UHGV virus genome: UHGV-0039782 | Reading direction: 5' to 3' (one strand) | Source of the DNA: a virus | Length of the DNA: 47,499 nt | Notes under the pieces: generated by a model | Told to the model about the DNA's origin: nothing | Seen by the model: only the letters and a program-made list of their open reading frames with translations | Databases searched by the model: none | Program-made: the position numbers and the translations under genes | Shown here: positions 1-47,499 of the stretch, piece after piece | How positions within the stretch are numbered: position 1 is the stretch's first letter | Layout of the letters: every line of letters starts with the position of its first letter

Positions 1-2
1 GT

Positions 3-881
<879 letters not shown>

Positions 882-920
882 TACAATATACATCAAATTC
901 ACAAAGGAGCATTTATTATA

Positions 921-2975
921 ATGGCTACCACACCAACTAATAAACCAATTCCGTCTGAAGATCCGCGCGACCTTAAATTTAATGCCGGAAAAATTGATGA
1001 GGTTGTAACTGGTAACAACCACTACTACACCGACCGTTTCGGAGTTCGCCGCTGGACAATTGCTGGATTTCAGTATACGGCAGAAGAAGCTATCCGTAAC
1101 TATGGCTATATCACTTTAAAGAGCTTCCAGCTTGGCGCACCACTTCCTAACAATGAATTAACTATTCCAAATCAGGTTTTGCAGGATGAAACCAATGGAG
1201 AGTATTACCGATGGGATGGACCATTTCCTAAAGCAGTGCCCACTGGTTCAACTCCTGAATCTGCTGGCGGTATTGGTTTAGGCAAGTGGGTGGCTGTTGG
1301 TGATGCTGCTATTAGGTCTGAATTAGCAAAGGAGTCTGGATTTAATTTAATTGGTGGCGCAACATATTCACAAATAAGGAGCAATATTACTGCTACAACA
1401 CGCATATATTGCATTGGTAAAGATAACATTTTTGATGGTGGTTTTGGGTTCTTCGAGGTTGATCCATTAGACACTACTTCTATTGATAACGGTGGGACAA
1501 TTCTGGTAGATGCTTCTGGGCGCAGATGGAAGAGACAGTATGATGGTGACGTGAATTTGATATGGTTTGCTAAAGGTGATGGTGTAACAGATGATGCAGC
1601 CGCGTTCCAGGCCGCGATAGATACTACCCCGTATGGCGGTAAGCTGACCATTCCTACACCCGCTACCTACTATAAAATAGGTACTACACTTACTATCAAT
1701 AAGGCTATTACGATAGAAGGTACGGGCGGTTCTACTGTATACAGAGCACAGATGCCGTGTATAAAAGTGTCAGGCAGCATTAGTGCCTTTAAGCTAGTGG
1801 CAACGTTAGACGGCTTCCTGTTTGAATATGGCATCAGCGGTGTGAAATTTAACAACCTGATGATTGAAGGCCCGGAAATAAGTTCCCGTGGGCTATACGC
1901 CATATGTGCAGACGAATCTGTTAATAATGGTGCATATCATATTCGAGAGTGTGATTTTTCCGGGGTCCATATTCGCTATTTTGAAACCGGCATTAGATTA
2001 CTTGGCACCGTGTATCTGAACTCATTCTATAACAACCATGTTCTTTGGTGCGGAACTGGTTGCCACATAGATAAGGTTGATGGCGCTAATGAAGGTAACT
2101 CAGACCAGAATAGATTCTTTGGGTGCGAATTTGTTCTTAATAATATCGGCATGGTTTTAAGCAATGTCGCTTATTCTGGGTCGCAATCCATAATCGGATG
2201 TACAATTTCAGAAAATACTACGGCTGGGATCGTGGCGGGATATAACACCATCTTCTACATGTCCGGGTCACAGATAGAAGCAAACGGCATCGGTGTAAAC
2301 ATCACAATACCTGCGACAGTAACCAACCCAGCCACCGAAGGGTCAAAGACCATATTTGGTAACTGGTTTCTGTCTAACAACTACGATATTTGGGTCGTCA
2401 AGGAGACAACTGCATTAACTGGCGGTTTTGCATTCCCTATTAATATCCAGTCGAATACATTTGCACAGACAAAAGAACGAGTACTCTACGTCCATGCCCC
2501 TACTGGCGCCGGTGAGTTTGACTCTCGTCAGTTCATTTTCGGAAGCAGCAATTCATACAGTGGTACGGATGGTGTCGTAGGCATCGTGCCGCCTGGCATG
2601 ATAGAAGCAGACTGGAAAGGGTACAACGGTTTCAGAGAAGACGGGAAGGTAACTTTAAGTTGCCGTATGGTGGGGACTGACTTAACTAATGTTGGCCTGA
2701 TAACCATACCTTACGGAAAGCAATGTTACGTAAGATACAACTGCGTTAGCATTCCATCTCTTGTTTCTGCAGGACGCACGCAATCCCCAGCATCTATAGA
2801 ATTCATAAACGTAAATAACGCTAGCAGTCCTGTTGTTATACATCAAGGGACACTTGTAAGGAGTGGTGAATTTCTTATAGATAGAGTGAGCACTGAAACT
2901 TCAGTAAGTGTAAACCTTAACTCAAGTGGGGCTGAGTTGGCTGGACTGGCTGAGATTGAATATTGTATTTTATAA
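921..2975 (+). CDS. tailspike / depolymerase with pectate-lyase-like beta-helix
   Basis: 684 aa; GDGVTDDAAAFQAAID motif typical of pectate_lyase_3-type tailspikes; long G/N/S/T-rich body; SD AAAGGAG upstream of the ATG. Confidence 0.75.
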   Translation: MATTPTNKPIPSEDPRDLKFNAGKIDEVVTGNNHYYTDRFGVRRWTIAGFQYTAEEAIRNYGYITLKSFQLGAPLPNNELTIPNQVLQDETNGEYYRWDGPFPKAVPTGSTPESAGGIGLGKWVAVGDAAIRSELAKESGFNLIGGATYSQIRSNITATTRIYCIGKDNIFDGGFGFFEVDPLDTTSIDNGGTILVDASGRRWKRQYDGDVNLIWFAKGDGVTDDAAAFQAAIDTTPYGGKLTIPTPATYYKIGTTLTINKAITIEGTGGSTVYRAQMPCIKVSGSISAFKLVATLDGFLFEYGISGVKFNNLMIEGPEISSRGLYAICADESVNNGAYHIRECDFSGVHIRYFETGIRLLGTVYLNSFYNNHVLWCGTGCHIDKVDGANEGNSDQNRFFGCEFVLNNIGMVLSNVAYSGSQSIIGCTISENTTAGIVAGYNTIFYMSGSQIEANGIGVNITIPATVTNPATEGSKTIFGNWFLSNNYDIWVVKETTALTGGFAFPINIQSNTFAQTKERVLYVHAPTGAGEFDSRQFIFGSSNSYSGTDGVVGIVPPGMIEADWKGYNGFREDGKVTLSCRMVGTDLTNVGLITIPYGKQCYVRYNCVSIPSLVSAGRTQSPASIEFINVNNASSPVVIHQGTLVRSGEFLIDRVSTETSVSVNLNSSGAELAGLAEIEYCIL

Positions 2976-3025
2976 AATAAAATTTCTGCATTGCTATTTC
3001 AAAAATAGCAAATAATAATCATGAT

Positions 3026-3049
3026 AAAACCCCGCTACGGCGGGGTTTT
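3026..3049. terminator. bidirectional factor-independent terminator between convergent tailspike and ssb
   Basis: perfect hairpin AAAACCCCGC-tacg-GCGGGGTTTT with flanking A/T runs on both strands. Confidence 0.7.
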
Positions 3050-3053
3050 ATCA

Positions 3054-3557
3054 TCAGAAGGGTATTGAATCATCGAAGTCCACCGGAGGCTCATTGCCTC
3101 CTTGTGGGCTTTGTTGTTTTGGTTGCTGCTGCTGTTGCGGATTTGTTCCCCATCCACCTTGAGGTTGTTGTCCTGATTGCTGGCGTGGTTGCTGACCAGA
3201 ATCATCGCGTTTACCTCCAAGCATCTGCATAACGCCACCCATCTGCGGAATGACAATCTCCGTGGTATATCTGTCTACTCCGTTGCTGTCAGTCCACTTA
3301 CGAGTGCGAAGCTGGCCTTCGATATAAACCTGTGAACCTTTGCGAAGGTATTCTGCTGCAACTTCAGCAGGTTTCCCGAAGATGACAACGCGATGCCACT
3401 CTGTATGTTCTTTCTTTTCTCCTGTCTGCTTATCTTTCCACTGCTCAGATGTTGCAACAGAAAGGTTGGCAATAGCAGAGCCTGATGCAGAATATTTAAC
3501 TTCAGGGTCGTTACCGAGAGTGCCGACAATAATTACTTTATTTACGCCTCGTGCCAT
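3054..3557 (-). CDS. ssb: single-stranded DNA-binding protein
   Basis: 167 aa, OB-fold N-terminus ([15 protein letters not shown]...), Gly/Gln/Pro-rich linker and acidic tail ending DDSIPF as in E. coli SSB. Confidence 0.9.
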
Positions 3558-3560
3558 TTA

Positions 3561-4232
3561 TTAAAATCCTTCGATTGGAGTTGGTTTATGTTCGGTTTTT
3601 GTTTCTTCCTGCGGTTCTGGCTGCTGTGGTTGCGGTTTAGCAAGTTTTGCAGGGTTGAATGATTCACCTGATACCATGAATTTAGCCTTCATTTCCTGAT
3701 AAGCACCAACAATAACGCGTGTTGCCGCATCATCACCACGAAACGCCTTGTATTCCTCGCCATATATTGATGTCAATTCTTCCATGCTGGCTGCGTTGCG
3801 AATCAATGCGACAGCATCCTTTGGCGATTTGCGAGCAGCATTGCCATCATCATCAGCCTGAGCAATGCCAAACATTGCTGCAATAGAATACCGGCGCGCA
3901 TACGTCATTGCAGAACCGTACCCCTGAGCATCCTTCTTAGCAACAGGCATTGGCATTACGGATGACATGTATTCACCAGACTCATGCATTATCGTTGTTT
4001 CAAGTTTAAGCACATCCATTGAATCGCCATCAATGGCATTCTGGATGATTATAAGGCCGTTTGCCTCAAGAGCCGGACGTATTGCATCAAGGAATGACTC
4101 AAGATTTGCGTAATTGCTTTTCAGGTGTGGGTTTTTGGCGTTTTTCTTTGCGCCGCTACTCATCACTTTGCGAGCCTCAACCAGAGCCTTAATCAGATTT
4201 GCTTTCTGTTCCGAGAAAATCATTTGCATCAC
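3561..4232 (-). CDS. erf: Erf-family single-strand annealing recombinase
   Basis: 223 aa; N-terminal pattern (KSNYANLESFLDAIRPAL...GYGSAMTYARRYS) resembles Erf-type SSAPs; lies between ssb and an exonuclease. Confidence 0.6.
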   Translation of the reverse strand: MMQMIFSEQKANLIKALVEARKVMSSGAKKNAKNPHLKSNYANLESFLDAIRPALEANGLIIIQNAIDGDSMDVLKLETTIMHESGEYMSSVMPMPVAKKDAQGYGSAMTYARRYSIAAMFGIAQADDDGNAARKSPKDAVALIRNAASMEELTSIYGEEYKAFRGDDAATRVIVGAYQEMKAKFMVSGESFNPAKLAKPQPQQPEPQEETKTEHKPTPIEGF

Positions 4233-4240
4233 CTCACTAA

Positions 4241-5197
4241 TTATAAATTAAATTGCTTCTTGAACCATTCAGGCGTTTCCATTTCGATGACTGGATTCCC
4301 CATTGAATAACCCGGCCAAGAATTAGCTTTTTTGCACGCCTTGTAAATTTCCATTGCCCCATGCAACTGAATTCGACCAATATGCAACTGCTCTTCCGTT
4401 AATCGAATTAACGCAGGAATAAACGGCGCTTTCTTTTCCTGCACAAGAAGATTCACCGAGCGAGGCGCATGACCATAAGCCTCGACAAACATGTCGTGCT
4501 GCATTGCCATCTTCATAAAGTATCCAAGTCGCGCAGCATGGCGGAAAAACTCATCAGGCTTTGCGCTCACTGCTGTTTTGTAGTCGATGATATCGCCACC
4601 GCGAGTAAGGCAGTCAAAGCGTACTTTTGCCTTTTCTCCGTTAAGTTCACCGAGAATTGACACTTCAGCATAAGCACCAGCAAGAAGGCTGCTGTAATAG
4701 CTGTTTGCGTGGATTACAGCGCGCATTTGCTGGATGGCGTCATAATCACTACCTTCCAGCATCTGCTTTCCTGCAGCAGCTTTTTCAGCCTCTTCACGGA
4801 TGACATCGTAAATTTTCACTGGTTCTCCAGTCGCATGAATGATTTTGATCACCTCAGCTTTCGACTTCCCTGATAGTCCTTTGATTCCTCGTTCTTTTGC
4901 CCATGAGTTCATATCTGCGGCGGTTACCAGTACCGTTGGTTTCCCATCCTTGTCTTTTGGAAAATCATCTACAACAGGCATACGTGCATATTCCGCCTCG
5001 AAGCGCTCTGGTTCAAGCAATGCAGCATGGCTTCCCGTCCCGAAGATAAGCGCTTTTGACTGCTCATCTTCTTCATCTTTGTAGCGCCATGCTGCTGGGC
5101 ATCTGTCATACAGATTCCACAGTCCTGAGCCGTTGATATGCTCTGTGTCAGCGTGGTACTGCTCGTTGCTGAGTTCGTTGTTTAGGTAGACTTTCAT
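4241..5197 (-). CDS. recombination exonuclease, PD-(D/E)XK (Cas4/RecB-like) fold
   Basis: 318 aa; conserved acidic/lysine pattern of PDDEXK phage exonucleases; adjacent to the SSAP gene. Confidence 0.5.
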   Translation of the reverse strand: MKVYLNNELSNEQYHADTEHINGSGLWNLYDRCPAAWRYKDEEDEQSKALIFGTGSHAALLEPERFEAEYARMPVVDDFPKDKDGKPTVLVTAADMNSWAKERGIKGLSGKSKAEVIKIIHATGEPVKIYDVIREEAEKAAAGKQMLEGSDYDAIQQMRAVIHANSYYSSLLAGAYAEVSILGELNGEKAKVRFDCLTRGGDIIDYKTAVSAKPDEFFRHAARLGYFMKMAMQHDMFVEAYGHAPRSVNLLVQEKKAPFIPALIRLTEEQLHIGRIQLHGAMEIYKACKKANSWPGYSMGNPVIEMETPEWFKKQFNL

Positions 5198-5622
5198 TGC
5201 ATCTCCTCAACATCTCTCCAGTCCATGTTAGAGTTGTTTTGTCCGTAAACACCACCGTAAAAATAATTATCTCCAGGCCAAACGATATTGCCACCATAAT
5301 ACCCGTTAGAATCATTGCGGTAGTCGATTATCATTTCGCCTTTATCGGTGATGATTTTAGCCCCGTAGTATTGGACAAAATCGCAACCAGGCATACCACC
5401 AAGGTCAGGCATATCTAAATCCTGGCACTCAATTATTGTAAATGGCAGACCAAGCGCTGGCATCTCTACAGACTCAATCCATGTGTATGAGCAGCAATCA
5501 GCGTCAACCATAACAACTAATTGCTCTCCATCATCAGATACAAAAAGCATCGCCTCTTTGTCTTCTGCAATTTTCACTTCAATAATTTTCTTACCAATAA
5601 GTAAGTTTTCCATCTTCATCAC
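5194..5622 (-). CDS. hypothetical protein (Gly/Tyr-rich C-terminus)
   Basis: 142-aa ORF, 4-nt overlap with the downstream gene, intergenic motif pair upstream. Confidence 0.4.
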   Translation of the reverse strand: MMKMENLLIGKKIIEVKIAEDKEAMLFVSDDGEQLVVMVDADCCSYTWIESVEMPALGLPFTIIECQDLDMPDLGGMPGCDFVQYYGAKIITDKGEMIIDYRNDSNGYYGGNIVWPGDNYFYGGVYGQNNSNMDWRDVEEMQ

Positions 5623-5651
5623 CTCACCATTTATCGTTAATTGAATCTACA

Positions 5652-6077
5652 TCAATCTACATCTGAAAGCAAGCCAAAATAGAAAAGCGTGGCTTTTTTT
5701 AGTTGCTCAGCTCCGTACGCGATAGCTGCGAACTTGCCTTCTTTATGCGCCCCCTCAAGAAATTTACGCTGGCCTTTTGATACCTGGGATTTCGTTCTAT
5801 CTTCTTTCTTAAGCTCCATTACTGCGCAGGAATGAGCGGCACCATTGCTTAGTATAATTACGTCGCTCACGCCACTTTTTACGCCCATTTTTTTTCTCTT
5901 TATAACGAACTGCGCACCGCTTTTTGTCCCGGTTTCATTTGGAACATGAAACCATATAACGTCAGGGAAGTGATAATCCATCCACAACCCATAAGTCATC
6001 TGTTCCGTTTCCTCTGAATTACACTCTCCACGATAACCACTATCAAATACCCATATACCGCTATCAAGCTGCTTCAC
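5652..6077 (-). CDS. VRR-NUC domain nuclease
   Basis: 141 aa; ...SDVIIL...ELKKEDRTKSQVSKGQRKFLE... matches the VRR-NUC D/E-K core. Confidence 0.5.
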   Translation of the reverse strand: MKQLDSGIWVFDSGYRGECNSEETEQMTYGLWMDYHFPDVIWFHVPNETGTKSGAQFVIKRKKMGVKSGVSDVIILSNGAAHSCAVMELKKEDRTKSQVSKGQRKFLEGAHKEGKFAAIAYGAEQLKKATLFYFGLLSDVD

Positions 6078-7695
6078 TTTGTTCTCCTGTGAAATCTTTG
6101 CGGTGGATTATGTCACGGCCTTTATCGTTGATACGATGCGTGATGCGTTTCGGCGCTTTAATTAATCCCGCATACATCATGAATTGCTTGGCGTTCTGGC
6201 ATTTCAGGATTTTCCCGGCCATTGACTTATCATCAAGGTGAGGGAAGATGGCCTTTGCCTTGAACATGTTTTTCATGTGAGTTGCACCGCCGTAAGGGTA
6301 GAAAACCTCGTTAGCCCAGCCTTCTTTGCCATCACAACGATTAATCCAGTAGCGATATAAAATTCCCTCTCCGTCCTTCGTCAACTGGACTTTGAAGTCC
6401 ATAACATCAGCCCATTCGTTGTCGGTATACGCCCGCTCATTCAGTGCCGCATTCGGATCGCGCAAAACGTGATCGCAATGTCGGCAATAGCGAGCAGTGG
6501 GGTCGTTTTTAGTGCCGCAACCATCATCAAAAATGCGGATTCCGTGCTTATCAAAACCGCAACGGATGTAACTGAAAAACTCCTCGCAACGACCATCTGG
6601 CGACAATGCATCCTTGCCAATGCAGCGGCGAGCATATGGACTGTTCATTGTTCCGCATTTTGGGCACGGAACCTGTTCACCACTGCGTTTTGAACGCTGC
6701 GCCTCAGCTTCTTCAAGAATTGGGTCTTCATACAGCTGACCAAGCTCAAACATCGTGCCAGAGAAATCAAGAACCAGATGGTCTTCTTTATGATACCCGG
6801 CATCAATTTGCTCCTTCTTCAGCAGGCGCATCCCGCGACCAAGCAACTGAACAAGAAGGGTGAGTGACATTATTTTTCGCAATATGACGCTTGTATCCCA
6901 AAGCGGGATATTGACGCCAGTCGTCAAGCAACCAATCTGGAAAACATATTTAATCTTGCCAGTGTATGCGTCTTTTAACGCCTTGCGTCTGGCTTTCTGC
7001 CCCATATCCTCGGTGACGATAGCATAACTTCCTTCGGGTAAATATTTAGCCGCCTCATGACAGTGCTTCTTGCCAGCGCATGTAATCAATACGCCATTTC
7101 TGTTTTTTGTCAGCTCCATAACCTTGAGCATGATTTTCTGCGTGAGGGTTCCTTGCTCAAGGATTTCTTTCTGCATCTGCTTTAGTTGTTCGGCAGTGAA
7201 ATCCTGTGTGCCATCGCTTCCTGATGCCTCAAATGCTGACAGGTCGTAATGCAAATCATCAATGTCATGCAGGCCAAAAATCGTTGGAACAAGGAATCCA
7301 ATATCAACAAGATATTTGGTGTCAATGTTTACTATTTCATTTTTCCAGTAAGCACCCTTAATCGAGTCGGTGCCACGAAACGGACTGCCTGTATATCCAA
7401 TAACAATGACGTCGTGACCGTATTTAGCCTTACATCTGCGGTTAAGTTCAGTCATGATGACGCCATATTGCGTTTCAGGACTTTCACTTATCACGTCCTC
7501 CCAGTTCATCTGGTGGCAGTTATGAGCTACGAATCCATTTGCAACAAAGTTGTGATGGGTAGGCATCTCTATATCCCACACCATTTCATCACCAATTTCA
7601 TTTATTGACTCGATTACTTTTGATTTTGTATTCCACGCCATCTTCCATGTGGTCAGTAATTCTTTTAAAAAACTCATCCTGCGCTTCCTCATCAA
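6064..7695 (-). CDS. intein C-terminal splicing segment (blocks F/G, ...VWDIEMPTHHNFVANGFVAHN|C) fused to SF2 DExH helicase C-extein with C-terminal zinc ribbons
   Basis: HN followed by Cys at residues 59/60; downstream helicase motifs (TGSPFRG, QIGCLTTGVN, LLGRGMRL) and CPKC/CRHC zinc ribbons; the frame is closed by a TAA three codons upstream of the first start. Confidence 0.75.
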   Translation of the reverse strand: MMRKRRMSFLKELLTTWKMAWNTKSKVIESINEIGDEMVWDIEMPTHHNFVANGFVAHNCHQMNWEDVISESPETQYGVIMTELNRRCKAKYGHDVIVIGYTGSPFRGTDSIKGAYWKNEIVNIDTKYLVDIGFLVPTIFGLHDIDDLHYDLSAFEASGSDGTQDFTAEQLKQMQKEILEQGTLTQKIMLKVMELTKNRNGVLITCAGKKHCHEAAKYLPEGSYAIVTEDMGQKARRKALKDAYTGKIKYVFQIGCLTTGVNIPLWDTSVILRKIMSLTLLVQLLGRGMRLLKKEQIDAGYHKEDHLVLDFSGTMFELGQLYEDPILEEAEAQRSKRSGEQVPCPKCGTMNSPYARRCIGKDALSPDGRCEEFFSYIRCGFDKHGIRIFDDGCGTKNDPTARYCRHCDHVLRDPNAALNERAYTDNEWADVMDFKVQLTKDGEGILYRYWINRCDGKEGWANEVFYPYGGATHMKNMFKAKAIFPHLDDKSMAGKILKCQNAKQFMMYAGLIKAPKRITHRINDKGRDIIHRKDFTGEQSEAA

Positions 7696-8661
7696 AAATA
7701 TTTACATAAAACATTTCGCGCTTTTTCGTTCCGCCAATGTAAGAATTAACTCGCGCTCCATTTAATCCAAGAAAATCATTCAATGCATTGGCAACTTCCC
7801 AACATTCATCCCCCGCGAACGCCTCGGTGTGAATGAATACCTGTCTGTACTTGCCGTAAGATATTGATGAATGACCATCATCACCAAAATAAACAGCCCA
7901 ACCAACTTCGTTTAACTCCCTGCATATCTTTCCTATGTCGTACCCATTTGCAGAGTCACCATATTTCTCAGCGTACCTGTCAAGTATCTTTGTGCATGAT
8001 GTTCTAACCTGAAACCATTTATCACCGAATCCCGGATTATCTCTTTCTCTGTATGCTGCATTAAGTTTCTTGAATCTTGCAGCTTTGCACAGAGCGTGAT
8101 CTTTATTTCCCATATTCCACGCCAGTCTGTGCGTTCCCCTTTTTGTGTTCTTAATCAGGCATCCATCACCAGCAAGAGCGGCGAGTATGTTTTGATGCAA
8201 GAAGTCATCAATAACAAGGCCGCTATCAACGGTTGAATTATGATGACCAGACCTAAAATCAACATAGTAACCGTAAGGGTTTTCCAGTAACGCACTCAGC
8301 CCTTTGCTTGTGTGCGGAAAAACCTTTTCGCCACAGCCACACTTGCACGAAGGAGCTTTGTCATAAATCTGTCCGACGAGCCATCTAACGACAGAGTCAT
8401 CCCAGCCTTTAGTTTTCCCGCTTCTACCCAGCAACCGTCTGAATAAAGTTTGTGTGTACTCGTGCATTTTATTTCCTCACCGCCTATTAATTTAACTGAT
8501 GATACACGCTTTATACCATTAGTAAATACTCTTTTTGGTTTGTGGTACATCCATTCGCCAGTAACTTCATCTAAGCACTTGATTTCTTTATTTATTAAAC
8601 TATCGTCATCAATTCTCACCCATCCATCACTCGTTAATATCAGTGCATCACCAGTCAAGCA
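7519..8661 (-). other. intein element inserted in the helicase DExH motif; 381 codons end to end, carried as three ORFs in two frames
   Basis: N-terminal Cys codon at 8659-8661; C-terminal Asn codon at 7519-7521 followed by the Cys +1 codon; both ends share a frame but an in-frame TGA sits at 8296-8298. Confidence 0.6.
7598..8467 (-). CDS. LAGLIDADG homing endonuclease ORF nested in the intein-coding region in a different reading frame
   Basis: two LAGLIDADG motifs about 100 aa apart (ILAALAGDGCL and AVYFGDDGHS); own ATG preceded by GGTGAGG; overlaps the Int-N ORF by 172 nt and the Int-C ORF by 98 nt. Confidence 0.7.
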   Translation of the reverse strand: MHEYTQTLFRRLLGRSGKTKGWDDSVVRWLVGQIYDKAPSCKCGCGEKVFPHTSKGLSALLENPYGYYVDFRSGHHNSTVDSGLVIDDFLHQNILAALAGDGCLIKNTKRGTHRLAWNMGNKDHALCKAARFKKLNAAYRERDNPGFGDKWFQVRTSCTKILDRYAEKYGDSANGYDIGKICRELNEVGWAVYFGDDGHSSISYGKYRQVFIHTEAFAGDECWEVANALNDFLGLNGARVNSYIGGTKKREMFYVNIFDEEAQDEFFKRITDHMEDGVEYKIKSNRVNK

Positions 8662-9144
8662 CTCATCCATAAGAACAAAGCGAGGGCAAAAATCGGAAAG
8701 CGCACCTTTAGAAAGAATATTACCTGAGTCGTCCTTCTTATCGAAAAGACCATTTATTATTGTTCCCTCAGTGCCAGCAATAAGCGGGTATGCCGTAGAC
8801 TTTCTGCCAAGAGCAGCACTAAAAAGTGAGTTTTTCACACTCAGATTCCATAGTTCTTCCGCATCCTGCTCAATAATTTCTGGCTGCCTTGCAATAACAA
8901 GCCCTTCCCACCCCATATCCTGAAAGCGTCGCGCAATCATAGCAATCATGATCGTCTTACCAGCACCTACCGATGCCGTCACAAAACTTGGTTTCGGTTC
9001 TCTGCCAAACTTGCGGATAACTTCAGCCGTCTTTTCATAAACCAGCCACTGATAAGGTCGAGGCTCAATTTCCCCTGTATGAACAACTGACCGCAATTTG
9101 TCTATATCCAACTCCGCAATCATTGCGTCGATTTTATGCGTCAT
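8296..9144 (-). CDS. SF2 helicase N-extein (Walker A GAGKT, motif II VLMDE) fused to intein N-terminal segment (block A CLTGDALIL, block B TSTHKL), ending at a TGA
   Basis: intein begins with Cys162 immediately after LMDE, so the spliced junction would restore a DECH box; the 121-aa Int-N part ends in a stop. Confidence 0.75.
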   Translation of the reverse strand: MTHKIDAMIAELDIDKLRSVVHTGEIEPRPYQWLVYEKTAEVIRKFGREPKPSFVTASVGAGKTIMIAMIARRFQDMGWEGLVIARQPEIIEQDAEELWNLSVKNSLFSAALGRKSTAYPLIAGTEGTIINGLFDKKDDSGNILSKGALSDFCPRFVLMDECLTGDALILTSDGWVRIDDDSLINKEIKCLDEVTGEWMYHKPKRVFTNGIKRVSSVKLIGGEEIKCTSTHKLYSDGCWVEAGKLKAGMTLSLDGSSDRFMTKLLRASVAVAKRFFRTQAKG

Positions 9145-9219
9145 AGCAAATAACCTTTGTTGATGTTTCTACGTCAGTTAGCTTATACTCAATCTACACC
9201 AACAATCAAGGGTAAATTT
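9145..9219. promoter_or_regulatory. divergent control region between helicase and primase genes carrying TCTACGTCA and CAATCTACACC motif copies
   Basis: TTCTACGTCAG at 9167-9177 and CAATCTACACC at 9190-9200. Confidence 0.4.
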
Positions 9220-10173
9220 ATGAGATACGACTGGAAGGAAATCGAGCCAAAAATGCTCGGCAACTGGCAGGCTGCCATCATGTCTATCGTCAATGTGGAT
9301 AGCAGAGTTTTCAATGGCAAGCACCAGCCATGCCCGTCATGCTCAGGGAAAGACAGGTATCGCTTTGATGACAACTTCGAAACAAAAGGCGATGGTGGTG
9401 CAATCTGTAATCAGTGCGGCTCCGGCAGCGGAATGAACTGGCTGATGAAACTATCCGGCATGAACTTTCCTGAAGCACTTGAGGCGCTGGGTGGATTCCT
9501 GAATATGCACCCGCGTGAAAAGCTGGAGGCAATCAGGAAGGAGCTACCGAAGATAAATTACAACGATGACTTCATCACTGAGCAGGGAGTCGCCGCAATC
9601 ATGGCTAAAACGACGCGTGTCGCGATGAATGAGTGGACGTTGATAAATGGTATTGGTTGCGACGTTAACGTCATCAGAGGCGAATCTGGAGAGCTTGTTG
9701 CGGTCGAGATGATGCGTGCTGACACAATGAAACTGTGCAACGTGGCATTCATTGGCATGGATGGTGATTCACTCAGAACGTTTTTCCGCGCAGGATATAA
9801 CAAAGACTCGGCTATCAATGGAAAAATCACGCGCGGCGCGATAAGCCCAATCGGAGAAGACAACGGGAAGTTCATTTACCTGGTATCTGATTATGCCGAT
9901 GCGTGGAAGTGCCATTACTTCACTGGCGCGCATGTCTGGTGTTGCTGGTCGCCGGAAAACATGTGGGAGGTTGTGCGTTCTGTTAACGACGAGATGAAAG
10001 CACGGTTGCGCTGCATAGTTAATTATAAATTTGACGAACTTTGCGCTGCGGAAAACGCTGGACTACCGGTGATGCTTCCTGATGATTCTGACACAATCAG
10101 GATGGCAAAGAGAATAAGGAGAAAGATTTATGACGCTGGCGAGTTGATAGAGAAAATGTCAGTTAGCAGATAA
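9220..10173 (+). CDS. DNA primase-like protein (N-terminal Cys4 zinc ribbon plus Toprim-like region)
   Basis: CPSCSG...CNQCGSGSG zinc-binding motif typical of primase zinc ribbons; acidic DxD-type motifs downstream; ATG at 9220 with an AAGGG-type SD. Confidence 0.5.
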   Translation: MRYDWKEIEPKMLGNWQAAIMSIVNVDSRVFNGKHQPCPSCSGKDRYRFDDNFETKGDGGAICNQCGSGSGMNWLMKLSGMNFPEALEALGGFLNMHPREKLEAIRKELPKINYNDDFITEQGVAAIMAKTTRVAMNEWTLINGIGCDVNVIRGESGELVAVEMMRADTMKLCNVAFIGMDGDSLRTFFRAGYNKDSAINGKITRGAISPIGEDNGKFIYLVSDYADAWKCHYFTGAHVWCCWSPENMWEVVRSVNDEMKARLRCIVNYKFDELCAAENAGLPVMLPDDSDTIRMAKRIRRKIYDAGELIEKMSVSR

Positions 10174-10176
10174 AAG

Positions 10177-10202
10177 AAACCCTCCAGAAGGAGGGTTTTT
10201 CT
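10177..10202. terminator. bidirectional terminator
   Basis: hairpin AAACCCTCC-agaa-GGAGGGTTT followed by TTTTCTT. Confidence 0.65.
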
Positions 10203-10228
10203 TATTCCTTGAACTCTGGCGCTTCAGT

Positions 10229-10648
10229 CTAGAAGGCTACATTTCGCAGCGACTTACCAGTGTTATTGCACCAGTATATTCCTGAGTCATCATACTTGGC
10301 AGTAACCTTGACGCGATCAGCATCAATAATAACAACCTCCTGTCCATCTTTAGGGTCGAAAAGACGCGCATCTTTCCAGTTAGCAATCTCATTAATGGAA
10401 AGAAGGACATAACCGGGAAGATAAGCGCCGACATCAGCGATGTGAACTATAGTTCTCTCTGTTCTCTCTCCTGTGTAGTCTCCATTCCACTCGTAAAGAA
10501 TAATCGTGTCTCCAACCTTAAAATCACGGTCATTCTTTCTTAGTTCCGCCTTCTTGTGTCCGGTAACTACAGGCCAGAAGTGTTCAGGTAAAATTTTAAG
10601 TTCGTGTGTTTTGCTCATTTCAAACATCCTCATAACACCAATATGCAA
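10229..10648 (-). CDS. ASCH/DUF3850-like domain protein
   Basis: 139 aa; ELRKNDRDFKVGDTIIL...E pattern typical of the ASCH/PUA-like fold. Confidence 0.45.
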   Translation of the reverse strand: MHIGVMRMFEMSKTHELKILPEHFWPVVTGHKKAELRKNDRDFKVGDTIILYEWNGDYTGERTERTIVHIADVGAYLPGYVLLSINEIANWKDARLFDPKDGQEVVIIDADRVKVTAKYDDSGIYWCNNTGKSLRNVAF

Positions 10649-10654
10649 CGCGAA

Positions 10655-12211
10655 TTATTTCAACCTCGGATTAATGTGGACAGTGTTTCCGATAAATACG
10701 CAGTAACCATCCTCTTCAAGTGATGGCAATACACTTGATCTGAGTCGGTCATAAATTTTAGGTATCCCTTTGAATGGTCGCACGTTTTTAAGTGAATCAT
10801 AAAGCCACTTCACCGTTACGCTATTTTTCCCTTTCTGAGCGGCAGAGCGTAGCTTTTCGGCAACAACATCAAACTCCGATCGTTCACCGGCATACCCATT
10901 TGATTCCACGGCGTCGGTGAATGTTTTTGTCAGTGCGTCATAAACACTGATGGCGCGACTAATTTCATTTTCACCGATAATCTTTGAACGCTTTCCTCCA
11001 TCGCACCAGTTTTCAGCAGCGTGAAATATTGCTGCCAGACGGATTATTTGCTTATCAGCTTTACCCATCGCGCCACGAAGAAGAACGTGGTCCCACTTAC
11101 CGCCGGGAAGGAAGTTTTTCTCCCATTGATTTCGCAAAAGGCCGATCATTCTTGCTGAATCGTTGTGAAGCGTAAGTCTTGTTTTTTCTGCTGACACAAC
11201 ATTATGTATAAATCTTGCATATTCCGACCTCAAGCTGTCTGGCATTGGCTTGCTTACAGGGCAATCATTAACCATGTCCCAGTGTTCGCGATAGCCAAGC
11301 ATTGATTGCTCGCGCAACATCAGGAAACGCTCAGAAAGCCCGTTACCCCTGTCGCCAGCGGCAAGAATGGCATCAATACTTTCATCCTGCGCAATCACAC
11401 TTATGTTACCAAGCACGTAACCAGATGAAACGCCACGACCAACACGAGCAGAACCAATAAATCCACCATCCCACCCCTTCAGGATGACTTCTGCGTTTGC
11501 CTTTCCACCTTCCTTGCCGTAAGAGAGTCCAAGACATGTGTTAAGAACGCTGGCCTCGTCACTTATCAGATTAAAAAAACCACCTTCATGGATTGCCTGA
11601 TGCTGAACAGCCTCCGGCGTTGCGTCCGTCAGTGGATATGTGATCGTATAAAGCTCCTCCAGCTTCTCCTTTTCCCGAGCAATATCATCTCCGATTAGTG
11701 CCTTTGCATTCTGGTTGCTGGCCTCCTTATATGCCTTCATCAACTCTTCAATGCGAAGATTTATTTTTATGATCTGCTTTTCCATCTTTTTGGAAAGGTT
11801 GTCATATTCAATCTTTACCGGATTCATATGCATTGAGTTGATAGCGGTTTTCCCTGCTGATGGAGGCTGAGAAGTAACCACGTAAAGAGAAACTGGAAGT
11901 TCTGAATGGTAATACTCAACGCTAAAGTTTCTTGTCATTGCGCTGGCAACGCAACCAAGTAAATGCATGAACGATGTATTTATTGGGAACTGAACGGCGC
12001 GAGCTGCAGCGATTGCATAACGAGACAGCAAGTCAGTCCGGTGCTCACTGGTGAGTTCTGTTTCTGAGTAAGTTACATCGCGCTCCTTACCTTCCTTGAT
12101 GTCAAGCCACATGTTAGAACTTGGTGTCATGCCATGATGGAAGGCAACGCGAGCCGGAGATACTTTTAACTCCCTTGCTTCGTTGAAGATGTCTTGAGCT
12201 GTGATCATCAT
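10655..12211 (-). CDS. P-loop replication protein (DUF3987 / VirE-like); candidate initiator or helicase loader
   Basis: 518 aa with a P-loop-like YVVTSQPPSAGKT; sits directly beside the iteron/AT-rich region. Confidence 0.45.
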   Translation of the reverse strand: MMITAQDIFNEARELKVSPARVAFHHGMTPSSNMWLDIKEGKERDVTYSETELTSEHRTDLLSRYAIAAARAVQFPINTSFMHLLGCVASAMTRNFSVEYYHSELPVSLYVVTSQPPSAGKTAINSMHMNPVKIEYDNLSKKMEKQIIKINLRIEELMKAYKEASNQNAKALIGDDIAREKEKLEELYTITYPLTDATPEAVQHQAIHEGGFFNLISDEASVLNTCLGLSYGKEGGKANAEVILKGWDGGFIGSARVGRGVSSGYVLGNISVIAQDESIDAILAAGDRGNGLSERFLMLREQSMLGYREHWDMVNDCPVSKPMPDSLRSEYARFIHNVVSAEKTRLTLHNDSARMIGLLRNQWEKNFLPGGKWDHVLLRGAMGKADKQIIRLAAIFHAAENWCDGGKRSKIIGENEISRAISVYDALTKTFTDAVESNGYAGERSEFDVVAEKLRSAAQKGKNSVTVKWLYDSLKNVRPFKGIPKIYDRLRSSVLPSLEEDGYCVFIGNTVHINPRLK

Positions 12212-12447
12212 GAAATCCTTTTTACGTAAACCATATCTTTATCAGGGTATCCAACCTTTGTTGAGAATTTCATGCCTTCATTCCTGCGCATGAAATAGTT
12301 TAATGCGTTCCTCAGGCTTGCAATACCTCCAAACCTCTTCGAGTTAATCATCACAGTCTCCCCTACTGAAACAACAGATAACCCAGAAAGAGCTGCATTC
12401 TTTTTGCCGTACTTATCAAGTTTCACAAAATCCTCCAACAGCAACAA
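12208..12447 (-). CDS. hypothetical small protein next to the origin-like region
   Basis: 79-aa ORF with a 4-nt overlap with the downstream gene. Confidence 0.3.
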   Translation of the reverse strand: MLLLEDFVKLDKYGKKNAALSGLSVVSVGETVMINSKRFGGIASLRNALNYFMRRNEGMKFSTKVGYPDKDMVYVKRIS

Positions 12448-12500
12448 ATTATTATTGAATCATATCATAACTATTGAATCATGCAACATCAAATACGACT

Positions 12501-12548
12501 CACGTGGGTAACGTGGGGCAGCCGTGGGGAATACCACCTTCCCCACGA
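12501..12548. repeat. left iteron cluster (CGTGGGG x3 plus inverted CCCCACG)
   Basis: direct repeats at one-helical-turn spacing. Confidence 0.55.
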
Positions 12549-12685
12549 ACTTTTACTCTAAGTATATGTAATATAATAAAATTATTATTATTTGGGTTAA
12601 TGGGTAATATTATTATTCATATTATAGATAGTAATTAACATAATATTAACAAATGGATTATTTGAATATATTTATAAGGGGATGG

Positions 12686-12800
12686 GTATGAAATCTGCCC
12701 CACTTACCCAAACATGTTAAAAGCCGCATGGCACAAGGGTTTCCTGTGGGGCATACCACCTTCCCCACGACCTGCCCCACGGACAAAAATTTACCCCACG
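12686..12800. repeat. right iteron cluster (CCCCAC/CCCCACGG x4 plus GTGGGG)
   Basis: copies at 12689, 12762, 12774 and 12794; opposite orientation to the left cluster. Confidence 0.55.
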
Positions 12801-12823
12801 GACACGTTTTTAATGAGTTGCTG

Positions 12824-12852
12824 TTGACGTAGAATCATCATTGATGTAGATT
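12824..12852 (+). promoter_or_regulatory. sigma70-like promoter for the rightward small-gene block
   Basis: TTGACG (12824-12829), 17-bp spacer, TAGATT (12847-12852); both hexamers lie inside copies of the dispersed TTGAYGTAGA motif. Confidence 0.5.
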
Positions 12853-12882
12853 GAACTCATCGGAACAAACGAGGGTGAAGAG

Positions 12883-13068
12883 ATGAAAGAAGAAAGCACG
12901 TACAGCATCGACCAGATGAAGTTGTTCAGCGATATATGCATGGCATTGTCACAACAGGTTCCAAGTCTTCCTGCTGACATGCGCTCAAATGCAATCATTG
13001 ATGCAGCAAACATGATTTGCGAGGCATATGCGATGAGTGAAGATGAATACAAGGCCTCTAAGAAATGA
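12883..13068 (+). CDS. hypothetical small protein
   Basis: 61-aa ORF, SD GAGGGTGAAGAG upstream. Confidence 0.45.
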   Translation: MKEESTYSIDQMKLFSDICMALSQQVPSLPADMRSNAIIDAANMICEAYAMSEDEYKASKK

Positions 13069-13160
13069 CAGGCGCAACATTCGAACTTATCGCCAGTCTG
13101 GTTATCGTGGCATTCATCATTATCGCAGTGGCAGTTTCTAAGTCAGGGTATAAGGGGTAA
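13065..13160 (+). CDS. 31-aa hydrophobic peptide (single TM), translationally coupled (ATGA overlap)
   Basis: MTGATFELIASLVIVAFIIIAVAVSKSGYKG; below the ORF-track length cutoff. Confidence 0.3.
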   Translation: MTGATFELIASLVIVAFIIIAVAVSKSGYKG

Positions 13161-13163
13161 CAA

Positions 13164-13346
13164 ATGGCAAAGACTATCTATCGTCGCGAGAAACTGGAAC
13201 AAGAACTCGGTCACGTTGGCGCGCAGAACTTTATGAGCAAGCAAGCACGCAATGCAATGCAATCTATCCGCGTAAATCGCGTTGTGCGCGTGTTTAATGG
13301 TGAAGGTAAACGCAGAGTAATGGATGAGCTGATTATCGTATTCTGA
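13164..13346 (+). CDS. hypothetical small basic protein
   Basis: 60-aa ORF with SD AAGGGG. Confidence 0.4.
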   Translation: MAKTIYRREKLEQELGHVGAQNFMSKQARNAMQSIRVNRVVRVFNGEGKRRVMDELIIVF

Positions 13347-13382
13347 GCACGATTCAGCAGGCTTATTTCTAATGGTGGTGAT

Positions 13383-13616
13383 ATGGCAAAAGTAAAAACA
13401 TATGAGTTCTGGTTTGTTCAGAACAAAATGTATGCATGTAAGACAATCAAGCGAGTCCGCTGGTTGAATAAATGGCTAATCGCTTCTGGATGCATCGTGC
13501 TTGCAAAGTGCAAATTCAAAGCGATTGACATCACAGATGATGATGCGCTCAAAATCGCAAAGATTGAGTTTGAAGAAGATGGTTATTACGAAGAAATTAT
13601 GGGGGTTAGGGTATGA
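13383..13616 (+). CDS. hypothetical protein
   Basis: 77-aa ORF, SD GGTGGTG, 4-nt overlap with the next gene. Confidence 0.4.
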   Translation: MAKVKTYEFWFVQNKMYACKTIKRVRWLNKWLIASGCIVLAKCKFKAIDITDDDALKIAKIEFEEDGYYEEIMGVRV

Positions 13617-14161
13617 GTGAAGTTAAGCGTTATGAATGTAATGGATCATCATCAGTATTTGAATGCGAAAATGGAAGTCTTGTTGATTATGTAGACTACG
13701 CAGCACTAGAGGCTAAATGCGCGGCGCTGGCAGCGGAATTGAAGCAAATCAGGATTGACGCCGACTGCTACAAGAAGGGCATGGAAGCGTCAAATTCTCG
13801 ACTGGTGCAACTGGCTGCGGAGAATGCGGCACTGAAGGCAGCGCATCCTCAACCATTCGGGCATGAGATGATGAAGGCTCTTGATGCGTATGAGAAGCAT
13901 CAGGATGAAGTTCCAGAGACTGGAATGCTTGATGCATTTTTTATCTTGCGCGACAGCATCCGTGCTGAAACCCAAGCCACCGATGCTTTCCTGGATGAAG
14001 TTCTGGCGCAGGGGGTAGAGATGTTTGCACAGTGGTGTAGAGGTGAGCGCGATTTTACTCTCATTGATGAGGATGTTGCTGATGCAGCGGCTTATGAAGA
14101 ATGCGTAAAAAGAGCTGAATATTTCGCCGCACAGCTTCGCAAAGGAGTTGATCAAAAATGA
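13613..14161 (+). CDS. hypothetical protein with a coiled-coil segment
   Basis: 182-aa ORF, coupled to neighbours. Confidence 0.45.
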   Translation: MSEVKRYECNGSSSVFECENGSLVDYVDYAALEAKCAALAAELKQIRIDADCYKKGMEASNSRLVQLAAENAALKAAHPQPFGHEMMKALDAYEKHQDEVPETGMLDAFFILRDSIRAETQATDAFLDEVLAQGVEMFAQWCRGERDFTLIDEDVADAAAYEECVKRAEYFAAQLRKGVDQK

Positions 14162-14505
14162 CAATCACAAAACAACGTGTAGAAGAAATCATATCCCGCA
14201 TTGAAATGTATGGGCATGGTGCCGGGTATACCGCTGACGAGGTTTATGACCTTGCTGTACTGGCGCTGAATTTATCAAATATCGCGAACCTGAAGCGATA
14301 CGAGCTTGATATGGATGGTTGTGACTCGTTCGGTCAGGATTGTGGTGCTGATATGACTGAAGACCATGATGGAGAATTTGTTATGTTCGACGATGTTGTT
14401 AATATGTTTCAGTTTGACACCACCGCACAGCAATTCGAAAGCCTAAGCAATCACAAGCATCACTTCATCAACGGCACTTGCGTAGAGTGCCTGAAAAGTG
14501 AATAA
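14158..14505 (+). CDS. hypothetical protein
   Basis: 115-aa ORF overlapping the upstream stop (ATGA). Confidence 0.45.
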   Translation: MTITKQRVEEIISRIEMYGHGAGYTADEVYDLAVLALNLSNIANLKRYELDMDGCDSFGQDCGADMTEDHDGEFVMFDDVVNMFQFDTTAQQFESLSNHKHHFINGTCVECLKSE

Positions 14506-14568
14506 CTACCCGTTCATATTGATTATCAGTTCGCTCTATGTGGCGCACTATTTAGTGGAGATATTGAG

Positions 14569-14676
14569 ATGACAAGAAACCAACGGCGCCGATACACCAC
14601 TGGCGCTAAAATCTTCCTTGCTGTGTATGCACTGGCACTGGTGGCAGCTATTGCAGGAGTTTTGCATTATGTTTAA
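14569..14676 (+). CDS. 35-aa basic/hydrophobic peptide (MTRNQRRRYTTGAKIFLAVYALALVAAIAGVLHYV)
   Basis: GGAG 9 nt upstream; stop overlaps the ATG of the next gene. Confidence 0.25.
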   Translation: MTRNQRRRYTTGAKIFLAVYALALVAAIAGVLHYV

Positions 14677-14989
14677 TAAATTAGCTGATTTCTATAAAGC
14701 ATACTCGGACTGGATTGATGCTGGAACGCCAGAAGGCGAACCATTCAGTCGTCGCGTCGGGCTTTGCGGTTCTTTATGCTCGTACCTTACAAGTAAAGGT
14801 TGTAAATTCCCGGTAAGGGATATGGCACTGCAGTTAATGAAGTCGCAATTCATCAAGGCCGGACTCAGCCGTGATTACCCGTTTAATGACGCAGAAAACT
14901 CATACTATGTGGAATGCATTAACGGAACAATTCACACCAACAAGAATCGCGTAGCATGGGTTAAAAAGGAGTGGCAGCATTATGTTTGA
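14669..14989 (+). CDS. hypothetical protein (ATG start inside track ORF 14618-14989)
   Basis: ATG at 14669 preceded by GCAGGAG. Confidence 0.4.
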   Translation: MFNKLADFYKAYSDWIDAGTPEGEPFSRRVGLCGSLCSYLTSKGCKFPVRDMALQLMKSQFIKAGLSRDYPFNDAENSYYVECINGTIHTNKNRVAWVKKEWQHYV

Positions 14990-15141
14990 CGATATCAACG
15001 CAGCAATGGAATTCATGTGGAAACGATACTGGGACGGTATGATGACATGTCATTACATGATGGTGCAGATCGGAAATCGCATTGAGGTTGTGCCTGATAC
15101 TGGCGTACATGACATTAAGTGCATGTGCTCAACTAGGGATT

Positions 15142-15321
15142 ATGCTAATGCAAACAACTAAAGCGAAGGTCTGGCAACTCGCCAAAAAGCACGAACTGGA
15201 TGATTTTATCGCAAAGGTGGCAAAGACATTTCCTGATGCGCTTGAAATTGTTCATGTGCAGACTCGCAGTGAAAATGCATGGTGCTATGCTGGCAAGCGC
15301 GATAATGATGGTGTACAATAG
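15142..15321 (+). CDS. hypothetical small protein
   Basis: in-frame ATG within track ORF 15082-15321. Confidence 0.35.
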   Translation: MLMQTTKAKVWQLAKKHELDDFIAKVAKTFPDALEIVHVQTRSENAWCYAGKRDNDGVQ

Positions 15322-15365
15322 ACGCATAACCACCATTGCTTCACTCATATCATCACCCAGCCTTT

Positions 15366-15392
15366 AACCCGCCTTGTGCGGGTTCTTTTTTA
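15366..15392 (+). terminator. factor-independent terminator closing the early small-gene block
   Basis: AACCCGC-cttgt-GCGGGTT followed by CTTTTTTAT. Confidence 0.65.
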
Positions 15393-15438
15393 TCTGTGTT
15401 AAACTAACCATATCGAAATACGAAAAGACGAAAACAGA

Positions 15439-15885
15439 ATGGCTAATCCAAACCCTGTTATGAAATTTTCCTCTGAATACCAGCCTGCTGGCAGAGGATT
15501 AAGCTACAGAAACAGGCTTATTGAAGCATTAAAGCGATGCGGGCTTGGCGAGGAGGAATTCCTTGACGCATTCATCAGGACGTCAATCAGGATGACGGAG
15601 GAAAACCCGACTCAGGGTGTGCAGATGCTGAAGGAAATATTCCTGCGCATCAGCCCCGTGCAAAAAAGCATGGCACCTCCGGTTAATTTTAAATACCGCA
15701 AAGATGCCACTCCAGTTGAGCAGATAGAGGACGTTATCCAATCCGTTTCCAGTGGAGAACTCCCAATTGATGTGGCGTCTCAGGTTGTGTCTATGATTAA
15801 GGTTGGTCTTGATGTGAAAGAGTTAACCGAACTCGCCGCGCGCCTTGAGCGACTGGAGAAATTACTGGAGCAGCAGAATGCGTGA
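15439..15885 (+). CDS. terminase small subunit (by position and size)
   Basis: 148 aa immediately upstream of terL with a C-terminal coiled coil; no diagnostic motif. Confidence 0.45.
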   Translation: MANPNPVMKFSSEYQPAGRGLSYRNRLIEALKRCGLGEEEFLDAFIRTSIRMTEENPTQGVQMLKEIFLRISPVQKSMAPPVNFKYRKDATPVEQIEDVIQSVSSGELPIDVASQVVSMIKVGLDVKELTELAARLERLEKLLEQQNA

Positions 15886-16036
15886 TGTTGTTACGTGGTG
15901 TTTTGTGGCATCTATCGCTATGAGCATGGTTAGCGCCATTATGCCATCAGGGGATTTCGCTGGTAACATATTCGCATTTATGTTCTGGGTATCAGGATGG
16001 GTTATCGCTTGGGGGCGTATTCGATATGGCTCGTAA
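15878..16036 (+). CDS. 52-aa two-TM membrane peptide between terS and terL
   Basis: ATG overlaps the terS stop; hydrophobic segments WCFVASIAMSMVSAIM and IFAFMFWVSGWVIAW. Confidence 0.3.
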   Translation: MRDVVTWCFVASIAMSMVSAIMPSGDFAGNIFAFMFWVSGWVIAWGRIRYGS

Positions 16037-17447
16037 ACGCCTATCCGCACTGGCAATCGAAAAGCTGGAATCGCAGATTGATGATGCAATGACAGATGTT
16101 GCAGAATCCGCCATTTTTGGTATCTGCGACATGCAGAAGAACGTCATTAAGCGGTTAAGGATGACTGCTACTGGCGTTGATGACGTGACAAATGCAACCA
16201 CCAATGCCGACCACCTCATTCCGGCAAAACTTGAGCGACTGCTTTATCCGAAACCGTGGAAGGTTGTCTATGGTGGCCGTGGGTCAGCAAAGACTCGCAC
16301 AGTGTCGACAATCCTCACTGAGTCGGCAAGATTTAAATCCGAGCGTATCGGCTGTTTCCGCGAGATTCAGCAGTCCATTGAAGACTCCAGCTATCAGGAG
16401 CTGGTGGACGAGATTGATCGCAAGGGAGAATCAAAAGAGTATCGTTGCATTGATGGCAAGATTACCCACAAAAAGACTAAATCAAAGTTCCGATTCCGTG
16501 GTCTTTATCGAAACGTGACAGGCGTTAAGGGGTTCGCTGGTATCACGAAGGCATGGATTGAGGAGGCTGAAAACGTCAGTCAGGCATCGTGGGATATTCT
16601 TGAGCCTACTGTGCGCAACCCAGGCGCTGAAATATGGGTGACATTCAACCCGAACAAAGAAACTGACGCTACATGGACGAGATGGGTTGCCCCGTGGCAT
16701 GACAAGATGGTCAACGGAATTTACGAAGATGATGAAATACTCATCATTGAGTGTAACTGGACCGATAACCCGTGGATGACAGAGGAGTTAATCCGCTCAA
16801 AGGATAAGATGAAGCGCGTTGACTTCGACCGCTACATGTGGATATGGGAAGGCAAATTCAACAAACGTAGCGATGAACAGGTCTTCGGCGGCAAGTGGCG
16901 CATTGATAACTTCGAGGTCAAACCTGAATGGCATGGCCCATATTTCGGGATGGACTTCGGATTCAGTACGGACCCTACCGCAATGGTTGAGGTTTATATC
17001 GAAGAATTACCGGGCGGGCGTCGCAACATTTATATTAATCGCGAGTATGGCAAGGTTGGTCTTGAGATTACCGATACACCAGCCGCAATGGAGCAGTCAT
17101 TCCCTATGGCTAAGCGCGCACGATGGTATGCCGACTGCGCTCGACCCGAAACCATTAGCCACATCAAGCGCTCTGGATTTGATATTCATCCATGCACGAA
17201 ATGGCCGGGAAGTGTTGAAGATGGTGTGACATGGCTTCGTGGCTGCGACAGCATCATCATTCACGAACGATGCAAGGAGATGCAGAATGAGGCGGCAATG
17301 TACAGCTATAAAGTTGATAAGCTTACCGGAAACGTACTGACTGATATTGTTGATGCATACAACCACTACTGGGATGCGGTTCGCTATGCGCTCAATGACC
17401 ACATCGCCCAGCGCGGTAGCGGGATGCTAATCCGTCGCAGGCGATAA
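16026..17447 (+). CDS. terL: terminase large subunit
   Basis: 473 aa; Walker A GGRGSAKT; ATPase then RNaseH-like nuclease acidic residues typical of Terminase_3/6. Confidence 0.9.
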   Translation: MARKRLSALAIEKLESQIDDAMTDVAESAIFGICDMQKNVIKRLRMTATGVDDVTNATTNADHLIPAKLERLLYPKPWKVVYGGRGSAKTRTVSTILTESARFKSERIGCFREIQQSIEDSSYQELVDEIDRKGESKEYRCIDGKITHKKTKSKFRFRGLYRNVTGVKGFAGITKAWIEEAENVSQASWDILEPTVRNPGAEIWVTFNPNKETDATWTRWVAPWHDKMVNGIYEDDEILIIECNWTDNPWMTEELIRSKDKMKRVDFDRYMWIWEGKFNKRSDEQVFGGKWRIDNFEVKPEWHGPYFGMDFGFSTDPTAMVEVYIEELPGGRRNIYINREYGKVGLEITDTPAAMEQSFPMAKRARWYADCARPETISHIKRSGFDIHPCTKWPGSVEDGVTWLRGCDSIIIHERCKEMQNEAAMYSYKVDKLTGNVLTDIVDAYNHYWDAVRYALNDHIAQRGSGMLIRRRR

Positions 17448-17522
17448 ATCTGCATCATCACACTTGACCAATCTACACCGAGCGCATAGTATATCTACAT
17501 CAGGATTACCGGAGATATCACT

Positions 17523-17729
17523 ATGCGCAGCTATGCAGGATTCACACAGGAGGAAAAAGAGCAGGTTTATTCACTGGCGCGGGCTGGTGTGCCTGATGAG
17601 GTTATTTGCCGTCGGTATGACATCGACGAGGATTTTCTACTGCGCGTTCTGGATGATGTTTTCGTTAACCTGCAAGAGAAACACGGGTACAAGGGTATCT
17701 GCTGCAAGAATGATTTTTTGAGAGGGTGA
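17523..17729 (+). CDS. hypothetical protein
   Basis: 68-aa ORF following a motif pair. Confidence 0.4.
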   Translation: MRSYAGFTQEEKEQVYSLARAGVPDEVICRRYDIDEDFLLRVLDDVFVNLQEKHGYKGICCKNDFLRG

Positions 17730-17926
17730 TTATGTACAAAATGAGCAAAATGAGCAACAGGAGTAAAGCTGGCAGGATTTCTTTATTGCCAATCTTCCTT
17801 CCTGTGTGGTTATTGTGGGTTTTCTTTTCTGCTGCAAGAAATTTATTTGAGTATCTTGAGTTTTGGCAGGCAAAGTTTATGAGAAAATTCCATGATGTCA
17901 TTGATAAGTGGTTTCCGCTTGGTTGA
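17726..17926 (+). CDS. hypothetical membrane protein
   Basis: 66 aa with a hydrophobic core LLPIFLPVWLLWVFF. Confidence 0.4.
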   Translation: MIMYKMSKMSNRSKAGRISLLPIFLPVWLLWVFFSAARNLFEYLEFWQAKFMRKFHDVIDKWFPLG

Positions 17927-17934
17927 GGTTAGTG

Positions 17935-18120
17935 ATGAGCGTTTATTTTATTCATGCTGAAGTGCTTGATGGTGGTGAAGTTGTTACTAAGGTATGCGCG
18001 ACAGCTACGACATCTAACGCCAATGAAGCGTTTGATTGGTTTTTAGGTTGCGAATTGGTTGCAAAATACGAAATAAAAGGCTACGACGTTATCATTGATA
18101 AATTAGAAAAGGTGGAGTGA
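17935..18120 (+). CDS. hypothetical protein
   Basis: ATG with SD GAGG inside track ORF 17908-18120. Confidence 0.4.
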   Translation: MSVYFIHAEVLDGGEVVTKVCATATTSNANEAFDWFLGCELVAKYEIKGYDVIIDKLEKVE

Positions 18121-18224
18121 TGGCACTATTCTGGTCGTTCTGGATTCCACTTAACTTTATGTTCTGGTGGGCTATGGCTGCAGGAGTGAATGAACCAAGC
18201 AGGATACATTTCATGGTTGGTTAA
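18120..18224 (+). CDS. 34-aa Trp/Phe-rich hydrophobic peptide
   Basis: MALFWSFWIPLNFMFWWAMAAG...; SD AAGGTGGAG; ATGA overlap with the upstream gene. Confidence 0.3.
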   Translation: MALFWSFWIPLNFMFWWAMAAGVNEPSRIHFMVG

Positions 18225-18291
18225 TTTTTCGCTGTGGTGACTGGCGTTGTTCCATGCTTGTTGTATCAATATTTCAAATGAAGGTGGAGTG

Positions 18292-18489
18292 ATGCATTTC
18301 AAATCACTAAATACCATAAGGAATGAGATGGTTGGTGGGAAATATAAAAACCACAGAGACGAGGTAGTAACCGTTGTTAATGTTGTTGGCGCTGGTGGTG
18401 GTTATCAGGTCCATTTTAATTACGGCATGCCATACAATGTGGTTTGCGGACTTGGCAAGTTCAGAAAGCGATACCCGTATAAGGTTTAG
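18292..18489 (+). CDS. hypothetical protein
   Basis: ATG preceded by the same AAGGTGGAGTGATG initiation region as at 18120. Confidence 0.4.
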   Translation: MHFKSLNTIRNEMVGGKYKNHRDEVVTVVNVVGAGGGYQVHFNYGMPYNVVCGLGKFRKRYPYKV

Positions 18490-18510
18490 CCATATACCAT
18501 CCATGATATA

Positions 18511-18536
18511 ATCCCTCCATCGTGAGGGATTTTTTA
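18511..18536 (+). terminator. factor-independent terminator upstream of the portal gene
   Basis: ATCCCTC-catcgt-GAGGGAT followed by TTTTTATT. Confidence 0.6.
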
Positions 18537-18546
18537 TTGGTGACAT

Positions 18547-19959
18547 ATGTCAAAAATTGACGCACTAAACGCCTATATACGCGACCGCGTGGCGAACAAT
18601 AACCGGGCTATTCAGCAGCAACGGCTTTGTGCTGGCGGGAAGAATCTCGACCAGAAGCACGACAGACTCTGGACGGAATGCGGCTACCCGCAGGAAATTA
18701 CCGCCGAGATGTTCCGCTATGCCTATGAACGACATCCGGCCGCCGCTGCTGGCATTAACCGCATTATTAATAAATGCTGGCAGAAATATCCTGAAGTGGT
18801 TGAAGATGGAGAGGATGACAAAAACTCAACGCCGTGGGAGCTGTCAATCAACGAAATGATGAAGCGCGCATACCCATTCATCAAAGAGGCTGACAAGCGC
18901 AACGCCATCAACCGCTATTCCGCCGTTATCCTGCAAATCCGTGATGGTAAGAAGTGGAGTGAGCCAGTAGACATCACCAAAACACGCCGCATTAAAGATA
19001 AATCCATCGTTCGCTTTATTCCTGTATGGGAGGAGCAGTTACGCGTTAGCGCATGGAATAACGACGAAACAAGCGAAGACTACGGAATGCCTGAGATGTA
19101 CGAATATCAGGAAAGCGCTGTGGAGGATTTCGACAGCGACGGCAAGCCTGATCGTTCCGTGCAGATTCATCCAGACCGCATCATTATTCTGGCTGAGGGC
19201 AGCTTCGATGGCAGCATGTTCAGCGGCATCCCAATGCTGCGTGCTGGCTACAACAGCCTTATCGACATGGCGAAGGTTTCCGGTAGCTCTGCGGAAGGTT
19301 TCCTGAAGAATGCAAGTCGCCAACTGGCAGTCAACTACACGAAGGACAACGTAACGCCAGCAAGCCTTGCGCAGTCAATGGGTGTATCTCAGGATGAGCT
19401 TATTGACATCATGAATGACAACATCGAGATGCTAAATTCTGGAATTGACGCCGCACTATTTAGCATGGGCGCTGAGACTCAGGTGCTATCTGTAACGCCC
19501 GCCGACCCGAAACCAACATGGGAAGTTGCTGCCAACCAGTTCGCTGCATCAATGGCGCTTCCGTTCACTGTCATTTTTGGGCAGCAGACCGGACGCCTTG
19601 CGAGCGATGAGGACAAGATGCAGGAGGCGATGACCGCCAAACAGCGACGCGAGACATGGGTTGATTATGTCATTTCAATGTTCGTTGAGCGCATGATTCA
19701 GTTCGGCATTGTCGATAAAGCCCCGGCAAATGGCTACAAGGTTAAGTGGGATGACCTGCTTGCCCCATCCGAGCTGGATAAAGCGGAATTGCTGTCCAAG
19801 CTCGCCACTGCGAACAAATCATTCTTTGATGCTGGTCAGTCTGCGCTGCTGACCGTCGATGAAGCTCGCGGCATGGTTGGTATGGAGCCGATTGAACTTG
19901 ACGAAAGCTATCGCGAAGACACACCGCCGGAAGATGAAAATGAAGATATTCCGGTTTAA
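18547..19959 (+). CDS. portal protein
   Basis: 470 aa, position after terL, acidic C-terminus; size and order typical of siphovirus portals. Confidence 0.65.
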
Positions 19960-20890
19960 CGCCAGACTTCCACAACCGCGCATATCGCAGAGTCTGGCAG
20001 ACCCATTAGGCGCTGCAACCCGCCTGTCGAAGATGGACAAGGTGATAACGCGCAAATACAAGCAACTCAGGACTCGTTCGCTTGAGTTGTTTCGCACTAT
20101 TCCAAGCAGTCAGGCTAACGCAGAATCAAGCGGTCTGTATTTCTACGATTTCAGTAGTGCGCGCGCAGCTACATTCATGGATGAGTTACAGACACTGATT
20201 GACGAGATTCTGCTTGAAGGTGATGATTTCGGTCACGGCAGGATGTGGGCTAACGTGTTCATCGGTGATGCTTATCAGGCCGGAACGCAGAAGGCTAACT
20301 CAGAACTGTCAAGCCTGTCTCCTGTTTATGCCGAGCAAAGGCCGATTGCCGCGATACTCTACAGTGAGCCTTACCTGAATCGGCTCCAACTGGCGTACAC
20401 AGCCGGATACTCAGACTGGCGCGGATTGAGTGATTACTCCCGCCGGCAACTGGCATCTGTCATCATGGAAGGCATTGCCCGTGGTGCTAATCCTCGTGAT
20501 GTTGAGGATGACATCGTCAAGCGTGTGGATGTGTCGCATAGCTACGCTAAGCAGGTAGCGCAGACAGAAATCACCGGAACGCTGCGGCAGGCTAACAGGC
20601 GTGAAGTCATTGAGGCGCGAGAAGAGTTAGGCATTGAAACGGTGATGCTGTGGCAGTCGGCATTGATGCGCACGACTCGCCAAACGCACGCGGCGAGACA
20701 TGGAAGGTTTTACACGCCAGAAGAGATTGACACGTTCTATAGTGAGAATGGCAATAGATATAATTGCCACTGCGCACAAACCCCAGCATTGCTAATGGAT
20801 GGTAAGCCAGTCATTCTTGAGTCGTCACAGGAAAGGCTTGATAAGCAGCGTGAAGTGTGGCAATCAGCAAACAAAAAGCCCTCTAAGTGA
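19934..20890 (+). CDS. head morphogenesis protein (SPP1 gp7 / Mu F-like)
   Basis: conserved C-terminal motifs of the Phage_Mu_F family ([15 protein letters not shown]); starts inside the portal 3' end. Confidence 0.75.
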
Positions 20891-20903
20891 GGGCTTTGAT
20901 TTA
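20874..20903. terminator. hairpin terminator overlapping the MuF-like gene stop codon
   Basis: AAAAAGCCCTC-taagt-GAGGGCTTTGATTT. Confidence 0.5.
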
Positions 20904-20977
20904 TCTTATCAGCATGCACAGAACAAATATTATTATCGCATAGCACAATATCTCTACGACGCTGAATATTGTTTTAA

Positions 20978-21211
20978 TCATTTCCATGTTTCGTTTTTAA
21001 ATTGGTAACCACCGGTGCACTCTTGGCATGGAAACTCAGTCCTTCCATCGCCATATGGGTCAACCATTCCAGTGCCATTACATTTTGGGCAAATTCGCGC
21101 ATCACCATCAATAATAGCTTGATGAATCTTCGCCGCCGACTGGTCGGTAAACACATTACCGTCAGAGGTTTTCCAGTGTGTTATAGCAATATTTACTTTC
21201 TCAGGAAACAT
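20978..21211 (-). CDS. hypothetical Cys4 zinc-ribbon protein
   Basis: CPKCNG...CQEC pairs. Confidence 0.4.
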   Translation of the reverse strand: MFPEKVNIAITHWKTSDGNVFTDQSAAKIHQAIIDGDARICPKCNGTGMVDPYGDGRTEFPCQECTGGYQFKNETWK

Positions 21212-21213
21212 AA

Positions 21214-21846
21214 TTAATCCTCCAGTTTTACGCCTGGAATCTTGCCTGCTGCGATGGCGTCGTAAATGATTTCGTATTCGCTATAAATCCAGTTATCACC
21301 CTCATCAGCTTCCCTCTGCATTGCCTGTATTGCCGCATCTCGCTTCCTTTCTGCTTCAGATTTGAGTGGTCGGAATTCCCACATTTTTGAATCAAGAGCA
21401 GTAGACACTCCATTGCCCCAGAAACCAAACACATGACCGTCACAAACAGCAACAACCTTGAATTTATCCCAGTCAACTTGTGAAAATTGCTTACTTTCAC
21501 ACTCACACCCAACCTGAGGCAGGCCTTCGCCGTTCCATTCACCAGCTGACTGCTTTCCTGCTCCCTTTTTGCTAATTTCACACTCATATCTAGCCATTGA
21601 TATGACGGCGCTGTGGTTGTCATCAGCGGTCCACTCAGTAACAAAATTGCCTTCAAACGGCCTGTCCCCATGAATCCAATCATGGCCATTCTCATTACTT
21701 CTCCATTCTCCAGCGAGATAATGCAAGCATGTTAATGTTTTGGCGAACTTCACAGTTCCGTCTTCATCCTGAACCACATAGTTGGCACCCTCAGGCCACC
21801 CACCACGCTTAGGCAATTCTTGAACTAACAGGTCGATAAGTTTCAT
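21214..21846 (-). CDS. hypothetical protein
   Basis: 210-aa ORF in the minus-strand moron block. Confidence 0.45.
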   Translation of the reverse strand: MKLIDLLVQELPKRGGWPEGANYVVQDEDGTVKFAKTLTCLHYLAGEWRSNENGHDWIHGDRPFEGNFVTEWTADDNHSAVISMARYECEISKKGAGKQSAGEWNGEGLPQVGCECESKQFSQVDWDKFKVVAVCDGHVFGFWGNGVSTALDSKMWEFRPLKSEAERKRDAAIQAMQREADEGDNWIYSEYEIIYDAIAAGKIPGVKLED

Positions 21847-21858
21847 TTTGTTTCTCCG

Positions 21859-22074
21859 TCAATAATTTGGCTTTACGTCTTTCATTGTTAATGGCTTCCA
21901 TCCGCTCGCTATTGCAATATCAATGCAATCCTCAAGCGTTTGGGCTTTTATTGGTTCGCCAACTTCACTATCATCAAATTTTCTCTGTATTTGATAGCCA
22001 TCTACGACATAAAGAATCTCTACAGAACCATGCAGTGTGTGCATCGACTCAAGCCATTGCAGGTGGTAGCTCAT
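21859..22074 (-). CDS. hypothetical small protein
   Basis: 71-aa ORF. Confidence 0.4.
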   Translation of the reverse strand: MSYHLQWLESMHTLHGSVEILYVVDGYQIQRKFDDSEVGEPIKAQTLEDCIDIAIASGWKPLTMKDVKPNY

Positions 22075-22370
22075 TTTGTTTCTCCCAATGCCTTGTTAAC
22101 CGCCGCACGCGCATTATCCAGAGCGCGACACTTGCTTGATGTTGTCCAGACTTTGCCGGAGTTGTCGTCGTAGATTTCCAGTAGTTGCTGGAGTGCTGAG
22201 AGCAGTTCCGGTGATGCTGAGATTAATTTTGCGTTCGCATGTTGAGCTTCCGCATCCGTGTTGTAACGAGTGACTCTCGCTACCGCTATATTGTCATTAC
22301 TATCCGTGACCCAATCAGGCTCGTCATCATGGTAATTCCACGGTCCACGCGTGCCTTTAAATTCATTCAT
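22071..22370 (-). CDS. hypothetical protein, FKGT(R/K)GxW family; paralogue of 35464-35772
   Basis: shared motifs MNEFKGTRGPW / MKDEFKGTKGQW and SAPELLxALxQL...KALG. Confidence 0.5.
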   Translation of the reverse strand: MNEFKGTRGPWNYHDDEPDWVTDSNDNIAVARVTRYNTDAEAQHANAKLISASPELLSALQQLLEIYDDNSGKVWTTSSKCRALDNARAAVNKALGETK

Positions 22371-22378
22371 CACCAGCC

Positions 22379-22522
22379 TCACTTAATGTATTCAACAATC
22401 TCAACTTCACGCATCTGCACCAGACCAAATGGCGCAACCACTTTACCGCACGGACGGACTTTGATTTGTTCAAGGCTGAACATTCTGCGGCATCCTGTTT
22501 CTTTGAATTTGACTATTACCAT
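22379..22522 (-). CDS. 47-aa small protein (MVIVKFKETGCRRMFSLEQIKVRPCGKVVAPFGLVQMREVEIVEYIK)
   Basis: fills the gap between flanking genes; stop overlaps the downstream start. Confidence 0.3.
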   Translation of the reverse strand: MVIVKFKETGCRRMFSLEQIKVRPCGKVVAPFGLVQMREVEIVEYIK

Positions 22523-22532
22523 AATCACACCT

Positions 22533-22760
22533 TTACCTGGCAAGAATCCACACATGCTTCAGCGCAGAGAGAAATCTACCAACCCTTGTTTTACCTTTCA
22601 AATTGACCAGATACATATTTGAAACTGAAGATTTCGCCCCGTCACATATTATTGTTATTGTGTTTCCATTTTCATTTTTGAGCCTTGTGAACACCATCTC
22701 ACCTTGCCCGGTAAGACTTAACATATTACTTTCTTTGTTAAGTTCTATTTTCATTTTCAT
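22533..22760 (-). CDS. hypothetical small protein
   Basis: 75-aa ORF. Confidence 0.4.
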   Translation of the reverse strand: MKMKIELNKESNMLSLTGQGEMVFTRLKNENGNTITIICDGAKSSVSNMYLVNLKGKTRVGRFLSALKHVWILAR

Positions 22761-23007
22761 CGCCTTGAATGTAAGTTACAGTGTTTAATGACTTATCTAT
22801 TGGCTTGCTGTAATCGTCATCTTTTTTTATCTCACTGACTACATGCAATAAAATAAACTCAATAACCTCACCGGTTGTCATTTCCGGCGCTCCTTGATTA
22901 TCAATCTCGCAATCATAAGCATTAACAATCAATTCTCCACGTTCATCCTGTGAAATCTCAATGCGTCCAACCTTGTTAACCTTCATCCTCATCACCTCAC
23001 TCATCAT
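22738..23007 (-). CDS. hypothetical acidic protein; first gene of the leftward moron operon
   Basis: 89 aa; promoter-like motifs immediately upstream at 23008-23049. Confidence 0.45.
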   Translation of the reverse strand: MMSEVMRMKVNKVGRIEISQDERGELIVNAYDCEIDNQGAPEMTTGEVIEFILLHVVSEIKKDDDYSKPIDKSLNTVTYIQGDENENRT

Positions 23008-23090
23008 TTGATGTAGATACTATGCACCACTGCTCAATCTACGTCAACATCATTGTGATAGAATTAATCATTATTTGAACGGGAGGCAGA

Positions 23091-23369
23091 ATGAAACTAT
23101 CGCAACGCGGCAAAGAGACGCTTGGAGTCACAGATGTCGTGGATATATCGCCTTACATTACCACTGAGACAACGCAGAATCAGTTTGATGCGCTGACAAG
23201 CCTTGCCACCGACATCGGCATTGACGTTTTCCGCAAATCAACGTTGCTGAAGAAGCACAATCTTCGCTGTTTCTCGTGTGCTGTTGCGCATTTCATCGTG
23301 TGGGGCGAGAAGACCGGCGACAAAGCAAAACGCAAAGCTGAAAAAGAGGTTTACTGGTATGGCTATTAG
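23091..23369 (+). CDS. hypothetical protein upstream of the endolysin (no TM segment, not an obvious holin)
   Basis: 92 aa, SD GGGAGG. Confidence 0.35.
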   Translation: MKLSQRGKETLGVTDVVDISPYITTETTQNQFDALTSLATDIGIDVFRKSTLLKKHNLRCFSCAVAHFIVWGEKTGDKAKRKAEKEVYWYGY

Positions 23370-23823
23370 CAAAAACATGAAGGCATTTCTGGATATGCTG
23401 GCGTACAGCGAGGGCACGGATAACGGACGGCAGAAAACCAATAATCATGGTTATGATGTGATTGTTGGCGGCTCACTGTTTACCGATTATTCCGATCACC
23501 CGCGCAAGCTGATTAGCCTGCCAAAGCTGGGTATCAAATCCACCGCCGCCGGGCGCTATCAGGTGCTGGCTAAGTTTTATGATGCATACAAAAAGCAACT
23601 GCGCCTGCCAGACTTCTCCCCCGCATCTCAGGACGCTATTGCAATGCAGCTAATCAGTGAATGCAAGGCCACCGCTGATATTGAGGCTGGTCGCATTGCT
23701 GATGCTATCCATAAATGCCGCTCCCGCTGGGCTTCCTTGCCGGGCGCTGGCTATGGTCAGCATGAGCAGAAACTGGATAAGCTGATTCAGGTATACAAAG
23801 AGGCTGGCGGGGCTGTAGCATGA
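23359..23823 (+). CDS. R: endolysin, lambda R-like lytic transglycosylase
   Basis: near-collinear match to my recollection of lambda R: KAFLDMLAYSEGTDNGRQKTNNHGYDVIVGG, DYSDHPRK, AGRYQ, WASLPGAGYGQ. Confidence 0.85.
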   Translation: MAISKNMKAFLDMLAYSEGTDNGRQKTNNHGYDVIVGGSLFTDYSDHPRKLISLPKLGIKSTAAGRYQVLAKFYDAYKKQLRLPDFSPASQDAIAMQLISECKATADIEAGRIADAIHKCRSRWASLPGAGYGQHEQKLDKLIQVYKEAGGAVA

Positions 23824-24059
23824 AAAAGCTAAGCAACTGGCTGCTCGGCGCGTGGATTTCGTTCTGCTCGCTGTTACAGCTATGGCCTGACGCAATGATG
23901 CATGTATGGGTAATGATGCCTGATGACCTGAAAGCGGCGCTACCGCCAATCGTGGTTAAAGGTGTTAGCTACTCAATCATGCTGATTGGCATCCTCGGCA
24001 AGATGCATGCGATGAATAAGGCGAATAAGAGGTTAAAAGATGAAAGCAAGAATGCGTGA
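23820..24059 (+). CDS. candidate class II holin (two TM segments, charged C-terminus)
   Basis: 79 aa; TM1 WLLGAWISFCSLLQLW, TM2 VSYSIMLIGILG, Lys-rich tail; overlaps the endolysin stop. Confidence 0.4.
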   Translation: MKKLSNWLLGAWISFCSLLQLWPDAMMHVWVMMPDDLKAALPPIVVKGVSYSIMLIGILGKMHAMNKANKRLKDESKNA

Positions 24060-24181
24060 AATACATAGACTGATGAAAATGCGGAGTGGCTTTTATTTCG
24101 CATATCAGACCACCAAGGGGTTGCACTTTATAACCAACTGCATAGCCCATCCTCACTTATGGCTGGCTGGAGTTTCGGGAA

Positions 24182-24673
24182 ATGGAAACAGTACTCAGTA
24201 GATACTGGCGACCCCTGGCAATTATTATAATTGTTGCAGCTGGCGCGCTGTGGATTCGCGGGGAGGTTATAGAGTACGGCGACCAGCGATACGCAGAAGG
24301 CAAGGCTCAAGCAATCGCAGAGCAAAAGGCCGCAGACGAACAAGAGGAGCAACGACGCAATGCAGAACTGCAAAAGATTCAGGCAGACGCACAGCAAAGG
24401 ATTGACGCTGCGCGCAATGATGCTGTTAATGCTGCTGCTAAGTCTGGCAGGTTGCAGCAACAACTCGCAAATATCCGCAAGCAGCTCGTCGGATATTCCA
24501 CCGCTGAGTCCATTGGCAATCCAGCCGCAGAAACCGGGGTTTTGCTCTCCGACATGCTCAGCAAATCTGTCGAAAGAAATCGACAACTGGCAGATTATGC
24601 TGACAGGGCAAGAGAAGCAGGATTAGCGTGCGAGGCGCAGTATAATTCGTTACGCAATAAAAAAGCCCCGTAA
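24182..24673 (+). CDS. Rz: i-spanin (Rz-like)
   Basis: N-terminal TM (LAIIIIVAAGALWI), long Gln/Ala-rich coiled coil, position after the endolysin. Confidence 0.65.
   Translation: METVLSRYWRPLAIIIIVAAGALWIRGEVIEYGDQRYAEGKAQAIAEQKAADEQEEQRRNAELQKIQADAQQRIDAARNDAVNAAAKSGRLQQQLANIRKQLVGYSTAESIGNPAAETGVLLSDMLSKSVERNRQLADYADRAREAGLACEAQYNSLRNKKAP
24417..24626 (+). CDS. Rz1: o-spanin (Rz1-like) embedded in the +1 frame of Rz
   Basis: lipoprotein signal MMLLMLLLSLAGC with a lipobox, Pro/Ser-rich mature part. Confidence 0.6.
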   Translation: MMLLMLLLSLAGCSNNSQISASSSSDIPPLSPLAIQPQKPGFCSPTCSANLSKEIDNWQIMLTGQEKQD

Positions 24674-24687
24674 TGGGGCTTGTGTTT
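24661..24687. terminator. bidirectional terminator after Rz
   Basis: AAAAGCCCC-gtaat-GGGGCTTGTGTTT. Confidence 0.65.
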
Positions 24688-24812
24688 AATTGGCTTGCTC
24701 TGAGTTTTCTCTCTGCTTCCACATCTGCTTCAGCTGAAAATAAGCATAAGCCTCATCTCCATCTTTAGCATTACGCTCCATTTGCTCACACCATGCAGAT
24801 GGTTTTTGTGGC

Positions 24813-25121
24813 TCAATCTGCTGGCAGTGTTGTTGGCTCATTAACAGATTCCTCAGCCACAGTTTCAACGATGCGCACCAGTGAGCACTCAAGATTCGGT
24901 GCATTGTAATTACCCGCCAAAAACAGCACACTACCAGTGCTAATCAGCACCTGCTTTGCATTCGCCTGTGACAGATTCTGAACGATGAATTGCGCTGTTT
25001 CGGTGCCAATTTTCAGCACTGCGCTACCGTCGCTGTTCAGTGATACCAGTTGCGCGGAAGTGTCAGCAATATTGGTAAAGTTCGCGTTTCGTTGCGCGAT
25101 GGTGATGTCGCAGAATGACAT
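24813..25121 (-). CDS. hypothetical protein
   Basis: ATG at 25121 preceded by GGAG; stop/start overlap with the upstream gene. Confidence 0.4.
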   Translation of the reverse strand: MSFCDITIAQRNANFTNIADTSAQLVSLNSDGSAVLKIGTETAQFIVQNLSQANAKQVLISTGSVLFLAGNYNAPNLECSLVRIVETVAEESVNEPTTLPAD

Positions 25122-25122
25122 T

Positions 25123-25335
25123 TTATGCTCCTGTAGTGATATGGATTTTGCCGTTTTCGCCATATGTTGCCGATTCGATTGTTGCGGTGATTGTAGACAC
25201 CCCATCAAAAGATGCGTCGAGATTGAAGCTAACTACGCCAGCAACCCTGCGTCCGTCCTGATCGACAATCATGCTTCTACCATTAATTTGCTCAACGTGG
25301 AGATAAACAGATTCGTCATGCTTAGGCAATGCCAT
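25123..25335 (-). CDS. hypothetical small protein
   Basis: 70-aa ORF. Confidence 0.4.
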   Translation of the reverse strand: MALPKHDESVYLHVEQINGRSMIVDQDGRRVAGVVSFNLDASFDGVSTITATIESATYGENGKIHITTGA

Positions 25336-25550
25336 TATAATTTCTCCATCGATGATTTGCTTATGATATTATTAACATCAATGACGCATTGAACAGCTCG
25401 GTTGACGTCATCATGAGTGAAGATTTGAGAATTATAAGTTACCTCAATCACACTACCTGCGACCTTGATTTTTAGATGCTTGCTTTCCAGTTTTGCAGCG
25501 AAACCATTGCACTCGAGGTAGACTGATGGCATAGCTTTGCATTCAGACAT
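25335..25550 (-). CDS. hypothetical small protein
   Basis: 71-aa ORF, 1-nt overlap with neighbours. Confidence 0.4.
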   Translation of the reverse strand: MSECKAMPSVYLECNGFAAKLESKHLKIKVAGSVIEVTYNSQIFTHDDVNRAVQCVIDVNNIISKSSMEKL

Positions 25551-26089
25551 TATTTAATCTCTCCGTTCAGTTCATTAACGATTAACGTTGCATAGCCAGC
25601 AATATCCTTCCAGCTATCATCATAGGTCGGGTCGCCATTCAGGATGCGCCCAATCTTGTGTTGAATCATGTCAAGTGCCTCGCGTTGGCTTGGCGTCAGA
25701 TTGCGCCATCCATCCACCTCGCGCATCACATCCTTCAGCTCCTGCATGATTTCAGCACCATCTTTGAATTTACCGTATCGGCTACCGCGCTCGGTGATGA
25801 GCCGCTCTGTCGCGTCCGCTTCAGGTGCGCCAATGCATTCATTGAGGTCTTGTTCGTCGTTGGCTAACTTGAAATCCCATGAAGGGTACTCAGCAAAGAA
25901 CTTATAGCCGCACTTGTCAATACCCTCAATCGTGGCGCTGCTGTGACCAGTTGAATTTAGTGATACGCTATAAAACTGAATATCATCAAATGTCTGCTTG
26001 ATGAGATCCCCGCCGCTTCCACTGTACAAACGGGCAGGATTTCCGACTCCAGAATAAACCAATTTACCATTAATCATTTCTCTCTCCAC
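25550..26089 (-). CDS. hypothetical protein; C-terminal half resembles MazG/DUF550-type nucleotide pyrophosphohydrolase helices (tentative)
   Basis: ERGSRYGKFKDGAEIMQELKDVMREVDGWRNLTPSQREALDMIQHKIGRIL pattern. Confidence 0.4.
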   Translation of the reverse strand: MEREMINGKLVYSGVGNPARLYSGSGGDLIKQTFDDIQFYSVSLNSTGHSSATIEGIDKCGYKFFAEYPSWDFKLANDEQDLNECIGAPEADATERLITERGSRYGKFKDGAEIMQELKDVMREVDGWRNLTPSQREALDMIQHKIGRILNGDPTYDDSWKDIAGYATLIVNELNGEIK

Positions 26090-26298
26090 TTAATCATCTC
26101 GCGTCGCGGCATTGTGACGCGGTTATACTCATCAACATTAAAATTGGCCCGAATCAAATCGTACATATCTTCCTTAGACATATCAGCAAGCGCCACATAG
26201 CAACGGGCAAAGTAGCGAACATCACGGAGTGTCAGTGGCTGACGCTTCTCCACAATGCTGGTGATAATGTCCATCGGCTCGCGTCGTGGTCTTGGCAT
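26074..26298 (-). CDS. hypothetical small basic protein; first gene of the leftward operon
   Basis: 74 aa; motif pair upstream at 26326-26370. Confidence 0.4.
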   Translation of the reverse strand: MPRPRREPMDIITSIVEKRQPLTLRDVRYFARCYVALADMSKEDMYDLIRANFNVDEYNRVTMPRREMIKWREK

Positions 26299-26396
26299 AT
26301 TTACTACTCCTTCTCGAAAAACATCTTGACGTTTCTACATCACTTAGTCAATACTTGTTGACGTAGATTGTACCACAACGGAAAAGGTGATGTGGA

Positions 26397-26600
26397 ATGA
26401 GTGCAGAAAAAGTAATAACAGAAAGATGTGAGTATTTACGCTCCATGCTTGAAGCTCGCGGAGCGAGTGCTGAAGACATTGACCTGTGTCTTGCGCACCT
26501 CACAAACGCGGTCCTTGAAGGATATCATCAGGGGCAGGTCGATTACTCGACTGGGGTGCTGCCTGAACTACTGAGAATGGCAACAGTTGGTAAATTTTAA
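26397..26600 (+). CDS. hypothetical small protein
   Basis: 67-aa ORF, SD AAAAGGTGATG. Confidence 0.4.
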   Translation: MSAEKVITERCEYLRSMLEARGASAEDIDLCLAHLTNAVLEGYHQGQVDYSTGVLPELLRMATVGKF

Positions 26601-26610
26601 GGAGCACACA

Positions 26611-26805
26611 ATGACAACTGATGAACTGTACGAACAATCGTTAATCCAGCGACTGAATGAAGTTGAACGCACTCGCGAATGGCTGGAGTGTGAGTTACGA
26701 GAAGTGCGCAACCGACTACAACGCAAGCGCAATCAGCAGAGGGACGTTATCGACTGGTCAGGTGATGCACCTAAATTTAACAACTTAGGGGAATGGATAA
26801 AATGA
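26611..26805 (+). CDS. hypothetical coiled-coil protein
   Basis: ATG with SD AAGGAG. Confidence 0.4.
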   Translation: MTTDELYEQSLIQRLNEVERTREWLECELREVRNRLQRKRNQQRDVIDWSGDAPKFNNLGEWIK

Positions 26806-27056
26806 CAGCGCCACATATGCCGATGATGAATGATGATGGGCTGCTGGAGTGTCCATTTTGCAATAGTGATGATGTGTATCCTGACTCTGATTTAGAAGGG
26901 AAGAAGCATTTTATTTGGTGCGGGAATTGCGGTTGTGGAACAGGAGTAAGACCTAACAAGCCATCAGCTGTACGCAAATGGAACACCCGCAACGGACACC
27001 TATACACCGCTGATGACTTCAATCAGGCAGCAGAGGAGCGCGATTATGGATTATAA
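26793..27056 (+). CDS. Lar-family restriction-alleviation-like zinc-ribbon protein
   Basis: LLECPFCNSDD...WCGNCGCGTG motif arrangement characteristic of Lar-family proteins. Confidence 0.45.
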   Translation: MDKMTAPHMPMMNDDGLLECPFCNSDDVYPDSDLEGKKHFIWCGNCGCGTGVRPNKPSAVRKWNTRNGHLYTADDFNQAAEERDYGL

Positions 27057-27534
27057 ATCGCAAATCATGCGCGTGATTGTAAATCACCCCGGCGCAACGC
27101 GCGCATACATTGAGAAGAATTGTGGTGGAAAGCATTCAAGCACCACAACGCATCGCCTGCATGAGATGCTTGCGCTTGGTTTTATTCGCCGAGAGAAGTC
27201 CGTGATTCGTGGCGGTAAATGGCAGTACAAGTATTTCATCTCTGATGATGCGGCAGGTATTGATGATGCGATTAAATGCCATTTGCTTGATAACGCAGGA
27301 GCAGAAGTGAAAGAAATTAGTGCTACCACTGGCATTGATTATCGCATCGTGAAAAGCCGCATTCGCATTATGTTTCATAACGGCGATGTGACGCGAAGCT
27401 ATGACCACCACAAGAAGCTGTGGCGTTACTCATGGCAGAAGCGGGAAGTTAACGTCAGCAACCTGTTTAATTCACTTCTTCGCAATGTAAGAGGTCATCA
27501 TGGGGAAAGTCAAACGCAAGAAGCAAGAGTATGA
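27046..27534 (+). CDS. hypothetical winged-helix-like protein
   Basis: ATG at 27046 overlapping the Lar-like gene stop. Confidence 0.4.
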   Translation: MDYKSQIMRVIVNHPGATRAYIEKNCGGKHSSTTTHRLHEMLALGFIRREKSVIRGGKWQYKYFISDDAAGIDDAIKCHLLDNAGAEVKEISATTGIDYRIVKSRIRIMFHNGDVTRSYDHHKKLWRYSWQKREVNVSNLFNSLLRNVRGHHGESQTQEARV

Positions 27535-27676
27535 GCCATTGCCGCCATGCGAAATGTCAGGCATGCCGCAGCATGAGGATGTGATTCTCACCGAGGCAGA
27601 GTGGCGGAAGGTGGCAAGAGTGCAAATCATGTTCCGCAAACTTGCTGAGGACGTACTAAATGAGATGGGCTATTAA
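27500..27676 (+). CDS. 58-aa small protein (MGKVKRKKQEYEPLPPCEMSGMPQHEDVIL...)
   Basis: SD AAGAGG; just below the track cutoff. Confidence 0.3.
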   Translation: MGKVKRKKQEYEPLPPCEMSGMPQHEDVILTEAEWRKVARVQIMFRKLAEDVLNEMGY

Positions 27677-27767
27677 GCATAAATCTGGCAGGACTCTGTT
27701 TGTAACATCAGATGAGTTTATTGCCAATAACCGTAGAAAGATGGGGTGGATAGTGGAGGGAGTGAAG

Positions 27768-28064
27768 ATGACGAGTAGAGAGCAGTTTGAGGAGTGGGTC
27801 AGGGAAGAAACAGGCTTTGATTTATGGCGCACGGAATACCCAATGACAGAATGGGATAACCAGCAGCACAAATGCCATCAAACAAATCTCGCATGGATGG
27901 CATGGCAAGCATCACGCGCAGCAATTGAGATTGAATTGCCAACAACAATAGAGGTGCACCCATTCGGCCCGAGCGCAGCAAAAATGTTTTGTGAGCTGCA
28001 TAAAAACACCGTCGCAGAATGCGCAAAGTCCATCCTCGCCGCAGGTCTGAAAGTTAAAAGTTAA
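27768..28064 (+). CDS. hypothetical protein (start could instead be upstream, at 27660)
   Basis: ATG at 27768 preceded by GGAGGGAG. Confidence 0.4.
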   Translation: MTSREQFEEWVREETGFDLWRTEYPMTEWDNQQHKCHQTNLAWMAWQASRAAIEIELPTTIEVHPFGPSAAKMFCELHKNTVAECAKSILAAGLKVKS

Positions 28065-28074
28065 AGGTGAAAAA

Positions 28075-28407
28075 ATGATTATCCAGTTAAACGACATCAT
28101 GAAAGCAGACATCATTCAACTTGAGGATTATGACATGCAGCTGGCGTTTGAAATCGAAACTGTAGAGCGCCAACTGCAGTATGCTGATAAGAAGGATGAT
28201 CGCGTATGGCACGAGAAAGCACTTAAGGCACGCGACCATATGAAGCGCACGCGAGCACTCATCAAGACTCGTCTGGATAAGTTGTATTTTGGTGAAGAAA
28301 GGTTATTGCATGGTGTAATTCTCAAGATGATTCGTAGGGATATGTCTATTGATAGATTTATGGAGTACGTAAACAAAGCAAAAATAGAGGCTGGCTTCAG
28401 AGGTTGA
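28075..28407 (+). CDS. hypothetical protein
   Basis: 110-aa ORF with SD AAAGGTG. Confidence 0.45.
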   Translation: MIIQLNDIMKADIIQLEDYDMQLAFEIETVERQLQYADKKDDRVWHEKALKARDHMKRTRALIKTRLDKLYFGEERLLHGVILKMIRRDMSIDRFMEYVNKAKIEAGFRG

Positions 28408-28916
28408 AAATGAATAAACGCGAAGAATCAACGAAGAAATGGTGCGATATTTTTAGTTACAGCGACGGCACACTGAAGTGGAAAGTGCGTCCGGCACGCA
28501 GAATGAAAATTGGTGATACTGCTGGGTATATGAAGGATGATGGATATATGAGAGTCAGATGCAGTGGAGGTCAGTATTACGTGCACCGCATTATCTGGGA
28601 AATGCATAACGGTCCTATACCTAAAGGCATGGAGGTTGATCATGTTAATCACGTGAGAACAGATAACAGAATTGAAAATCTTAGACTTGTGTCAAGACTT
28701 GAAAACTGCAAGAACAGAAAACTAAACAGCAACAACACAAGTGGATTTAATGGGGTGTCATGGTCGAAAAGAGATGGTAAGTGGCTGGCATATATTTACA
28801 TCAATAAGAAGAGAATCAGGCTTGGCCTATTCTCTGATATATCTAAAGCCATAGCAGCCAGAGAGAAGGCCAATTTAAGTCATCGGTTCCACAAAAACCA
28901 CGGGGGTAGATCATGA
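28404..28916 (+). CDS. HNH homing endonuclease with C-terminal AP2 DNA-binding domain
   Basis: HNH core VDHVNHVRTDNRIENLRLVSRLEN; AP2-like GFNGVSWSKRDGKWLAYIYINKKRIRLGLF. Confidence 0.8.
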   Translation: MKMNKREESTKKWCDIFSYSDGTLKWKVRPARRMKIGDTAGYMKDDGYMRVRCSGGQYYVHRIIWEMHNGPIPKGMEVDHVNHVRTDNRIENLRLVSRLENCKNRKLNSNNTSGFNGVSWSKRDGKWLAYIYINKKRIRLGLFSDISKAIAAREKANLSHRFHKNHGGRS

Positions 28917-29059
28917 TTCCATTACTGTGGATATTATCAGCATACGCATTCGCGAGAGTATTTGAGGCTGATACTCTGTACCAGATGATTTGTTATGGTG
29001 CTCTGTTCTGTCTCTCTGGTGCTGCGATTGCATTTATGGATGATGTGATTTCAGACTAA
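28913..29059 (+). CDS. 48-aa hydrophobic peptide coupled to the HNH gene (ATGA overlap)
   Basis: MIPLLWILSAYAFARVFEADTLYQMICYGALFCLSGAAIAFMDDVISD. Confidence 0.3.
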   Translation: MIPLLWILSAYAFARVFEADTLYQMICYGALFCLSGAAIAFMDDVISD

Positions 29060-29114
29060 CTCTGTATATCTTTTGTTCATCATGGGCTGCTATCATTTAA
29101 TCAGGAGGTAGCCC

Positions 29115-29237
29115 ATGAACATAATCCCTATCACTTACTTTCTCACGCTATACGCACTCACCAATTCGCCATTATTTGCGCTGGCTACCGCCTCATGGTG
29201 CTATATCTCCCTGTGTTATAATTCGACCACAAACTAA
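29115..29237 (+). CDS. 40-aa hydrophobic peptide with a consensus SD (AGGAGG)
   Basis: MNIIPITYFLTLYALTNSPLFALATASWCYISLCYNSTTN. Confidence 0.25.
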   Translation: MNIIPITYFLTLYALTNSPLFALATASWCYISLCYNSTTN

Positions 29238-29253
29238 CCGTGGAGAGTTAACC

Positions 29254-31136
<1,883 letters not shown>

Positions 31137-31138
31137 TA

Positions 31139-32209
31139 ATGGAAAAGATTATTTTTACCAAAGACCTGGTAGCCAACTCCGCAGTGGTGGCTGACCAGTG
31201 GAAACATCTCACCATCGACCGCAAGGTGTTCTGCAACGCAGAAGCTGAGCTGGCGAAAACTTACGGTGTGAACGCCACCGCACTGGTAACAAAAGATTAC
31301 TGGCGCGACGTGGACAACGTCACTACCCGTGTTTTCCGCAACGAAGCTGGTCAGGACATGATGGCTGACCTGATGGGTATCGCGGCAAACATCAATATCG
31401 GTAAGACTGTGGCAATCAGCCGCATCGCTTCCGATGCTGGTAAGGTCGTCCGCACCCTGTCTGGTCAGGAGCCGGAAGATTTGGATAAAACTCGCTACGA
31501 TTACACTGGCGATGTGATTCCAATCTTCAAGACTGGCTACAGCCGCGAATGGCGTGAACTGCTGGGTATGCAGTCTGAAGGTTTTGACCCGCTGCTTGAC
31601 GATCAGGCCAACGTCACCTTTAACCTGCGTTCCGACATGGCGCAGTATCTGCTGACTGGCGACCAGACTCTGAACGTGAACGGCGTTTACACTGGCTACG
31701 GTATCACCAACCACCCGAACACCATTCAGGTTAACCTGAATGCTTCCGGTGGCCTGAATATCGACCTGCAAACCGCAACGCCAGACGAAATCGTGACCTT
31801 CTTTAATCAGGATTTCCAGGCTATTCTGGATGCGCAGAACGTATTTGAGCAGGTGACTCTGTGGGTTTCCCCGGCAGTGCGTCGCAGCTTCATGCGTCCG
31901 TATTCTGATGCGGCAGGTTTCAAAGGCGGCACTGTTGAGCAGTACATCACTCAGTTCGGCAATGGCCGTATCGGCAAGATTGGCACCAACTTCCTGCTGA
32001 CTGGAAACCATTTTGTTGGCTACGTTCGCAACGACATGTACATCCGTCCGCGTGTTGCTCAGCCTGTTTCCACCTATGCGGCAGCTCGCGCCAACCCGCA
32101 CGATAACTTCAACTTCCTCGTGTGGTCTGCTTTTGGTTTACAAATCCGTAAGGATTTCACTGGTAAGTCAAAAGTGTTCAACGGCTACGGTACGCAAACT
32201 CCGCAGTAA
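31139..32209 (+). CDS. major capsid protein
   Basis: 356 aa, position in the head module, followed by a strong terminator; antisense ORF 31133-32101 is judged spurious. Confidence 0.7.
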   Translation: MEKIIFTKDLVANSAVVADQWKHLTIDRKVFCNAEAELAKTYGVNATALVTKDYWRDVDNVTTRVFRNEAGQDMMADLMGIAANINIGKTVAISRIASDAGKVVRTLSGQEPEDLDKTRYDYTGDVIPIFKTGYSREWRELLGMQSEGFDPLLDDQANVTFNLRSDMAQYLLTGDQTLNVNGVYTGYGITNHPNTIQVNLNASGGLNIDLQTATPDEIVTFFNQDFQAILDAQNVFEQVTLWVSPAVRRSFMRPYSDAAGFKGGTVEQYITQFGNGRIGKIGTNFLLTGNHFVGYVRNDMYIRPRVAQPVSTYAAARANPHDNFNFLVWSAFGLQIRKDFTGKSKVFNGYGTQTPQ

Positions 32210-32213
32210 TAAA

Positions 32214-32240
32214 AAAAGGGGCGAAAGCCCCTTTGTGAAT
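32214..32240 (+). terminator. factor-independent terminator after the capsid gene
   Basis: AAGGGGC-gaaa-GCCCCTT followed by TGTGAATTT. Confidence 0.7.
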
Positions 32241-32252
32241 TTGAGGTGAATA

Positions 32253-32450
32253 ATGGCTAAATACGAAGTCATCGCACGCGGAATCTTTGTTAAAGAGAAA
32301 GGCAAGATTCGTGAGTTGCAGCTTGGCGAGGTTATCACGGAACCTGCTGAGCATCTGCTGCCAAAACTGCGCGTTATGCCAGAACTGGAAAAGTCTTTCG
32401 AAGTCGCAACCCCACAACAAAAGACGACAAAGAAAAAGAAAGCAGAGTAA
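32253..32450 (+). CDS. small Lys-rich protein bracketed by two terminators
   Basis: 65 aa, SD GAGGTG, KKKKAE tail. Confidence 0.5.
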   Translation: MAKYEVIARGIFVKEKGKIRELQLGEVITEPAEHLLPKLRVMPELEKSFEVATPQQKTTKKKKAE

Positions 32451-32454
32451 ACTG

Positions 32455-32480
32455 AACCCGCATAATGCGGGTTTTTTATT
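32455..32480 (+). terminator. factor-independent terminator
   Basis: ACCCGCAT-aa-ATGCGGGT followed by TTTTTATT. Confidence 0.7.
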
Positions 32481-32490
32481 GGGGGTTTCT

Positions 32491-33339
32491 ATGGCTGTAA
32501 GATACGACATATTCACCACGCGGGATGACGGCGAGGTGATGCTTGATGAGCTGATGTCCGCTGACTGGACTGCGCTACAGGTTAACGTGATGCCGCTTGA
32601 TTCATCTGGTGCATACACACCGCTGGTGAGCGGAACCGTGTCCGTGAAGGTGTCGCCATTTGAATCTGGTGATTACTGGGTTGACGTCAACAATAATAAT
32701 TATTACGGCGTAGCATTGCGCCTGAAGATAATCAAAACGGAATTGCCGGCAGCAGTAAGTTCGCTGCGCGTTTCGGTGTGGCGAGCTGGCGTGTCTCCGC
32801 AATCGATAGTAAACCTTCAACCTGATGTGGCGCTAAGCGACATCACCACTCAGTCATATATTGAGCGCGCCAACAAGCAAGGCAAGCTGTTCACTGCGTC
32901 GCGCAGAGTAACTGATGTTGCTGGCAGCTCAAACCTTGACAGCATCTTTATCACCGGAGCAAAGCAGGTGATATTCAACCAGCGCATTATTGGTTACACA
33001 GGGAAAGGTGTTGTTGCATCAATCTATCGCGGCGCGGTTGCCACCGGCGGCACCGCTGCGGAGATTAATAATCCCAACGACATAACGCCGCAGGCAGTTA
33101 CGGCGCAGTTGCTTACTGGCGCTACCGTGACAAACATCGGGCAGCTGACGGTAGCGGCGACATATAGTGAGGGTAACGCATCGAATCAGGGGCAGGGTAA
33201 CTCGCAGGCTCGATTAGGTGAGCAAATTATCATGGCACCAAACACAATGTATCTGCTTCGCATAACATCACTGGATACTGCGGTGCAGAATATCAATGCG
33301 TATGTCTCGTGGTTTGAGGATGATACTTATCTGGCGTAA
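32491..33339 (+). CDS. hypothetical structural protein (Thr/Ala/Gly-rich, beta-rich)
   Basis: ATG at 32491 with SD GGGGG inside track ORF 32287-33339. Confidence 0.45.
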   Translation: MAVRYDIFTTRDDGEVMLDELMSADWTALQVNVMPLDSSGAYTPLVSGTVSVKVSPFESGDYWVDVNNNNYYGVALRLKIIKTELPAAVSSLRVSVWRAGVSPQSIVNLQPDVALSDITTQSYIERANKQGKLFTASRRVTDVAGSSNLDSIFITGAKQVIFNQRIIGYTGKGVVASIYRGAVATGGTAAEINNPNDITPQAVTAQLLTGATVTNIGQLTVAATYSEGNASNQGQGNSQARLGEQIIMAPNTMYLLRITSLDTAVQNINAYVSWFEDDTYLA

Positions 33340-33346
33340 TAAAAGG

Positions 33347-33371
33347 AAAGCCCCGCAAGGGGCTTTGGTTT
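33347..33371. terminator. bidirectional terminator (ends the plus head block and the minus operon)
   Basis: AAAGCCCC-gcaa-GGGGCTTTGGTTT. Confidence 0.7.
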
Positions 33372-33555
33372 ACTTACGATCTGGGTCTGCATAGAAGTTA
33401 ACCAACTTAATGAAATCTCGCTTTCCGCTATGGTTTAAATAAAAACCAGCAATTTCATTAAACGCTTCGTTTGCCGCTCTTACGCTGCAACCCATGTTTA
33501 AAGCATCACGTGCAGCGATGGCAGCCAGTTTTGTTTTCTCTTTGATGTCCATCAA
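33370..33555 (-). CDS. hypothetical small protein (last gene of the minus operon)
   Basis: 61-aa ORF. Confidence 0.4.
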   Translation of the reverse strand: MMDIKEKTKLAAIAARDALNMGCSVRAANEAFNEIAGFYLNHSGKRDFIKLVNFYADPDRK

Positions 33556-34097
33556 ACAATCCTCATCGGCATAACAACAATCTTCGCAGTCTCGCCAGAT
33601 GGCGCGCTAAGACAGCAAACTGCGGCATTTGTATTTCCATTCAACTCAAACTTAACGCCACTGAATTTAGGATTAAACAGCTTTGCCACTTTCTCAATAT
33701 CAACCAGATAACCAGCATTGAAGCCAATTTCATCTGCTGCTTTCGTTTCCTTTGGTATAACGCGATCAATATCAGGGAATCGACCATCAATCTCTTCGCA
33801 GATACCAGCACCAACCATCGTGTCCATATGACCAAAATGATAAGTAACGATTCCAGATTTTGTATCGATGATCGCATGGTTATATTTCTTTGTCGGAGAC
33901 TTGCTTACCTTTACAATCACATTTTCTGTCAGCTTATTGTCATGACTACCACCAATGAATGCGCGATGACCGTCAGTTGAGGCAATGCGACCATCAGGCA
34001 TGAAGCAGATACCATTCAGGTAATAACGCACATCATTGCGAGCCTGAAATATTAATGCTGATTCAAGTAATAATTTGCTGATTTTTAGTTTCATCAC
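33552..34097 (-). CDS. truncated DNA polymerase III beta sliding-clamp (DnaN) homologue lacking domain I
   Basis: 181 aa; collinear matches to E. coli DnaN domain II-III segments as I recall them: DVRYYLNG...TDGHR, DGRFPD..RV.PK, EIGFN..Y..D, AKIVVMPMRIV versus AAYVVMPMRL. Confidence 0.65.
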   Translation of the reverse strand: MMKLKISKLLLESALIFQARNDVRYYLNGICFMPDGRIASTDGHRAFIGGSHDNKLTENVIVKVSKSPTKKYNHAIIDTKSGIVTYHFGHMDTMVGAGICEEIDGRFPDIDRVIPKETKAADEIGFNAGYLVDIEKVAKLFNPKFSGVKFELNGNTNAAVCCLSAPSGETAKIVVMPMRIV

Positions 34098-34267
34098 TTC
34101 ACCTTAATCATGTGTTGTTTTGCAACTTTCAGGCATTCTTCAAAAATGCCTCCCTTCTTTGCGCTCTGATTGCGCTTGTAATACTGAATTGCCGCATCAA
34201 TTGCCATCTGGTCAATGTCTGGTAGCTTGGTGCGAAGTTGTTTTTCGATGAATTGCTCTGGTGTCAT
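34094..34267 (-). CDS. 57-aa small protein (MTPEQFIEKQLRTKLPDIDQMAIDAAIQYYKRNQ...)
   Basis: fills the 167-nt gap; ATGA overlaps at both ends. Confidence 0.3.
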   Translation of the reverse strand: MTPEQFIEKQLRTKLPDIDQMAIDAAIQYYKRNQSAKKGGIFEECLKVAKQHMIKVK

Positions 34268-34455
34268 AGCTTAACCCAGCCATGTCCGCGAACGTTATAA
34301 ACAAAACCTTTCTTTTTCAGCACCTGCATCCTCCTGTCAATAACCGTAATGTTTCTAACATCATCACGAAACTTAAGCCATATATCAAAAACAGGAGTTG
34401 GTTTAACAGAAAGCATGTGCAATATCTTCAAGTCCAACTCTTCATACTTACTCAT
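34264..34455 (-). CDS. hypothetical small protein
   Basis: 63-aa ORF. Confidence 0.4.
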   Translation of the reverse strand: MSKYEELDLKILHMLSVKPTPVFDIWLKFRDDVRNITVIDRRMQVLKKKGFVYNVRGHGWVKL

Positions 34456-34661
34456 CGCATCTTCTCCATCTTCTCGCGCTTCTTAAGACACTGTTTGCAT
34501 ATTGCGTCAGGCTTCCATGCTGATATATCTTCTCTTTCTCCACCAAACATCCATTTCCCACATTCACTAATAATCCTCCCATCGCTGAAATGGTGAACCT
34601 TCTTAGCCAGTAATGGGCCTCCCCATCCTGCAACTAACTTATCATCACGCTCGTTCATCAC
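34452..34661 (-). CDS. hypothetical zinc-ribbon protein
   Basis: CGKW...CKQC motifs. Confidence 0.4.
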   Translation of the reverse strand: MMNERDDKLVAGWGGPLLAKKVHHFSDGRIISECGKWMFGGEREDISAWKPDAICKQCLKKREKMEKMR

Positions 34662-35467
34662 ATCTTCTCCAGAATTGCCATAACCTCGTGAATATCAGCA
34701 ACAGGAATCTGGATAAACTCCTCATCCTCAGCCACCACGTGACCAGCAGGGAGAATCACATGGTCGGCTGGCTTCAGTAACTCAATCAGGCGGTCTACCG
34801 GCTTAATCTTTTTCGACTTCAACACCTTCGCCGTGACCTTATCCTTGCCTTGCGCCTTCGCCTCTTCGACTGCTTCGTCGATAACTTTTACCGCATCATC
34901 GCCATGCTCACGCGTCACTGCTACGGCATTTGCATAACTGATTTGCCCGGCACTGATGCGTGCTTTTACTTCTGCTGGCACATCACCCAGCGACAGATGC
35001 ATTTGCACGTCAGATACTGAGCGGCCTACCTTTTTGGCGATTTCTTCATTCGTCCAGCCAAAGCCTTTAAGCCGCGTGTAAGCCTTTGCGCGTTCAAACG
35101 GGTCAAGATGCTTACCCTGACTGGATGACACCATGAAGGCGATTTTATCCGCCTCATCGCCAGTGAAATCCTTGCACTCAATACGAACGATTGGCGCTCC
35201 ACGTTCAATGGCACGCAATGCGCCGAGATAGCGATGCTGACCATCAAGAATGCGGATTCCCTTCTCGTCCGGAATAACTGTTAATGCTGGCAATGGCTGA
35301 CCTGATTCCCAGCACTGAGCGAAATATTCAACGTGTTGCTCGTCTGCTTCGCGGATGTTGTATCCCGGCTCCAGATAGATTTGCTCCACTGGCACGAGAT
35401 AGGTTTTGTTAACAGCGATGCCGTTGCGCGTTTCTTTGTCTGAATAGATTTTGCTTAGTGTTTTCAT
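34658..35467 (-). CDS. ParB/Srx-like nuclease-domain protein with HTH
   Basis: ParB N-terminal domain signature GIRILDGQHRYLGA and a helix-turn-helix (EEIAKKVGRSVSDV). Confidence 0.65.
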   Translation of the reverse strand: MKTLSKIYSDKETRNGIAVNKTYLVPVEQIYLEPGYNIREADEQHVEYFAQCWESGQPLPALTVIPDEKGIRILDGQHRYLGALRAIERGAPIVRIECKDFTGDEADKIAFMVSSSQGKHLDPFERAKAYTRLKGFGWTNEEIAKKVGRSVSDVQMHLSLGDVPAEVKARISAGQISYANAVAVTREHGDDAVKVIDEAVEEAKAQGKDKVTAKVLKSKKIKPVDRLIELLKPADHVILPAGHVVAEDEEFIQIPVADIHEVMAILEKM

Positions 35468-35772
35468 TGTTTCTTCCCTAATGCTTTCTTGATTGCTTTG
35501 TTTGCCAGATTTAATGGATGGTCTTCATGGCAATCATCAGGCGATACTGCGCAAACATCCTCAACACAATCGCGAAGCTGGCGAAGAGCTTCAAGAAGTT
35601 CTGGTGCTGATGTTATAATATTTGAGTTAGCCTTCTTCACCGATTCAGACTCCCTAACACTCATTACTTCTGCTACATAAATATCACCAGACCAAATTGA
35701 TGTACGCGCTTCACCAGTAAATAAAGAATGATTGGTCCACTGACCTTTCGTGCCTTTGAATTCATCTTTCAT
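35464..35772 (-). CDS. hypothetical protein, FKGT(R/K)GxW family; paralogue of 22071-22370
   Basis: shared N- and C-terminal motifs with the 22071 ORF. Confidence 0.5.
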   Translation of the reverse strand: MKDEFKGTKGQWTNHSLFTGEARTSIWSGDIYVAEVMSVRESESVKKANSNIITSAPELLEALRQLRDCVEDVCAVSPDDCHEDHPLNLANKAIKKALGKKQ

Positions 35773-35773
35773 A

Positions 35774-35965
35774 TCATTCACCACTTTCTTCTAATAAGAG
35801 TTCATAGTTTGCAATATATGCATTAGCCAGATAATACATTTGCTCTGCGGCACAGCGCTCTGGCACGCTAAAGTCATCAATAGAACCAGCATTGCTAAGT
35901 GCATCAACACAATTTCGGAAATCAGCCATAGTATTTCGGAACATACAGTAGGACATATTTGCCAT
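35774..35965 (-). CDS. hypothetical small protein
   Basis: 63-aa ORF. Confidence 0.4.
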   Translation of the reverse strand: MANMSYCMFRNTMADFRNCVDALSNAGSIDDFSVPERCAAEQMYYLANAYIANYELLLEESGE

Positions 35966-35967
35966 GA

Positions 35968-36228
35968 TTACTCCTCATCACCCTGAAAAATGCCGCCAAA
36001 CTCTTCAACCAGCTCATCAATACATTCGTCCGCCTCAGCGCAATTTCCAGCCGCACTCAGCAGAATATCAACCGCCTCATCATCAGGAATGTTGATTGCT
36101 GAGAAAAACTCAACAATGCACATTTTCACAACCTGATATTCACCTTCAGTCTGGCAAGAAGCAAAGCTGCAAGCGACCGCATCAATCAACTTGGCTTTGT
36201 CATCACTTGGGTTATCAATATCAAACAT
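35968..36228 (-). CDS. small strongly acidic protein (first gene of the minus operon)
   Basis: 86 aa rich in Asp/Glu (DDEAVDILL...DECIDELVEEFGGIFQGDEE), SD GAGGTGATG. Confidence 0.45.
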   Translation of the reverse strand: MFDIDNPSDDKAKLIDAVACSFASCQTEGEYQVVKMCIVEFFSAINIPDDEAVDILLSAAGNCAEADECIDELVEEFGGIFQGDEE

Positions 36229-36268
36229 TTACATCACCTCTAACATTTATTGTTGTTTCTACGTCATC

Positions 36269-36297
36269 ACTATAAACACACTATCAATCTACGTCAA
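36269..36297 (-). promoter_or_regulatory. sigma70-like promoter for the minus-strand operon 36228-33370
   Basis: on the minus strand TTGACG (plus 36292-36297), 17-bp spacer, TATAGT (plus 36269-36274); the -35 lies inside the CAATCTACGTCAACA motif. Confidence 0.55.
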
Positions 36298-36344
36298 CAG
36301 TAATATGCTAAAATCATGCTAATCAAACAACAGGAGATTTAAGT

Positions 36345-36464
36345 ATGGGTTCAACAAACGGTCCGTCTCGTTCACGCGCTACTGGCAACACCAAAACTGG
36401 CGGCAAAACTGGCGCAGTGAAGCCAAACGGCTCTACCCGTTCACCATCGCGCGGTAAGAAATAA
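36345..36464 (+). CDS. 39-aa basic Gly/Ser/Thr/Arg/Lys-rich peptide (MGSTNGPSRSRATGNTKTGGKTGAVKPNGSTRSPSRGKK)
   Basis: SD AGGAG 8 nt upstream; stop overlaps the next ATG (TAATG). Confidence 0.3.
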   Translation: MGSTNGPSRSRATGNTKTGGKTGAVKPNGSTRSPSRGKK

Positions 36465-36904
36465 TGTTCGGCGCAGACATTGCCATCATGATCATGTATG
36501 TGCTGGGCTTTGCCTGCACGGGCATGGTCGCGTTTCTGGTGTTCATTCCGGCAATGGTGATGTCTGTGTATCTTGGATGGGTGCTTGTTGATTCATTTCC
36601 CGCCGAATATCTGTATTACCTTGCGCAGTCTATGGTCTGGTTGTTTCCGGCTATTGCACTGCGCAAAAGTACAAAGATGGCGCTCTGCGTGCTGACGATG
36701 AGCCTTTACGAATGGCTGGCGGCGATAGAGTCATTCGTATGGGAATTTATCACGCCTGTAGAAACGCCGCTTCATGCGCAGTACGTATTTATTATTATCG
36801 GCATCCATCTGTTCATCCTTTCCATCACTTTTAAATGGGGCGGCGAAATTGGACATTATTCTTGGCGTGGTCGCCATTGTTTTTTCGCTGATTCAAATCT
36901 ATAA
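36464..36904 (+). CDS. polytopic membrane protein
   Basis: 146 aa with four or more hydrophobic segments. Confidence 0.45.
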   Translation: MFGADIAIMIMYVLGFACTGMVAFLVFIPAMVMSVYLGWVLVDSFPAEYLYYLAQSMVWLFPAIALRKSTKMALCVLTMSLYEWLAAIESFVWEFITPVETPLHAQYVFIIIGIHLFILSITFKWGGEIGHYSWRGRHCFFADSNL

Positions 36905-36936
36905 GTGCTGGAAACATATCATCAGCGAGACACGCA

Positions 36937-37221
36937 ATGAACGGAGCACTAAGGCAAGTCGCAGAGCAGATTATAAGCGGAACGGCAGGGCAGGTGATTG
37001 ATAAGGCTGGATATGCTTCTATTGGCACTGGCATCGGCCTGAAAGTCGCAGAGCAAGCACCTGTCACGCAATCTTATTTTGAGGCTATGATTCCACACAG
37101 CCTGACAGAGTGGGCGGCAGTTGCATCAATACTTGGTGCGCTATCTCTGGTAATAAAAAATCTCTTTGAAATGTGGTGGAAGGTACGGGAGTCGAAAAAA
37201 AATGGCAGCACCAACACCTGA
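36937..37221 (+). CDS. pinholin-like (phage 21 S-family-like) small membrane protein
   Basis: Gly-rich weakly hydrophobic TM1 (SGTAGQVIDKAGYASIGTGIG) and TM2 TEWAAVASILGALSLVIKNLFEMWWKVRESKK, resembling the S21 TM2 and basic tail as I recall them. Confidence 0.4.
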   Translation: MNGALRQVAEQIISGTAGQVIDKAGYASIGTGIGLKVAEQAPVTQSYFEAMIPHSLTEWAAVASILGALSLVIKNLFEMWWKVRESKKNGSTNT

Positions 37222-37594
37222 AGAATTAGTAAGCCAGATGGCATCCCGTGGAATGACTATCACCACGACGGATGCGTCAGGTATTCTGTGTCTTGTGGCA
37301 TCAATCAGTGAATGCCTTGAACTGAATTATCCAAATGATGAATGCCGACAAAACGCGATCATGCTGTGGGCTTCCATCCTGATTAGCGCAAATACCGCTG
37401 GTCGCTACGTTACCAGTCAGAGCGCACCATCTGGTGCATCGCAATCATTCGCGTATGGCAGCAAGCCGTGGGTGGCGCTGTACAATCAGATGAAGCTACT
37501 GGATGCAGCCGGATGCACTGGCGATTTGGTGGAAGACCCTGACGGAAGTGGTAAACCATGGTTTGCGGTTGTGCGGGGGAGTAAGTGTAAATGA
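37202..37594 (+). CDS. putative head-tail adaptor protein
   Basis: ATG 37202 with SD GGGAG; size and position typical of head-tail connector genes. Confidence 0.4.
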   Translation: MAAPTPEELVSQMASRGMTITTTDASGILCLVASISECLELNYPNDECRQNAIMLWASILISANTAGRYVTSQSAPSGASQSFAYGSKPWVALYNQMKLLDAAGCTGDLVEDPDGSGKPWFAVVRGSKCK

Positions 37595-37932
37595 CTTCGC
37601 TGGCTCGGTTTTCATATACGCAACCATGCACAATCTGGCACAAAAGCGGCACGGACAAGTACGGCAAGCCGACTTTTGGCGCGCCAGTAAGCATCATGTG
37701 CGATTATGGCTTTAACGATGATGTATCGACCGATGCGAAAGGCAATGAGATTGTGCAGAAGAATACTTTCTGGACAGAATACACTGGCGCGAAGGTTGGT
37801 GATTACATCATGATTGGCACGATGACAGAAGCTGACCCGCTGGCGGCTGGCGCAAACCAGATTCTGAATGTGATTAACTATGGAAACACGTTCAATCGTG
37901 CTGAGCCACCTGATTTTGCACTGGTGACATAA
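37591..37932 (+). CDS. head closure / head-tail joining protein
   Basis: 113 aa; position and sequence style of SPP1 gp16 / HK97 gp7-type joining proteins. Confidence 0.5.
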   Translation: MTSLARFSYTQPCTIWHKSGTDKYGKPTFGAPVSIMCDYGFNDDVSTDAKGNEIVQKNTFWTEYTGAKVGDYIMIGTMTEADPLAAGANQILNVINYGNTFNRAEPPDFALVT

Positions 37933-38330
37933 TGGTTGCTAAACTTCGAGGCCTTAACGAGGCAAGGCAGAAGACGCTGGACATAATTGATGACGTTATA
38001 TCGCTAAAGGCTGTTCGTGCCATTAAATCAGCAAACTACATAATCAGAACTGAGGCCGCCGTTTATACGCCAATTGATACATCAAATCTCATAAACAGTC
38101 AGTTTGATGTGGTTGACATTAATGGCACCAGAATAACTGGTAAAGTCGGTTATACAGCGAGATACGCATACTACGTGCACGAGGCATCAGGGAAGTTGAT
38201 GGGCAAGCCGAGAAGAGGCGGAAAAGGTAACTATTGGGATCCGGAAGGCGAGCCTAAGTTTCTTGAGTTGGCAGCAAACAGAACAAAGGAACTCGTTTAC
38301 CGCACAATAAGACGCGAGATGAAACTATGA
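37932..38330 (+). CDS. HK97 gp10-like neck / tail completion protein
   Basis: 132 aa with the typical N-terminal helix then PIDTSNL-type beta region. Confidence 0.55.
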   Translation: MVAKLRGLNEARQKTLDIIDDVISLKAVRAIKSANYIIRTEAAVYTPIDTSNLINSQFDVVDINGTRITGKVGYTARYAYYVHEASGKLMGKPRRGGKGNYWDPEGEPKFLELAANRTKELVYRTIRREMKL

Positions 38331-38701
38331 ACATGCTTGAACTGGTTGATGCATATCTTCATGATGCTGGATTATACGATGGCTGGACTTCGCAGTTGCA
38401 GTTCTGGAATGACACCGGAGATGGAAATGAGCAATTTATTGTTCTGCAATCCAATGGGGGCACGCAGGTTATGGATGGCCTCGGCGGTGATTTCTATTTC
38501 TCGCTGTATGTTGTTGGCAAACATGGTCAATACAACGTGTCGGATGTTGACGCCAAAGCCAATGAGATTATCGAATACATCAAGACGCATCCGATTGATT
38601 CGTGCGTTAACTACATCCAGTTGCAGGCTCCACTCGGTAGGCCGATGTTGACAGAAGAAAAAAGACCTGTGCATGAGTTGCTTTTGCGGGTTGTGAAATA
38701 A
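38327..38701 (+). CDS. tail terminator protein (gpU-like)
   Basis: 124 aa immediately upstream of the major tail protein region. Confidence 0.5.
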   Translation: MNMLELVDAYLHDAGLYDGWTSQLQFWNDTGDGNEQFIVLQSNGGTQVMDGLGGDFYFSLYVVGKHGQYNVSDVDAKANEIIEYIKTHPIDSCVNYIQLQAPLGRPMLTEEKRPVHELLLRVVK

Positions 38702-38704
38702 ATA

Positions 38705-38727
38705 AAGCCGCATGAAGCGGCTTTTAA
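38705..38727. terminator. hairpin terminator shared by the plus tail-terminator gene and the minus-strand tRNA
   Basis: AAGCCGC-atgaa-GCGGCTT followed by TTAATTT. Confidence 0.6.
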
Positions 38728-38729
38728 TT

Positions 38730-38806
38730 TGGTGGACGCGGAAGGATTTGAACCTTCAATCAGCCGATTATGAGTCGGTTGCTTTAACCAATTAAGCTAC
38801 GCGTCC
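38730..38806 (-). tRNA. tRNA-Met (anticodon CAU, elongator-type; could be tRNA-Ile2 if lysidine-modified), with CCA encoded
   Basis: hand-folded cloverleaf: 7-bp acceptor GGACGCG/CGCGTCC, D-arm GCTT/AAGC, anticodon loop CUCAUAA (CAU at plus 38770-38772), T-arm GAAGG-TTCAAAT-CCTTC, 3' ACCA. Confidence 0.8.
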
Positions 38807-38840
38807 ATAAGTGCTGGTTTAAGCATTGCCAGCGTGCTTT

Positions 38841-38906
38841 CTTAATATCCAGCCCCGTAACCCATACATACCCCTACATATGATTGCGATAATGCTGGAT
38901 ATTAAG
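38841..38906. repeat. 13-bp perfect inverted repeat CTTAATATCCAGC / GCTGGATATTAAG with a 40-bp spacer
   Basis: arms at 38841-38853 and 38894-38906, next to the tRNA. Confidence 0.5.
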
Positions 38907-39164
38907 TGTTGTGGTTGCGGGATTCTAACCCGCATTGGACGTCTTTGCGTAATCGCACGCCAGCCTTACTAATTTGGCGAAACCACAACGGCAAAAGCAC
39001 TTTCATCGCTGCAACATGACGGTAAATAGGATTCACTGCATCACGTACAAAATACTCTTGCCTGTTGTGTGCCGGTTGCGCGTCCGGCGTCTCTCGATCG
39101 CTAATTGTAATTGAAGGATTGGATGTAATTAAATGAAATCATGGAACCAATCTCTGTTAAATCT

Positions 39165-39208
39165 AAGTCTACACCACAAAATATCACTGTCAACACCTGT
39201 GATATAAT
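39165..39208 (+). promoter_or_regulatory. promoter-like region for the major tail gene (TCTACACC and GTCAACACC motif elements plus TATAAT)
   Basis: TATAAT at 39203-39208; AATCTACACC and TGTCAACACC upstream, the same arrangement as at 40568-40618. Confidence 0.4.
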
Positions 39209-39244
39209 CACCACGTTAGCAGCTAACACAATTCGGAGATCGAA

Positions 39245-39961
39245 ATGGCTATTTGTGCAAATGATAAAGGCGTTCTGGTCGGTCGTATGACACGCCTATT
39301 CCTTGCTGAAGGGTGCGGCGACGCAGTTCCGGCAGCAGAAGACTGGAAGTATTTAGGCTCAACCACCAGTAAAGGCGTTGACTACTCGCCGCAGACCACC
39401 ACGTCGGAAGCGGATACCGCTGGCGGATTCGTATCAACCCTCGTTACCAGCTCTGATATGACCATCAGCGCAGAGGTTGAAATCCGCAAGAATGACCCGA
39501 GCGATGAATTTGGCTTCCATCGTCTGGTTGAGATTTACGCCACTGAGCTGAAAGCGCGTCGTCAGCCTTCATTGTGGGTACGTGAGGTGACTGGTGCAAC
39601 CATCGTTACCGCGTATTGCAACATCACTAGCATCAGCTACGAAGGCGGCACGAACGACATCGTAACCGGCAGCCTTGAGTTCAAAGTTTACGACTCTGGC
39701 AGCGTTACCGTCGAAAGTCTTGAGCCACTGAAGTTCACCACTGATCTAAAATCAACTGGCACAGCTAGCAGCCCGTTAACTGTTGCTGTTGAAGGTGGCG
39801 TTGCTCCTTACACCTACGTGTGGCGCAAAGATGGCGTAGTTGTCGGTAGCGAATCTGGCGCAACACTGGCAAGCCCTACCGCTGGCGTGTATACCGTCAC
39901 GGTAACGGATTCATCTACTGACCCTGAGATTATCATCAGCACGGCGTGCACAGTGTCCTGA
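39245..39961 (+). CDS. major tail protein with C-terminal Ig-like domain
   Basis: 238 aa; Thr/Ser/Val-rich Ig-like C-terminus (PYTYVWRKDGVVV...VYTVTVTD); followed by a strong terminator. Confidence 0.65.
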   Translation: MAICANDKGVLVGRMTRLFLAEGCGDAVPAAEDWKYLGSTTSKGVDYSPQTTTSEADTAGGFVSTLVTSSDMTISAEVEIRKNDPSDEFGFHRLVEIYATELKARRQPSLWVREVTGATIVTAYCNITSISYEGGTNDIVTGSLEFKVYDSGSVTVESLEPLKFTTDLKSTGTASSPLTVAVEGGVAPYTYVWRKDGVVVGSESGATLASPTAGVYTVTVTDSSTDPEIIISTACTVS

Positions 39962-39970
39962 TAAATAAAA

Positions 39971-39993
39971 AGCCCCGAAAGGGGCTTTGTTTT
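39971..39993. terminator. bidirectional terminator
   Basis: AGCCCC-gaaa-GGGGCT followed by TTGTTTT. Confidence 0.7.
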
Positions 39994-39994
39994 A

Positions 39995-40204
39995 CTATTG
40001 TGGTGGCTCTGGTAGAGGCATCCAGTGGGTGACAATTGCTGCCTCATTTTCATATATCTTATTGTAGCAATATAGTTTCCAAACTGAATTGCCGTCTCCA
40101 TATACAAAGTGGTAACCCTCATGTATTTGGCAATCTTCAGTACAAACAAGGACGTCAATAAAACCTTCTGGCATCCGCTCACTACACTTAATCCACTGAC
40201 TCAT
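39995..40204 (-). CDS. DUF551 family protein
   Basis: MSQWIKCSERMPE...VTHWMPLPEPP, the hallmark termini of DUF551 proteins. Confidence 0.7.
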   Translation of the reverse strand: MSQWIKCSERMPEGFIDVLVCTEDCQIHEGYHFVYGDGNSVWKLYCYNKIYENEAAIVTHWMPLPEPPQ

Positions 40205-40344
40205 ATCACCTTATCCTCATCAAAAATCACACCAATAACACGAAGCAAGTCTTTCGCCATTCTCTCTGCTTCTTCGTAGTCGTAACCGGCATCGACATAC
40301 AGTTCAGTGTAGAAAATCAGGTCAGCTTTTGTTTGTTCGTTCAT
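40201..40344 (-). CDS. 47-aa acidic small protein (MNEQTKADLIFYTELYVDAGYDYEEAERMAKDLLRVIGVIFDEDKVI)
   Basis: ATGA overlaps with both neighbours. Confidence 0.3.
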   Translation of the reverse strand: MNEQTKADLIFYTELYVDAGYDYEEAERMAKDLLRVIGVIFDEDKVI

Positions 40345-40535
40345 TTCTTGTCGTCACTCTTAACCAATGCCCAAACAAGTGCCGCAACCCAACCAATAAA
40401 GCTCCACCCGACAAGAATATTCAGCACACAGATTGCGGTTGTATTTGTGTGCTTTCGTTGCAATGCCACAAATGACGGGAGAAGATAAACAAATACAACC
40501 AATCCAGCAAAAAGAAACAAAATAACAACATCCAT
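40341..40535 (-). CDS. superinfection immunity-like small membrane protein (Imm_superinfect family)
   Basis: LPSFVALQRKHTNTTAICVLNILVGWSFIGWVAALVWAL matches the LP...H...N...GW..GW...WA signature. Confidence 0.6.
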   Translation of the reverse strand: MDVVILFLFAGLVVFVYLLPSFVALQRKHTNTTAICVLNILVGWSFIGWVAALVWALVKSDDKK

Positions 40536-40567
40536 AACTCACCTCATTCATCACTCGTTTCGATGAC

Positions 40568-40618
40568 TTGAATCTACATCACCACCTCGCAGGTGTCAAC
40601 ACCACTGAGATGATATAA
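40568..40618 (+). promoter_or_regulatory. promoter-like region for the chaperone and tape-measure genes
   Basis: TTGAATCTACATCA (40568-40581), GTGTCAACACC, TATAAT at 40613-40618. Confidence 0.35.
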
Positions 40619-40648
40619 TCAACATCAGTCAAATTCAGGATGCAAAAC

Positions 40649-41356
40649 ATGAGCAATCGCACGCCACTAACAGAAATCGGGGAGATGCGCATCTCGCTTT
40701 CTGACAGGAGTTTTTTCTTCAAGCCATCATTTCGCGCCATGAATGAAATCGGCACACCAAAAGAAATCGTCGAGGTATACGCCAAGCTCAATGGCATTGA
40801 TTATGTTGCGCCATTGCAGCACGTCGAATACCTGCCATTTGGCGCTCAGATGCAGGTCATGAAAACCATCAGCAAGCCTGTGTATGGTCGCCATGTGCTA
40901 AGTGCGGCCTATATCGTTATGCAGTCATGCTGTGAAGATGATATTTCCGTGCTGATTGGTGGATGGAAGCCAACACCGCGCGGATTGCGATATGTTCCCG
41001 GCATCATGCCAGTGAACGACATTATTATTATTGCGCGCAACCTGATGCAGCATGGCATCATCGGTAAGTCGCCGCTCAAAGTTCCTGAGCGTCTGGAAGA
41101 ACAGGGCAAGAAAACCACAAATGAGTTTCATGCATCGCAATACATCATCTCAGCGCGCACGCATTTCGACATGACGCGCGATGATGCCGAAAACCTGTCC
41201 ATGACAGAGTTTCAGATGATGATTAAGAATAAATATCCAGAGCCGAAAGGGTTAACGAAAGAAGAACGTGCGGCAGAGTACGATCAGGCCAAAGCAGACC
41301 GTGAGCGCATGAAGGCACTGGCTGAACGCAAAGCGAAAAAAGCGAGGAATACATAA
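40649..41356 (+). CDS. putative tail assembly chaperone (gpG/GT-like, single ORF)
   Basis: position between the major tail and tape-measure genes; Lys/Glu/Arg-rich C-terminus. Confidence 0.4.
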   Translation: MSNRTPLTEIGEMRISLSDRSFFFKPSFRAMNEIGTPKEIVEVYAKLNGIDYVAPLQHVEYLPFGAQMQVMKTISKPVYGRHVLSAAYIVMQSCCEDDISVLIGGWKPTPRGLRYVPGIMPVNDIIIIARNLMQHGIIGKSPLKVPERLEEQGKKTTNEFHASQYIISARTHFDMTRDDAENLSMTEFQMMIKNKYPEPKGLTKEERAAEYDQAKADRERMKALAERKAKKARNT

Positions 41357-43728
41357 TGGCTGAAGAAGTCGGCGGAATTGTCTATGAAGTCGGGATGGAT
41401 GTTAAAGGTCTGAAAGCTGGCGCGACAACAGCCAATAAGACTTTGGACGACCTTGAATCATCAACCAACAAAACCACAAATGCGCTTGGCAAGTTGGATA
41501 AAAACGCCAGAAATGCTGGCAACGGGATGAAGAATGCTGGCGGCGCAGCTTCAGTACTCAAGACCAGTATGTCGATGCTGGCTGGCGCAATATCCGTGTC
41601 ACTGATTATCGAATGGGGCAAGCGATTCCTTGAGGTTGCCGATAACATGACACAGCTTCAGGCAAGGATTGCTCGCCTGTCAACTGATGCAAAAACCGCG
41701 AACGAAACATTCAGCGCACTGGCAAATATCGCCTCAACCACTGGTGCAAGCCTCAGCGATACCACGAAGCTGTGGGAGACATTGACGTCATCACTGAAAG
41801 AGGCTGGCGCTACAAATGCGCAGGTTCTCAACCTTACAGATACCCTGCAAAAAATAGGTCGAATCGGCGGATCATCAACCGAAGAAATGGCGAACGCATT
41901 ACGTCAGTTCGGTCAGTCAATCGCATCTGGCACAATCCGCGCCGAAGAATTTAACTCCATTCTTGAGCAGATGCCTGAACTTGCACGCCAGATAGCAGCA
42001 GGTCTTGGCATCTCTATGGGTGAACTTCGCGCCAGAATGCTTGACGGCAAGCTGACGGCAGAAGATGCACTGAATGCAATTCAGGACAGGACAAGCGTTG
42101 TCAATGCTGAGTTCGCAAAACTACCTCGCTCTATATCTCAGGCCACTGGCAGTCTTGAAACATCATTTGCAAAAATGATAGCAAGCATAAACGAAGCAAC
42201 TGGAGCCAGTTCCACTTTTGTTTCCGTTATTGACTCCATCACTTCAGCAATAAACAGACTTACTGGTCAAACTGTAAGTGCGGCAGAGGTTATTTCTGAT
42301 TTGACATCAACTGCCGAAATGTTCAGTCGCAGGGCAAGAACCTGGTCATGGGTTGGCATTGACGGATGGGCGGCACAAAATCGGGCGATAGCGGCGGTAG
42401 CAAATCAGGCTGCAACTTTGGTATCAGACATGGATGCTGTAACGAAGTCAACAGGAGAAGCAGCAAAAGCTCAGGCGCATTTAACAGTGCCGAAAGCGGC
42501 TGAGAAGGACAAAAAGAAAAAAGGAAAAAGCGCCGAAGAACGGCAAGCTGAGTCAGTAGCTGAAAAGCTGGAGAAACTACGCCAGCAAACCATGCTCAAT
42601 GCCACATCTACCAGCGAACTATCACGCGAGCAAGCAATCCTCAACGCGCAGCAATCGCTTGGAAAAGCTGCCACTCAGGAGCAGATAAAACTGGCTGGTG
42701 AGTATGCTGCGAAGATTTGGGACCAGAAGAATGCATTGAAGGAACAGGCGGAAGCTGAGAAAGAAAGGCAGCGCGTAGAAAAATCATATCAAGGGTTGCG
42801 CGCTATTGCGTCACCAACGACTGGCATTGACACTGAATACCAGCAACGCATGGCTGACCTTGACGCCTACGCCGCAGCGTATCCGCAGAAAATCACAGAG
42901 ATTGAGCAGACTCGCGCAGCAATTGAAGCGCAATATCGCCAGCAGCGAATGGACGCCATGTGGGCTGAGTGGCAGCAGCAAAGCCTCGGCGCTCAACTTT
43001 TCGGCACTGCGCTTGATTCGGCAATGAGCACAGCATCAAACAGCATTACCGGATTGCTGACAGGCACAATGAGCGTTCAGGATGCCATGCGCAGTCTCGG
43101 CTCTACGGTGCTAAATAGTGTTGTTGATACGTTCGTGCAAATGGGCGTTGACTGGGTAAAATCTGCGGTTATGGGGGAGACTGCACAGGTTGCGGCTACG
43201 GCAACCACAACGGCGGCGCAAACGGCAGGACTGGCAACCACAACAGCAGCATCCACTGCGGCGGCAGCCACCACCACGGCAGCATGGACTCCTGCGGCAA
43301 TCGTAGCGTCAATCGGCTCATTCGGCGGTGCGGCTGCAATTGGTGTAGGTGCTGTTCTCGGGGCGCTGGCAATGGGTATCGCTGGCAAGCGCAAAAATGG
43401 TGGCCCTGTTAGTGCCGGAAGTATGTACGAAGTGGGCGAGAATGGCTTGCCTGAGATATTCCAGGCGTCCAATGGTCGCCAGTACATGATTCCCGGCAAC
43501 GATGGCTCAGTTATCAGCAACAAAGACATTACCGGAGGTGGCAGTGGCGTTGTGGTTTATAATAATGTTTACAATAACTCAAGCAATGCTAGCGCAACAA
43601 GCAGGGCCACTGATAACGGTGATGGTTCGATAACTATTGAGACATTTATATCCGATATGAATGAAGGCGGACCGATGAGCCAATCTATCTCAAGAAACTT
43701 TAATACCAACAGGAGAGCAACAGAGTAA
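41356..43728 (+). CDS. tail tape measure protein
   Basis: 790 aa; Ala/Gln-rich coiled-coil repeats, Ala/Thr-rich TM-like stretch, position. Confidence 0.85.
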   Translation: MAEEVGGIVYEVGMDVKGLKAGATTANKTLDDLESSTNKTTNALGKLDKNARNAGNGMKNAGGAASVLKTSMSMLAGAISVSLIIEWGKRFLEVADNMTQLQARIARLSTDAKTANETFSALANIASTTGASLSDTTKLWETLTSSLKEAGATNAQVLNLTDTLQKIGRIGGSSTEEMANALRQFGQSIASGTIRAEEFNSILEQMPELARQIAAGLGISMGELRARMLDGKLTAEDALNAIQDRTSVVNAEFAKLPRSISQATGSLETSFAKMIASINEATGASSTFVSVIDSITSAINRLTGQTVSAAEVISDLTSTAEMFSRRARTWSWVGIDGWAAQNRAIAAVANQAATLVSDMDAVTKSTGEAAKAQAHLTVPKAAEKDKKKKGKSAEERQAESVAEKLEKLRQQTMLNATSTSELSREQAILNAQQSLGKAATQEQIKLAGEYAAKIWDQKNALKEQAEAEKERQRVEKSYQGLRAIASPTTGIDTEYQQRMADLDAYAAAYPQKITEIEQTRAAIEAQYRQQRMDAMWAEWQQQSLGAQLFGTALDSAMSTASNSITGLLTGTMSVQDAMRSLGSTVLNSVVDTFVQMGVDWVKSAVMGETAQVAATATTTAAQTAGLATTTAASTAAAATTTAAWTPAAIVASIGSFGGAAAIGVGAVLGALAMGIAGKRKNGGPVSAGSMYEVGENGLPEIFQASNGRQYMIPGNDGSVISNKDITGGGSGVVVYNNVYNNSSNASATSRATDNGDGSITIETFISDMNEGGPMSQSISRNFNTNRRATE

Positions 43729-43732
43729 AAAA

Positions 43733-43752
43733 ATAAGCCCCTCACGGGGCTT
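43733..43752. terminator. bidirectional terminator
   Basis: AAGCCCC-tcac-GGGGCTT with a T-run on the minus side. Confidence 0.6.
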
Positions 43753-43756
43753 TACT

Positions 43757-44407
43757 TTAAATCTTGTCAGCGCATTTGCGTACAACCCTCGGTATCGTTT
43801 CTTTCAGTTCATCCCATGAGTTGACCGCTTCCATATCCAGAAGTGTGACAAGAGACTTCTGGATATCACTGCGTAACTGGTTAGTTTTTGCATCCTGAGA
43901 GTCCCATGTGTCAAACCCAGTAACTTCACGGATATCTATCGACTCCTTGACTGACTTTGCCACCTGAATGAAATGCCCACTATGACCAATCCTACCCTCA
44001 GTGCGTTCAAGCATTCTGCTAACGGCAGCATTAAGTTCCACGAAACTTACCGCACCAATATTTCGCAACTCAACCTGTCTCTGCGTAATGAATCGGTCGA
44101 TGACAAGGAAATGGAAATATGTGCTGTATTGCTCTGCTATATAGACAGCCAGATGCAAGCAAGCAAAAGTGGAACCATTCCTGCCTCGCGTTGATTTTAT
44201 TGCGCTATCGATACCTAGTTGCTTTTCGCACTCAGACTTGAAATCCTTGAATGCATCAGTTGCCATTACCTGCCGTATTTCTCTTGTCCCCATCCCATTA
44301 TCCAGTCTCCAGCGGTTCATCTGGTTAACAAGGTCATTAACGTTAATAAAATTTTCACGGTCGAAAGTAATTTCTCCGTACGGGAACTCTAATGTTTGCA
44401 GTTTCAT
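43757..44407 (-). CDS. KilA-N domain protein (antirepressor-like moron)
   Basis: GRNGSTFACLHLAVYIAEQYSTYFHFLVIDRFI fits the KilA-N G..G(S/T)(W/F)...LA...A...S..F...V.D pattern. Confidence 0.45.
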   Translation of the reverse strand: MKLQTLEFPYGEITFDRENFINVNDLVNQMNRWRLDNGMGTREIRQVMATDAFKDFKSECEKQLGIDSAIKSTRGRNGSTFACLHLAVYIAEQYSTYFHFLVIDRFITQRQVELRNIGAVSFVELNAAVSRMLERTEGRIGHSGHFIQVAKSVKESIDIREVTGFDTWDSQDAKTNQLRSDIQKSLVTLLDMEAVNSWDELKETIPRVVRKCADKI

Positions 44408-44437
44408 GATTATTTCTCCTGTTTAATGTGACAATTA

Positions 44438-44461
44438 AATTCTACATTCAAATGTAGAATT
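44438..44461. promoter_or_regulatory. perfect 24-bp palindromic operator-like site AATTCTACATTCAAATGTAGAATT
   Basis: half-sites TTCTACAT / ATGTAGAA belong to the dispersed TCTACRT motif family; 30 nt upstream of the KilA-N start. Confidence 0.5.
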
Positions 44462-44581
44462 TTTGCAAGCTATTTTAGATTGCAAAACATCACAGAACTA
44501 ATACATTTTAAACCATCTCATGCTGGGGTGATGAAACTTGCGCCGTGCTAAAATACGTCAACAAAGCGAAGAGGATTTCAC

Positions 44582-47499
<2,918 letters not shown>

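Follow-up and report, generated by a model that had tools for sequence, protein, structure and literature searches.

A recurrent asymmetric 13-base sequence looks like the shared core of host-polymerase promoters in an enterobacterial siphophage and may have a second reader

Introduction

Several known systems place short recurrent sites at promoters. The λ CII sites have the form TTGC-N6-TTGC, straddle the -35 element and leave their central six bases free. In T7 (A1-A3) and T5, early genes are served by several strong sigma-70 promoters with near-consensus hexamers at 17 bp. The middle promoters of T4 combine a phage-specific box near -30 (MotA) with a sigma-70 -10 element and involve sigma appropriation by AsiA; when -35 recognition is lost, extended -10 promoters are not affected. 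IncP plasmids have the OB sites of KorB, and prophage N15 has dispersed centromere sites: about a dozen sites of roughly 13 bp, scattered over the replicon at or near promoters, where a ParB-family helix-turn-helix (HTH) protein acts as a global transcriptional regulator. In L5, an operator overlaps the -35 element of the early promoter. Operators and stoperators of the L5 type in Cluster A mycobacteriophages are 13-bp asymmetric sites, present genome-wide in multiple copies, which lie in promoters and short intergenic gaps, follow transcription in their orientation and are read by a monomeric repressor (PMC9283540).

The window analysed here, a stretch of 47,499 nt, is the DNA of a roughly 47-kb enterobacterial siphophage of the DS8/C1/swi2/Vi-II-E1 group. 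The phage has been described as virulent (PMC8185280), and no integrase is annotated among its relatives. Here we describe a 13-base sequence of the window which probably forms the shared core of host-polymerase promoters, and which may also be bound by a second reader.

Results

A preliminary description had reported a dispersed 10-bp motif, TTGAYGTAGA, and its positions proved right to within 1 nt. Seven exact copies are present in the window as against 0.12 expected, and none of 100 shuffled sequences yielded seven, which bears out the observation. With one mismatch allowed, 18 copies were found (5.7 expected), while the core GRYGTAGA occurs 20 times (3.75 expected) and TGRYGTAGA 15 times (1.4 expected). 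Intergenic DNA makes up ~2.9 kb (6%) of the window and holds 15 (or 16) of the 20 GRYGTAGA copies (binomial P about 6e-15); the clearly intragenic copies number four, as expected by chance. The motif is thus recurrent as described, but it is longer than 10 bp: information content in a position matrix spans 13-14 bp, and the full form is tTGRYGTAGAWWSA, in which a -35-like hexamer (TTGAYG) abuts a -10-like hexamer (TAGAWW). The matrix is asymmetric and the motif has no dyad. A palindrome is present only at one element, of the E1 type, which had been placed at 44438-44461 and was found at 44437-44462. The copies are as follows:

5646-5655, minus strand: motif copy, plus a partial copy at 5656-5663 (minus)
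9168-9177 and 9193-9202, both minus: motif copies
12824-12833 and 12841-12850, both plus: motif copies
17470-17479 (or 17472-17479) and 17494-17503, both minus: motif copies
23008-23017 (plus) and 23038-23047 (minus): motif copies
26334-26343 (minus) and 26358-26367 (plus): motif copies
36258-36267 and 36288-36297, both minus: motif copies
39165-39175, minus: motif copy
40573-40582, minus: motif copy
44437-44462: palindrome with motif half-copies, its 12-nt arms 100% complementary with 2 nt between them

Spacing within pairs is variable (10-31 bp), and this, together with the lack of a dyad, is unlike typical HTH-dimer or ParB sites. From the tandem reported at 5645-5662, the copy at 5646-5655 stands; the second one, at 5656-5663, is weak and partial and is not kept by relatives.

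All eight divergent junctions of the window carry the motif, and all eight convergent ones carry hairpin terminators instead. At one-sided junctions the copies face the non-structural side (4/4). The claim that the motif marks nearly every module boundary therefore holds for divergent junctions, but for their non-structural side only; structural and lysis modules have another type of promoter, an extended -10 (TGnTAnAAT) without -35. Sixteen of 18 copies are co-oriented with the downstream gene, which either has a ribosome-binding site and ATG or is an RNA gene (tRNA), and in every case 21-39 nt separate the gene-proximal copy from the ATG. The exceptions, 17472 and 17494, face the 3' end of the terminase gene. 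Between co-directional genes, copies occur only at 5646 and at 17472/17494, both on predicted promoters.

A sigma-70 consensus scan predicted nine promoters overlapping motif loci, with 9-10 of 12 matches each; these loci have the layout of such a promoter, 16-18 bp separating a -35-like element from a -10-like one that has A2 and T6. A generic scan found 35 promoters as against 37.6 expected, that is, no overall enrichment, so that individual hexamer assignments are soft. The predicted promoters are:

P_A, 5644..5672, minus: TTGCTT-17-TAGATT, copy 5646-5655 as -10; before the DUF7448/exoVIII/Erf/SSB genes
P_B, 9168..9209, minus: two direct copies, 9193-9202 and 9168-9177; before the HNH/helicase genes
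P_C, 12824..12852, plus: TTGACG-17-TAGATT, copy 12824-12833 as -35 and copy 12841-12850 as -10
P_D, 17464..17503, no single strand: rightward TTGACC-17-TAGTAT (17464-17492) with two opposite-strand motif copies
P_E, 23008..23047, minus: leftward TTGACG-17-CATAGT (23047-23019), copy 23038-23047 as -35
P_F, 26323..26367, no single strand: overlapping divergent promoters
P_G, 36258..36297, minus: TTGACG-17-TATAGT (36297-36269), copy 36288-36297 as -35
P_H, 39165..39193, minus: TTGACA-16-TAGACT, copy GGTGTAGAC as -10; points to tRNA-Met 38730-38806 (minus)
P_I, 40571..40599, minus: TTGACA-17-TAGATT, copy 40573-40582 as -10
P_J, 44437..44468, minus: TTGCAA-18-TAGAAT; before a KilA-N-like gene

P_A is absent from the list given by the consensus scan because its -35 matches at only 3-4 of 6 positions; for P_B and P_F-left it is the -10 that is uncertain. 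P_C and P_G had been singled out as textbook sigma-70 promoters, and the scan recovered both (12824-12852 and 36297-36269). The ORF to the left of the palindrome (43757-44407, minus), taken earlier for a KilA-N gene, does match KilA-N with E=4.9e-5, just under the Pfam cut-off. P_C heads a rightward small-gene operon (first gene at 12883), P_I a leftward module of three small genes including DUF551, and the operon of P_G runs from anti-restriction through ParB-like to RusA genes.

The copies fall into two registers. In the first, a copy would serve as -35 with a separate -10 17 bp downstream (P_C, P_E and P_G); such a -10 (TATAGT, CATAGT or TAGATT) follows three of the four TTGACG copies, against a background frequency of 0.062. 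In the second, a copy would serve as -10 with a separate -35 upstream (copy 2 of P_C, P_H, P_I, P_A and P_J); for three left-degenerate copies it is TTGACA or TTGACG, at a distance of 16-17 bp (background 0.02). An extended -10 (TGn) has its TG at -15 and -14, a single base before the hexamer, and TGRYG-TAGAWW does not form one: its TG occupies -17/-16 or, where Y is T, -14/-13. Nine orphan copies have no partner hexamers; they are found within spacers or close to predicted start sites, and some are flipped. In P_B, whose best hexamers are TTGATT-16-TATAAG, copy 1 falls within the spacer, and copy 2 follows the -10 after five nt; in P_D, the opposite-strand copies lie directly past the -35 (17470-17479) and directly past the -10 (17494-17503). 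The inverted copy of P_E (23008-23017) is at the predicted start site. P_F comprises rightward TTGACG-18-AATACT (26326-26355) and leftward TTGACT-17-CAAGAT, with copy 26334-26343 (minus) within both spacers and copy 26358-26367 (plus) at the rightward predicted start site. Copy 36258-36267 of P_G begins 2-3 nt past the -10 and opens an invariant 5'UTR, and the palindrome of P_J contains two inverted ATGTAGAAT half-copies. Partner hexamers, footprints and co-orientation support, as far as sequence goes, the earlier proposal of a promoter family with embedded host-polymerase promoters.

The motif had been thought specific to this phage, but it is clade-wide: all 12 relatives examined, including Klebsiella and Vibrio phages, carry 10-15 copies each at orthologous junctions. 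Phages 9NA and Kp4856-1 have none. In 16-32 orthologues, hexamers and motif are conserved and mid-spacers vary freely. All 32 P_G orthologues have TATAG, 31 have an identical -35 and 29 an identical non-hexamer TAGATT, while the 11-nt mid-spacer has 22 variants. TTGACGTAGAAT does not vary among 16 unique P_C orthologues, whose mid-spacer occurs in seven variants and whose upstream sequence is unrelated; TTGATGTAGATTCA of P_A is invariant in 8 genomes. P_I has counterparts in L010 (13896) and L009 (14031), and between clades its 12 spacer bases adjoining the -35 are wholly different and TGAYGTAGATT is kept. Substitutions in P_F orthologues are confined to degenerate motif positions. The L010 counterpart of P_H is TTGACA-17-TAGATT about 25 nt upstream of tRNA-Arg. 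At P_E of this Klebsiella phage, the second copy is at the equal place but in direct orientation. P_B exists among relatives in four alternative versions, with the motif in the spacer of A, B and C and none in D. In swi2, the leftward direction of P_D leads into an inserted two-gene module, and the P_J/KilA-N module is common only to the window and phage E1.

Since the partner hexamers are themselves conserved (TATAG in 32/32), canonical recognition appears to be in use. This speaks against an explanation in which each copy is a self-sufficient, directional promoter of the -10 type (TGRYG plus TAGAWW), used by polymerase with a phage sigma-like or appropriating factor in the manner of T4 late or middle promoters, the coincidence with a sigma-70 -35 allowing early as well as later use. 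Such promoters would account for the asymmetry of the motif, for the 16/18 copies facing a gene, for orphan copies 21-39 nt before start codons and for the lack of a -35 partner at 26358, 36258, 9168 and 26334. However, among about 50 proteins Pfam gave no match to a sigma or anti-sigma factor, to MotA or to AsiA, copies 17472 and 17494 face a gene's 3' end, and a copy flipped between clades keeps one place. We consider this explanation unlikely.

Paralogy among the promoters is plain to see. Between P_C and P_I the sequence is common from the -10 into the transcript start, as it is between P_D and P_E; the former pair has GATGTAGATTsAAsTCATCGrAAC in common, the latter CATAGTAT(A)TCTACATCA, and P_D and P_F-right have TTGACCAATCTACACC. 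Part of the motif similarity may thus be common descent. This favours a pure promoter family having no second reader, in which the copies are sigma-70 hexamers or tandem, auxiliary or relic modules spread by cassette duplication, and the extra conserved bases only tune strength. It agrees with the partner hexamers, with the 21-39 nt between the gene-proximal copy and the ATG, with the failure of profile searches of about 50 proteins to give a regulator, and with a shift of -10-register variants towards TATAAT; some of these copies drift to TATATT or TAGTTT, as suits a plain -10 more than it does an operator. However, no known base-specific RNA polymerase contact explains TAGATT at -29..-24, nor TGRYG at -17..-13, which is out of register with a TGn extended -10. 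Non-hexamer bases are kept across clades at about 60-80% protein identity where the adjoining spacer is free, orphan copies have no partner hexamer at all, and one of them (P_E, window versus L010) is inverted in place. A pure promoter family is a real possibility, although we doubt that it is the whole explanation.

The cassettes also coincide with mosaic joints. At least six alternatives for the first gene are found downstream of the P_G 5'UTR, itself invariant, unrelated sequence starts directly upstream of TTGACG in P_C, P_B varies as described above, and the module inserted in swi2 carries its own motif-type promoter. The cassettes could on these grounds be mainly recombination linkers or by-products of mosaicism, with incidental promoter activity. 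We find this very improbable: an identity of 13 bp is short for recombination of the Erf/exonuclease type, direct and inverted copies within one genome would favour deletions and inversions, and hexamer geometry and gene orientation are left unexplained. Besides, as the promoters are the conserved islands, mosaic joints would be expected to fall there in any case.

Our preferred reading, to which we give a probability of about 0.5, is that the repeats form the shared core of host sigma-70 promoters of non-structural modules and also serve a clade-specific second reader. Host sigma-70 RNA polymerase would read the motif promoters of the non-structural (early or middle) modules, using each copy as -35 or -10 according to register, and a second, clade-specific DNA-binding factor would read the whole 13-mer. 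We infer the second reader because bases outside the used hexamer are conserved as strongly as the hexamers, and because both orientations are seen among the extra copies, which fall within spacers or at predicted start sites. Orthologue substitutions that keep to the degenerate positions, and an information content spread over 13-14 bp, point the same way. The P_B version that does without the motif counts against this reading. The most likely reader would be an early phage protein occupying all these promoter cores and shutting them off; the extended -10 promoters of structural modules, which abut or overlap them, would thereby be set free as well. The single phage regulator suggested in the preliminary description is plausible; in its favour are the orphan copies and the constraint on non-hexamer bases.

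One protein of the window is of interest in this respect:

34658..35467, minus: ParB/KorB-like HTH protein, encoded in the P_G operon

Profile search matched it to HTH_ParB (3.6e-11) and KorB (7e-6), and it also matched Spo0J 1vz0 (8e-13) and KorB 8qa8 (5e-3). As expected of the ParB family, it is an HTH protein encoded on the same replicon as the sites. Its HTH is invariant in motif-bearing phages, and the homologue in Kp4856-1, which is without the motif, is 48% identical and has a different recognition helix. The ParB/KorB-like protein is, we infer, the sole universal candidate for the reader. A MarR-like regulator is also annotated but makes a poor candidate, and Pfam and PHROGs profiles recognised no repressor-like, sigma-like or anti-sigma protein among about 50 proteins.

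Discussion

Comparison with known systems brings out what is particular to this motif. Like the CII sites, its fullest form, TTGA-N6-TTGA, is a direct tetranucleotide repeat over the -35, its halves one helical turn apart. Unlike in CII sites, the central YGTAGA is the most conserved part. The hexamers of these promoters are good in themselves, and the window showed no CII-like gene. The near-consensus -35 and -10 at 17 bp resemble the T7 and T5 early sets. Those sets are not known to share a 13-mer in which a -35-like and a -10-like hexamer abut and which recurs in either register, within spacers and at start sites. The two promoter classes of the window would suit the insensitivity of extended -10 promoters to loss of -35 recognition. 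In contrast to T4 middle promoters, the box is not a MotA box (TGCTTtA), the -35 is canonical and the motif is also found at -10 and +1; Pfam gave no MotA or AsiA matches in about 50 proteins.

The likeness to L5-type sites lies in a 13-bp, asymmetric, multicopy motif co-oriented with the downstream gene in 16/18 copies. Unlike those sites, the 15-18 copies of the window are almost only in promoter cores at operon starts and not in the short gaps within operons where L5-type sites block elongation, their orientation is not strict, and the phage is described as virulent; Pfam/PHROGs profiles found no gp71-like immunity repressor among about 50 proteins. As in the KorB and N15 systems, an HTH protein of the ParB/KorB type is encoded, here in a motif-driven operon. 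No ParA or KorA partner was seen in the window, the GERRxR box of the ParB family reads GQHRYL in this protein, and OB and parS sites are palindromic, whereas the motif is not a palindrome of 13-16 bp.

We tentatively put forward, as a rather improbable extension, that a virulent clade makes its global early-to-late switch through one asymmetric 13-mer mimicking a fused -35/-10 pair, with the ultra-conserved ParB/KorB-like HTH protein as the best candidate binder. Host polymerase would use the copies first, as hexamers when infection starts; the early protein, made from a motif-driven operon, would then bind the 13-mers at about 10 promoter cores and silence the non-structural modules, so that the structural modules' extended -10 promoters, which lie back to back with them, are released. 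If true, such a switch would amount to a regulon of the KorB or stoperator kind in a lytic phage, with a ParB-family protein acting on a non-palindromic site.

Enrichment and position of the motif

The window has a G+C content of 46.5% and matches, mosaically and at ~88-91% nucleotide identity, a big group of ~45-48-kb enterobacterial siphophages, including Shigella phage DS8, Escherichia phage C1 (Deseoctovirus), swi2 (Swiduovirus), IME207, Sf11 and Salmonella phage Vi II-E1. Phage swi2 has been described as virulent (PMC8185280). The clade comprises several hundred sequenced phages, with 200-300 records matching in database comparisons, and among its members are the Vi-typing phage E1, Shigella phage Sf11 and many therapy and biocontrol isolates. 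No transcription map for any clade member was found in the literature searched. Gene modules are interleaved on opposite strands, with 8 divergent and 8 convergent junctions.

The preliminary description had reported a dispersed motif, TTGAYGTAGA, at nearly every module boundary and always intergenic. The motif is real: seven exact copies were present where 0.12 would be expected, and allowing one mismatch raised the count to 18 (5.7 expected). The reported coordinates were off by at most 1 nt. For the core GRYGTAGA the count is 20 (3.75 expected). Of these 20 copies, fifteen fall in intergenic DNA, which makes up 6% of the window (P ~6e-15), and the intragenic ones equal chance expectation in number. 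The boundary claim was borne out at the divergent junctions, where the motif was found in 8 of 8, and G+C-rich hairpins with T-runs stand in its place at 8 of 8 convergent junctions. The perfect palindrome was present, with limits refined to 44437-44462, and both promoters called textbook sigma70 were also recovered by consensus scan.

Alignment of the 15 intergenic copies gave the consensus tTGRYGTAGAWWSA (hereafter the 13-mer), with information spanning ~13-14 bp, from the T preceding the core to the A four bases past it, and no dyad symmetry. Two flavours recur, TTGAYGTAGATTGA and TGAYGTAGAAAC(a/g)(a/t)CAA, the latter always followed closely by a ribosome-binding site. The 13-mer looks like a -35 box in its left half and like a -10 box in its right half. 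Since the two halves abut, one copy is unable to give both elements of a single promoter.

Motif copies and their partner hexamers

A partner-hexamer test was run on each motif copy, where a -10-like hexamer had A2, T6 and at least 4 of 6 matches. In three of the four copies with an intact TTGACG, such a hexamer lies exactly 17 bp downstream (TAGATT at 12847, TATAGT at 36269-36274 and CATAGT at 23019-23024; background frequency 0.062). Where the left half is degenerate (GTGATG, GTGGTG, TTGATG), TTGACA or TTGACG is present 16-17 bp upstream in three cases (40594-40599, 39188-39193 and 12824-12829; background 0.02). At the P_C locus the two motif copies partner each other. Promoter-like sites coincided with nine motif loci in a generic promoter scan, which was not enriched overall. 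Distant relatives show this spacing as well: in Klebsiella phage KpnS_VR6602, TTGACA-17-TAGATT is found ~25 nt ahead of tRNA-Arg, and TTGACG-17-TATAGT ahead of two operons. The 13-mer is a clade-wide, intergenic, oriented element, and its halves are placed relative to conserved partner hexamers as sigma-70 geometry requires. We infer, with a probability of about 0.85, that non-structural transcription is begun at the motif loci by host sigma-70 polymerase.

Predicted promoter loci holding motif copies, and the units they would serve
P_A: recombination genes
P_B: HNH and helicase genes
P_C, 12824-12852 (+): operon of small genes
P_E: small leftward module
P_F, leftward: small leftward module
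P_F, rightward: small-gene operon with Lar-like and MarR-like genes
P_G, 36258-36297 (-): operon with anti-restriction, ParB-like and RusA genes
P_H: tRNA
P_I, 40571-40599 (-): small leftward module
P_J: KilA-N-like gene

Two promoter classes and the terminators

At the four junctions with all copies facing one way, that direction is the non-structural side. Structural and lysis modules have a canonical extended -10, TGnTAnAAT, directly ahead, without a -35, and these elements are kept in distant clades even where the flanks diverge. The two classes would divide the genome into -35-dependent and -35-independent units. At four junctions the leftward -35 and the rightward extended -10 are 9-14 bp apart, the two promoter types being placed back to back. 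Two promoters overlap on opposite strands at P_F and, by our reading of the sequence, at P_B too. The convergent-junction hairpins are G+C-rich with A- and T-run flanks, several in the form AAAGCCCC...GGGGCTTT, and look like bidirectional terminators.

Extended -10 elements and convergent-junction hairpins
Extended -10 TGnTAnAAT (+): 879-887, 18504-18512, 23056-23064, 29214-29222
Extended -10 TGnTAnAAT (+): 36306-36314, 39200-39208, 40611-40619, 44546-44554
Hairpins: 3021-3054, 10175-10200, 20875-20897, 24663-24681
Hairpins: 33347-33366, 38704-38724, 39969-39988, 43735-43752

Together, the motif class and the extended -10 class offer a testable transcription map of the clade, which predicts ~10 promoters for non-structural and ~8 for structural units. 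The motif promoters are also compact, portable cassettes that could be used in engineering.

Several further arrangements were observed. At 18504-18531, just ahead of the portal gene, TGATATAAT overlaps the 5' arm of a T-run hairpin (CCCTCC...GGGATTTTTT), an arrangement conserved in 12 genomes; read-through transcripts could form the terminator, and those initiated here would be missing the 5' arm of the hairpin. Between the last small gene of the P_F rightward operon and the head genes, a conserved hairpin at 29074-29120, CATGGGCTGC...GTAGCCCATG, encloses AGGAGG and may serve translational or processing control. Among the non-structural units, only the helicase-like operon that ends at 12447 lacks the motif; the promoter predicted for it, TTGATG-17-TATGAT at 12464-12492 (-), lies beside a direct repeat of TATTGAATCAT (12448-12482). 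Between P_H and tRNA-Met, ~350 nt at 38807-39165 (-) hold few ORFs and gave no Rfam match, and relatives have tRNA-Arg and tRNA-Met there. In swi2, a two-gene antisense insert (gp36/gp35; 33594-33889) follows the terminase gene and has its own motif-type promoter, TTGAAG-17-TAGAAT. In the window, the orthologous copies 17472 and 17494 face the 3' end of the terminase gene and have no gene to drive.

Conservation of the motif in relatives

TGAYGTAGA was present in 10-15 copies in 12 of 12 clade genomes examined, against <1 expected. These include Klebsiella phage KpnS_VR6602, Vibrio phage pYD38-A and Salmonella phage CF-SP1, and their proteins are typically 40-85% identical to those of the window. 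Among 32 orthologues of P_G, the -35 is TTGACG in 31, the TAGATT directly after it, which is no part of either hexamer, is identical in 29, and the next 11 nt show 22 variants. TATAG of the -10 region is invariant and is followed by a 3-4-nt gap with 5 variants; the second motif copy is TGAYGTAGAAAC in 30 of the 32, and the 5'UTR is invariant. At P_C, TTGACGTAGAAT is invariant in 16 unique sequences, with 7 variants in mid-spacer and at least five unrelated sequence families upstream. The twelve spacer bases adjoining the -35 of P_I differ wholly between clades, and TGAYGTAGATT is kept. The partial upstream copy at 5656 showed no conservation in relatives.

Downstream of the P_G 5'UTR (36229-36262 in the window), at least six unrelated alternative first genes follow the ATG among the relatives, with the mosaic joint exactly at the start codon. 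The motif would account for where mosaic exchanges fall; that the copies are themselves recombination linkers is, in our estimate, very improbable.

Outside the clade, we reject the motif as a feature of other phage groups. The 14-mer TTGACGTAGATTGA hit 120+ IMG/VR stretches, and the 73 unrelated ones were single, chance-level and mostly coding. Unrelated IMG/VR contigs showed no motif enrichment. A lysozyme-anchored set from IMG/VR consisted mostly of lambdoid prophage lysozymes and included 13 loci from the clade. Phage 9NA has the same interleaved architecture as the window, yet has zero motif copies.

Features beyond promoter function

Nine motif copies have no partner hexamer. They sit in the spacer of another predicted promoter (26334, 9193 and the sole copy of P_B version B, TTGACG-ATGATGTAGAATCATTG-TAATTT) or 2-5 nt past its -10 (36258, 9168, 23008, 17494 and 26358), placing the predicted start within or close to the motif. 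Orientation is flexible: the P_E copy past the -10 is inverted in the window and direct in the Klebsiella phage, and beside the -35 there is a direct copy in P_C, P_E and P_G (TTGACG-TAGATTG) but an inverted one in P_D and in the rightward P_F of several relatives (TTGACC-AATCTAC). Bases outside the hexamers, TAGATT at ~-29 to -24 and TGRYG at -17 to -13, are conserved, and we know of no base-specific polymerase contact that matches either. At the P_F copy, substitutions among orthologues are restricted to degenerate motif positions.

Three other explanations were rejected. TGAYG does not serve as an extended -10, its TG being out of register with TGn. A role at the RNA level is at odds with copies in both orientations relative to transcription, and Rfam matched only tRNA. 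In an informal comparison by eye with the consensus sites of the host regulators FNR, CRP, IHF, MetJ, CpxR, DnaA and Cra, none was in register.

The partnerless copies, flipped orientations, conserved non-hexamer bases and P_F substitution pattern, combined, suggest that something other than sigma-70 recognises the 13-mer as a single unit. We lean modestly towards a second, clade-specific factor that recognises the whole 13-mer. A pure paralogous promoter family is a rather unlikely alternative. Binding of the second factor would most likely repress, because the promoters match consensus without it and the -35, spacer, -10 or start site lies under the copies. Such a reader would shut the early units off, and its binding would remove competition for the abutting extended -10 promoters. 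If a regulator does read the 13-mer, it would provide a single handle on the entire early programme.

Candidate readers of the motif

Among ~50 proteins scanned with Pfam and PHROG, DNA-binding candidates numbered only four: a ParB/KorB-like HTH protein, a MarR-like protein, a KilA-N-like protein and an HNH-AP2 endonuclease. The scans of these ~50 proteins returned nothing like a sigma or anti-sigma factor, MotA, AsiA or the L5 repressor. That the promoters depend on a sigma-like factor or an activator is improbable.

DNA-binding candidates with coordinates
34658-35467 (-): ParB/KorB-like HTH (ParB-like) protein, in the P_G operon
27013-27534: MarR-like protein
43757-44407 (-): KilA-N-like protein

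The MarR-like protein was rejected as the regulator: it is absent from ECO95 1-6-1, which retains 14 motif copies, and is just 37-38% identical in the Klebsiella and Vibrio phages, whose motif is identical. The KilA-N module is common only to the window and E1. Annotation of its gene conflicts, with Pfam KilA-N at E=4.9e-5, just below cut-off, and PHROG 6095 naming the same family 'amidase'.

The ParB-like protein was found in every motif-bearing genome, with its HTH invariant there and an identity of 98-99.6% in the close clade and 80-86% in distant clades. It is among the best-conserved proteins, and is not alone in that. In Kp4856-1, which lacks the motif, the homologue is 48% identical and differs in its recognition helix, and a de novo k-mer search of that genome for another dispersed motif fitting the divergent protein gave nothing obvious; 9NA has neither protein nor motif. 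Against the link stand the non-palindromic motif, the presence of other conserved single-copy palindromes, such as the one at 14531-14552, and the degenerate GERRxR box, which reads GQHRYL, a change that may affect CTP binding. The case for the ParB-like protein as motif reader is circumstantial, and overall we consider its identification doubtful. Were it the regulator, a widespread phage protein class currently without a function would gain one.

As a separate observation, the 98-99.6% identity of the ParB-like protein holds between genomes with DNA only ~88-90% identical. Within the rightward small-gene operon, a conserved palindrome, AGTGCGC-N8-GCGCACG (14531-14552), is nearly invariant in 11 aligned sequences, and its core recurs in the Klebsiella and Vibrio phages. 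It might function as an operator or a parS-like site, or form an RNA hairpin. In the 375-bp non-coding region 12448-12823, an AT-rich core is surrounded by 8 CCCCAC(G) repeats, which occur in both orientations. In the slot of the CCCCACG cluster (12512-12804), KpnS_VR6602 has GAGTTCCC iterons and CF-SP1 has GGATAA repeats. These iterons co-vary with the adjacent clade-variable helicase-like gene (10655-12211). The cluster was rejected as a site for the ParB-like protein, since the iterons differ by clade while its HTH is invariant. Because the iterons follow the helicase-like gene and the ParB-like HTH is unchanged, the region is probably a replication origin with a cognate initiator module.

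Comparison with known systems

Searches of the literature by phage names and sequence strings gave no account of the motif, and the GenBank record of E1 annotates other repeats and not the motif. We rate the motif as a candidate member of the phage promoter/operator motif families. The upside would be a global regulator, possibly of the ParB family, that may act on a non-palindromic site. The nearest analogue in form is the L5-type operator/stoperator system, in which a monomeric repressor reads 13-bp asymmetric, many-copy, oriented sites (PMC9283540). By candidate protein, the nearest is the KorB/OB regulon, and in logic it is the T4-like split between -35-dependent and -35-independent promoters. 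Since several of the defining features tested were absent, we place the motif in none of these systems.

Follow-up and report, generated by a model that had tools for sequence, protein, structure and literature searches.

A phage helicase gene probably fractured by a split intein and a separate, out-of-frame LAGLIDADG endonuclease gene

A mobile element of 1,143 bp lies inside the helicase gene of a Skatevirus-like Salmonella/Escherichia phage. It is likely that this gene is fractured by a split intein together with a separate LAGLIDADG gene and, because the catalytic residues are conserved, we infer that the two halves trans-splice. The helicase would thus probably be rejoined at the protein level. 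The original prediction had read the locus in the same way, and the conserved frames, the complementary halves, and the precise insertion bear it out.

The window (UHGV-0039782) is the whole 47,499-nucleotide stretch that was analyzed, and its minus strand, on which all features below lie, carries three ORFs at 9144-8296, 8467-7598, and 7695-6064. The intein domain had been assigned to three ORFs at these positions, and all three are present with coordinates that are correct to the base. ORF 1 (9144-8296) encodes a 282-aa product made up of a 161-aa helicase N-extein (8662-9144) ending in FVLMDE and a 121-aa Int-N (8299-8661) starting with CLTGD. It is terminated by a TGA at 8296-8298, and re-reading gave the same N-extein to VLMDE, 121 intein codons, and TGA as first described. 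The N-extein matches Pfam ResIII (E 1.7e-7) and contains the ResIII/SF2 motif I region. ORF 2 (8467-7598) encodes a LAGLIDADG endonuclease of 289 aa and is shifted to the -1 frame with respect to the intein. ORF 3 is a maximal ORF (7695-6064) that encodes Int-C and a 484-aa helicase C-extein (6064-7518), 537 aa in all from the ATG at 7677. The C-extein begins with Cys+1 (CHQMNW...) and contains Helicase_C and zinc-ribbon domains. The reading frames of the element are therefore 0 for the N fragment, -1 for the endonuclease, and 0 for the C fragment.

The element interrupts the DECH box (SF2 helicase motif II) directly upstream of its Cys codon. Removing the element in silico yields a 645-residue helicase with an intact DECH box, as anticipated, and 626 of the 645 residues (97%) are identical, gap-free, to the intein-less Skatevirus homologue of Salmonella phage vB_CECAV_048. 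The junction LMDE|CHQMNW in the window matches LIDECHQMNW in that homologue, and the predicted splice-junction peptide is ...FVLMDECHQMNWEDVISESPETQYGVIMTELNR. A megablast search with the whole region returned 166 phage records, none of which covers more than 63% of the region, the fraction taken up by the exteins.

The two intein fragments carry the residues of a class 1 intein: a nucleophile at position 1, TxxH in block B, and blocks F and G ending in His-Asn followed by Cys+1. Cys1 (8661-8659) opens block A (CLTGDALIL), and block B (TSTH) occupies Int-N residues 67–70 (8463-8452). The HINT core of Int-N extends to approximately residue 95 and is followed by a 26-aa basic tail whose codons overlie the 5' part of the endonuclease gene. 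Int-C (53 aa, 7519-7677) begins with a 17-aa head (MSFLKELLTTWKMAWNT) overlying the 3' end of the endonuclease gene. Block F (VWDIEM, 7581-7564) comes next, then block G (NFVANGFVAHN, 7551-7519), and the fragment aligns to positions 102–155 of Pfam Intein_splicing (E 1e-6). Cys1, the Thr and His of block B, the block F Asp, the terminal His-Asn, and Cys+1 (7518-7516) are conserved in 6/6 lineages of the element. When the flanks were compared with intein block profiles, as the original prediction had proposed, the joined halves scored 44.2 bits on Pfam Intein_splicing (PF14890; gathering cut-off 35.8). The joined Int-N and Int-C cores align end to end with the Spl DnaX mini-intein (PDB 7cfv, E 4.5e-21), the best sequence match, which has the same catalytic motifs. 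Spl DnaX, which like the canonical class 1 inteins at P-loop NTPase Walker B/motif II sites is among the nearest known systems, is a single 137-residue chain that lacks an endonuclease domain, whereas the domain in the window is divided between two genes with seven stops between them. By these alignments, the two half-inteins are complementary and together make up a complete predicted class 1 HINT domain.

The same residues bear on the idea that the helicase works unspliced as two pieces, with either the intein halves or the helicase domains themselves holding them together non-covalently. There is precedent in Aeh1 NrdA, split by the mobE endonuclease gene and mentioned by Dassa et al. (2009), who also cite fractured genes without functional inteins. 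Against this idea, all of the splicing residues (Cys1, TxxH, block F Asp, His-Asn, and Cys+1) are kept in six lineages that are only 35–70% identical, and the break falls inside motif II (DE|CH), where an unligated insertion of 121 aa plus 53 aa would occupy the ATPase site. We regard a two-piece helicase as unlikely.

The product of ORF 2 is a predicted I-SceI-like member of PF03161 encoded by its own gene rather than as an in-frame domain. Motif 1 (ILAALAGDGC) lies at 8188-8159, motif 2 (WAVYFGDDGH) at 7900-7871, a CKCGCGE module at 8347-8327, and the TGA stop at 7600-7598. GDG, with the acidic residue D101, and GDDGH, with D196 and D197, are invariant in 14 endonuclease sequences. The window endonuclease alone scores 19.6 bits against PF03161, compared to a gathering cut-off of 25, and PF03161 appears in the precomputed annotation of 8 of its 16 word-search relatives. 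The family profile matches I-WcaI (6x1j; E 3.8e-6) and I-SceI (E 5.5e-4). An AF2 model has pLDDT >90 for residues 85–280 and low confidence for the first 80 residues, and it displays the alpha-beta-beta-alpha-beta-beta-alpha LAGLIDADG fold. The top Foldseek matches to this model are again 6x1j (I-WcaI) and I-SceI (probability 1.00, target-normalised TM 0.68). Like these monomeric, intron-encoded PF03161 enzymes, the window endonuclease has two LAGLIDADG motifs in one chain, but it carries an N-terminal extension of ~85 aa with a CxCGCG...GH module, a module that is repeated in free-standing relatives. Its gene is located inside an intein, and those of I-SceI and I-WcaI are located inside introns; no Rfam intron match was found in the region. 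Members of PF03161 are mostly free-standing or intron-encoded, and no close relative of the window endonuclease is fused to another domain: all 16 word-search relatives and all exhaustive-search matches with E<1e-30 stand alone (124–304 aa). The gene had been called a frame-shifted LAGLIDADG gene; it is a LAGLIDADG gene in another frame, but it is an I-SceI-like PF03161 member and not a shifted version of the typical intein endonuclease domain.

The endonuclease gene has its own start signals, as first proposed. A GAGG Shine–Dalgarno-like site at 8475-8478, within the Int-N codons for G-E-E, is separated by a 7-nt spacer from the ATG at 8467. A clear GAGG or GGAGAGG precedes this ATG in 4/6 lineages, and weaker purine-rich sites are present in L005 and L008. 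The ATG is kept in 6/6 lineages by a third-position A ahead of the block B Cys codon. A GAGGAAG site (7684-7690) lies upstream of the Int-C start, and the Int-C ATG is conserved in 6/6 lineages with GAGG or AGGA ~6–14 nt upstream. Int-C had been sized at 53–59 aa. The lower value stands, because the ATG at 7677 is conserved in all lineages, whereas the TTG at 7695 that would give 59 aa is not. Judged by this comparison, ATG 7677, the only start conserved throughout, is most likely the one used. It sits 80 nt inside the endonuclease ORF.

Two segments of the element are read in two frames. Overlap 1 (172 nt, 8296-8467) encodes Int-N residues 65–121 and endonuclease residues 1–57. Overlap 2 (7598-7677) encodes the C terminus of the endonuclease and the Int-C head; it is 80 nt from the conserved ATG and 98 nt for the maximal ORF, and no other segment of the element varies less. 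The single-coding parts display the normal codon-position variability, which is flattened in both overlaps, and in overlap 1 the wobble changes in CKCGCG yield only Val/Ala in the Int-N frame. Because of this dual coding, conservation of the endonuclease N terminus, the Int-N tail, and the Int-C head is not cleanly assignable to one frame.

Homopolymer runs in both overlaps raise the question of whether programmed ribosomal frameshifts (-1 within overlap 1, +1 within overlap 2) give a contiguous canonical precursor that cis-splices. At codons 81–82 of the Int-N frame, 4/6 lineages have a GGGAAAA or AAAAAAC heptamer, and in the window the potential -1 slippery heptamer is GGGAAAA at 8413-8419. 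The heptamer is probably incidental: it is missing from the Ymer and L008 lineages, and shifting at this point would cost Int-N its last strands (LKAGMTLSL). Overlap 2 has no conserved +1 site, an essential protein would depend on two efficient shifts one after the other, and the endonuclease and Int-C ATGs are both kept in 6/6 lineages with Shine–Dalgarno-like sites upstream (weak for the endonuclease in two). Such a precursor is very improbable, and the heptamer may at most give a minor frameshift product in the four lineages that have it.

Between Int-N and Int-C the intein frame is interrupted by seven stops, at 8298, 8157, 7935, 7914, 7782, 7764, and 7704, so it is closed by more than one nonsense codon. 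The first is the TGA that ends ORF 1, and the last is the in-frame TAA (7704-7702) just upstream of ORF 3 that the original prediction had placed there. Across the endonuclease gene, each of the six lineages has 7–22 intein-frame stops compared to 9.6–22 expected from synonymous permutation. The stop count is at the neutral expectation, and therefore selection is not holding the intein frame open across the endonuclease gene, where this frame is not translated. A canonical bifunctional intein is one continuous ORF; here the endonuclease gene is offset to -1 and stops close the intein frame.

The three-ORF layout and its frame relationship are common to six diverged lineages with 35–70% protein identity: the window, Escherichia phage ES, the Pectobacterium Ymer-like phages (five, Ymer and Amona among them), and three metagenome lineages from aquatic contigs. 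Members are thus present in cultured phages as well as metagenomes. The same architecture was found in every relative examined, and its occurrence in many unrelated phages establishes that the arrangement is real, far beyond chance. An artefact of sequencing or assembly, in which two 1-nt homopolymer errors that compensate each other disrupt a canonical cis-splicing intein, had been offered as the alternative on account of A5, T5, and T6 runs near the proposed error sites. The comparison refutes it. At least 12 independent assemblies, drawn from the six lineages, have identical frames. In three IMG/VR contigs, independent assemblies that are ~95% identical to the window (93–96% over the element), the element is exactly 1,143 nt long, and four sequences at this identity have no indels. 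The seven stops at neutral density and an exhaustive search of 1.84 billion representatives that found no contiguous close relative point the same way, and the chance of such an artefact is practically nil.

Int-N, the endonuclease gene, and Int-C are all under purifying selection. Synonymous changes dominate among close relatives in the Int-N-only regions (14:3 and 12:3) and in the endonuclease-only regions (21:12, 32:15, and 18:7). This selection weighs against a decaying pseudogene, a dead intein-invaded helicase that is dispensable or covered by another helicase. Nothing specific favors decay apart from a DnaB-family replicative-helicase-type gene near the element in the L004/L005 lineage. 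The exteins show no gaps or stops and 97% identity to the intact homologue, and the arrangement has survived deep divergence as well as transfer between host genes. Decay is accordingly a highly unlikely explanation. The window and ES are 69–71% identical in the intein and endonuclease parts but only 39–48% identical in the exteins, and the phylogeny of the element is at odds with that of the host genes. Conservation is higher in the element than in the genes that host it, and this discordance between intein and extein identities indicates homing.

The proposed mechanism starts from a class 1 HINT intein frame interrupted by a sense-strand, -1-frame, I-SceI-like endonuclease gene with its own Shine–Dalgarno site and ATG. 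Three proteins would be made from the predicted starts: the 282-aa N-extein plus Int-N, the 289-aa endonuclease, and the 537-aa Int-C plus C-extein. The two intein halves would associate, fold into one HINT domain, and trans-splice, freeing a 645-aa helicase with its DECH box restored. The putative endonuclease would cut intein-less helicase alleles of co-infecting phages, and repair of the cut would copy in the whole element.

Fractured genes with split inteins are known from gp41-1, NrdJ-1, and IMPDH-1 (Dassa et al. 2009, NAR 37:2560) and from the AceL NrdHF system (Hoffmann et al. 2020). The resemblance noted originally extends to the split ORFs, the intervening endonuclease gene, and the absence of an open frame between the halves. 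In the genes of Dassa et al. and in the window, a phage DNA-metabolism enzyme is split into adjacent same-strand ORFs, one ending in Int-N and the other starting with Int-C. Between the two ORFs is a free-standing homing endonuclease gene with its own start, the proteins are split where canonical inteins have their endonuclease inserted, and the 3' end of the endonuclease gene runs over the start of the Int-C ORF (6–69 bp in their cases and 80 bp in the window). The endonucleases of all described cases are GIY-YIG or Vsr-like (EDxHD), whereas that of the window is an I-SceI-like LAGLIDADG protein; the word LAGLIDADG does not occur in the text of Dassa et al. In the window, the 5' end of the endonuclease gene overlaps Int-N as well (172 nt, -1 frame), and the ATG of the gene draws on the block B Cys codon. 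An SF2 DExH helicase takes the place of gp41/DnaB as host, and the window family has members in cultured phages as well as in metagenomes. The element is a fractured gene of the kind described by Dassa et al., distinct in the out-of-frame LAGLIDADG gene that overlaps both halves, and we found no report in the literature of such a gene.

Actinobacteriophage inteins with out-of-frame or antisense endonuclease genes were described by Gosselin, Arsenault and Gogarten (bioRxiv 2025, 10.1101/2025.01.02.630785), who propose invasion of an intein by a free-standing endonuclease gene. As in the window, the endonuclease is encoded within the intein region and outside the intein reading frame. Their inteins are contiguous, with an endonuclease VII-like gene in frame 3 or an antisense LAGLIDADG/Vsr-like gene, whereas the gene in the window is on the sense strand; none of the cases they describe has a LAGLIDADG gene that lies out of frame on the sense strand and closes the intein frame. 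The contiguous counterpart among the relatives of the window is L017, where the intein frame is open with 0 stops compared to 6.3 expected.

It may be that selection has shaped the dual-coded Int-N tail (KLLRASVAVAK...) and Int-C head (MSFLKELLTTWK...) as segments through which the halves of a new, engineerable split intein associate. The relatives show a spectrum of layouts, so the term nested, which is true of the window, covers one of several. In L017, an out-of-frame gene lies in a contiguous intein, and selection keeps the intein frame open. In the window and the five other lineages, the out-of-frame gene closes the intein frame and is proposed to force trans-splicing. In the L015 helicase and the L020 DnaX, Int-N is fused in frame to the endonuclease and Int-C is a separate gene, and P0084, P0086, and P0112 are fully contiguous inteins with related endonuclease domains. 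We suggest, tentatively, that these layouts might form a natural, transitional series with a free-standing LAGLIDADG gene at one end and an endonuclease domain within an intein at the other. If so, the series would be direct comparative evidence of bifunctional inteins arising or coming apart by endonuclease-gene invasion.

The helicase locus comprises three minus-strand ORFs between positions 9144 and 6064, exactly where the original prediction placed them. ORF 1 (9144-8296) encodes a 161-residue SF2/ResIII helicase part ending FVLMDE, followed by 121 residues and a TGA; these 121 residues start CLTGDALIL and have TSTH as block B. ORF 2 (8467-7598) is read in the -1 frame; its 289-aa product starts MHEYTQ and has ILAALAGDGC and WAVYFGDDGH as its two LAGLIDADG motifs. 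A 7-nt spacer separates its ATG from an upstream GAGG. ORF 3 returns to the frame of ORF 1 after a TAA at 7704-7702, and has a maximal extent of 7695-6064. Its product contains VWDIEM as block F and NFVANGFVAHN as block G, then Cys+1 and 484 helicase residues carrying Helicase_C and zinc-ribbon domains. The intein halves, Int-N and Int-C, are of the Cys1/Cys+1 type and measure 121 and 53 aa, with a core of about 95 + 35. The intein frame between them is closed, as predicted, although by seven stops and not by one. The last 14 nt of the helicase C fragment (6064-6077) are shared with a downstream VRR-NUC gene (6077-5652, GTG start). The same overlap is found in the intein-less Skatevirus homologue, and it is ordinary translational coupling.

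The assignment of the flanks of the endonuclease gene to an intein was borne out by profile searches, in which they matched complementary parts of the Pfam HINT models: Intein_splicing positions 38-89 and PT-HINT 1-87 for the N fragment, and Intein_splicing positions 102-155 for the C fragment. Int-N residues 1-95 were joined in silico to the last 34 Int-C residues and Cys+1. The joined halves score above the Intein_splicing gathering cut-off, and their alignment to 7cfv, the structure of the Spl DnaX mini-intein, is full-length (E 4.5e-21). Cys1, the block B Thr and His, the block F Asp, the terminal His-Asn, and Cys+1 are kept in all six split lineages, namely the window, Escherichia phage ES, Pectobacterium Ymer-like phages, and metagenome lineages. 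Removal of the 1,143-bp element (Int-N, the endonuclease gene, and Int-C) leaves a 645-residue helicase with a calculated mass of about 73 kDa. Its counterpart in Salmonella phage vB_CECAV_048 (Skatevirus), which lacks the intein, is identical at 626 of 645 positions and shows no gap at the junction. The DECH box is restored in the 645-residue product, as had been proposed for splicing. The predicted spliced junction peptide is FVLMDECHQMNWEDVISESPETQYGVIMTELNR, and the vB_CECAV_048 helicase reads ...CTTATTGACGAATGCCACCAGATGAAC... around the insertion site. The two helicase fragments would be joined by trans-splicing. A helicase assembled non-covalently from two pieces is possible in principle, but it leaves the conservation of every splicing residue unexplained. 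An intron was ruled out by the coding HINT halves and the absence of an RNA family match; a search of 5900-9400 for group I/II introns or other structured RNAs gave no Rfam match of note and one chance hit (E 0.6).

The arrangement recurs in other phages. Megablast of the whole region matched 166 phage records, none with more than 63% query coverage, which is the extein fraction of the query. When the 1,143-bp insert was searched by itself at higher sensitivity, matches of about 71% nucleotide identity appeared in two Braunvirinae (Drexlerviridae), Escherichia phage ES and AN_ECEAS, and in five Ymer-group Pectobacterium phages. Protein searches and context look-ups extended the set by three metagenome lineages, JGI metagenomes being the source of one, and by three IMG/VR contigs encoding an endonuclease 95-97% identical to that of the window. 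All of these relatives have the N and C fragments in one frame and the endonuclease gene at -1. In the four closest sequences the element is exactly 1,143 nt, with 51-76 substitutions and zero indels between them. An exhaustive profile search of 1.84 billion representatives returned only stand-alone proteins of 124-304 aa at E<1e-30, and none of these close hits was a contiguous relative that could represent an ancestor. Contiguous inteins with related endonuclease domains appeared only at E about 1e-17, in other host proteins. Two compensating homopolymer errors, the alternative raised with the original prediction, cannot explain a layout with shared frames, an indel-free element, and stand-alone hits only, and this comparison rejects them.

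Selection on the intein frame across the endonuclease gene was tested by permuting the synonymous codons of the endonuclease gene and counting intein-frame stops. The six split lineages have 7-22 stops compared to permutation means of 9.6-22, which is within expectation and indicates no selection for an open intein frame. Together with the shared frames and the lack of indels, these neutral stop counts rule out a sequencing error. A more distant locus, L017 (Logan SRR28714610 contig), behaves differently. Its helicase (L017:1530-3594) has an intein that contains a LAGLIDADG gene, P0037, in the -1 frame, and there are 0 intein-frame stops compared to 6.3 expected (0 of 2,000 permutations). The insertion, ...IVDE/C...HN/CH with slashes at the junctions, occupies the same DE/CH helicase site as in the window. 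L017 is a contiguous intein overprinted by an out-of-frame, sense-strand LAGLIDADG gene. The contrast with the split lineages demonstrates the power of the stop test and shows that the window has settled into its split state.

The endonuclease ATG straddles two Int-N codons: its TG belongs to the block B Cys codon, and its first base is the third position of the preceding codon. This third position is A in every lineage, in Lys, Thr, and Glu codons that could end otherwise, and the L017 endonuclease ATG likewise lies on the block B Cys codon. A GAGG-type site is located 7 nt upstream in four of the six lineages, and the other two have weaker purine-rich sites. For Int-C, the ATG at 7677 (M-S/N-...) is the sole start common to all lineages, and GAGG or AGGA lies roughly 6-14 nt upstream of it and its counterparts. 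Int-C had been given as 53-59 aa; this ATG yields 53 aa, and no start for a longer form is so kept. The endonuclease residue opposite the Int-C ATG is D, N, or Y, all NAT codons, as would be needed to keep that ATG intact. These features point to the use of both start sites. A sigma-70-like site (TTTACT, 16 nt, TATCAT; 8526-8499, minus) lies within the Int-N coding sequence, and the endonuclease ATG follows about 30 nt downstream. This site is uninformative; the number of such sites in the region is not above shuffle expectation, and consensus scans for a promoter or terminator of the endonuclease gene's own gave nothing above that level.

The codon-position pattern is flattened and wobble variability is reduced in both overlaps. 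Variability is 0.38/0.29/0.52 and 0.32/0.17/0.56 in the single-coding parts of Int-N and Int-C, respectively, values typical of coding sequence under purifying selection, compared to 0.34/0.40/0.44 for the Int-N frame in overlap 1. No part of the element varies less than overlap 2. The dual-coded segments include the Int-N tail (residues 96-121) and the Int-C head (residues 1-17). The Int-N block B codons largely fix the endonuclease sequence MH..[TS]Q, and the endonuclease CKCGCGE fixes RASVAVAK in the Int-N tail; wobble changes in the CKCGCG segment yield only Val or Ala in this tail. Conservation in overlap 1 was not assignable to one frame alone since the codons of both interlock. Although the sample is small, these patterns suggest that both frames are constrained in the overlaps. 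A programmed -1 then +1 frameshift would instead give a canonical precursor, and GGGAAAA (8419-8413, minus; Int-N frame codons 81-82) is a canonical X XXY YYZ -1 slippery heptamer, with GGGAAAA or AAAAAAC at that position in four of six lineages. However, this sole candidate site is absent from the Ymer and L008 lineages, there is no conserved +1 site, and slippage at GGGAAAA would lose the last Int-N strands and fuse a truncated Int-N to endonuclease residue 17 onward.

The stand-alone endonuclease was predicted to be a LAGLIDADG protein, and its family profile matches I-WcaI and I-SceI. The same two enzymes are first among structure matches to the AlphaFold model, which is confident over residues 85-280, and GDG and GDDGH are invariant in the family alignment. 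Synonymous exceed non-synonymous changes among close relatives (21:12, 32:15, and 18:7), thus the gene is maintained. Decay of the locus as a pseudogene is contradicted by selection and persistence. The N-terminal 85 residues, upstream of the LAGLIDADG core, contain a CxCGCG...GH module (8327-8347, minus). The window endonuclease has a single copy, and larger free-standing relatives have two or three; the module proteins are P0034, P0035, P0037, P0040, P0045, P0052, and P0127. Its repetition suggests that the endonuclease derives from a free-standing ancestor and not from the usual kind of endonuclease domain within an intein. The module has only a weak DUF6527 match in Pfam, and it may be a zinc-binding DNA-recognition module.

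The endonuclease would drive homing of the element by cleaving intein-less helicase alleles. Int-N, the endonuclease, and Int-C are 69-71% identical between the window and phage ES, compared to 39-48% for the exteins. The pattern is reversed with the relative L010, where the exteins are 75-78% identical and the element 57-67%. These opposed patterns indicate that the history of the element differs from that of the host genes, and such discordance would be expected for homing. The last 26 nt of the N-extein (8662-8687, minus) have seven substitutions relative to the vB_CECAV_048 intein-less allele, compared to about two expected from the gene-wide 7.7% divergence, and the first 27 nt downstream of the insertion have none. 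The upstream cluster may be a co-conversion tract or a target-site immunity footprint.

Element loci are misannotated in GenBank. The annotation of the phage ES locus (OR466728.1 30372-33506) is misleading: the N fragment is a 'minor tail protein', the endonuclease a 'hypothetical protein', and the C fragment a 'putative single-stranded DNA binding protein'. The Pectobacterium records list a hypothetical protein, a 'homing endonuclease, contains LAGLIDADG motif', and a DNA helicase. The overlaps defeat gene callers, which shorten the endonuclease to 233-236 aa to avoid them, and the arrangement is probably under-counted.

To our knowledge, all fractured genes so far described have GIY-YIG or Vsr-like endonuclease genes. 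The predicted fractured-gene arrangement fits the sense of Dassa et al. 2009, with the LAGLIDADG gene overlapping both halves as the difference. Dassa et al. 2009 and the later AceL NrdHF case contain only GIY-YIG and Vsr-like endonuclease genes, and the only overlap they report, of 6-69 bp, is at the 3' end of the endonuclease gene, whereas the LAGLIDADG gene here, stand-alone and out of frame, overlaps both halves. In the Gosselin et al. 2025 preprint, contiguous actinophage inteins contain endonuclease genes that are antisense or out of frame, but no sense-strand LAGLIDADG gene splitting the intein is described. In searches of open-access full texts and bioRxiv, neither a fractured gene of LAGLIDADG type nor an intein in Skatevirus, Braunvirinae, or Ymer phages was found to be described, and the Ymer genus paper does not mention the element. 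Within these sources, the window element is a hitherto undescribed LAGLIDADG form of a known fractured-gene type.

Naturally split inteins, on which protein ligation technology largely relies, are rare. The new one, of the Cys1/Cys+1 type, occurs in cultured, available phages (Escherichia phage ES and the Pectobacterium Ymer genus), thus trans-splicing is testable at once. Two related loci have a two-piece variant in which the N-extein, Int-N, and a LAGLIDADG endonuclease share one frame that ends at the endonuclease stop, followed by a separate gene for Int-C and the C-extein. The Int-C gene starts 12 nt downstream in the L015 helicase (L015:3001-5538) and overlaps by 8 nt in the L020 DnaX clamp-loader (L020:2501-5261). 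Other relatives are contiguous inteins with related endonuclease domains. LAGLIDADG is the endonuclease type fused into most canonical inteins, and a long-standing hypothesis derives bifunctional inteins from the invasion of mini-inteins by endonuclease genes. The stand-alone LAGLIDADG gene and its fused and half-fused relatives bear on this hypothesis.

Follow-up and report, generated by a model that had tools for sequence, protein, structure and literature searches.

The half-clamp gene and its operon

The window (the whole stretch of DNA analysed here, 47,499 nucleotides of UHGV virus genome UHGV-0039782) comes from a siphovirus whose genome measures about 47.5 kb. Over the 4-kb region used as query, its nearest matches, at 88-91% nucleotide identity, are Shigella phage Sf11 and two Escherichia phages, vB_EcoS Sa179lw and swi2 (Swiduovirus). 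The gene, whose product we call the half-clamp, is given in the ORF list as 33552..34097 on the minus strand, with a GTG at 34097 and a product of 181 aa. Because homologues are 178-180 aa long, the true start is probably the ATG at 34094, one codon inside the GTG; this ATG overlaps the stop codon of the preceding gene (GTGATG) and has AAGGTGA in front of it, and we regard a product of 180 aa beginning at 34094 as most likely. The half-clamp is the eighth of nine genes in a leftward operon whose neighbouring genes either overlap by 1-11 nt or are separated by 2-nt gaps. The operon and its flanking signals are as follows.

36269..36297, minus strand: best sigma-70-like promoter, TTGACG-17-TATAGT, 10/12, predicted by consensus scan only, 41 nt upstream of the operon's first gene
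33370..36228, minus strand: operon encoding, in order, an 86-aa acidic 'anti-restriction' protein (35968-36228), 63 aa, 106 aa, a ParB-like protein (34658-35467), 69 aa, 63 aa, 57 aa, the half-clamp and 61 aa (33370-33555); from ORFs and PHROG matches
33347..33366, no strand assigned: bidirectional intrinsic-terminator-like hairpin AAAGCCCCGCAAGGGGCTTT, separating the operon from a convergent head-gene operon

Apart from the anti-restriction, ParB-like and half-clamp products, the operon encodes small proteins to which PHROG assigns no function. The very acidic product of its first gene matches PHROG 14587 ('anti-restriction protein', category moron/host-takeover) and may be a DNA mimic. The ParB-like protein, of the nuclease-domain type, is encoded three genes upstream of the half-clamp. 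Its adjacency to the half-clamp is kept only within the window's phage lineage, with an analogous gene near the half-clamp in phage TC7; phmmer searches with the ParB-like protein and a methyltransferase as queries recovered ParB only in the window's own lineage, the other lineages showing no such linkage.

Homology to the beta clamp and domain architecture

Searched with phmmer against all PDB chains, the half-clamp matched beta clamps almost exclusively, the best of them E. coli-type (E about 3e-12), with query residues 8-156 aligned to beta 136-289; a second HMMER/BLAST segment places residues 120-180 (122-180 in the phmmer alignment) on beta 313-366. BLASTP against E. coli K-12 DnaN gave 2e-14, and hhalign of a diverse 113-member family profile against the same protein gave a probability of 99.5% (E = 4.4e-22). 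The model obtained with AlphaFold2 on the family alignment (pLDDT 97, pTM 0.91) matches the fold and curvature of beta over 149-164 residues, and has the beta-alpha-beta-beta-beta repeats, outer sheet and inner helices that define a clamp. Curated DnaN models nonetheless miss the protein: TIGR00663 gives 35.2 bits where its cut-off demands 137.65, and the Pfam domains PF02767 (17 bits) and PF02768 (14.9 bits) fall below their cut-off of 27. From these sequence comparisons we conclude that the half-clamp is a DnaN homologue standing outside the DnaN family proper, whose members have three tandem domains and about 366 aa.

The domain boundaries are set by the hhalign register and its agreement with the pairwise searches.

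33741..34097, minus strand: residues 1-119, beta-clamp domain II (beta 128-253), by the hhalign register (residues 4-119)
33555..33740, minus strand: residues 120-181, second half of domain III (beta 313-366), by hhalign and HMMER/BLAST segment 2

Between these two parts, the first half of domain III (beta 254-312) is represented by a 59-residue template gap in hhalign, and the chain stops one residue past the end of beta (MPMRI-V). The original prediction had described the product, from the letters and translations, as collinear with E. coli DnaN, and phmmer, BLASTP and hhalign all bear this out; it had also named the lack of a clamp fold as part of what would refute the idea, and a clamp fold is what the model gives. 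Its statement that domain I is entirely missing agrees with our results, since beta 1-127 has no counterpart in hhalign and a Pfam search of the half-clamp returned no match to PF00712 (DnaN domain I). Its description of a shortened domain II-III homologue stands for domain II, which is kept, and needs correction for domain III, of which only the second half remains.

DSSP assigns only two long helices to the model, at residues 8-17 and 128-141, which the alignment equates respectively with alpha1 of domain II and with alpha2 of domain III. From the six-fold pseudo-symmetry of the clamp, both remaining helices would flank the junction between domains II and III. In the subfamily to which the half-clamp belongs, helix alpha2 of domain II has become strand or loop; some longer, distant members appear to retain a helix-like segment at that site.

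The ring interface is lost and the pocket is kept

In the beta dimer, I78 and F106 pack on I272 and L273, and K74, R96, R103 and R105 form ion pairs with E298, E300, E301, E303 and E304 (PMC11139829). Every one of these 13 interface residues falls in a segment that the half-clamp lacks (beta 1-127 or 254-312), so that the canonical ring-closing contacts are all lost. The earlier inference that the product cannot form a normal three-domain protomer is therefore upheld, domain I and half of domain III being absent along with the interface itself. The accompanying suggestion that it might heterodimerise with or cap the host clamp, which we read as clamp poisoning by subunit mixing that blocks ring closure, is disfavoured by the same result. 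A beta homologue is indeed present in the same cytoplasm, and nothing else speaks for such mixing; against it, the interface requires both the domain I residues and those within beta 272-304, neither of which has a counterpart in the half-clamp, and the host dimer is extremely stable (KD in the pM range, half-life about 43 h; PMC11139829). We consider this reading very improbable.

The pocket that receives clamp-binding partners has had the opposite fate. Its residues as defined in PMC11139829 comprise subsite I (R152, L155, T172, G174, H175, R176, L177, P242, R246, V247, V360 and M362) and subsite II (H175, N320, Y323, V344, M362, P363, M364 and R365), and most of them lie in five short stretches of the half-clamp.

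34011..34034, minus strand: DVRYYLNG, residues 22-29, identical to beta D150-G157; pocket R152 and L155 and the DNA-contact loop; from the translation, family conservation 90-97%
33960..33977, minus strand: TDGHRA, residues 41-46, beta T172-L177; pocket subsite I and the bridging His175; from the pocket list of PMC11139829
33759..33788, minus strand: DGRFPDIDRV, residues 104-113, beta D238-V247; pocket P242, R246 and V247; from alignment and translation
33708..33731, minus strand: EIGFNAGY, residues 123-130, beta E316-Y323; pocket subsite II N320 and Y323; from hhalign and translation
33558..33578, minus strand: VVMPMRI, residues 174-180, beta C-terminal tail V360-L366; pocket V360, M362, P363, M364 and R365; from alignment and translation

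Identity to E. coli beta is 16/18 at pocket positions and 37/128 at aligned positions outside the pocket (Fisher p = 1.4e-6). Averaged over the columns of the 113-member family alignment, conservation reaches 0.74 in the pocket and 0.38 elsewhere (Mann-Whitney p = 4e-7). Of the 12 nearly invariant columns, nine belong to the pocket, among them the polar, exposed R24, H44 and R179 (beta R152, H175 and R365). No second conserved surface was seen in this alignment, nearly all columns with at least 70% identity lying in or beside the pocket. Judged by the conservation pattern, the CBM pocket between domains II and III is retained, and the half-clamp reads as a minimal module built around that pocket with both ring-closing ends trimmed away. 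In genuine DnaN, too, no part is better conserved than the pocket, so that its retention proves constraint on the pocket but does not identify the ligand.

These data also bear on whether the half-clamp could be a genuine sliding clamp, that is, a closed ring loaded by the host clamp loader, composed for example of four protomers of 1.5 domains whose half-domains III pair across a two-fold axis, an arrangement akin to the trimer proposed for E. coli beta* or to the trimers of PCNA and gp45. The match to beta in fold and curvature would suit a ring, as would an intact version of the pocket that delta and polymerases use; the internal pseudo-two-fold of clamp domains would make half-domain pairing geometrically conceivable, and E. 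coli beta*, considered below, is reportedly active as a clamp. However, both natural ring-closing surfaces are gone, with 0/13 interface residues finding a counterpart, each protomer would contribute only two channel-lining helices, no phage clamp-loader gene was found in the window, and there is no conserved surface outside the pocket to suggest an oligomer interface. A closed ring therefore seems improbable to us.

Family, selection and annotation

The half-clamp belongs to a large family of short beta-like phage proteins (PHROG 3007 and relatives) that have the same length and deletion pattern. The profile phrog_3007 matches residues 2-180 (E = 2.6e-61), close homologues number 850, and many structural neighbours of 178-209 aa are present in BFVD (TM 0.74-0.88). 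Protein length is constant in the family, with more than 130 clusters (50% identity) falling at 165-220 aa, and dN/dS against 30 relatives ranges from 0.07 to 0.23 (median 0.15). One might have supposed the gene to be a decaying, functionless fragment of a captured dnaN, given its truncation relative to dnaN and its scores below the Pfam and NCBIfam cut-offs. The low dN/dS, the constant length across clusters, the confidence of the predicted fold (pLDDT 97) and the translational coupling of the gene inside its operon together rule this out, and we attach a negligible probability to it.

Annotations of the family are misleading in two ways. One is the use of 'DNA polymerase' or of 'DNA polymerase III beta subunit', names that suggest a subunit of the replicase; submitters have long applied the second of these, and the family's existence is for that reason not new. 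PHROG 3007 itself carries the label 'RusA-like Holliday junction resolvase', which has spread through PHROG-based annotation into RefSeq (NC_054649, NC_054637, NC_054636, NC_031924 and others). All that favours a resolvase is this name, attached to the phrog_3007 match and copied by many RefSeq phage records; it is refuted by the clamp fold and clamp sequence, and RusA (PF05866) is absent from the Pfam matches at E <= 10, so that the name is simply wrong and the chance of a RusA-like activity vanishingly small. PADLOC-DB returned 0 families at E <= 1 for the half-clamp. In the literature on phage mini-clamps, DnaN-like phage proteins and SO-1 gp7, we found no structural or functional study of the family. 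New here are the exact architecture, the contrast between lost interface residues and retained pocket residues, and the function predicted from these, that of a pocket outside any ring.

A weak structural match (E = 4e-5, TMq 0.39) was also seen to BFVD entry A0A6J7W9M3_1, a protein of 1394 aa from an uncultured Caudovirales phage, where it sits in a 'large polyvalent protein-associated domain' protein. The match hints that a clamp-like module may also be fused within polyvalent conflict proteins, but it is too weak to build on.

Genomic context across phages

The window encodes a replication set consisting of an SSB, an Erf-like annealing protein, an exonuclease, two helicases and a primase, all of it more than 20 kb from the half-clamp. 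No DNA polymerase is encoded in the window, where all ORFs of 450 aa or more are accounted for, and none is encoded in the fully annotated relative swi2 or in lambda-like TC7. The phage SSB (3054-3557, minus strand) ends in DFDDSIPF. The closely similar C-terminal tail of E. coli SSB, DFDDDIPF, is where host partners are recruited, among them the clamp-loader subunit chi, and the SSB tail is a possible route to the host Pol III holoenzyme for this phage, which has no polymerase of its own.

We surveyed the neighbours of the half-clamp at 75 IMG/VR loci representing 12 half-clamp lineages, with clustering at BLAST level. No neighbour family is common to more than four of the 12 lineages, from which we conclude that the half-clamp has no obligate adjacent partner and is a stand-alone gene. 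The clearest setting is that of the first lineage (31 lambdoid loci, among L040-L075) and of Hafnia phage yong1 (L088), in which the order is cI (S24 peptidase/HTH, on the opposite strand), cII, half-clamp, Phage_rep_O, and then a DnaB-type helicase or DnaC-like protein; this fixed slot between cII and Phage_rep_O lies within the P_R replication operon. At least 24 of the 31 lambdoid loci have a prophage repressor of the SOS-cleavable S24 type. Elsewhere, the half-clamp follows Phg_2220_C and IstB-like replication genes (L084) or a helicase and a VRR-NUC nuclease (Pantoea phage LIET2), precedes a Dam methylase and SSB (Vibrio phage PVP-XSN), or belongs to the early-left operon, not far from a C5 methylase and the ParB-like gene mentioned above (temperate Pseudomonas phage TC7). 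In Sodalis phage SO-1 and Escherichia phage Schulenburg it stands alone and in opposite orientation inside the head module, the Schulenburg copy with its own terminators and the SO-1 copy annotated as a possible moron.

Schulenburg encodes a family-A polymerase (PolA), and on this ground we rejected the half-clamp as a marker of polymerase-less phages; with the window, swi2 and TC7 lacking a polymerase, the gene is tied to neither the presence nor the absence of one. The replication proteins of the window and of Schulenburg, PolA included, contain no canonical CBM, and the four strict CBM matches in the window's proteome, none of them terminal and two of them in spurious ORFs, are at the roughly estimated chance expectation. 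No CBM-bearing phage partner was thus detected, which points to host ligands.

A proposed soluble receptor for clamp clients

In the bacterial beta clamp, the pocket between domains II and III docks the CBMs (QL[SD]LF-type) of polymerases, clamp-loader delta, Hda and mismatch-repair proteins, and is in this way a hub for replication, repair, translesion synthesis and initiation control, as well as an antibiotic target. The reading we favour, if tentatively, is that the half-clamp is a stand-alone, non-ring derivative of the clamp that acts as a soluble single-pocket CBM receptor and competes with host beta2 for its clients. It would be produced early from the host-type promoter (in the lambdoid relatives, alongside the replication genes from the P_R operon), bind CBM peptides as a free protein and, by competing with beta2, strip accessory clients from clamps, namely Hda/RIDA, translesion polymerases, MutL/MutS and free delta. 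Processive synthesis by Pol III would be left usable for a phage without its own polymerase, a selectivity that we assume. The likely benefit to the phage would be an escape from Hda-mediated control, from translesion polymerases or from mismatch repair; translesion polymerases are abundant after SOS induction, and relief from them could matter to prophages with S24-type repressors.

Published affinities indicate how such selectivity might arise. Single-motif clients bind as peptides at 0.4-3 uM (Hda 0.38, Pol IV 1.6 and Pol II 1.7 uM), and the Pol III core is held on DNA-loaded beta2 with a KD <5 nM (PMC11139829 Table 1), alpha and epsilon sitting on separate protomers of the beta dimer in cryo-EM (PMC11139829). 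Given this asymmetry between two motifs plus DNA on the one hand and a single motif on the other, a soluble pocket should be a strong competitor for accessory clients but a weak one for the replicase at work, which is compatible with a dependence of the phage on Pol III. The binding of delta to monomeric beta at about 7.5 nM (PMC11139829 Table 1) counts against the proposal, since a soluble pocket gripped so tightly could poison clamp loading, which phages dependent on Pol III could not afford. That disturbed traffic between CBMs and the pocket strongly affects the host is established by MuC of phage Mu (PMC12867686).

We also put forward, with rather more reserve, the idea of a receptor decoy: a minimal, non-encircling pocket for docking clients, deployed early in infection or induction, that would rewire host access to loaded clamps. 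The family to which such a role would apply is widespread in proteobacterial siphoviruses and lambdoid prophages. If the idea is right, the half-clamp would represent a previously undescribed class of host-takeover factor, one acting on the clients of the clamp and not on the clamp, and would reveal a strategy by which phages lacking a polymerase manage the host replisome. Being a natural copy of the pocket, soluble and of 20 kDa, the half-clamp would furthermore show how much of the clamp client recognition needs, and could serve as a tool to titrate clamp clients in vivo.

A different use of the same pocket would be as part of a DNA tether that does not form a ring, in the manner of UL42, with a basic concave face on DNA and the pocket holding a CBM-bearing polymerase (host Pol III core, Pol I or Pol II) or the clamp loader. 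Located at phage replication forks or origins, it would supply a processivity or recruitment factor that is loader-independent or dedicated to the phage. The family has a median pI of 8.3, with 65% of members above 7.5, and the equivalent segment of beta has a pI of 5.4; conserved K/R residues at 136, 139 and 144 lie on or just after the channel-lining helix; and the DNA-contact loop of beta is retained (residues 21-26, beta Q149-Y154). The gene lies within replication modules in the 31 lambdoid loci, yong1, L084 and LIET2, a phage without a polymerase must engage host Pol III, and monomeric beta still binds DNA (PMC11139829). A DNA-bound tether would explain the basic shift, the lysines of the channel helix and the replication-module sites at least as well as a soluble sponge for clients does.

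Several observations nevertheless make us think a tether unlikely as a whole. A monomeric beta variant cannot hold Pol III for processive synthesis (PMC11139829), and loss of the second helix of domain II and of half of domain III leaves little DNA-facing surface. The lone, opposite-strand, moron-like copies in the head modules of SO-1 and Schulenburg do not fit a replication factor of this kind, nor does the presence of the gene in a phage with its own PolA, which has no CBM. The copy in the window, for its part, is distant from the replication genes by more than 20 kb and sits in an operon headed by an anti-restriction-type protein.

Comparison with known clamps and clamp-directed phage proteins

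Relative to the bacterial beta clamp (DnaN; E. coli PDB 1MMI/2POL), the half-clamp is half the size and lacks domain I, the first half of domain III and the dimer interface. Its subfamily further lacks alpha2 of domain II, and is basic where beta is acidic.

In E. coli, beta*, a UV-induced internal dnaN product of about 26 kDa, comprises domains II-III. The half-clamp begins at about the same point as beta*, the boundary between domains I and II, and likewise has no domain I. Unlike the half-clamp, beta* has a complete domain III, including the helix of I272/L273, and a ring has been proposed for it; it is moreover an internal product of dnaN, whereas the half-clamp is a separate and anciently diverged gene family. 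Skaliter et al. and Paz-Elizur et al. (J Biol Chem 1996) are said to have found beta* active as a clamp and to have proposed a ring or trimer.

Among laboratory proteins, the engineered monomeric beta (I272A/L273A) is the best experimental proxy for a pocket outside a ring, as its ring cannot close and its pocket is kept. It binds DNA, and it binds delta about 50-fold tighter than dimeric beta does (PMC11139829). It differs from the half-clamp in being a full three-domain protein, incapable of processive synthesis, whereas the half-clamp is natural, minimised and basic. The herpesvirus factors UL42, UL44, BMRF1 and PF-8 consist of two complete clamp domains, share no sequence similarity with the half-clamp and dock their polymerase in another way, and they partner a virus-encoded polymerase, which the window phage does not have.

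Manipulation of the host clamp interaction network by phages is known from MuC of Mu (PMC12867686) and Gp168 of Twort (PDB 7EVP), to which the half-clamp is alike in this respect. MuC is a CBM-bearing activator whose overexpression derails Hda/RIDA (PMC12867686), and Gp168 binds in the clamp channel (PDB 7EVP). Both of these proteins bind the host clamp; the half-clamp copies the receptor site instead, and would bind the clients.

Other features of the window

One of the helicase genes is interrupted (6064-9144, minus strand). Residues 2-157 of the swi2 helicase align to 9138..8662 and residues 138-640 to 7551..6067, and the intervening insertion of about 1.1 kb contains a 289-aa ORF (7598..8467) with the LAGLIDADG-like motifs LAALAGDGCL and YFGDDGHS. 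Although the helicase exon ORFs share one frame, they are separated by a stop codon, a pattern that speaks against an intein and suggests a homing endonuclease carried by an intron; searched against Rfam, the insertion matched no intron model. A single tRNA-Met (CAT) gene is present at 38730-38806 on the minus strand, and is found in the relative swi2 as well.
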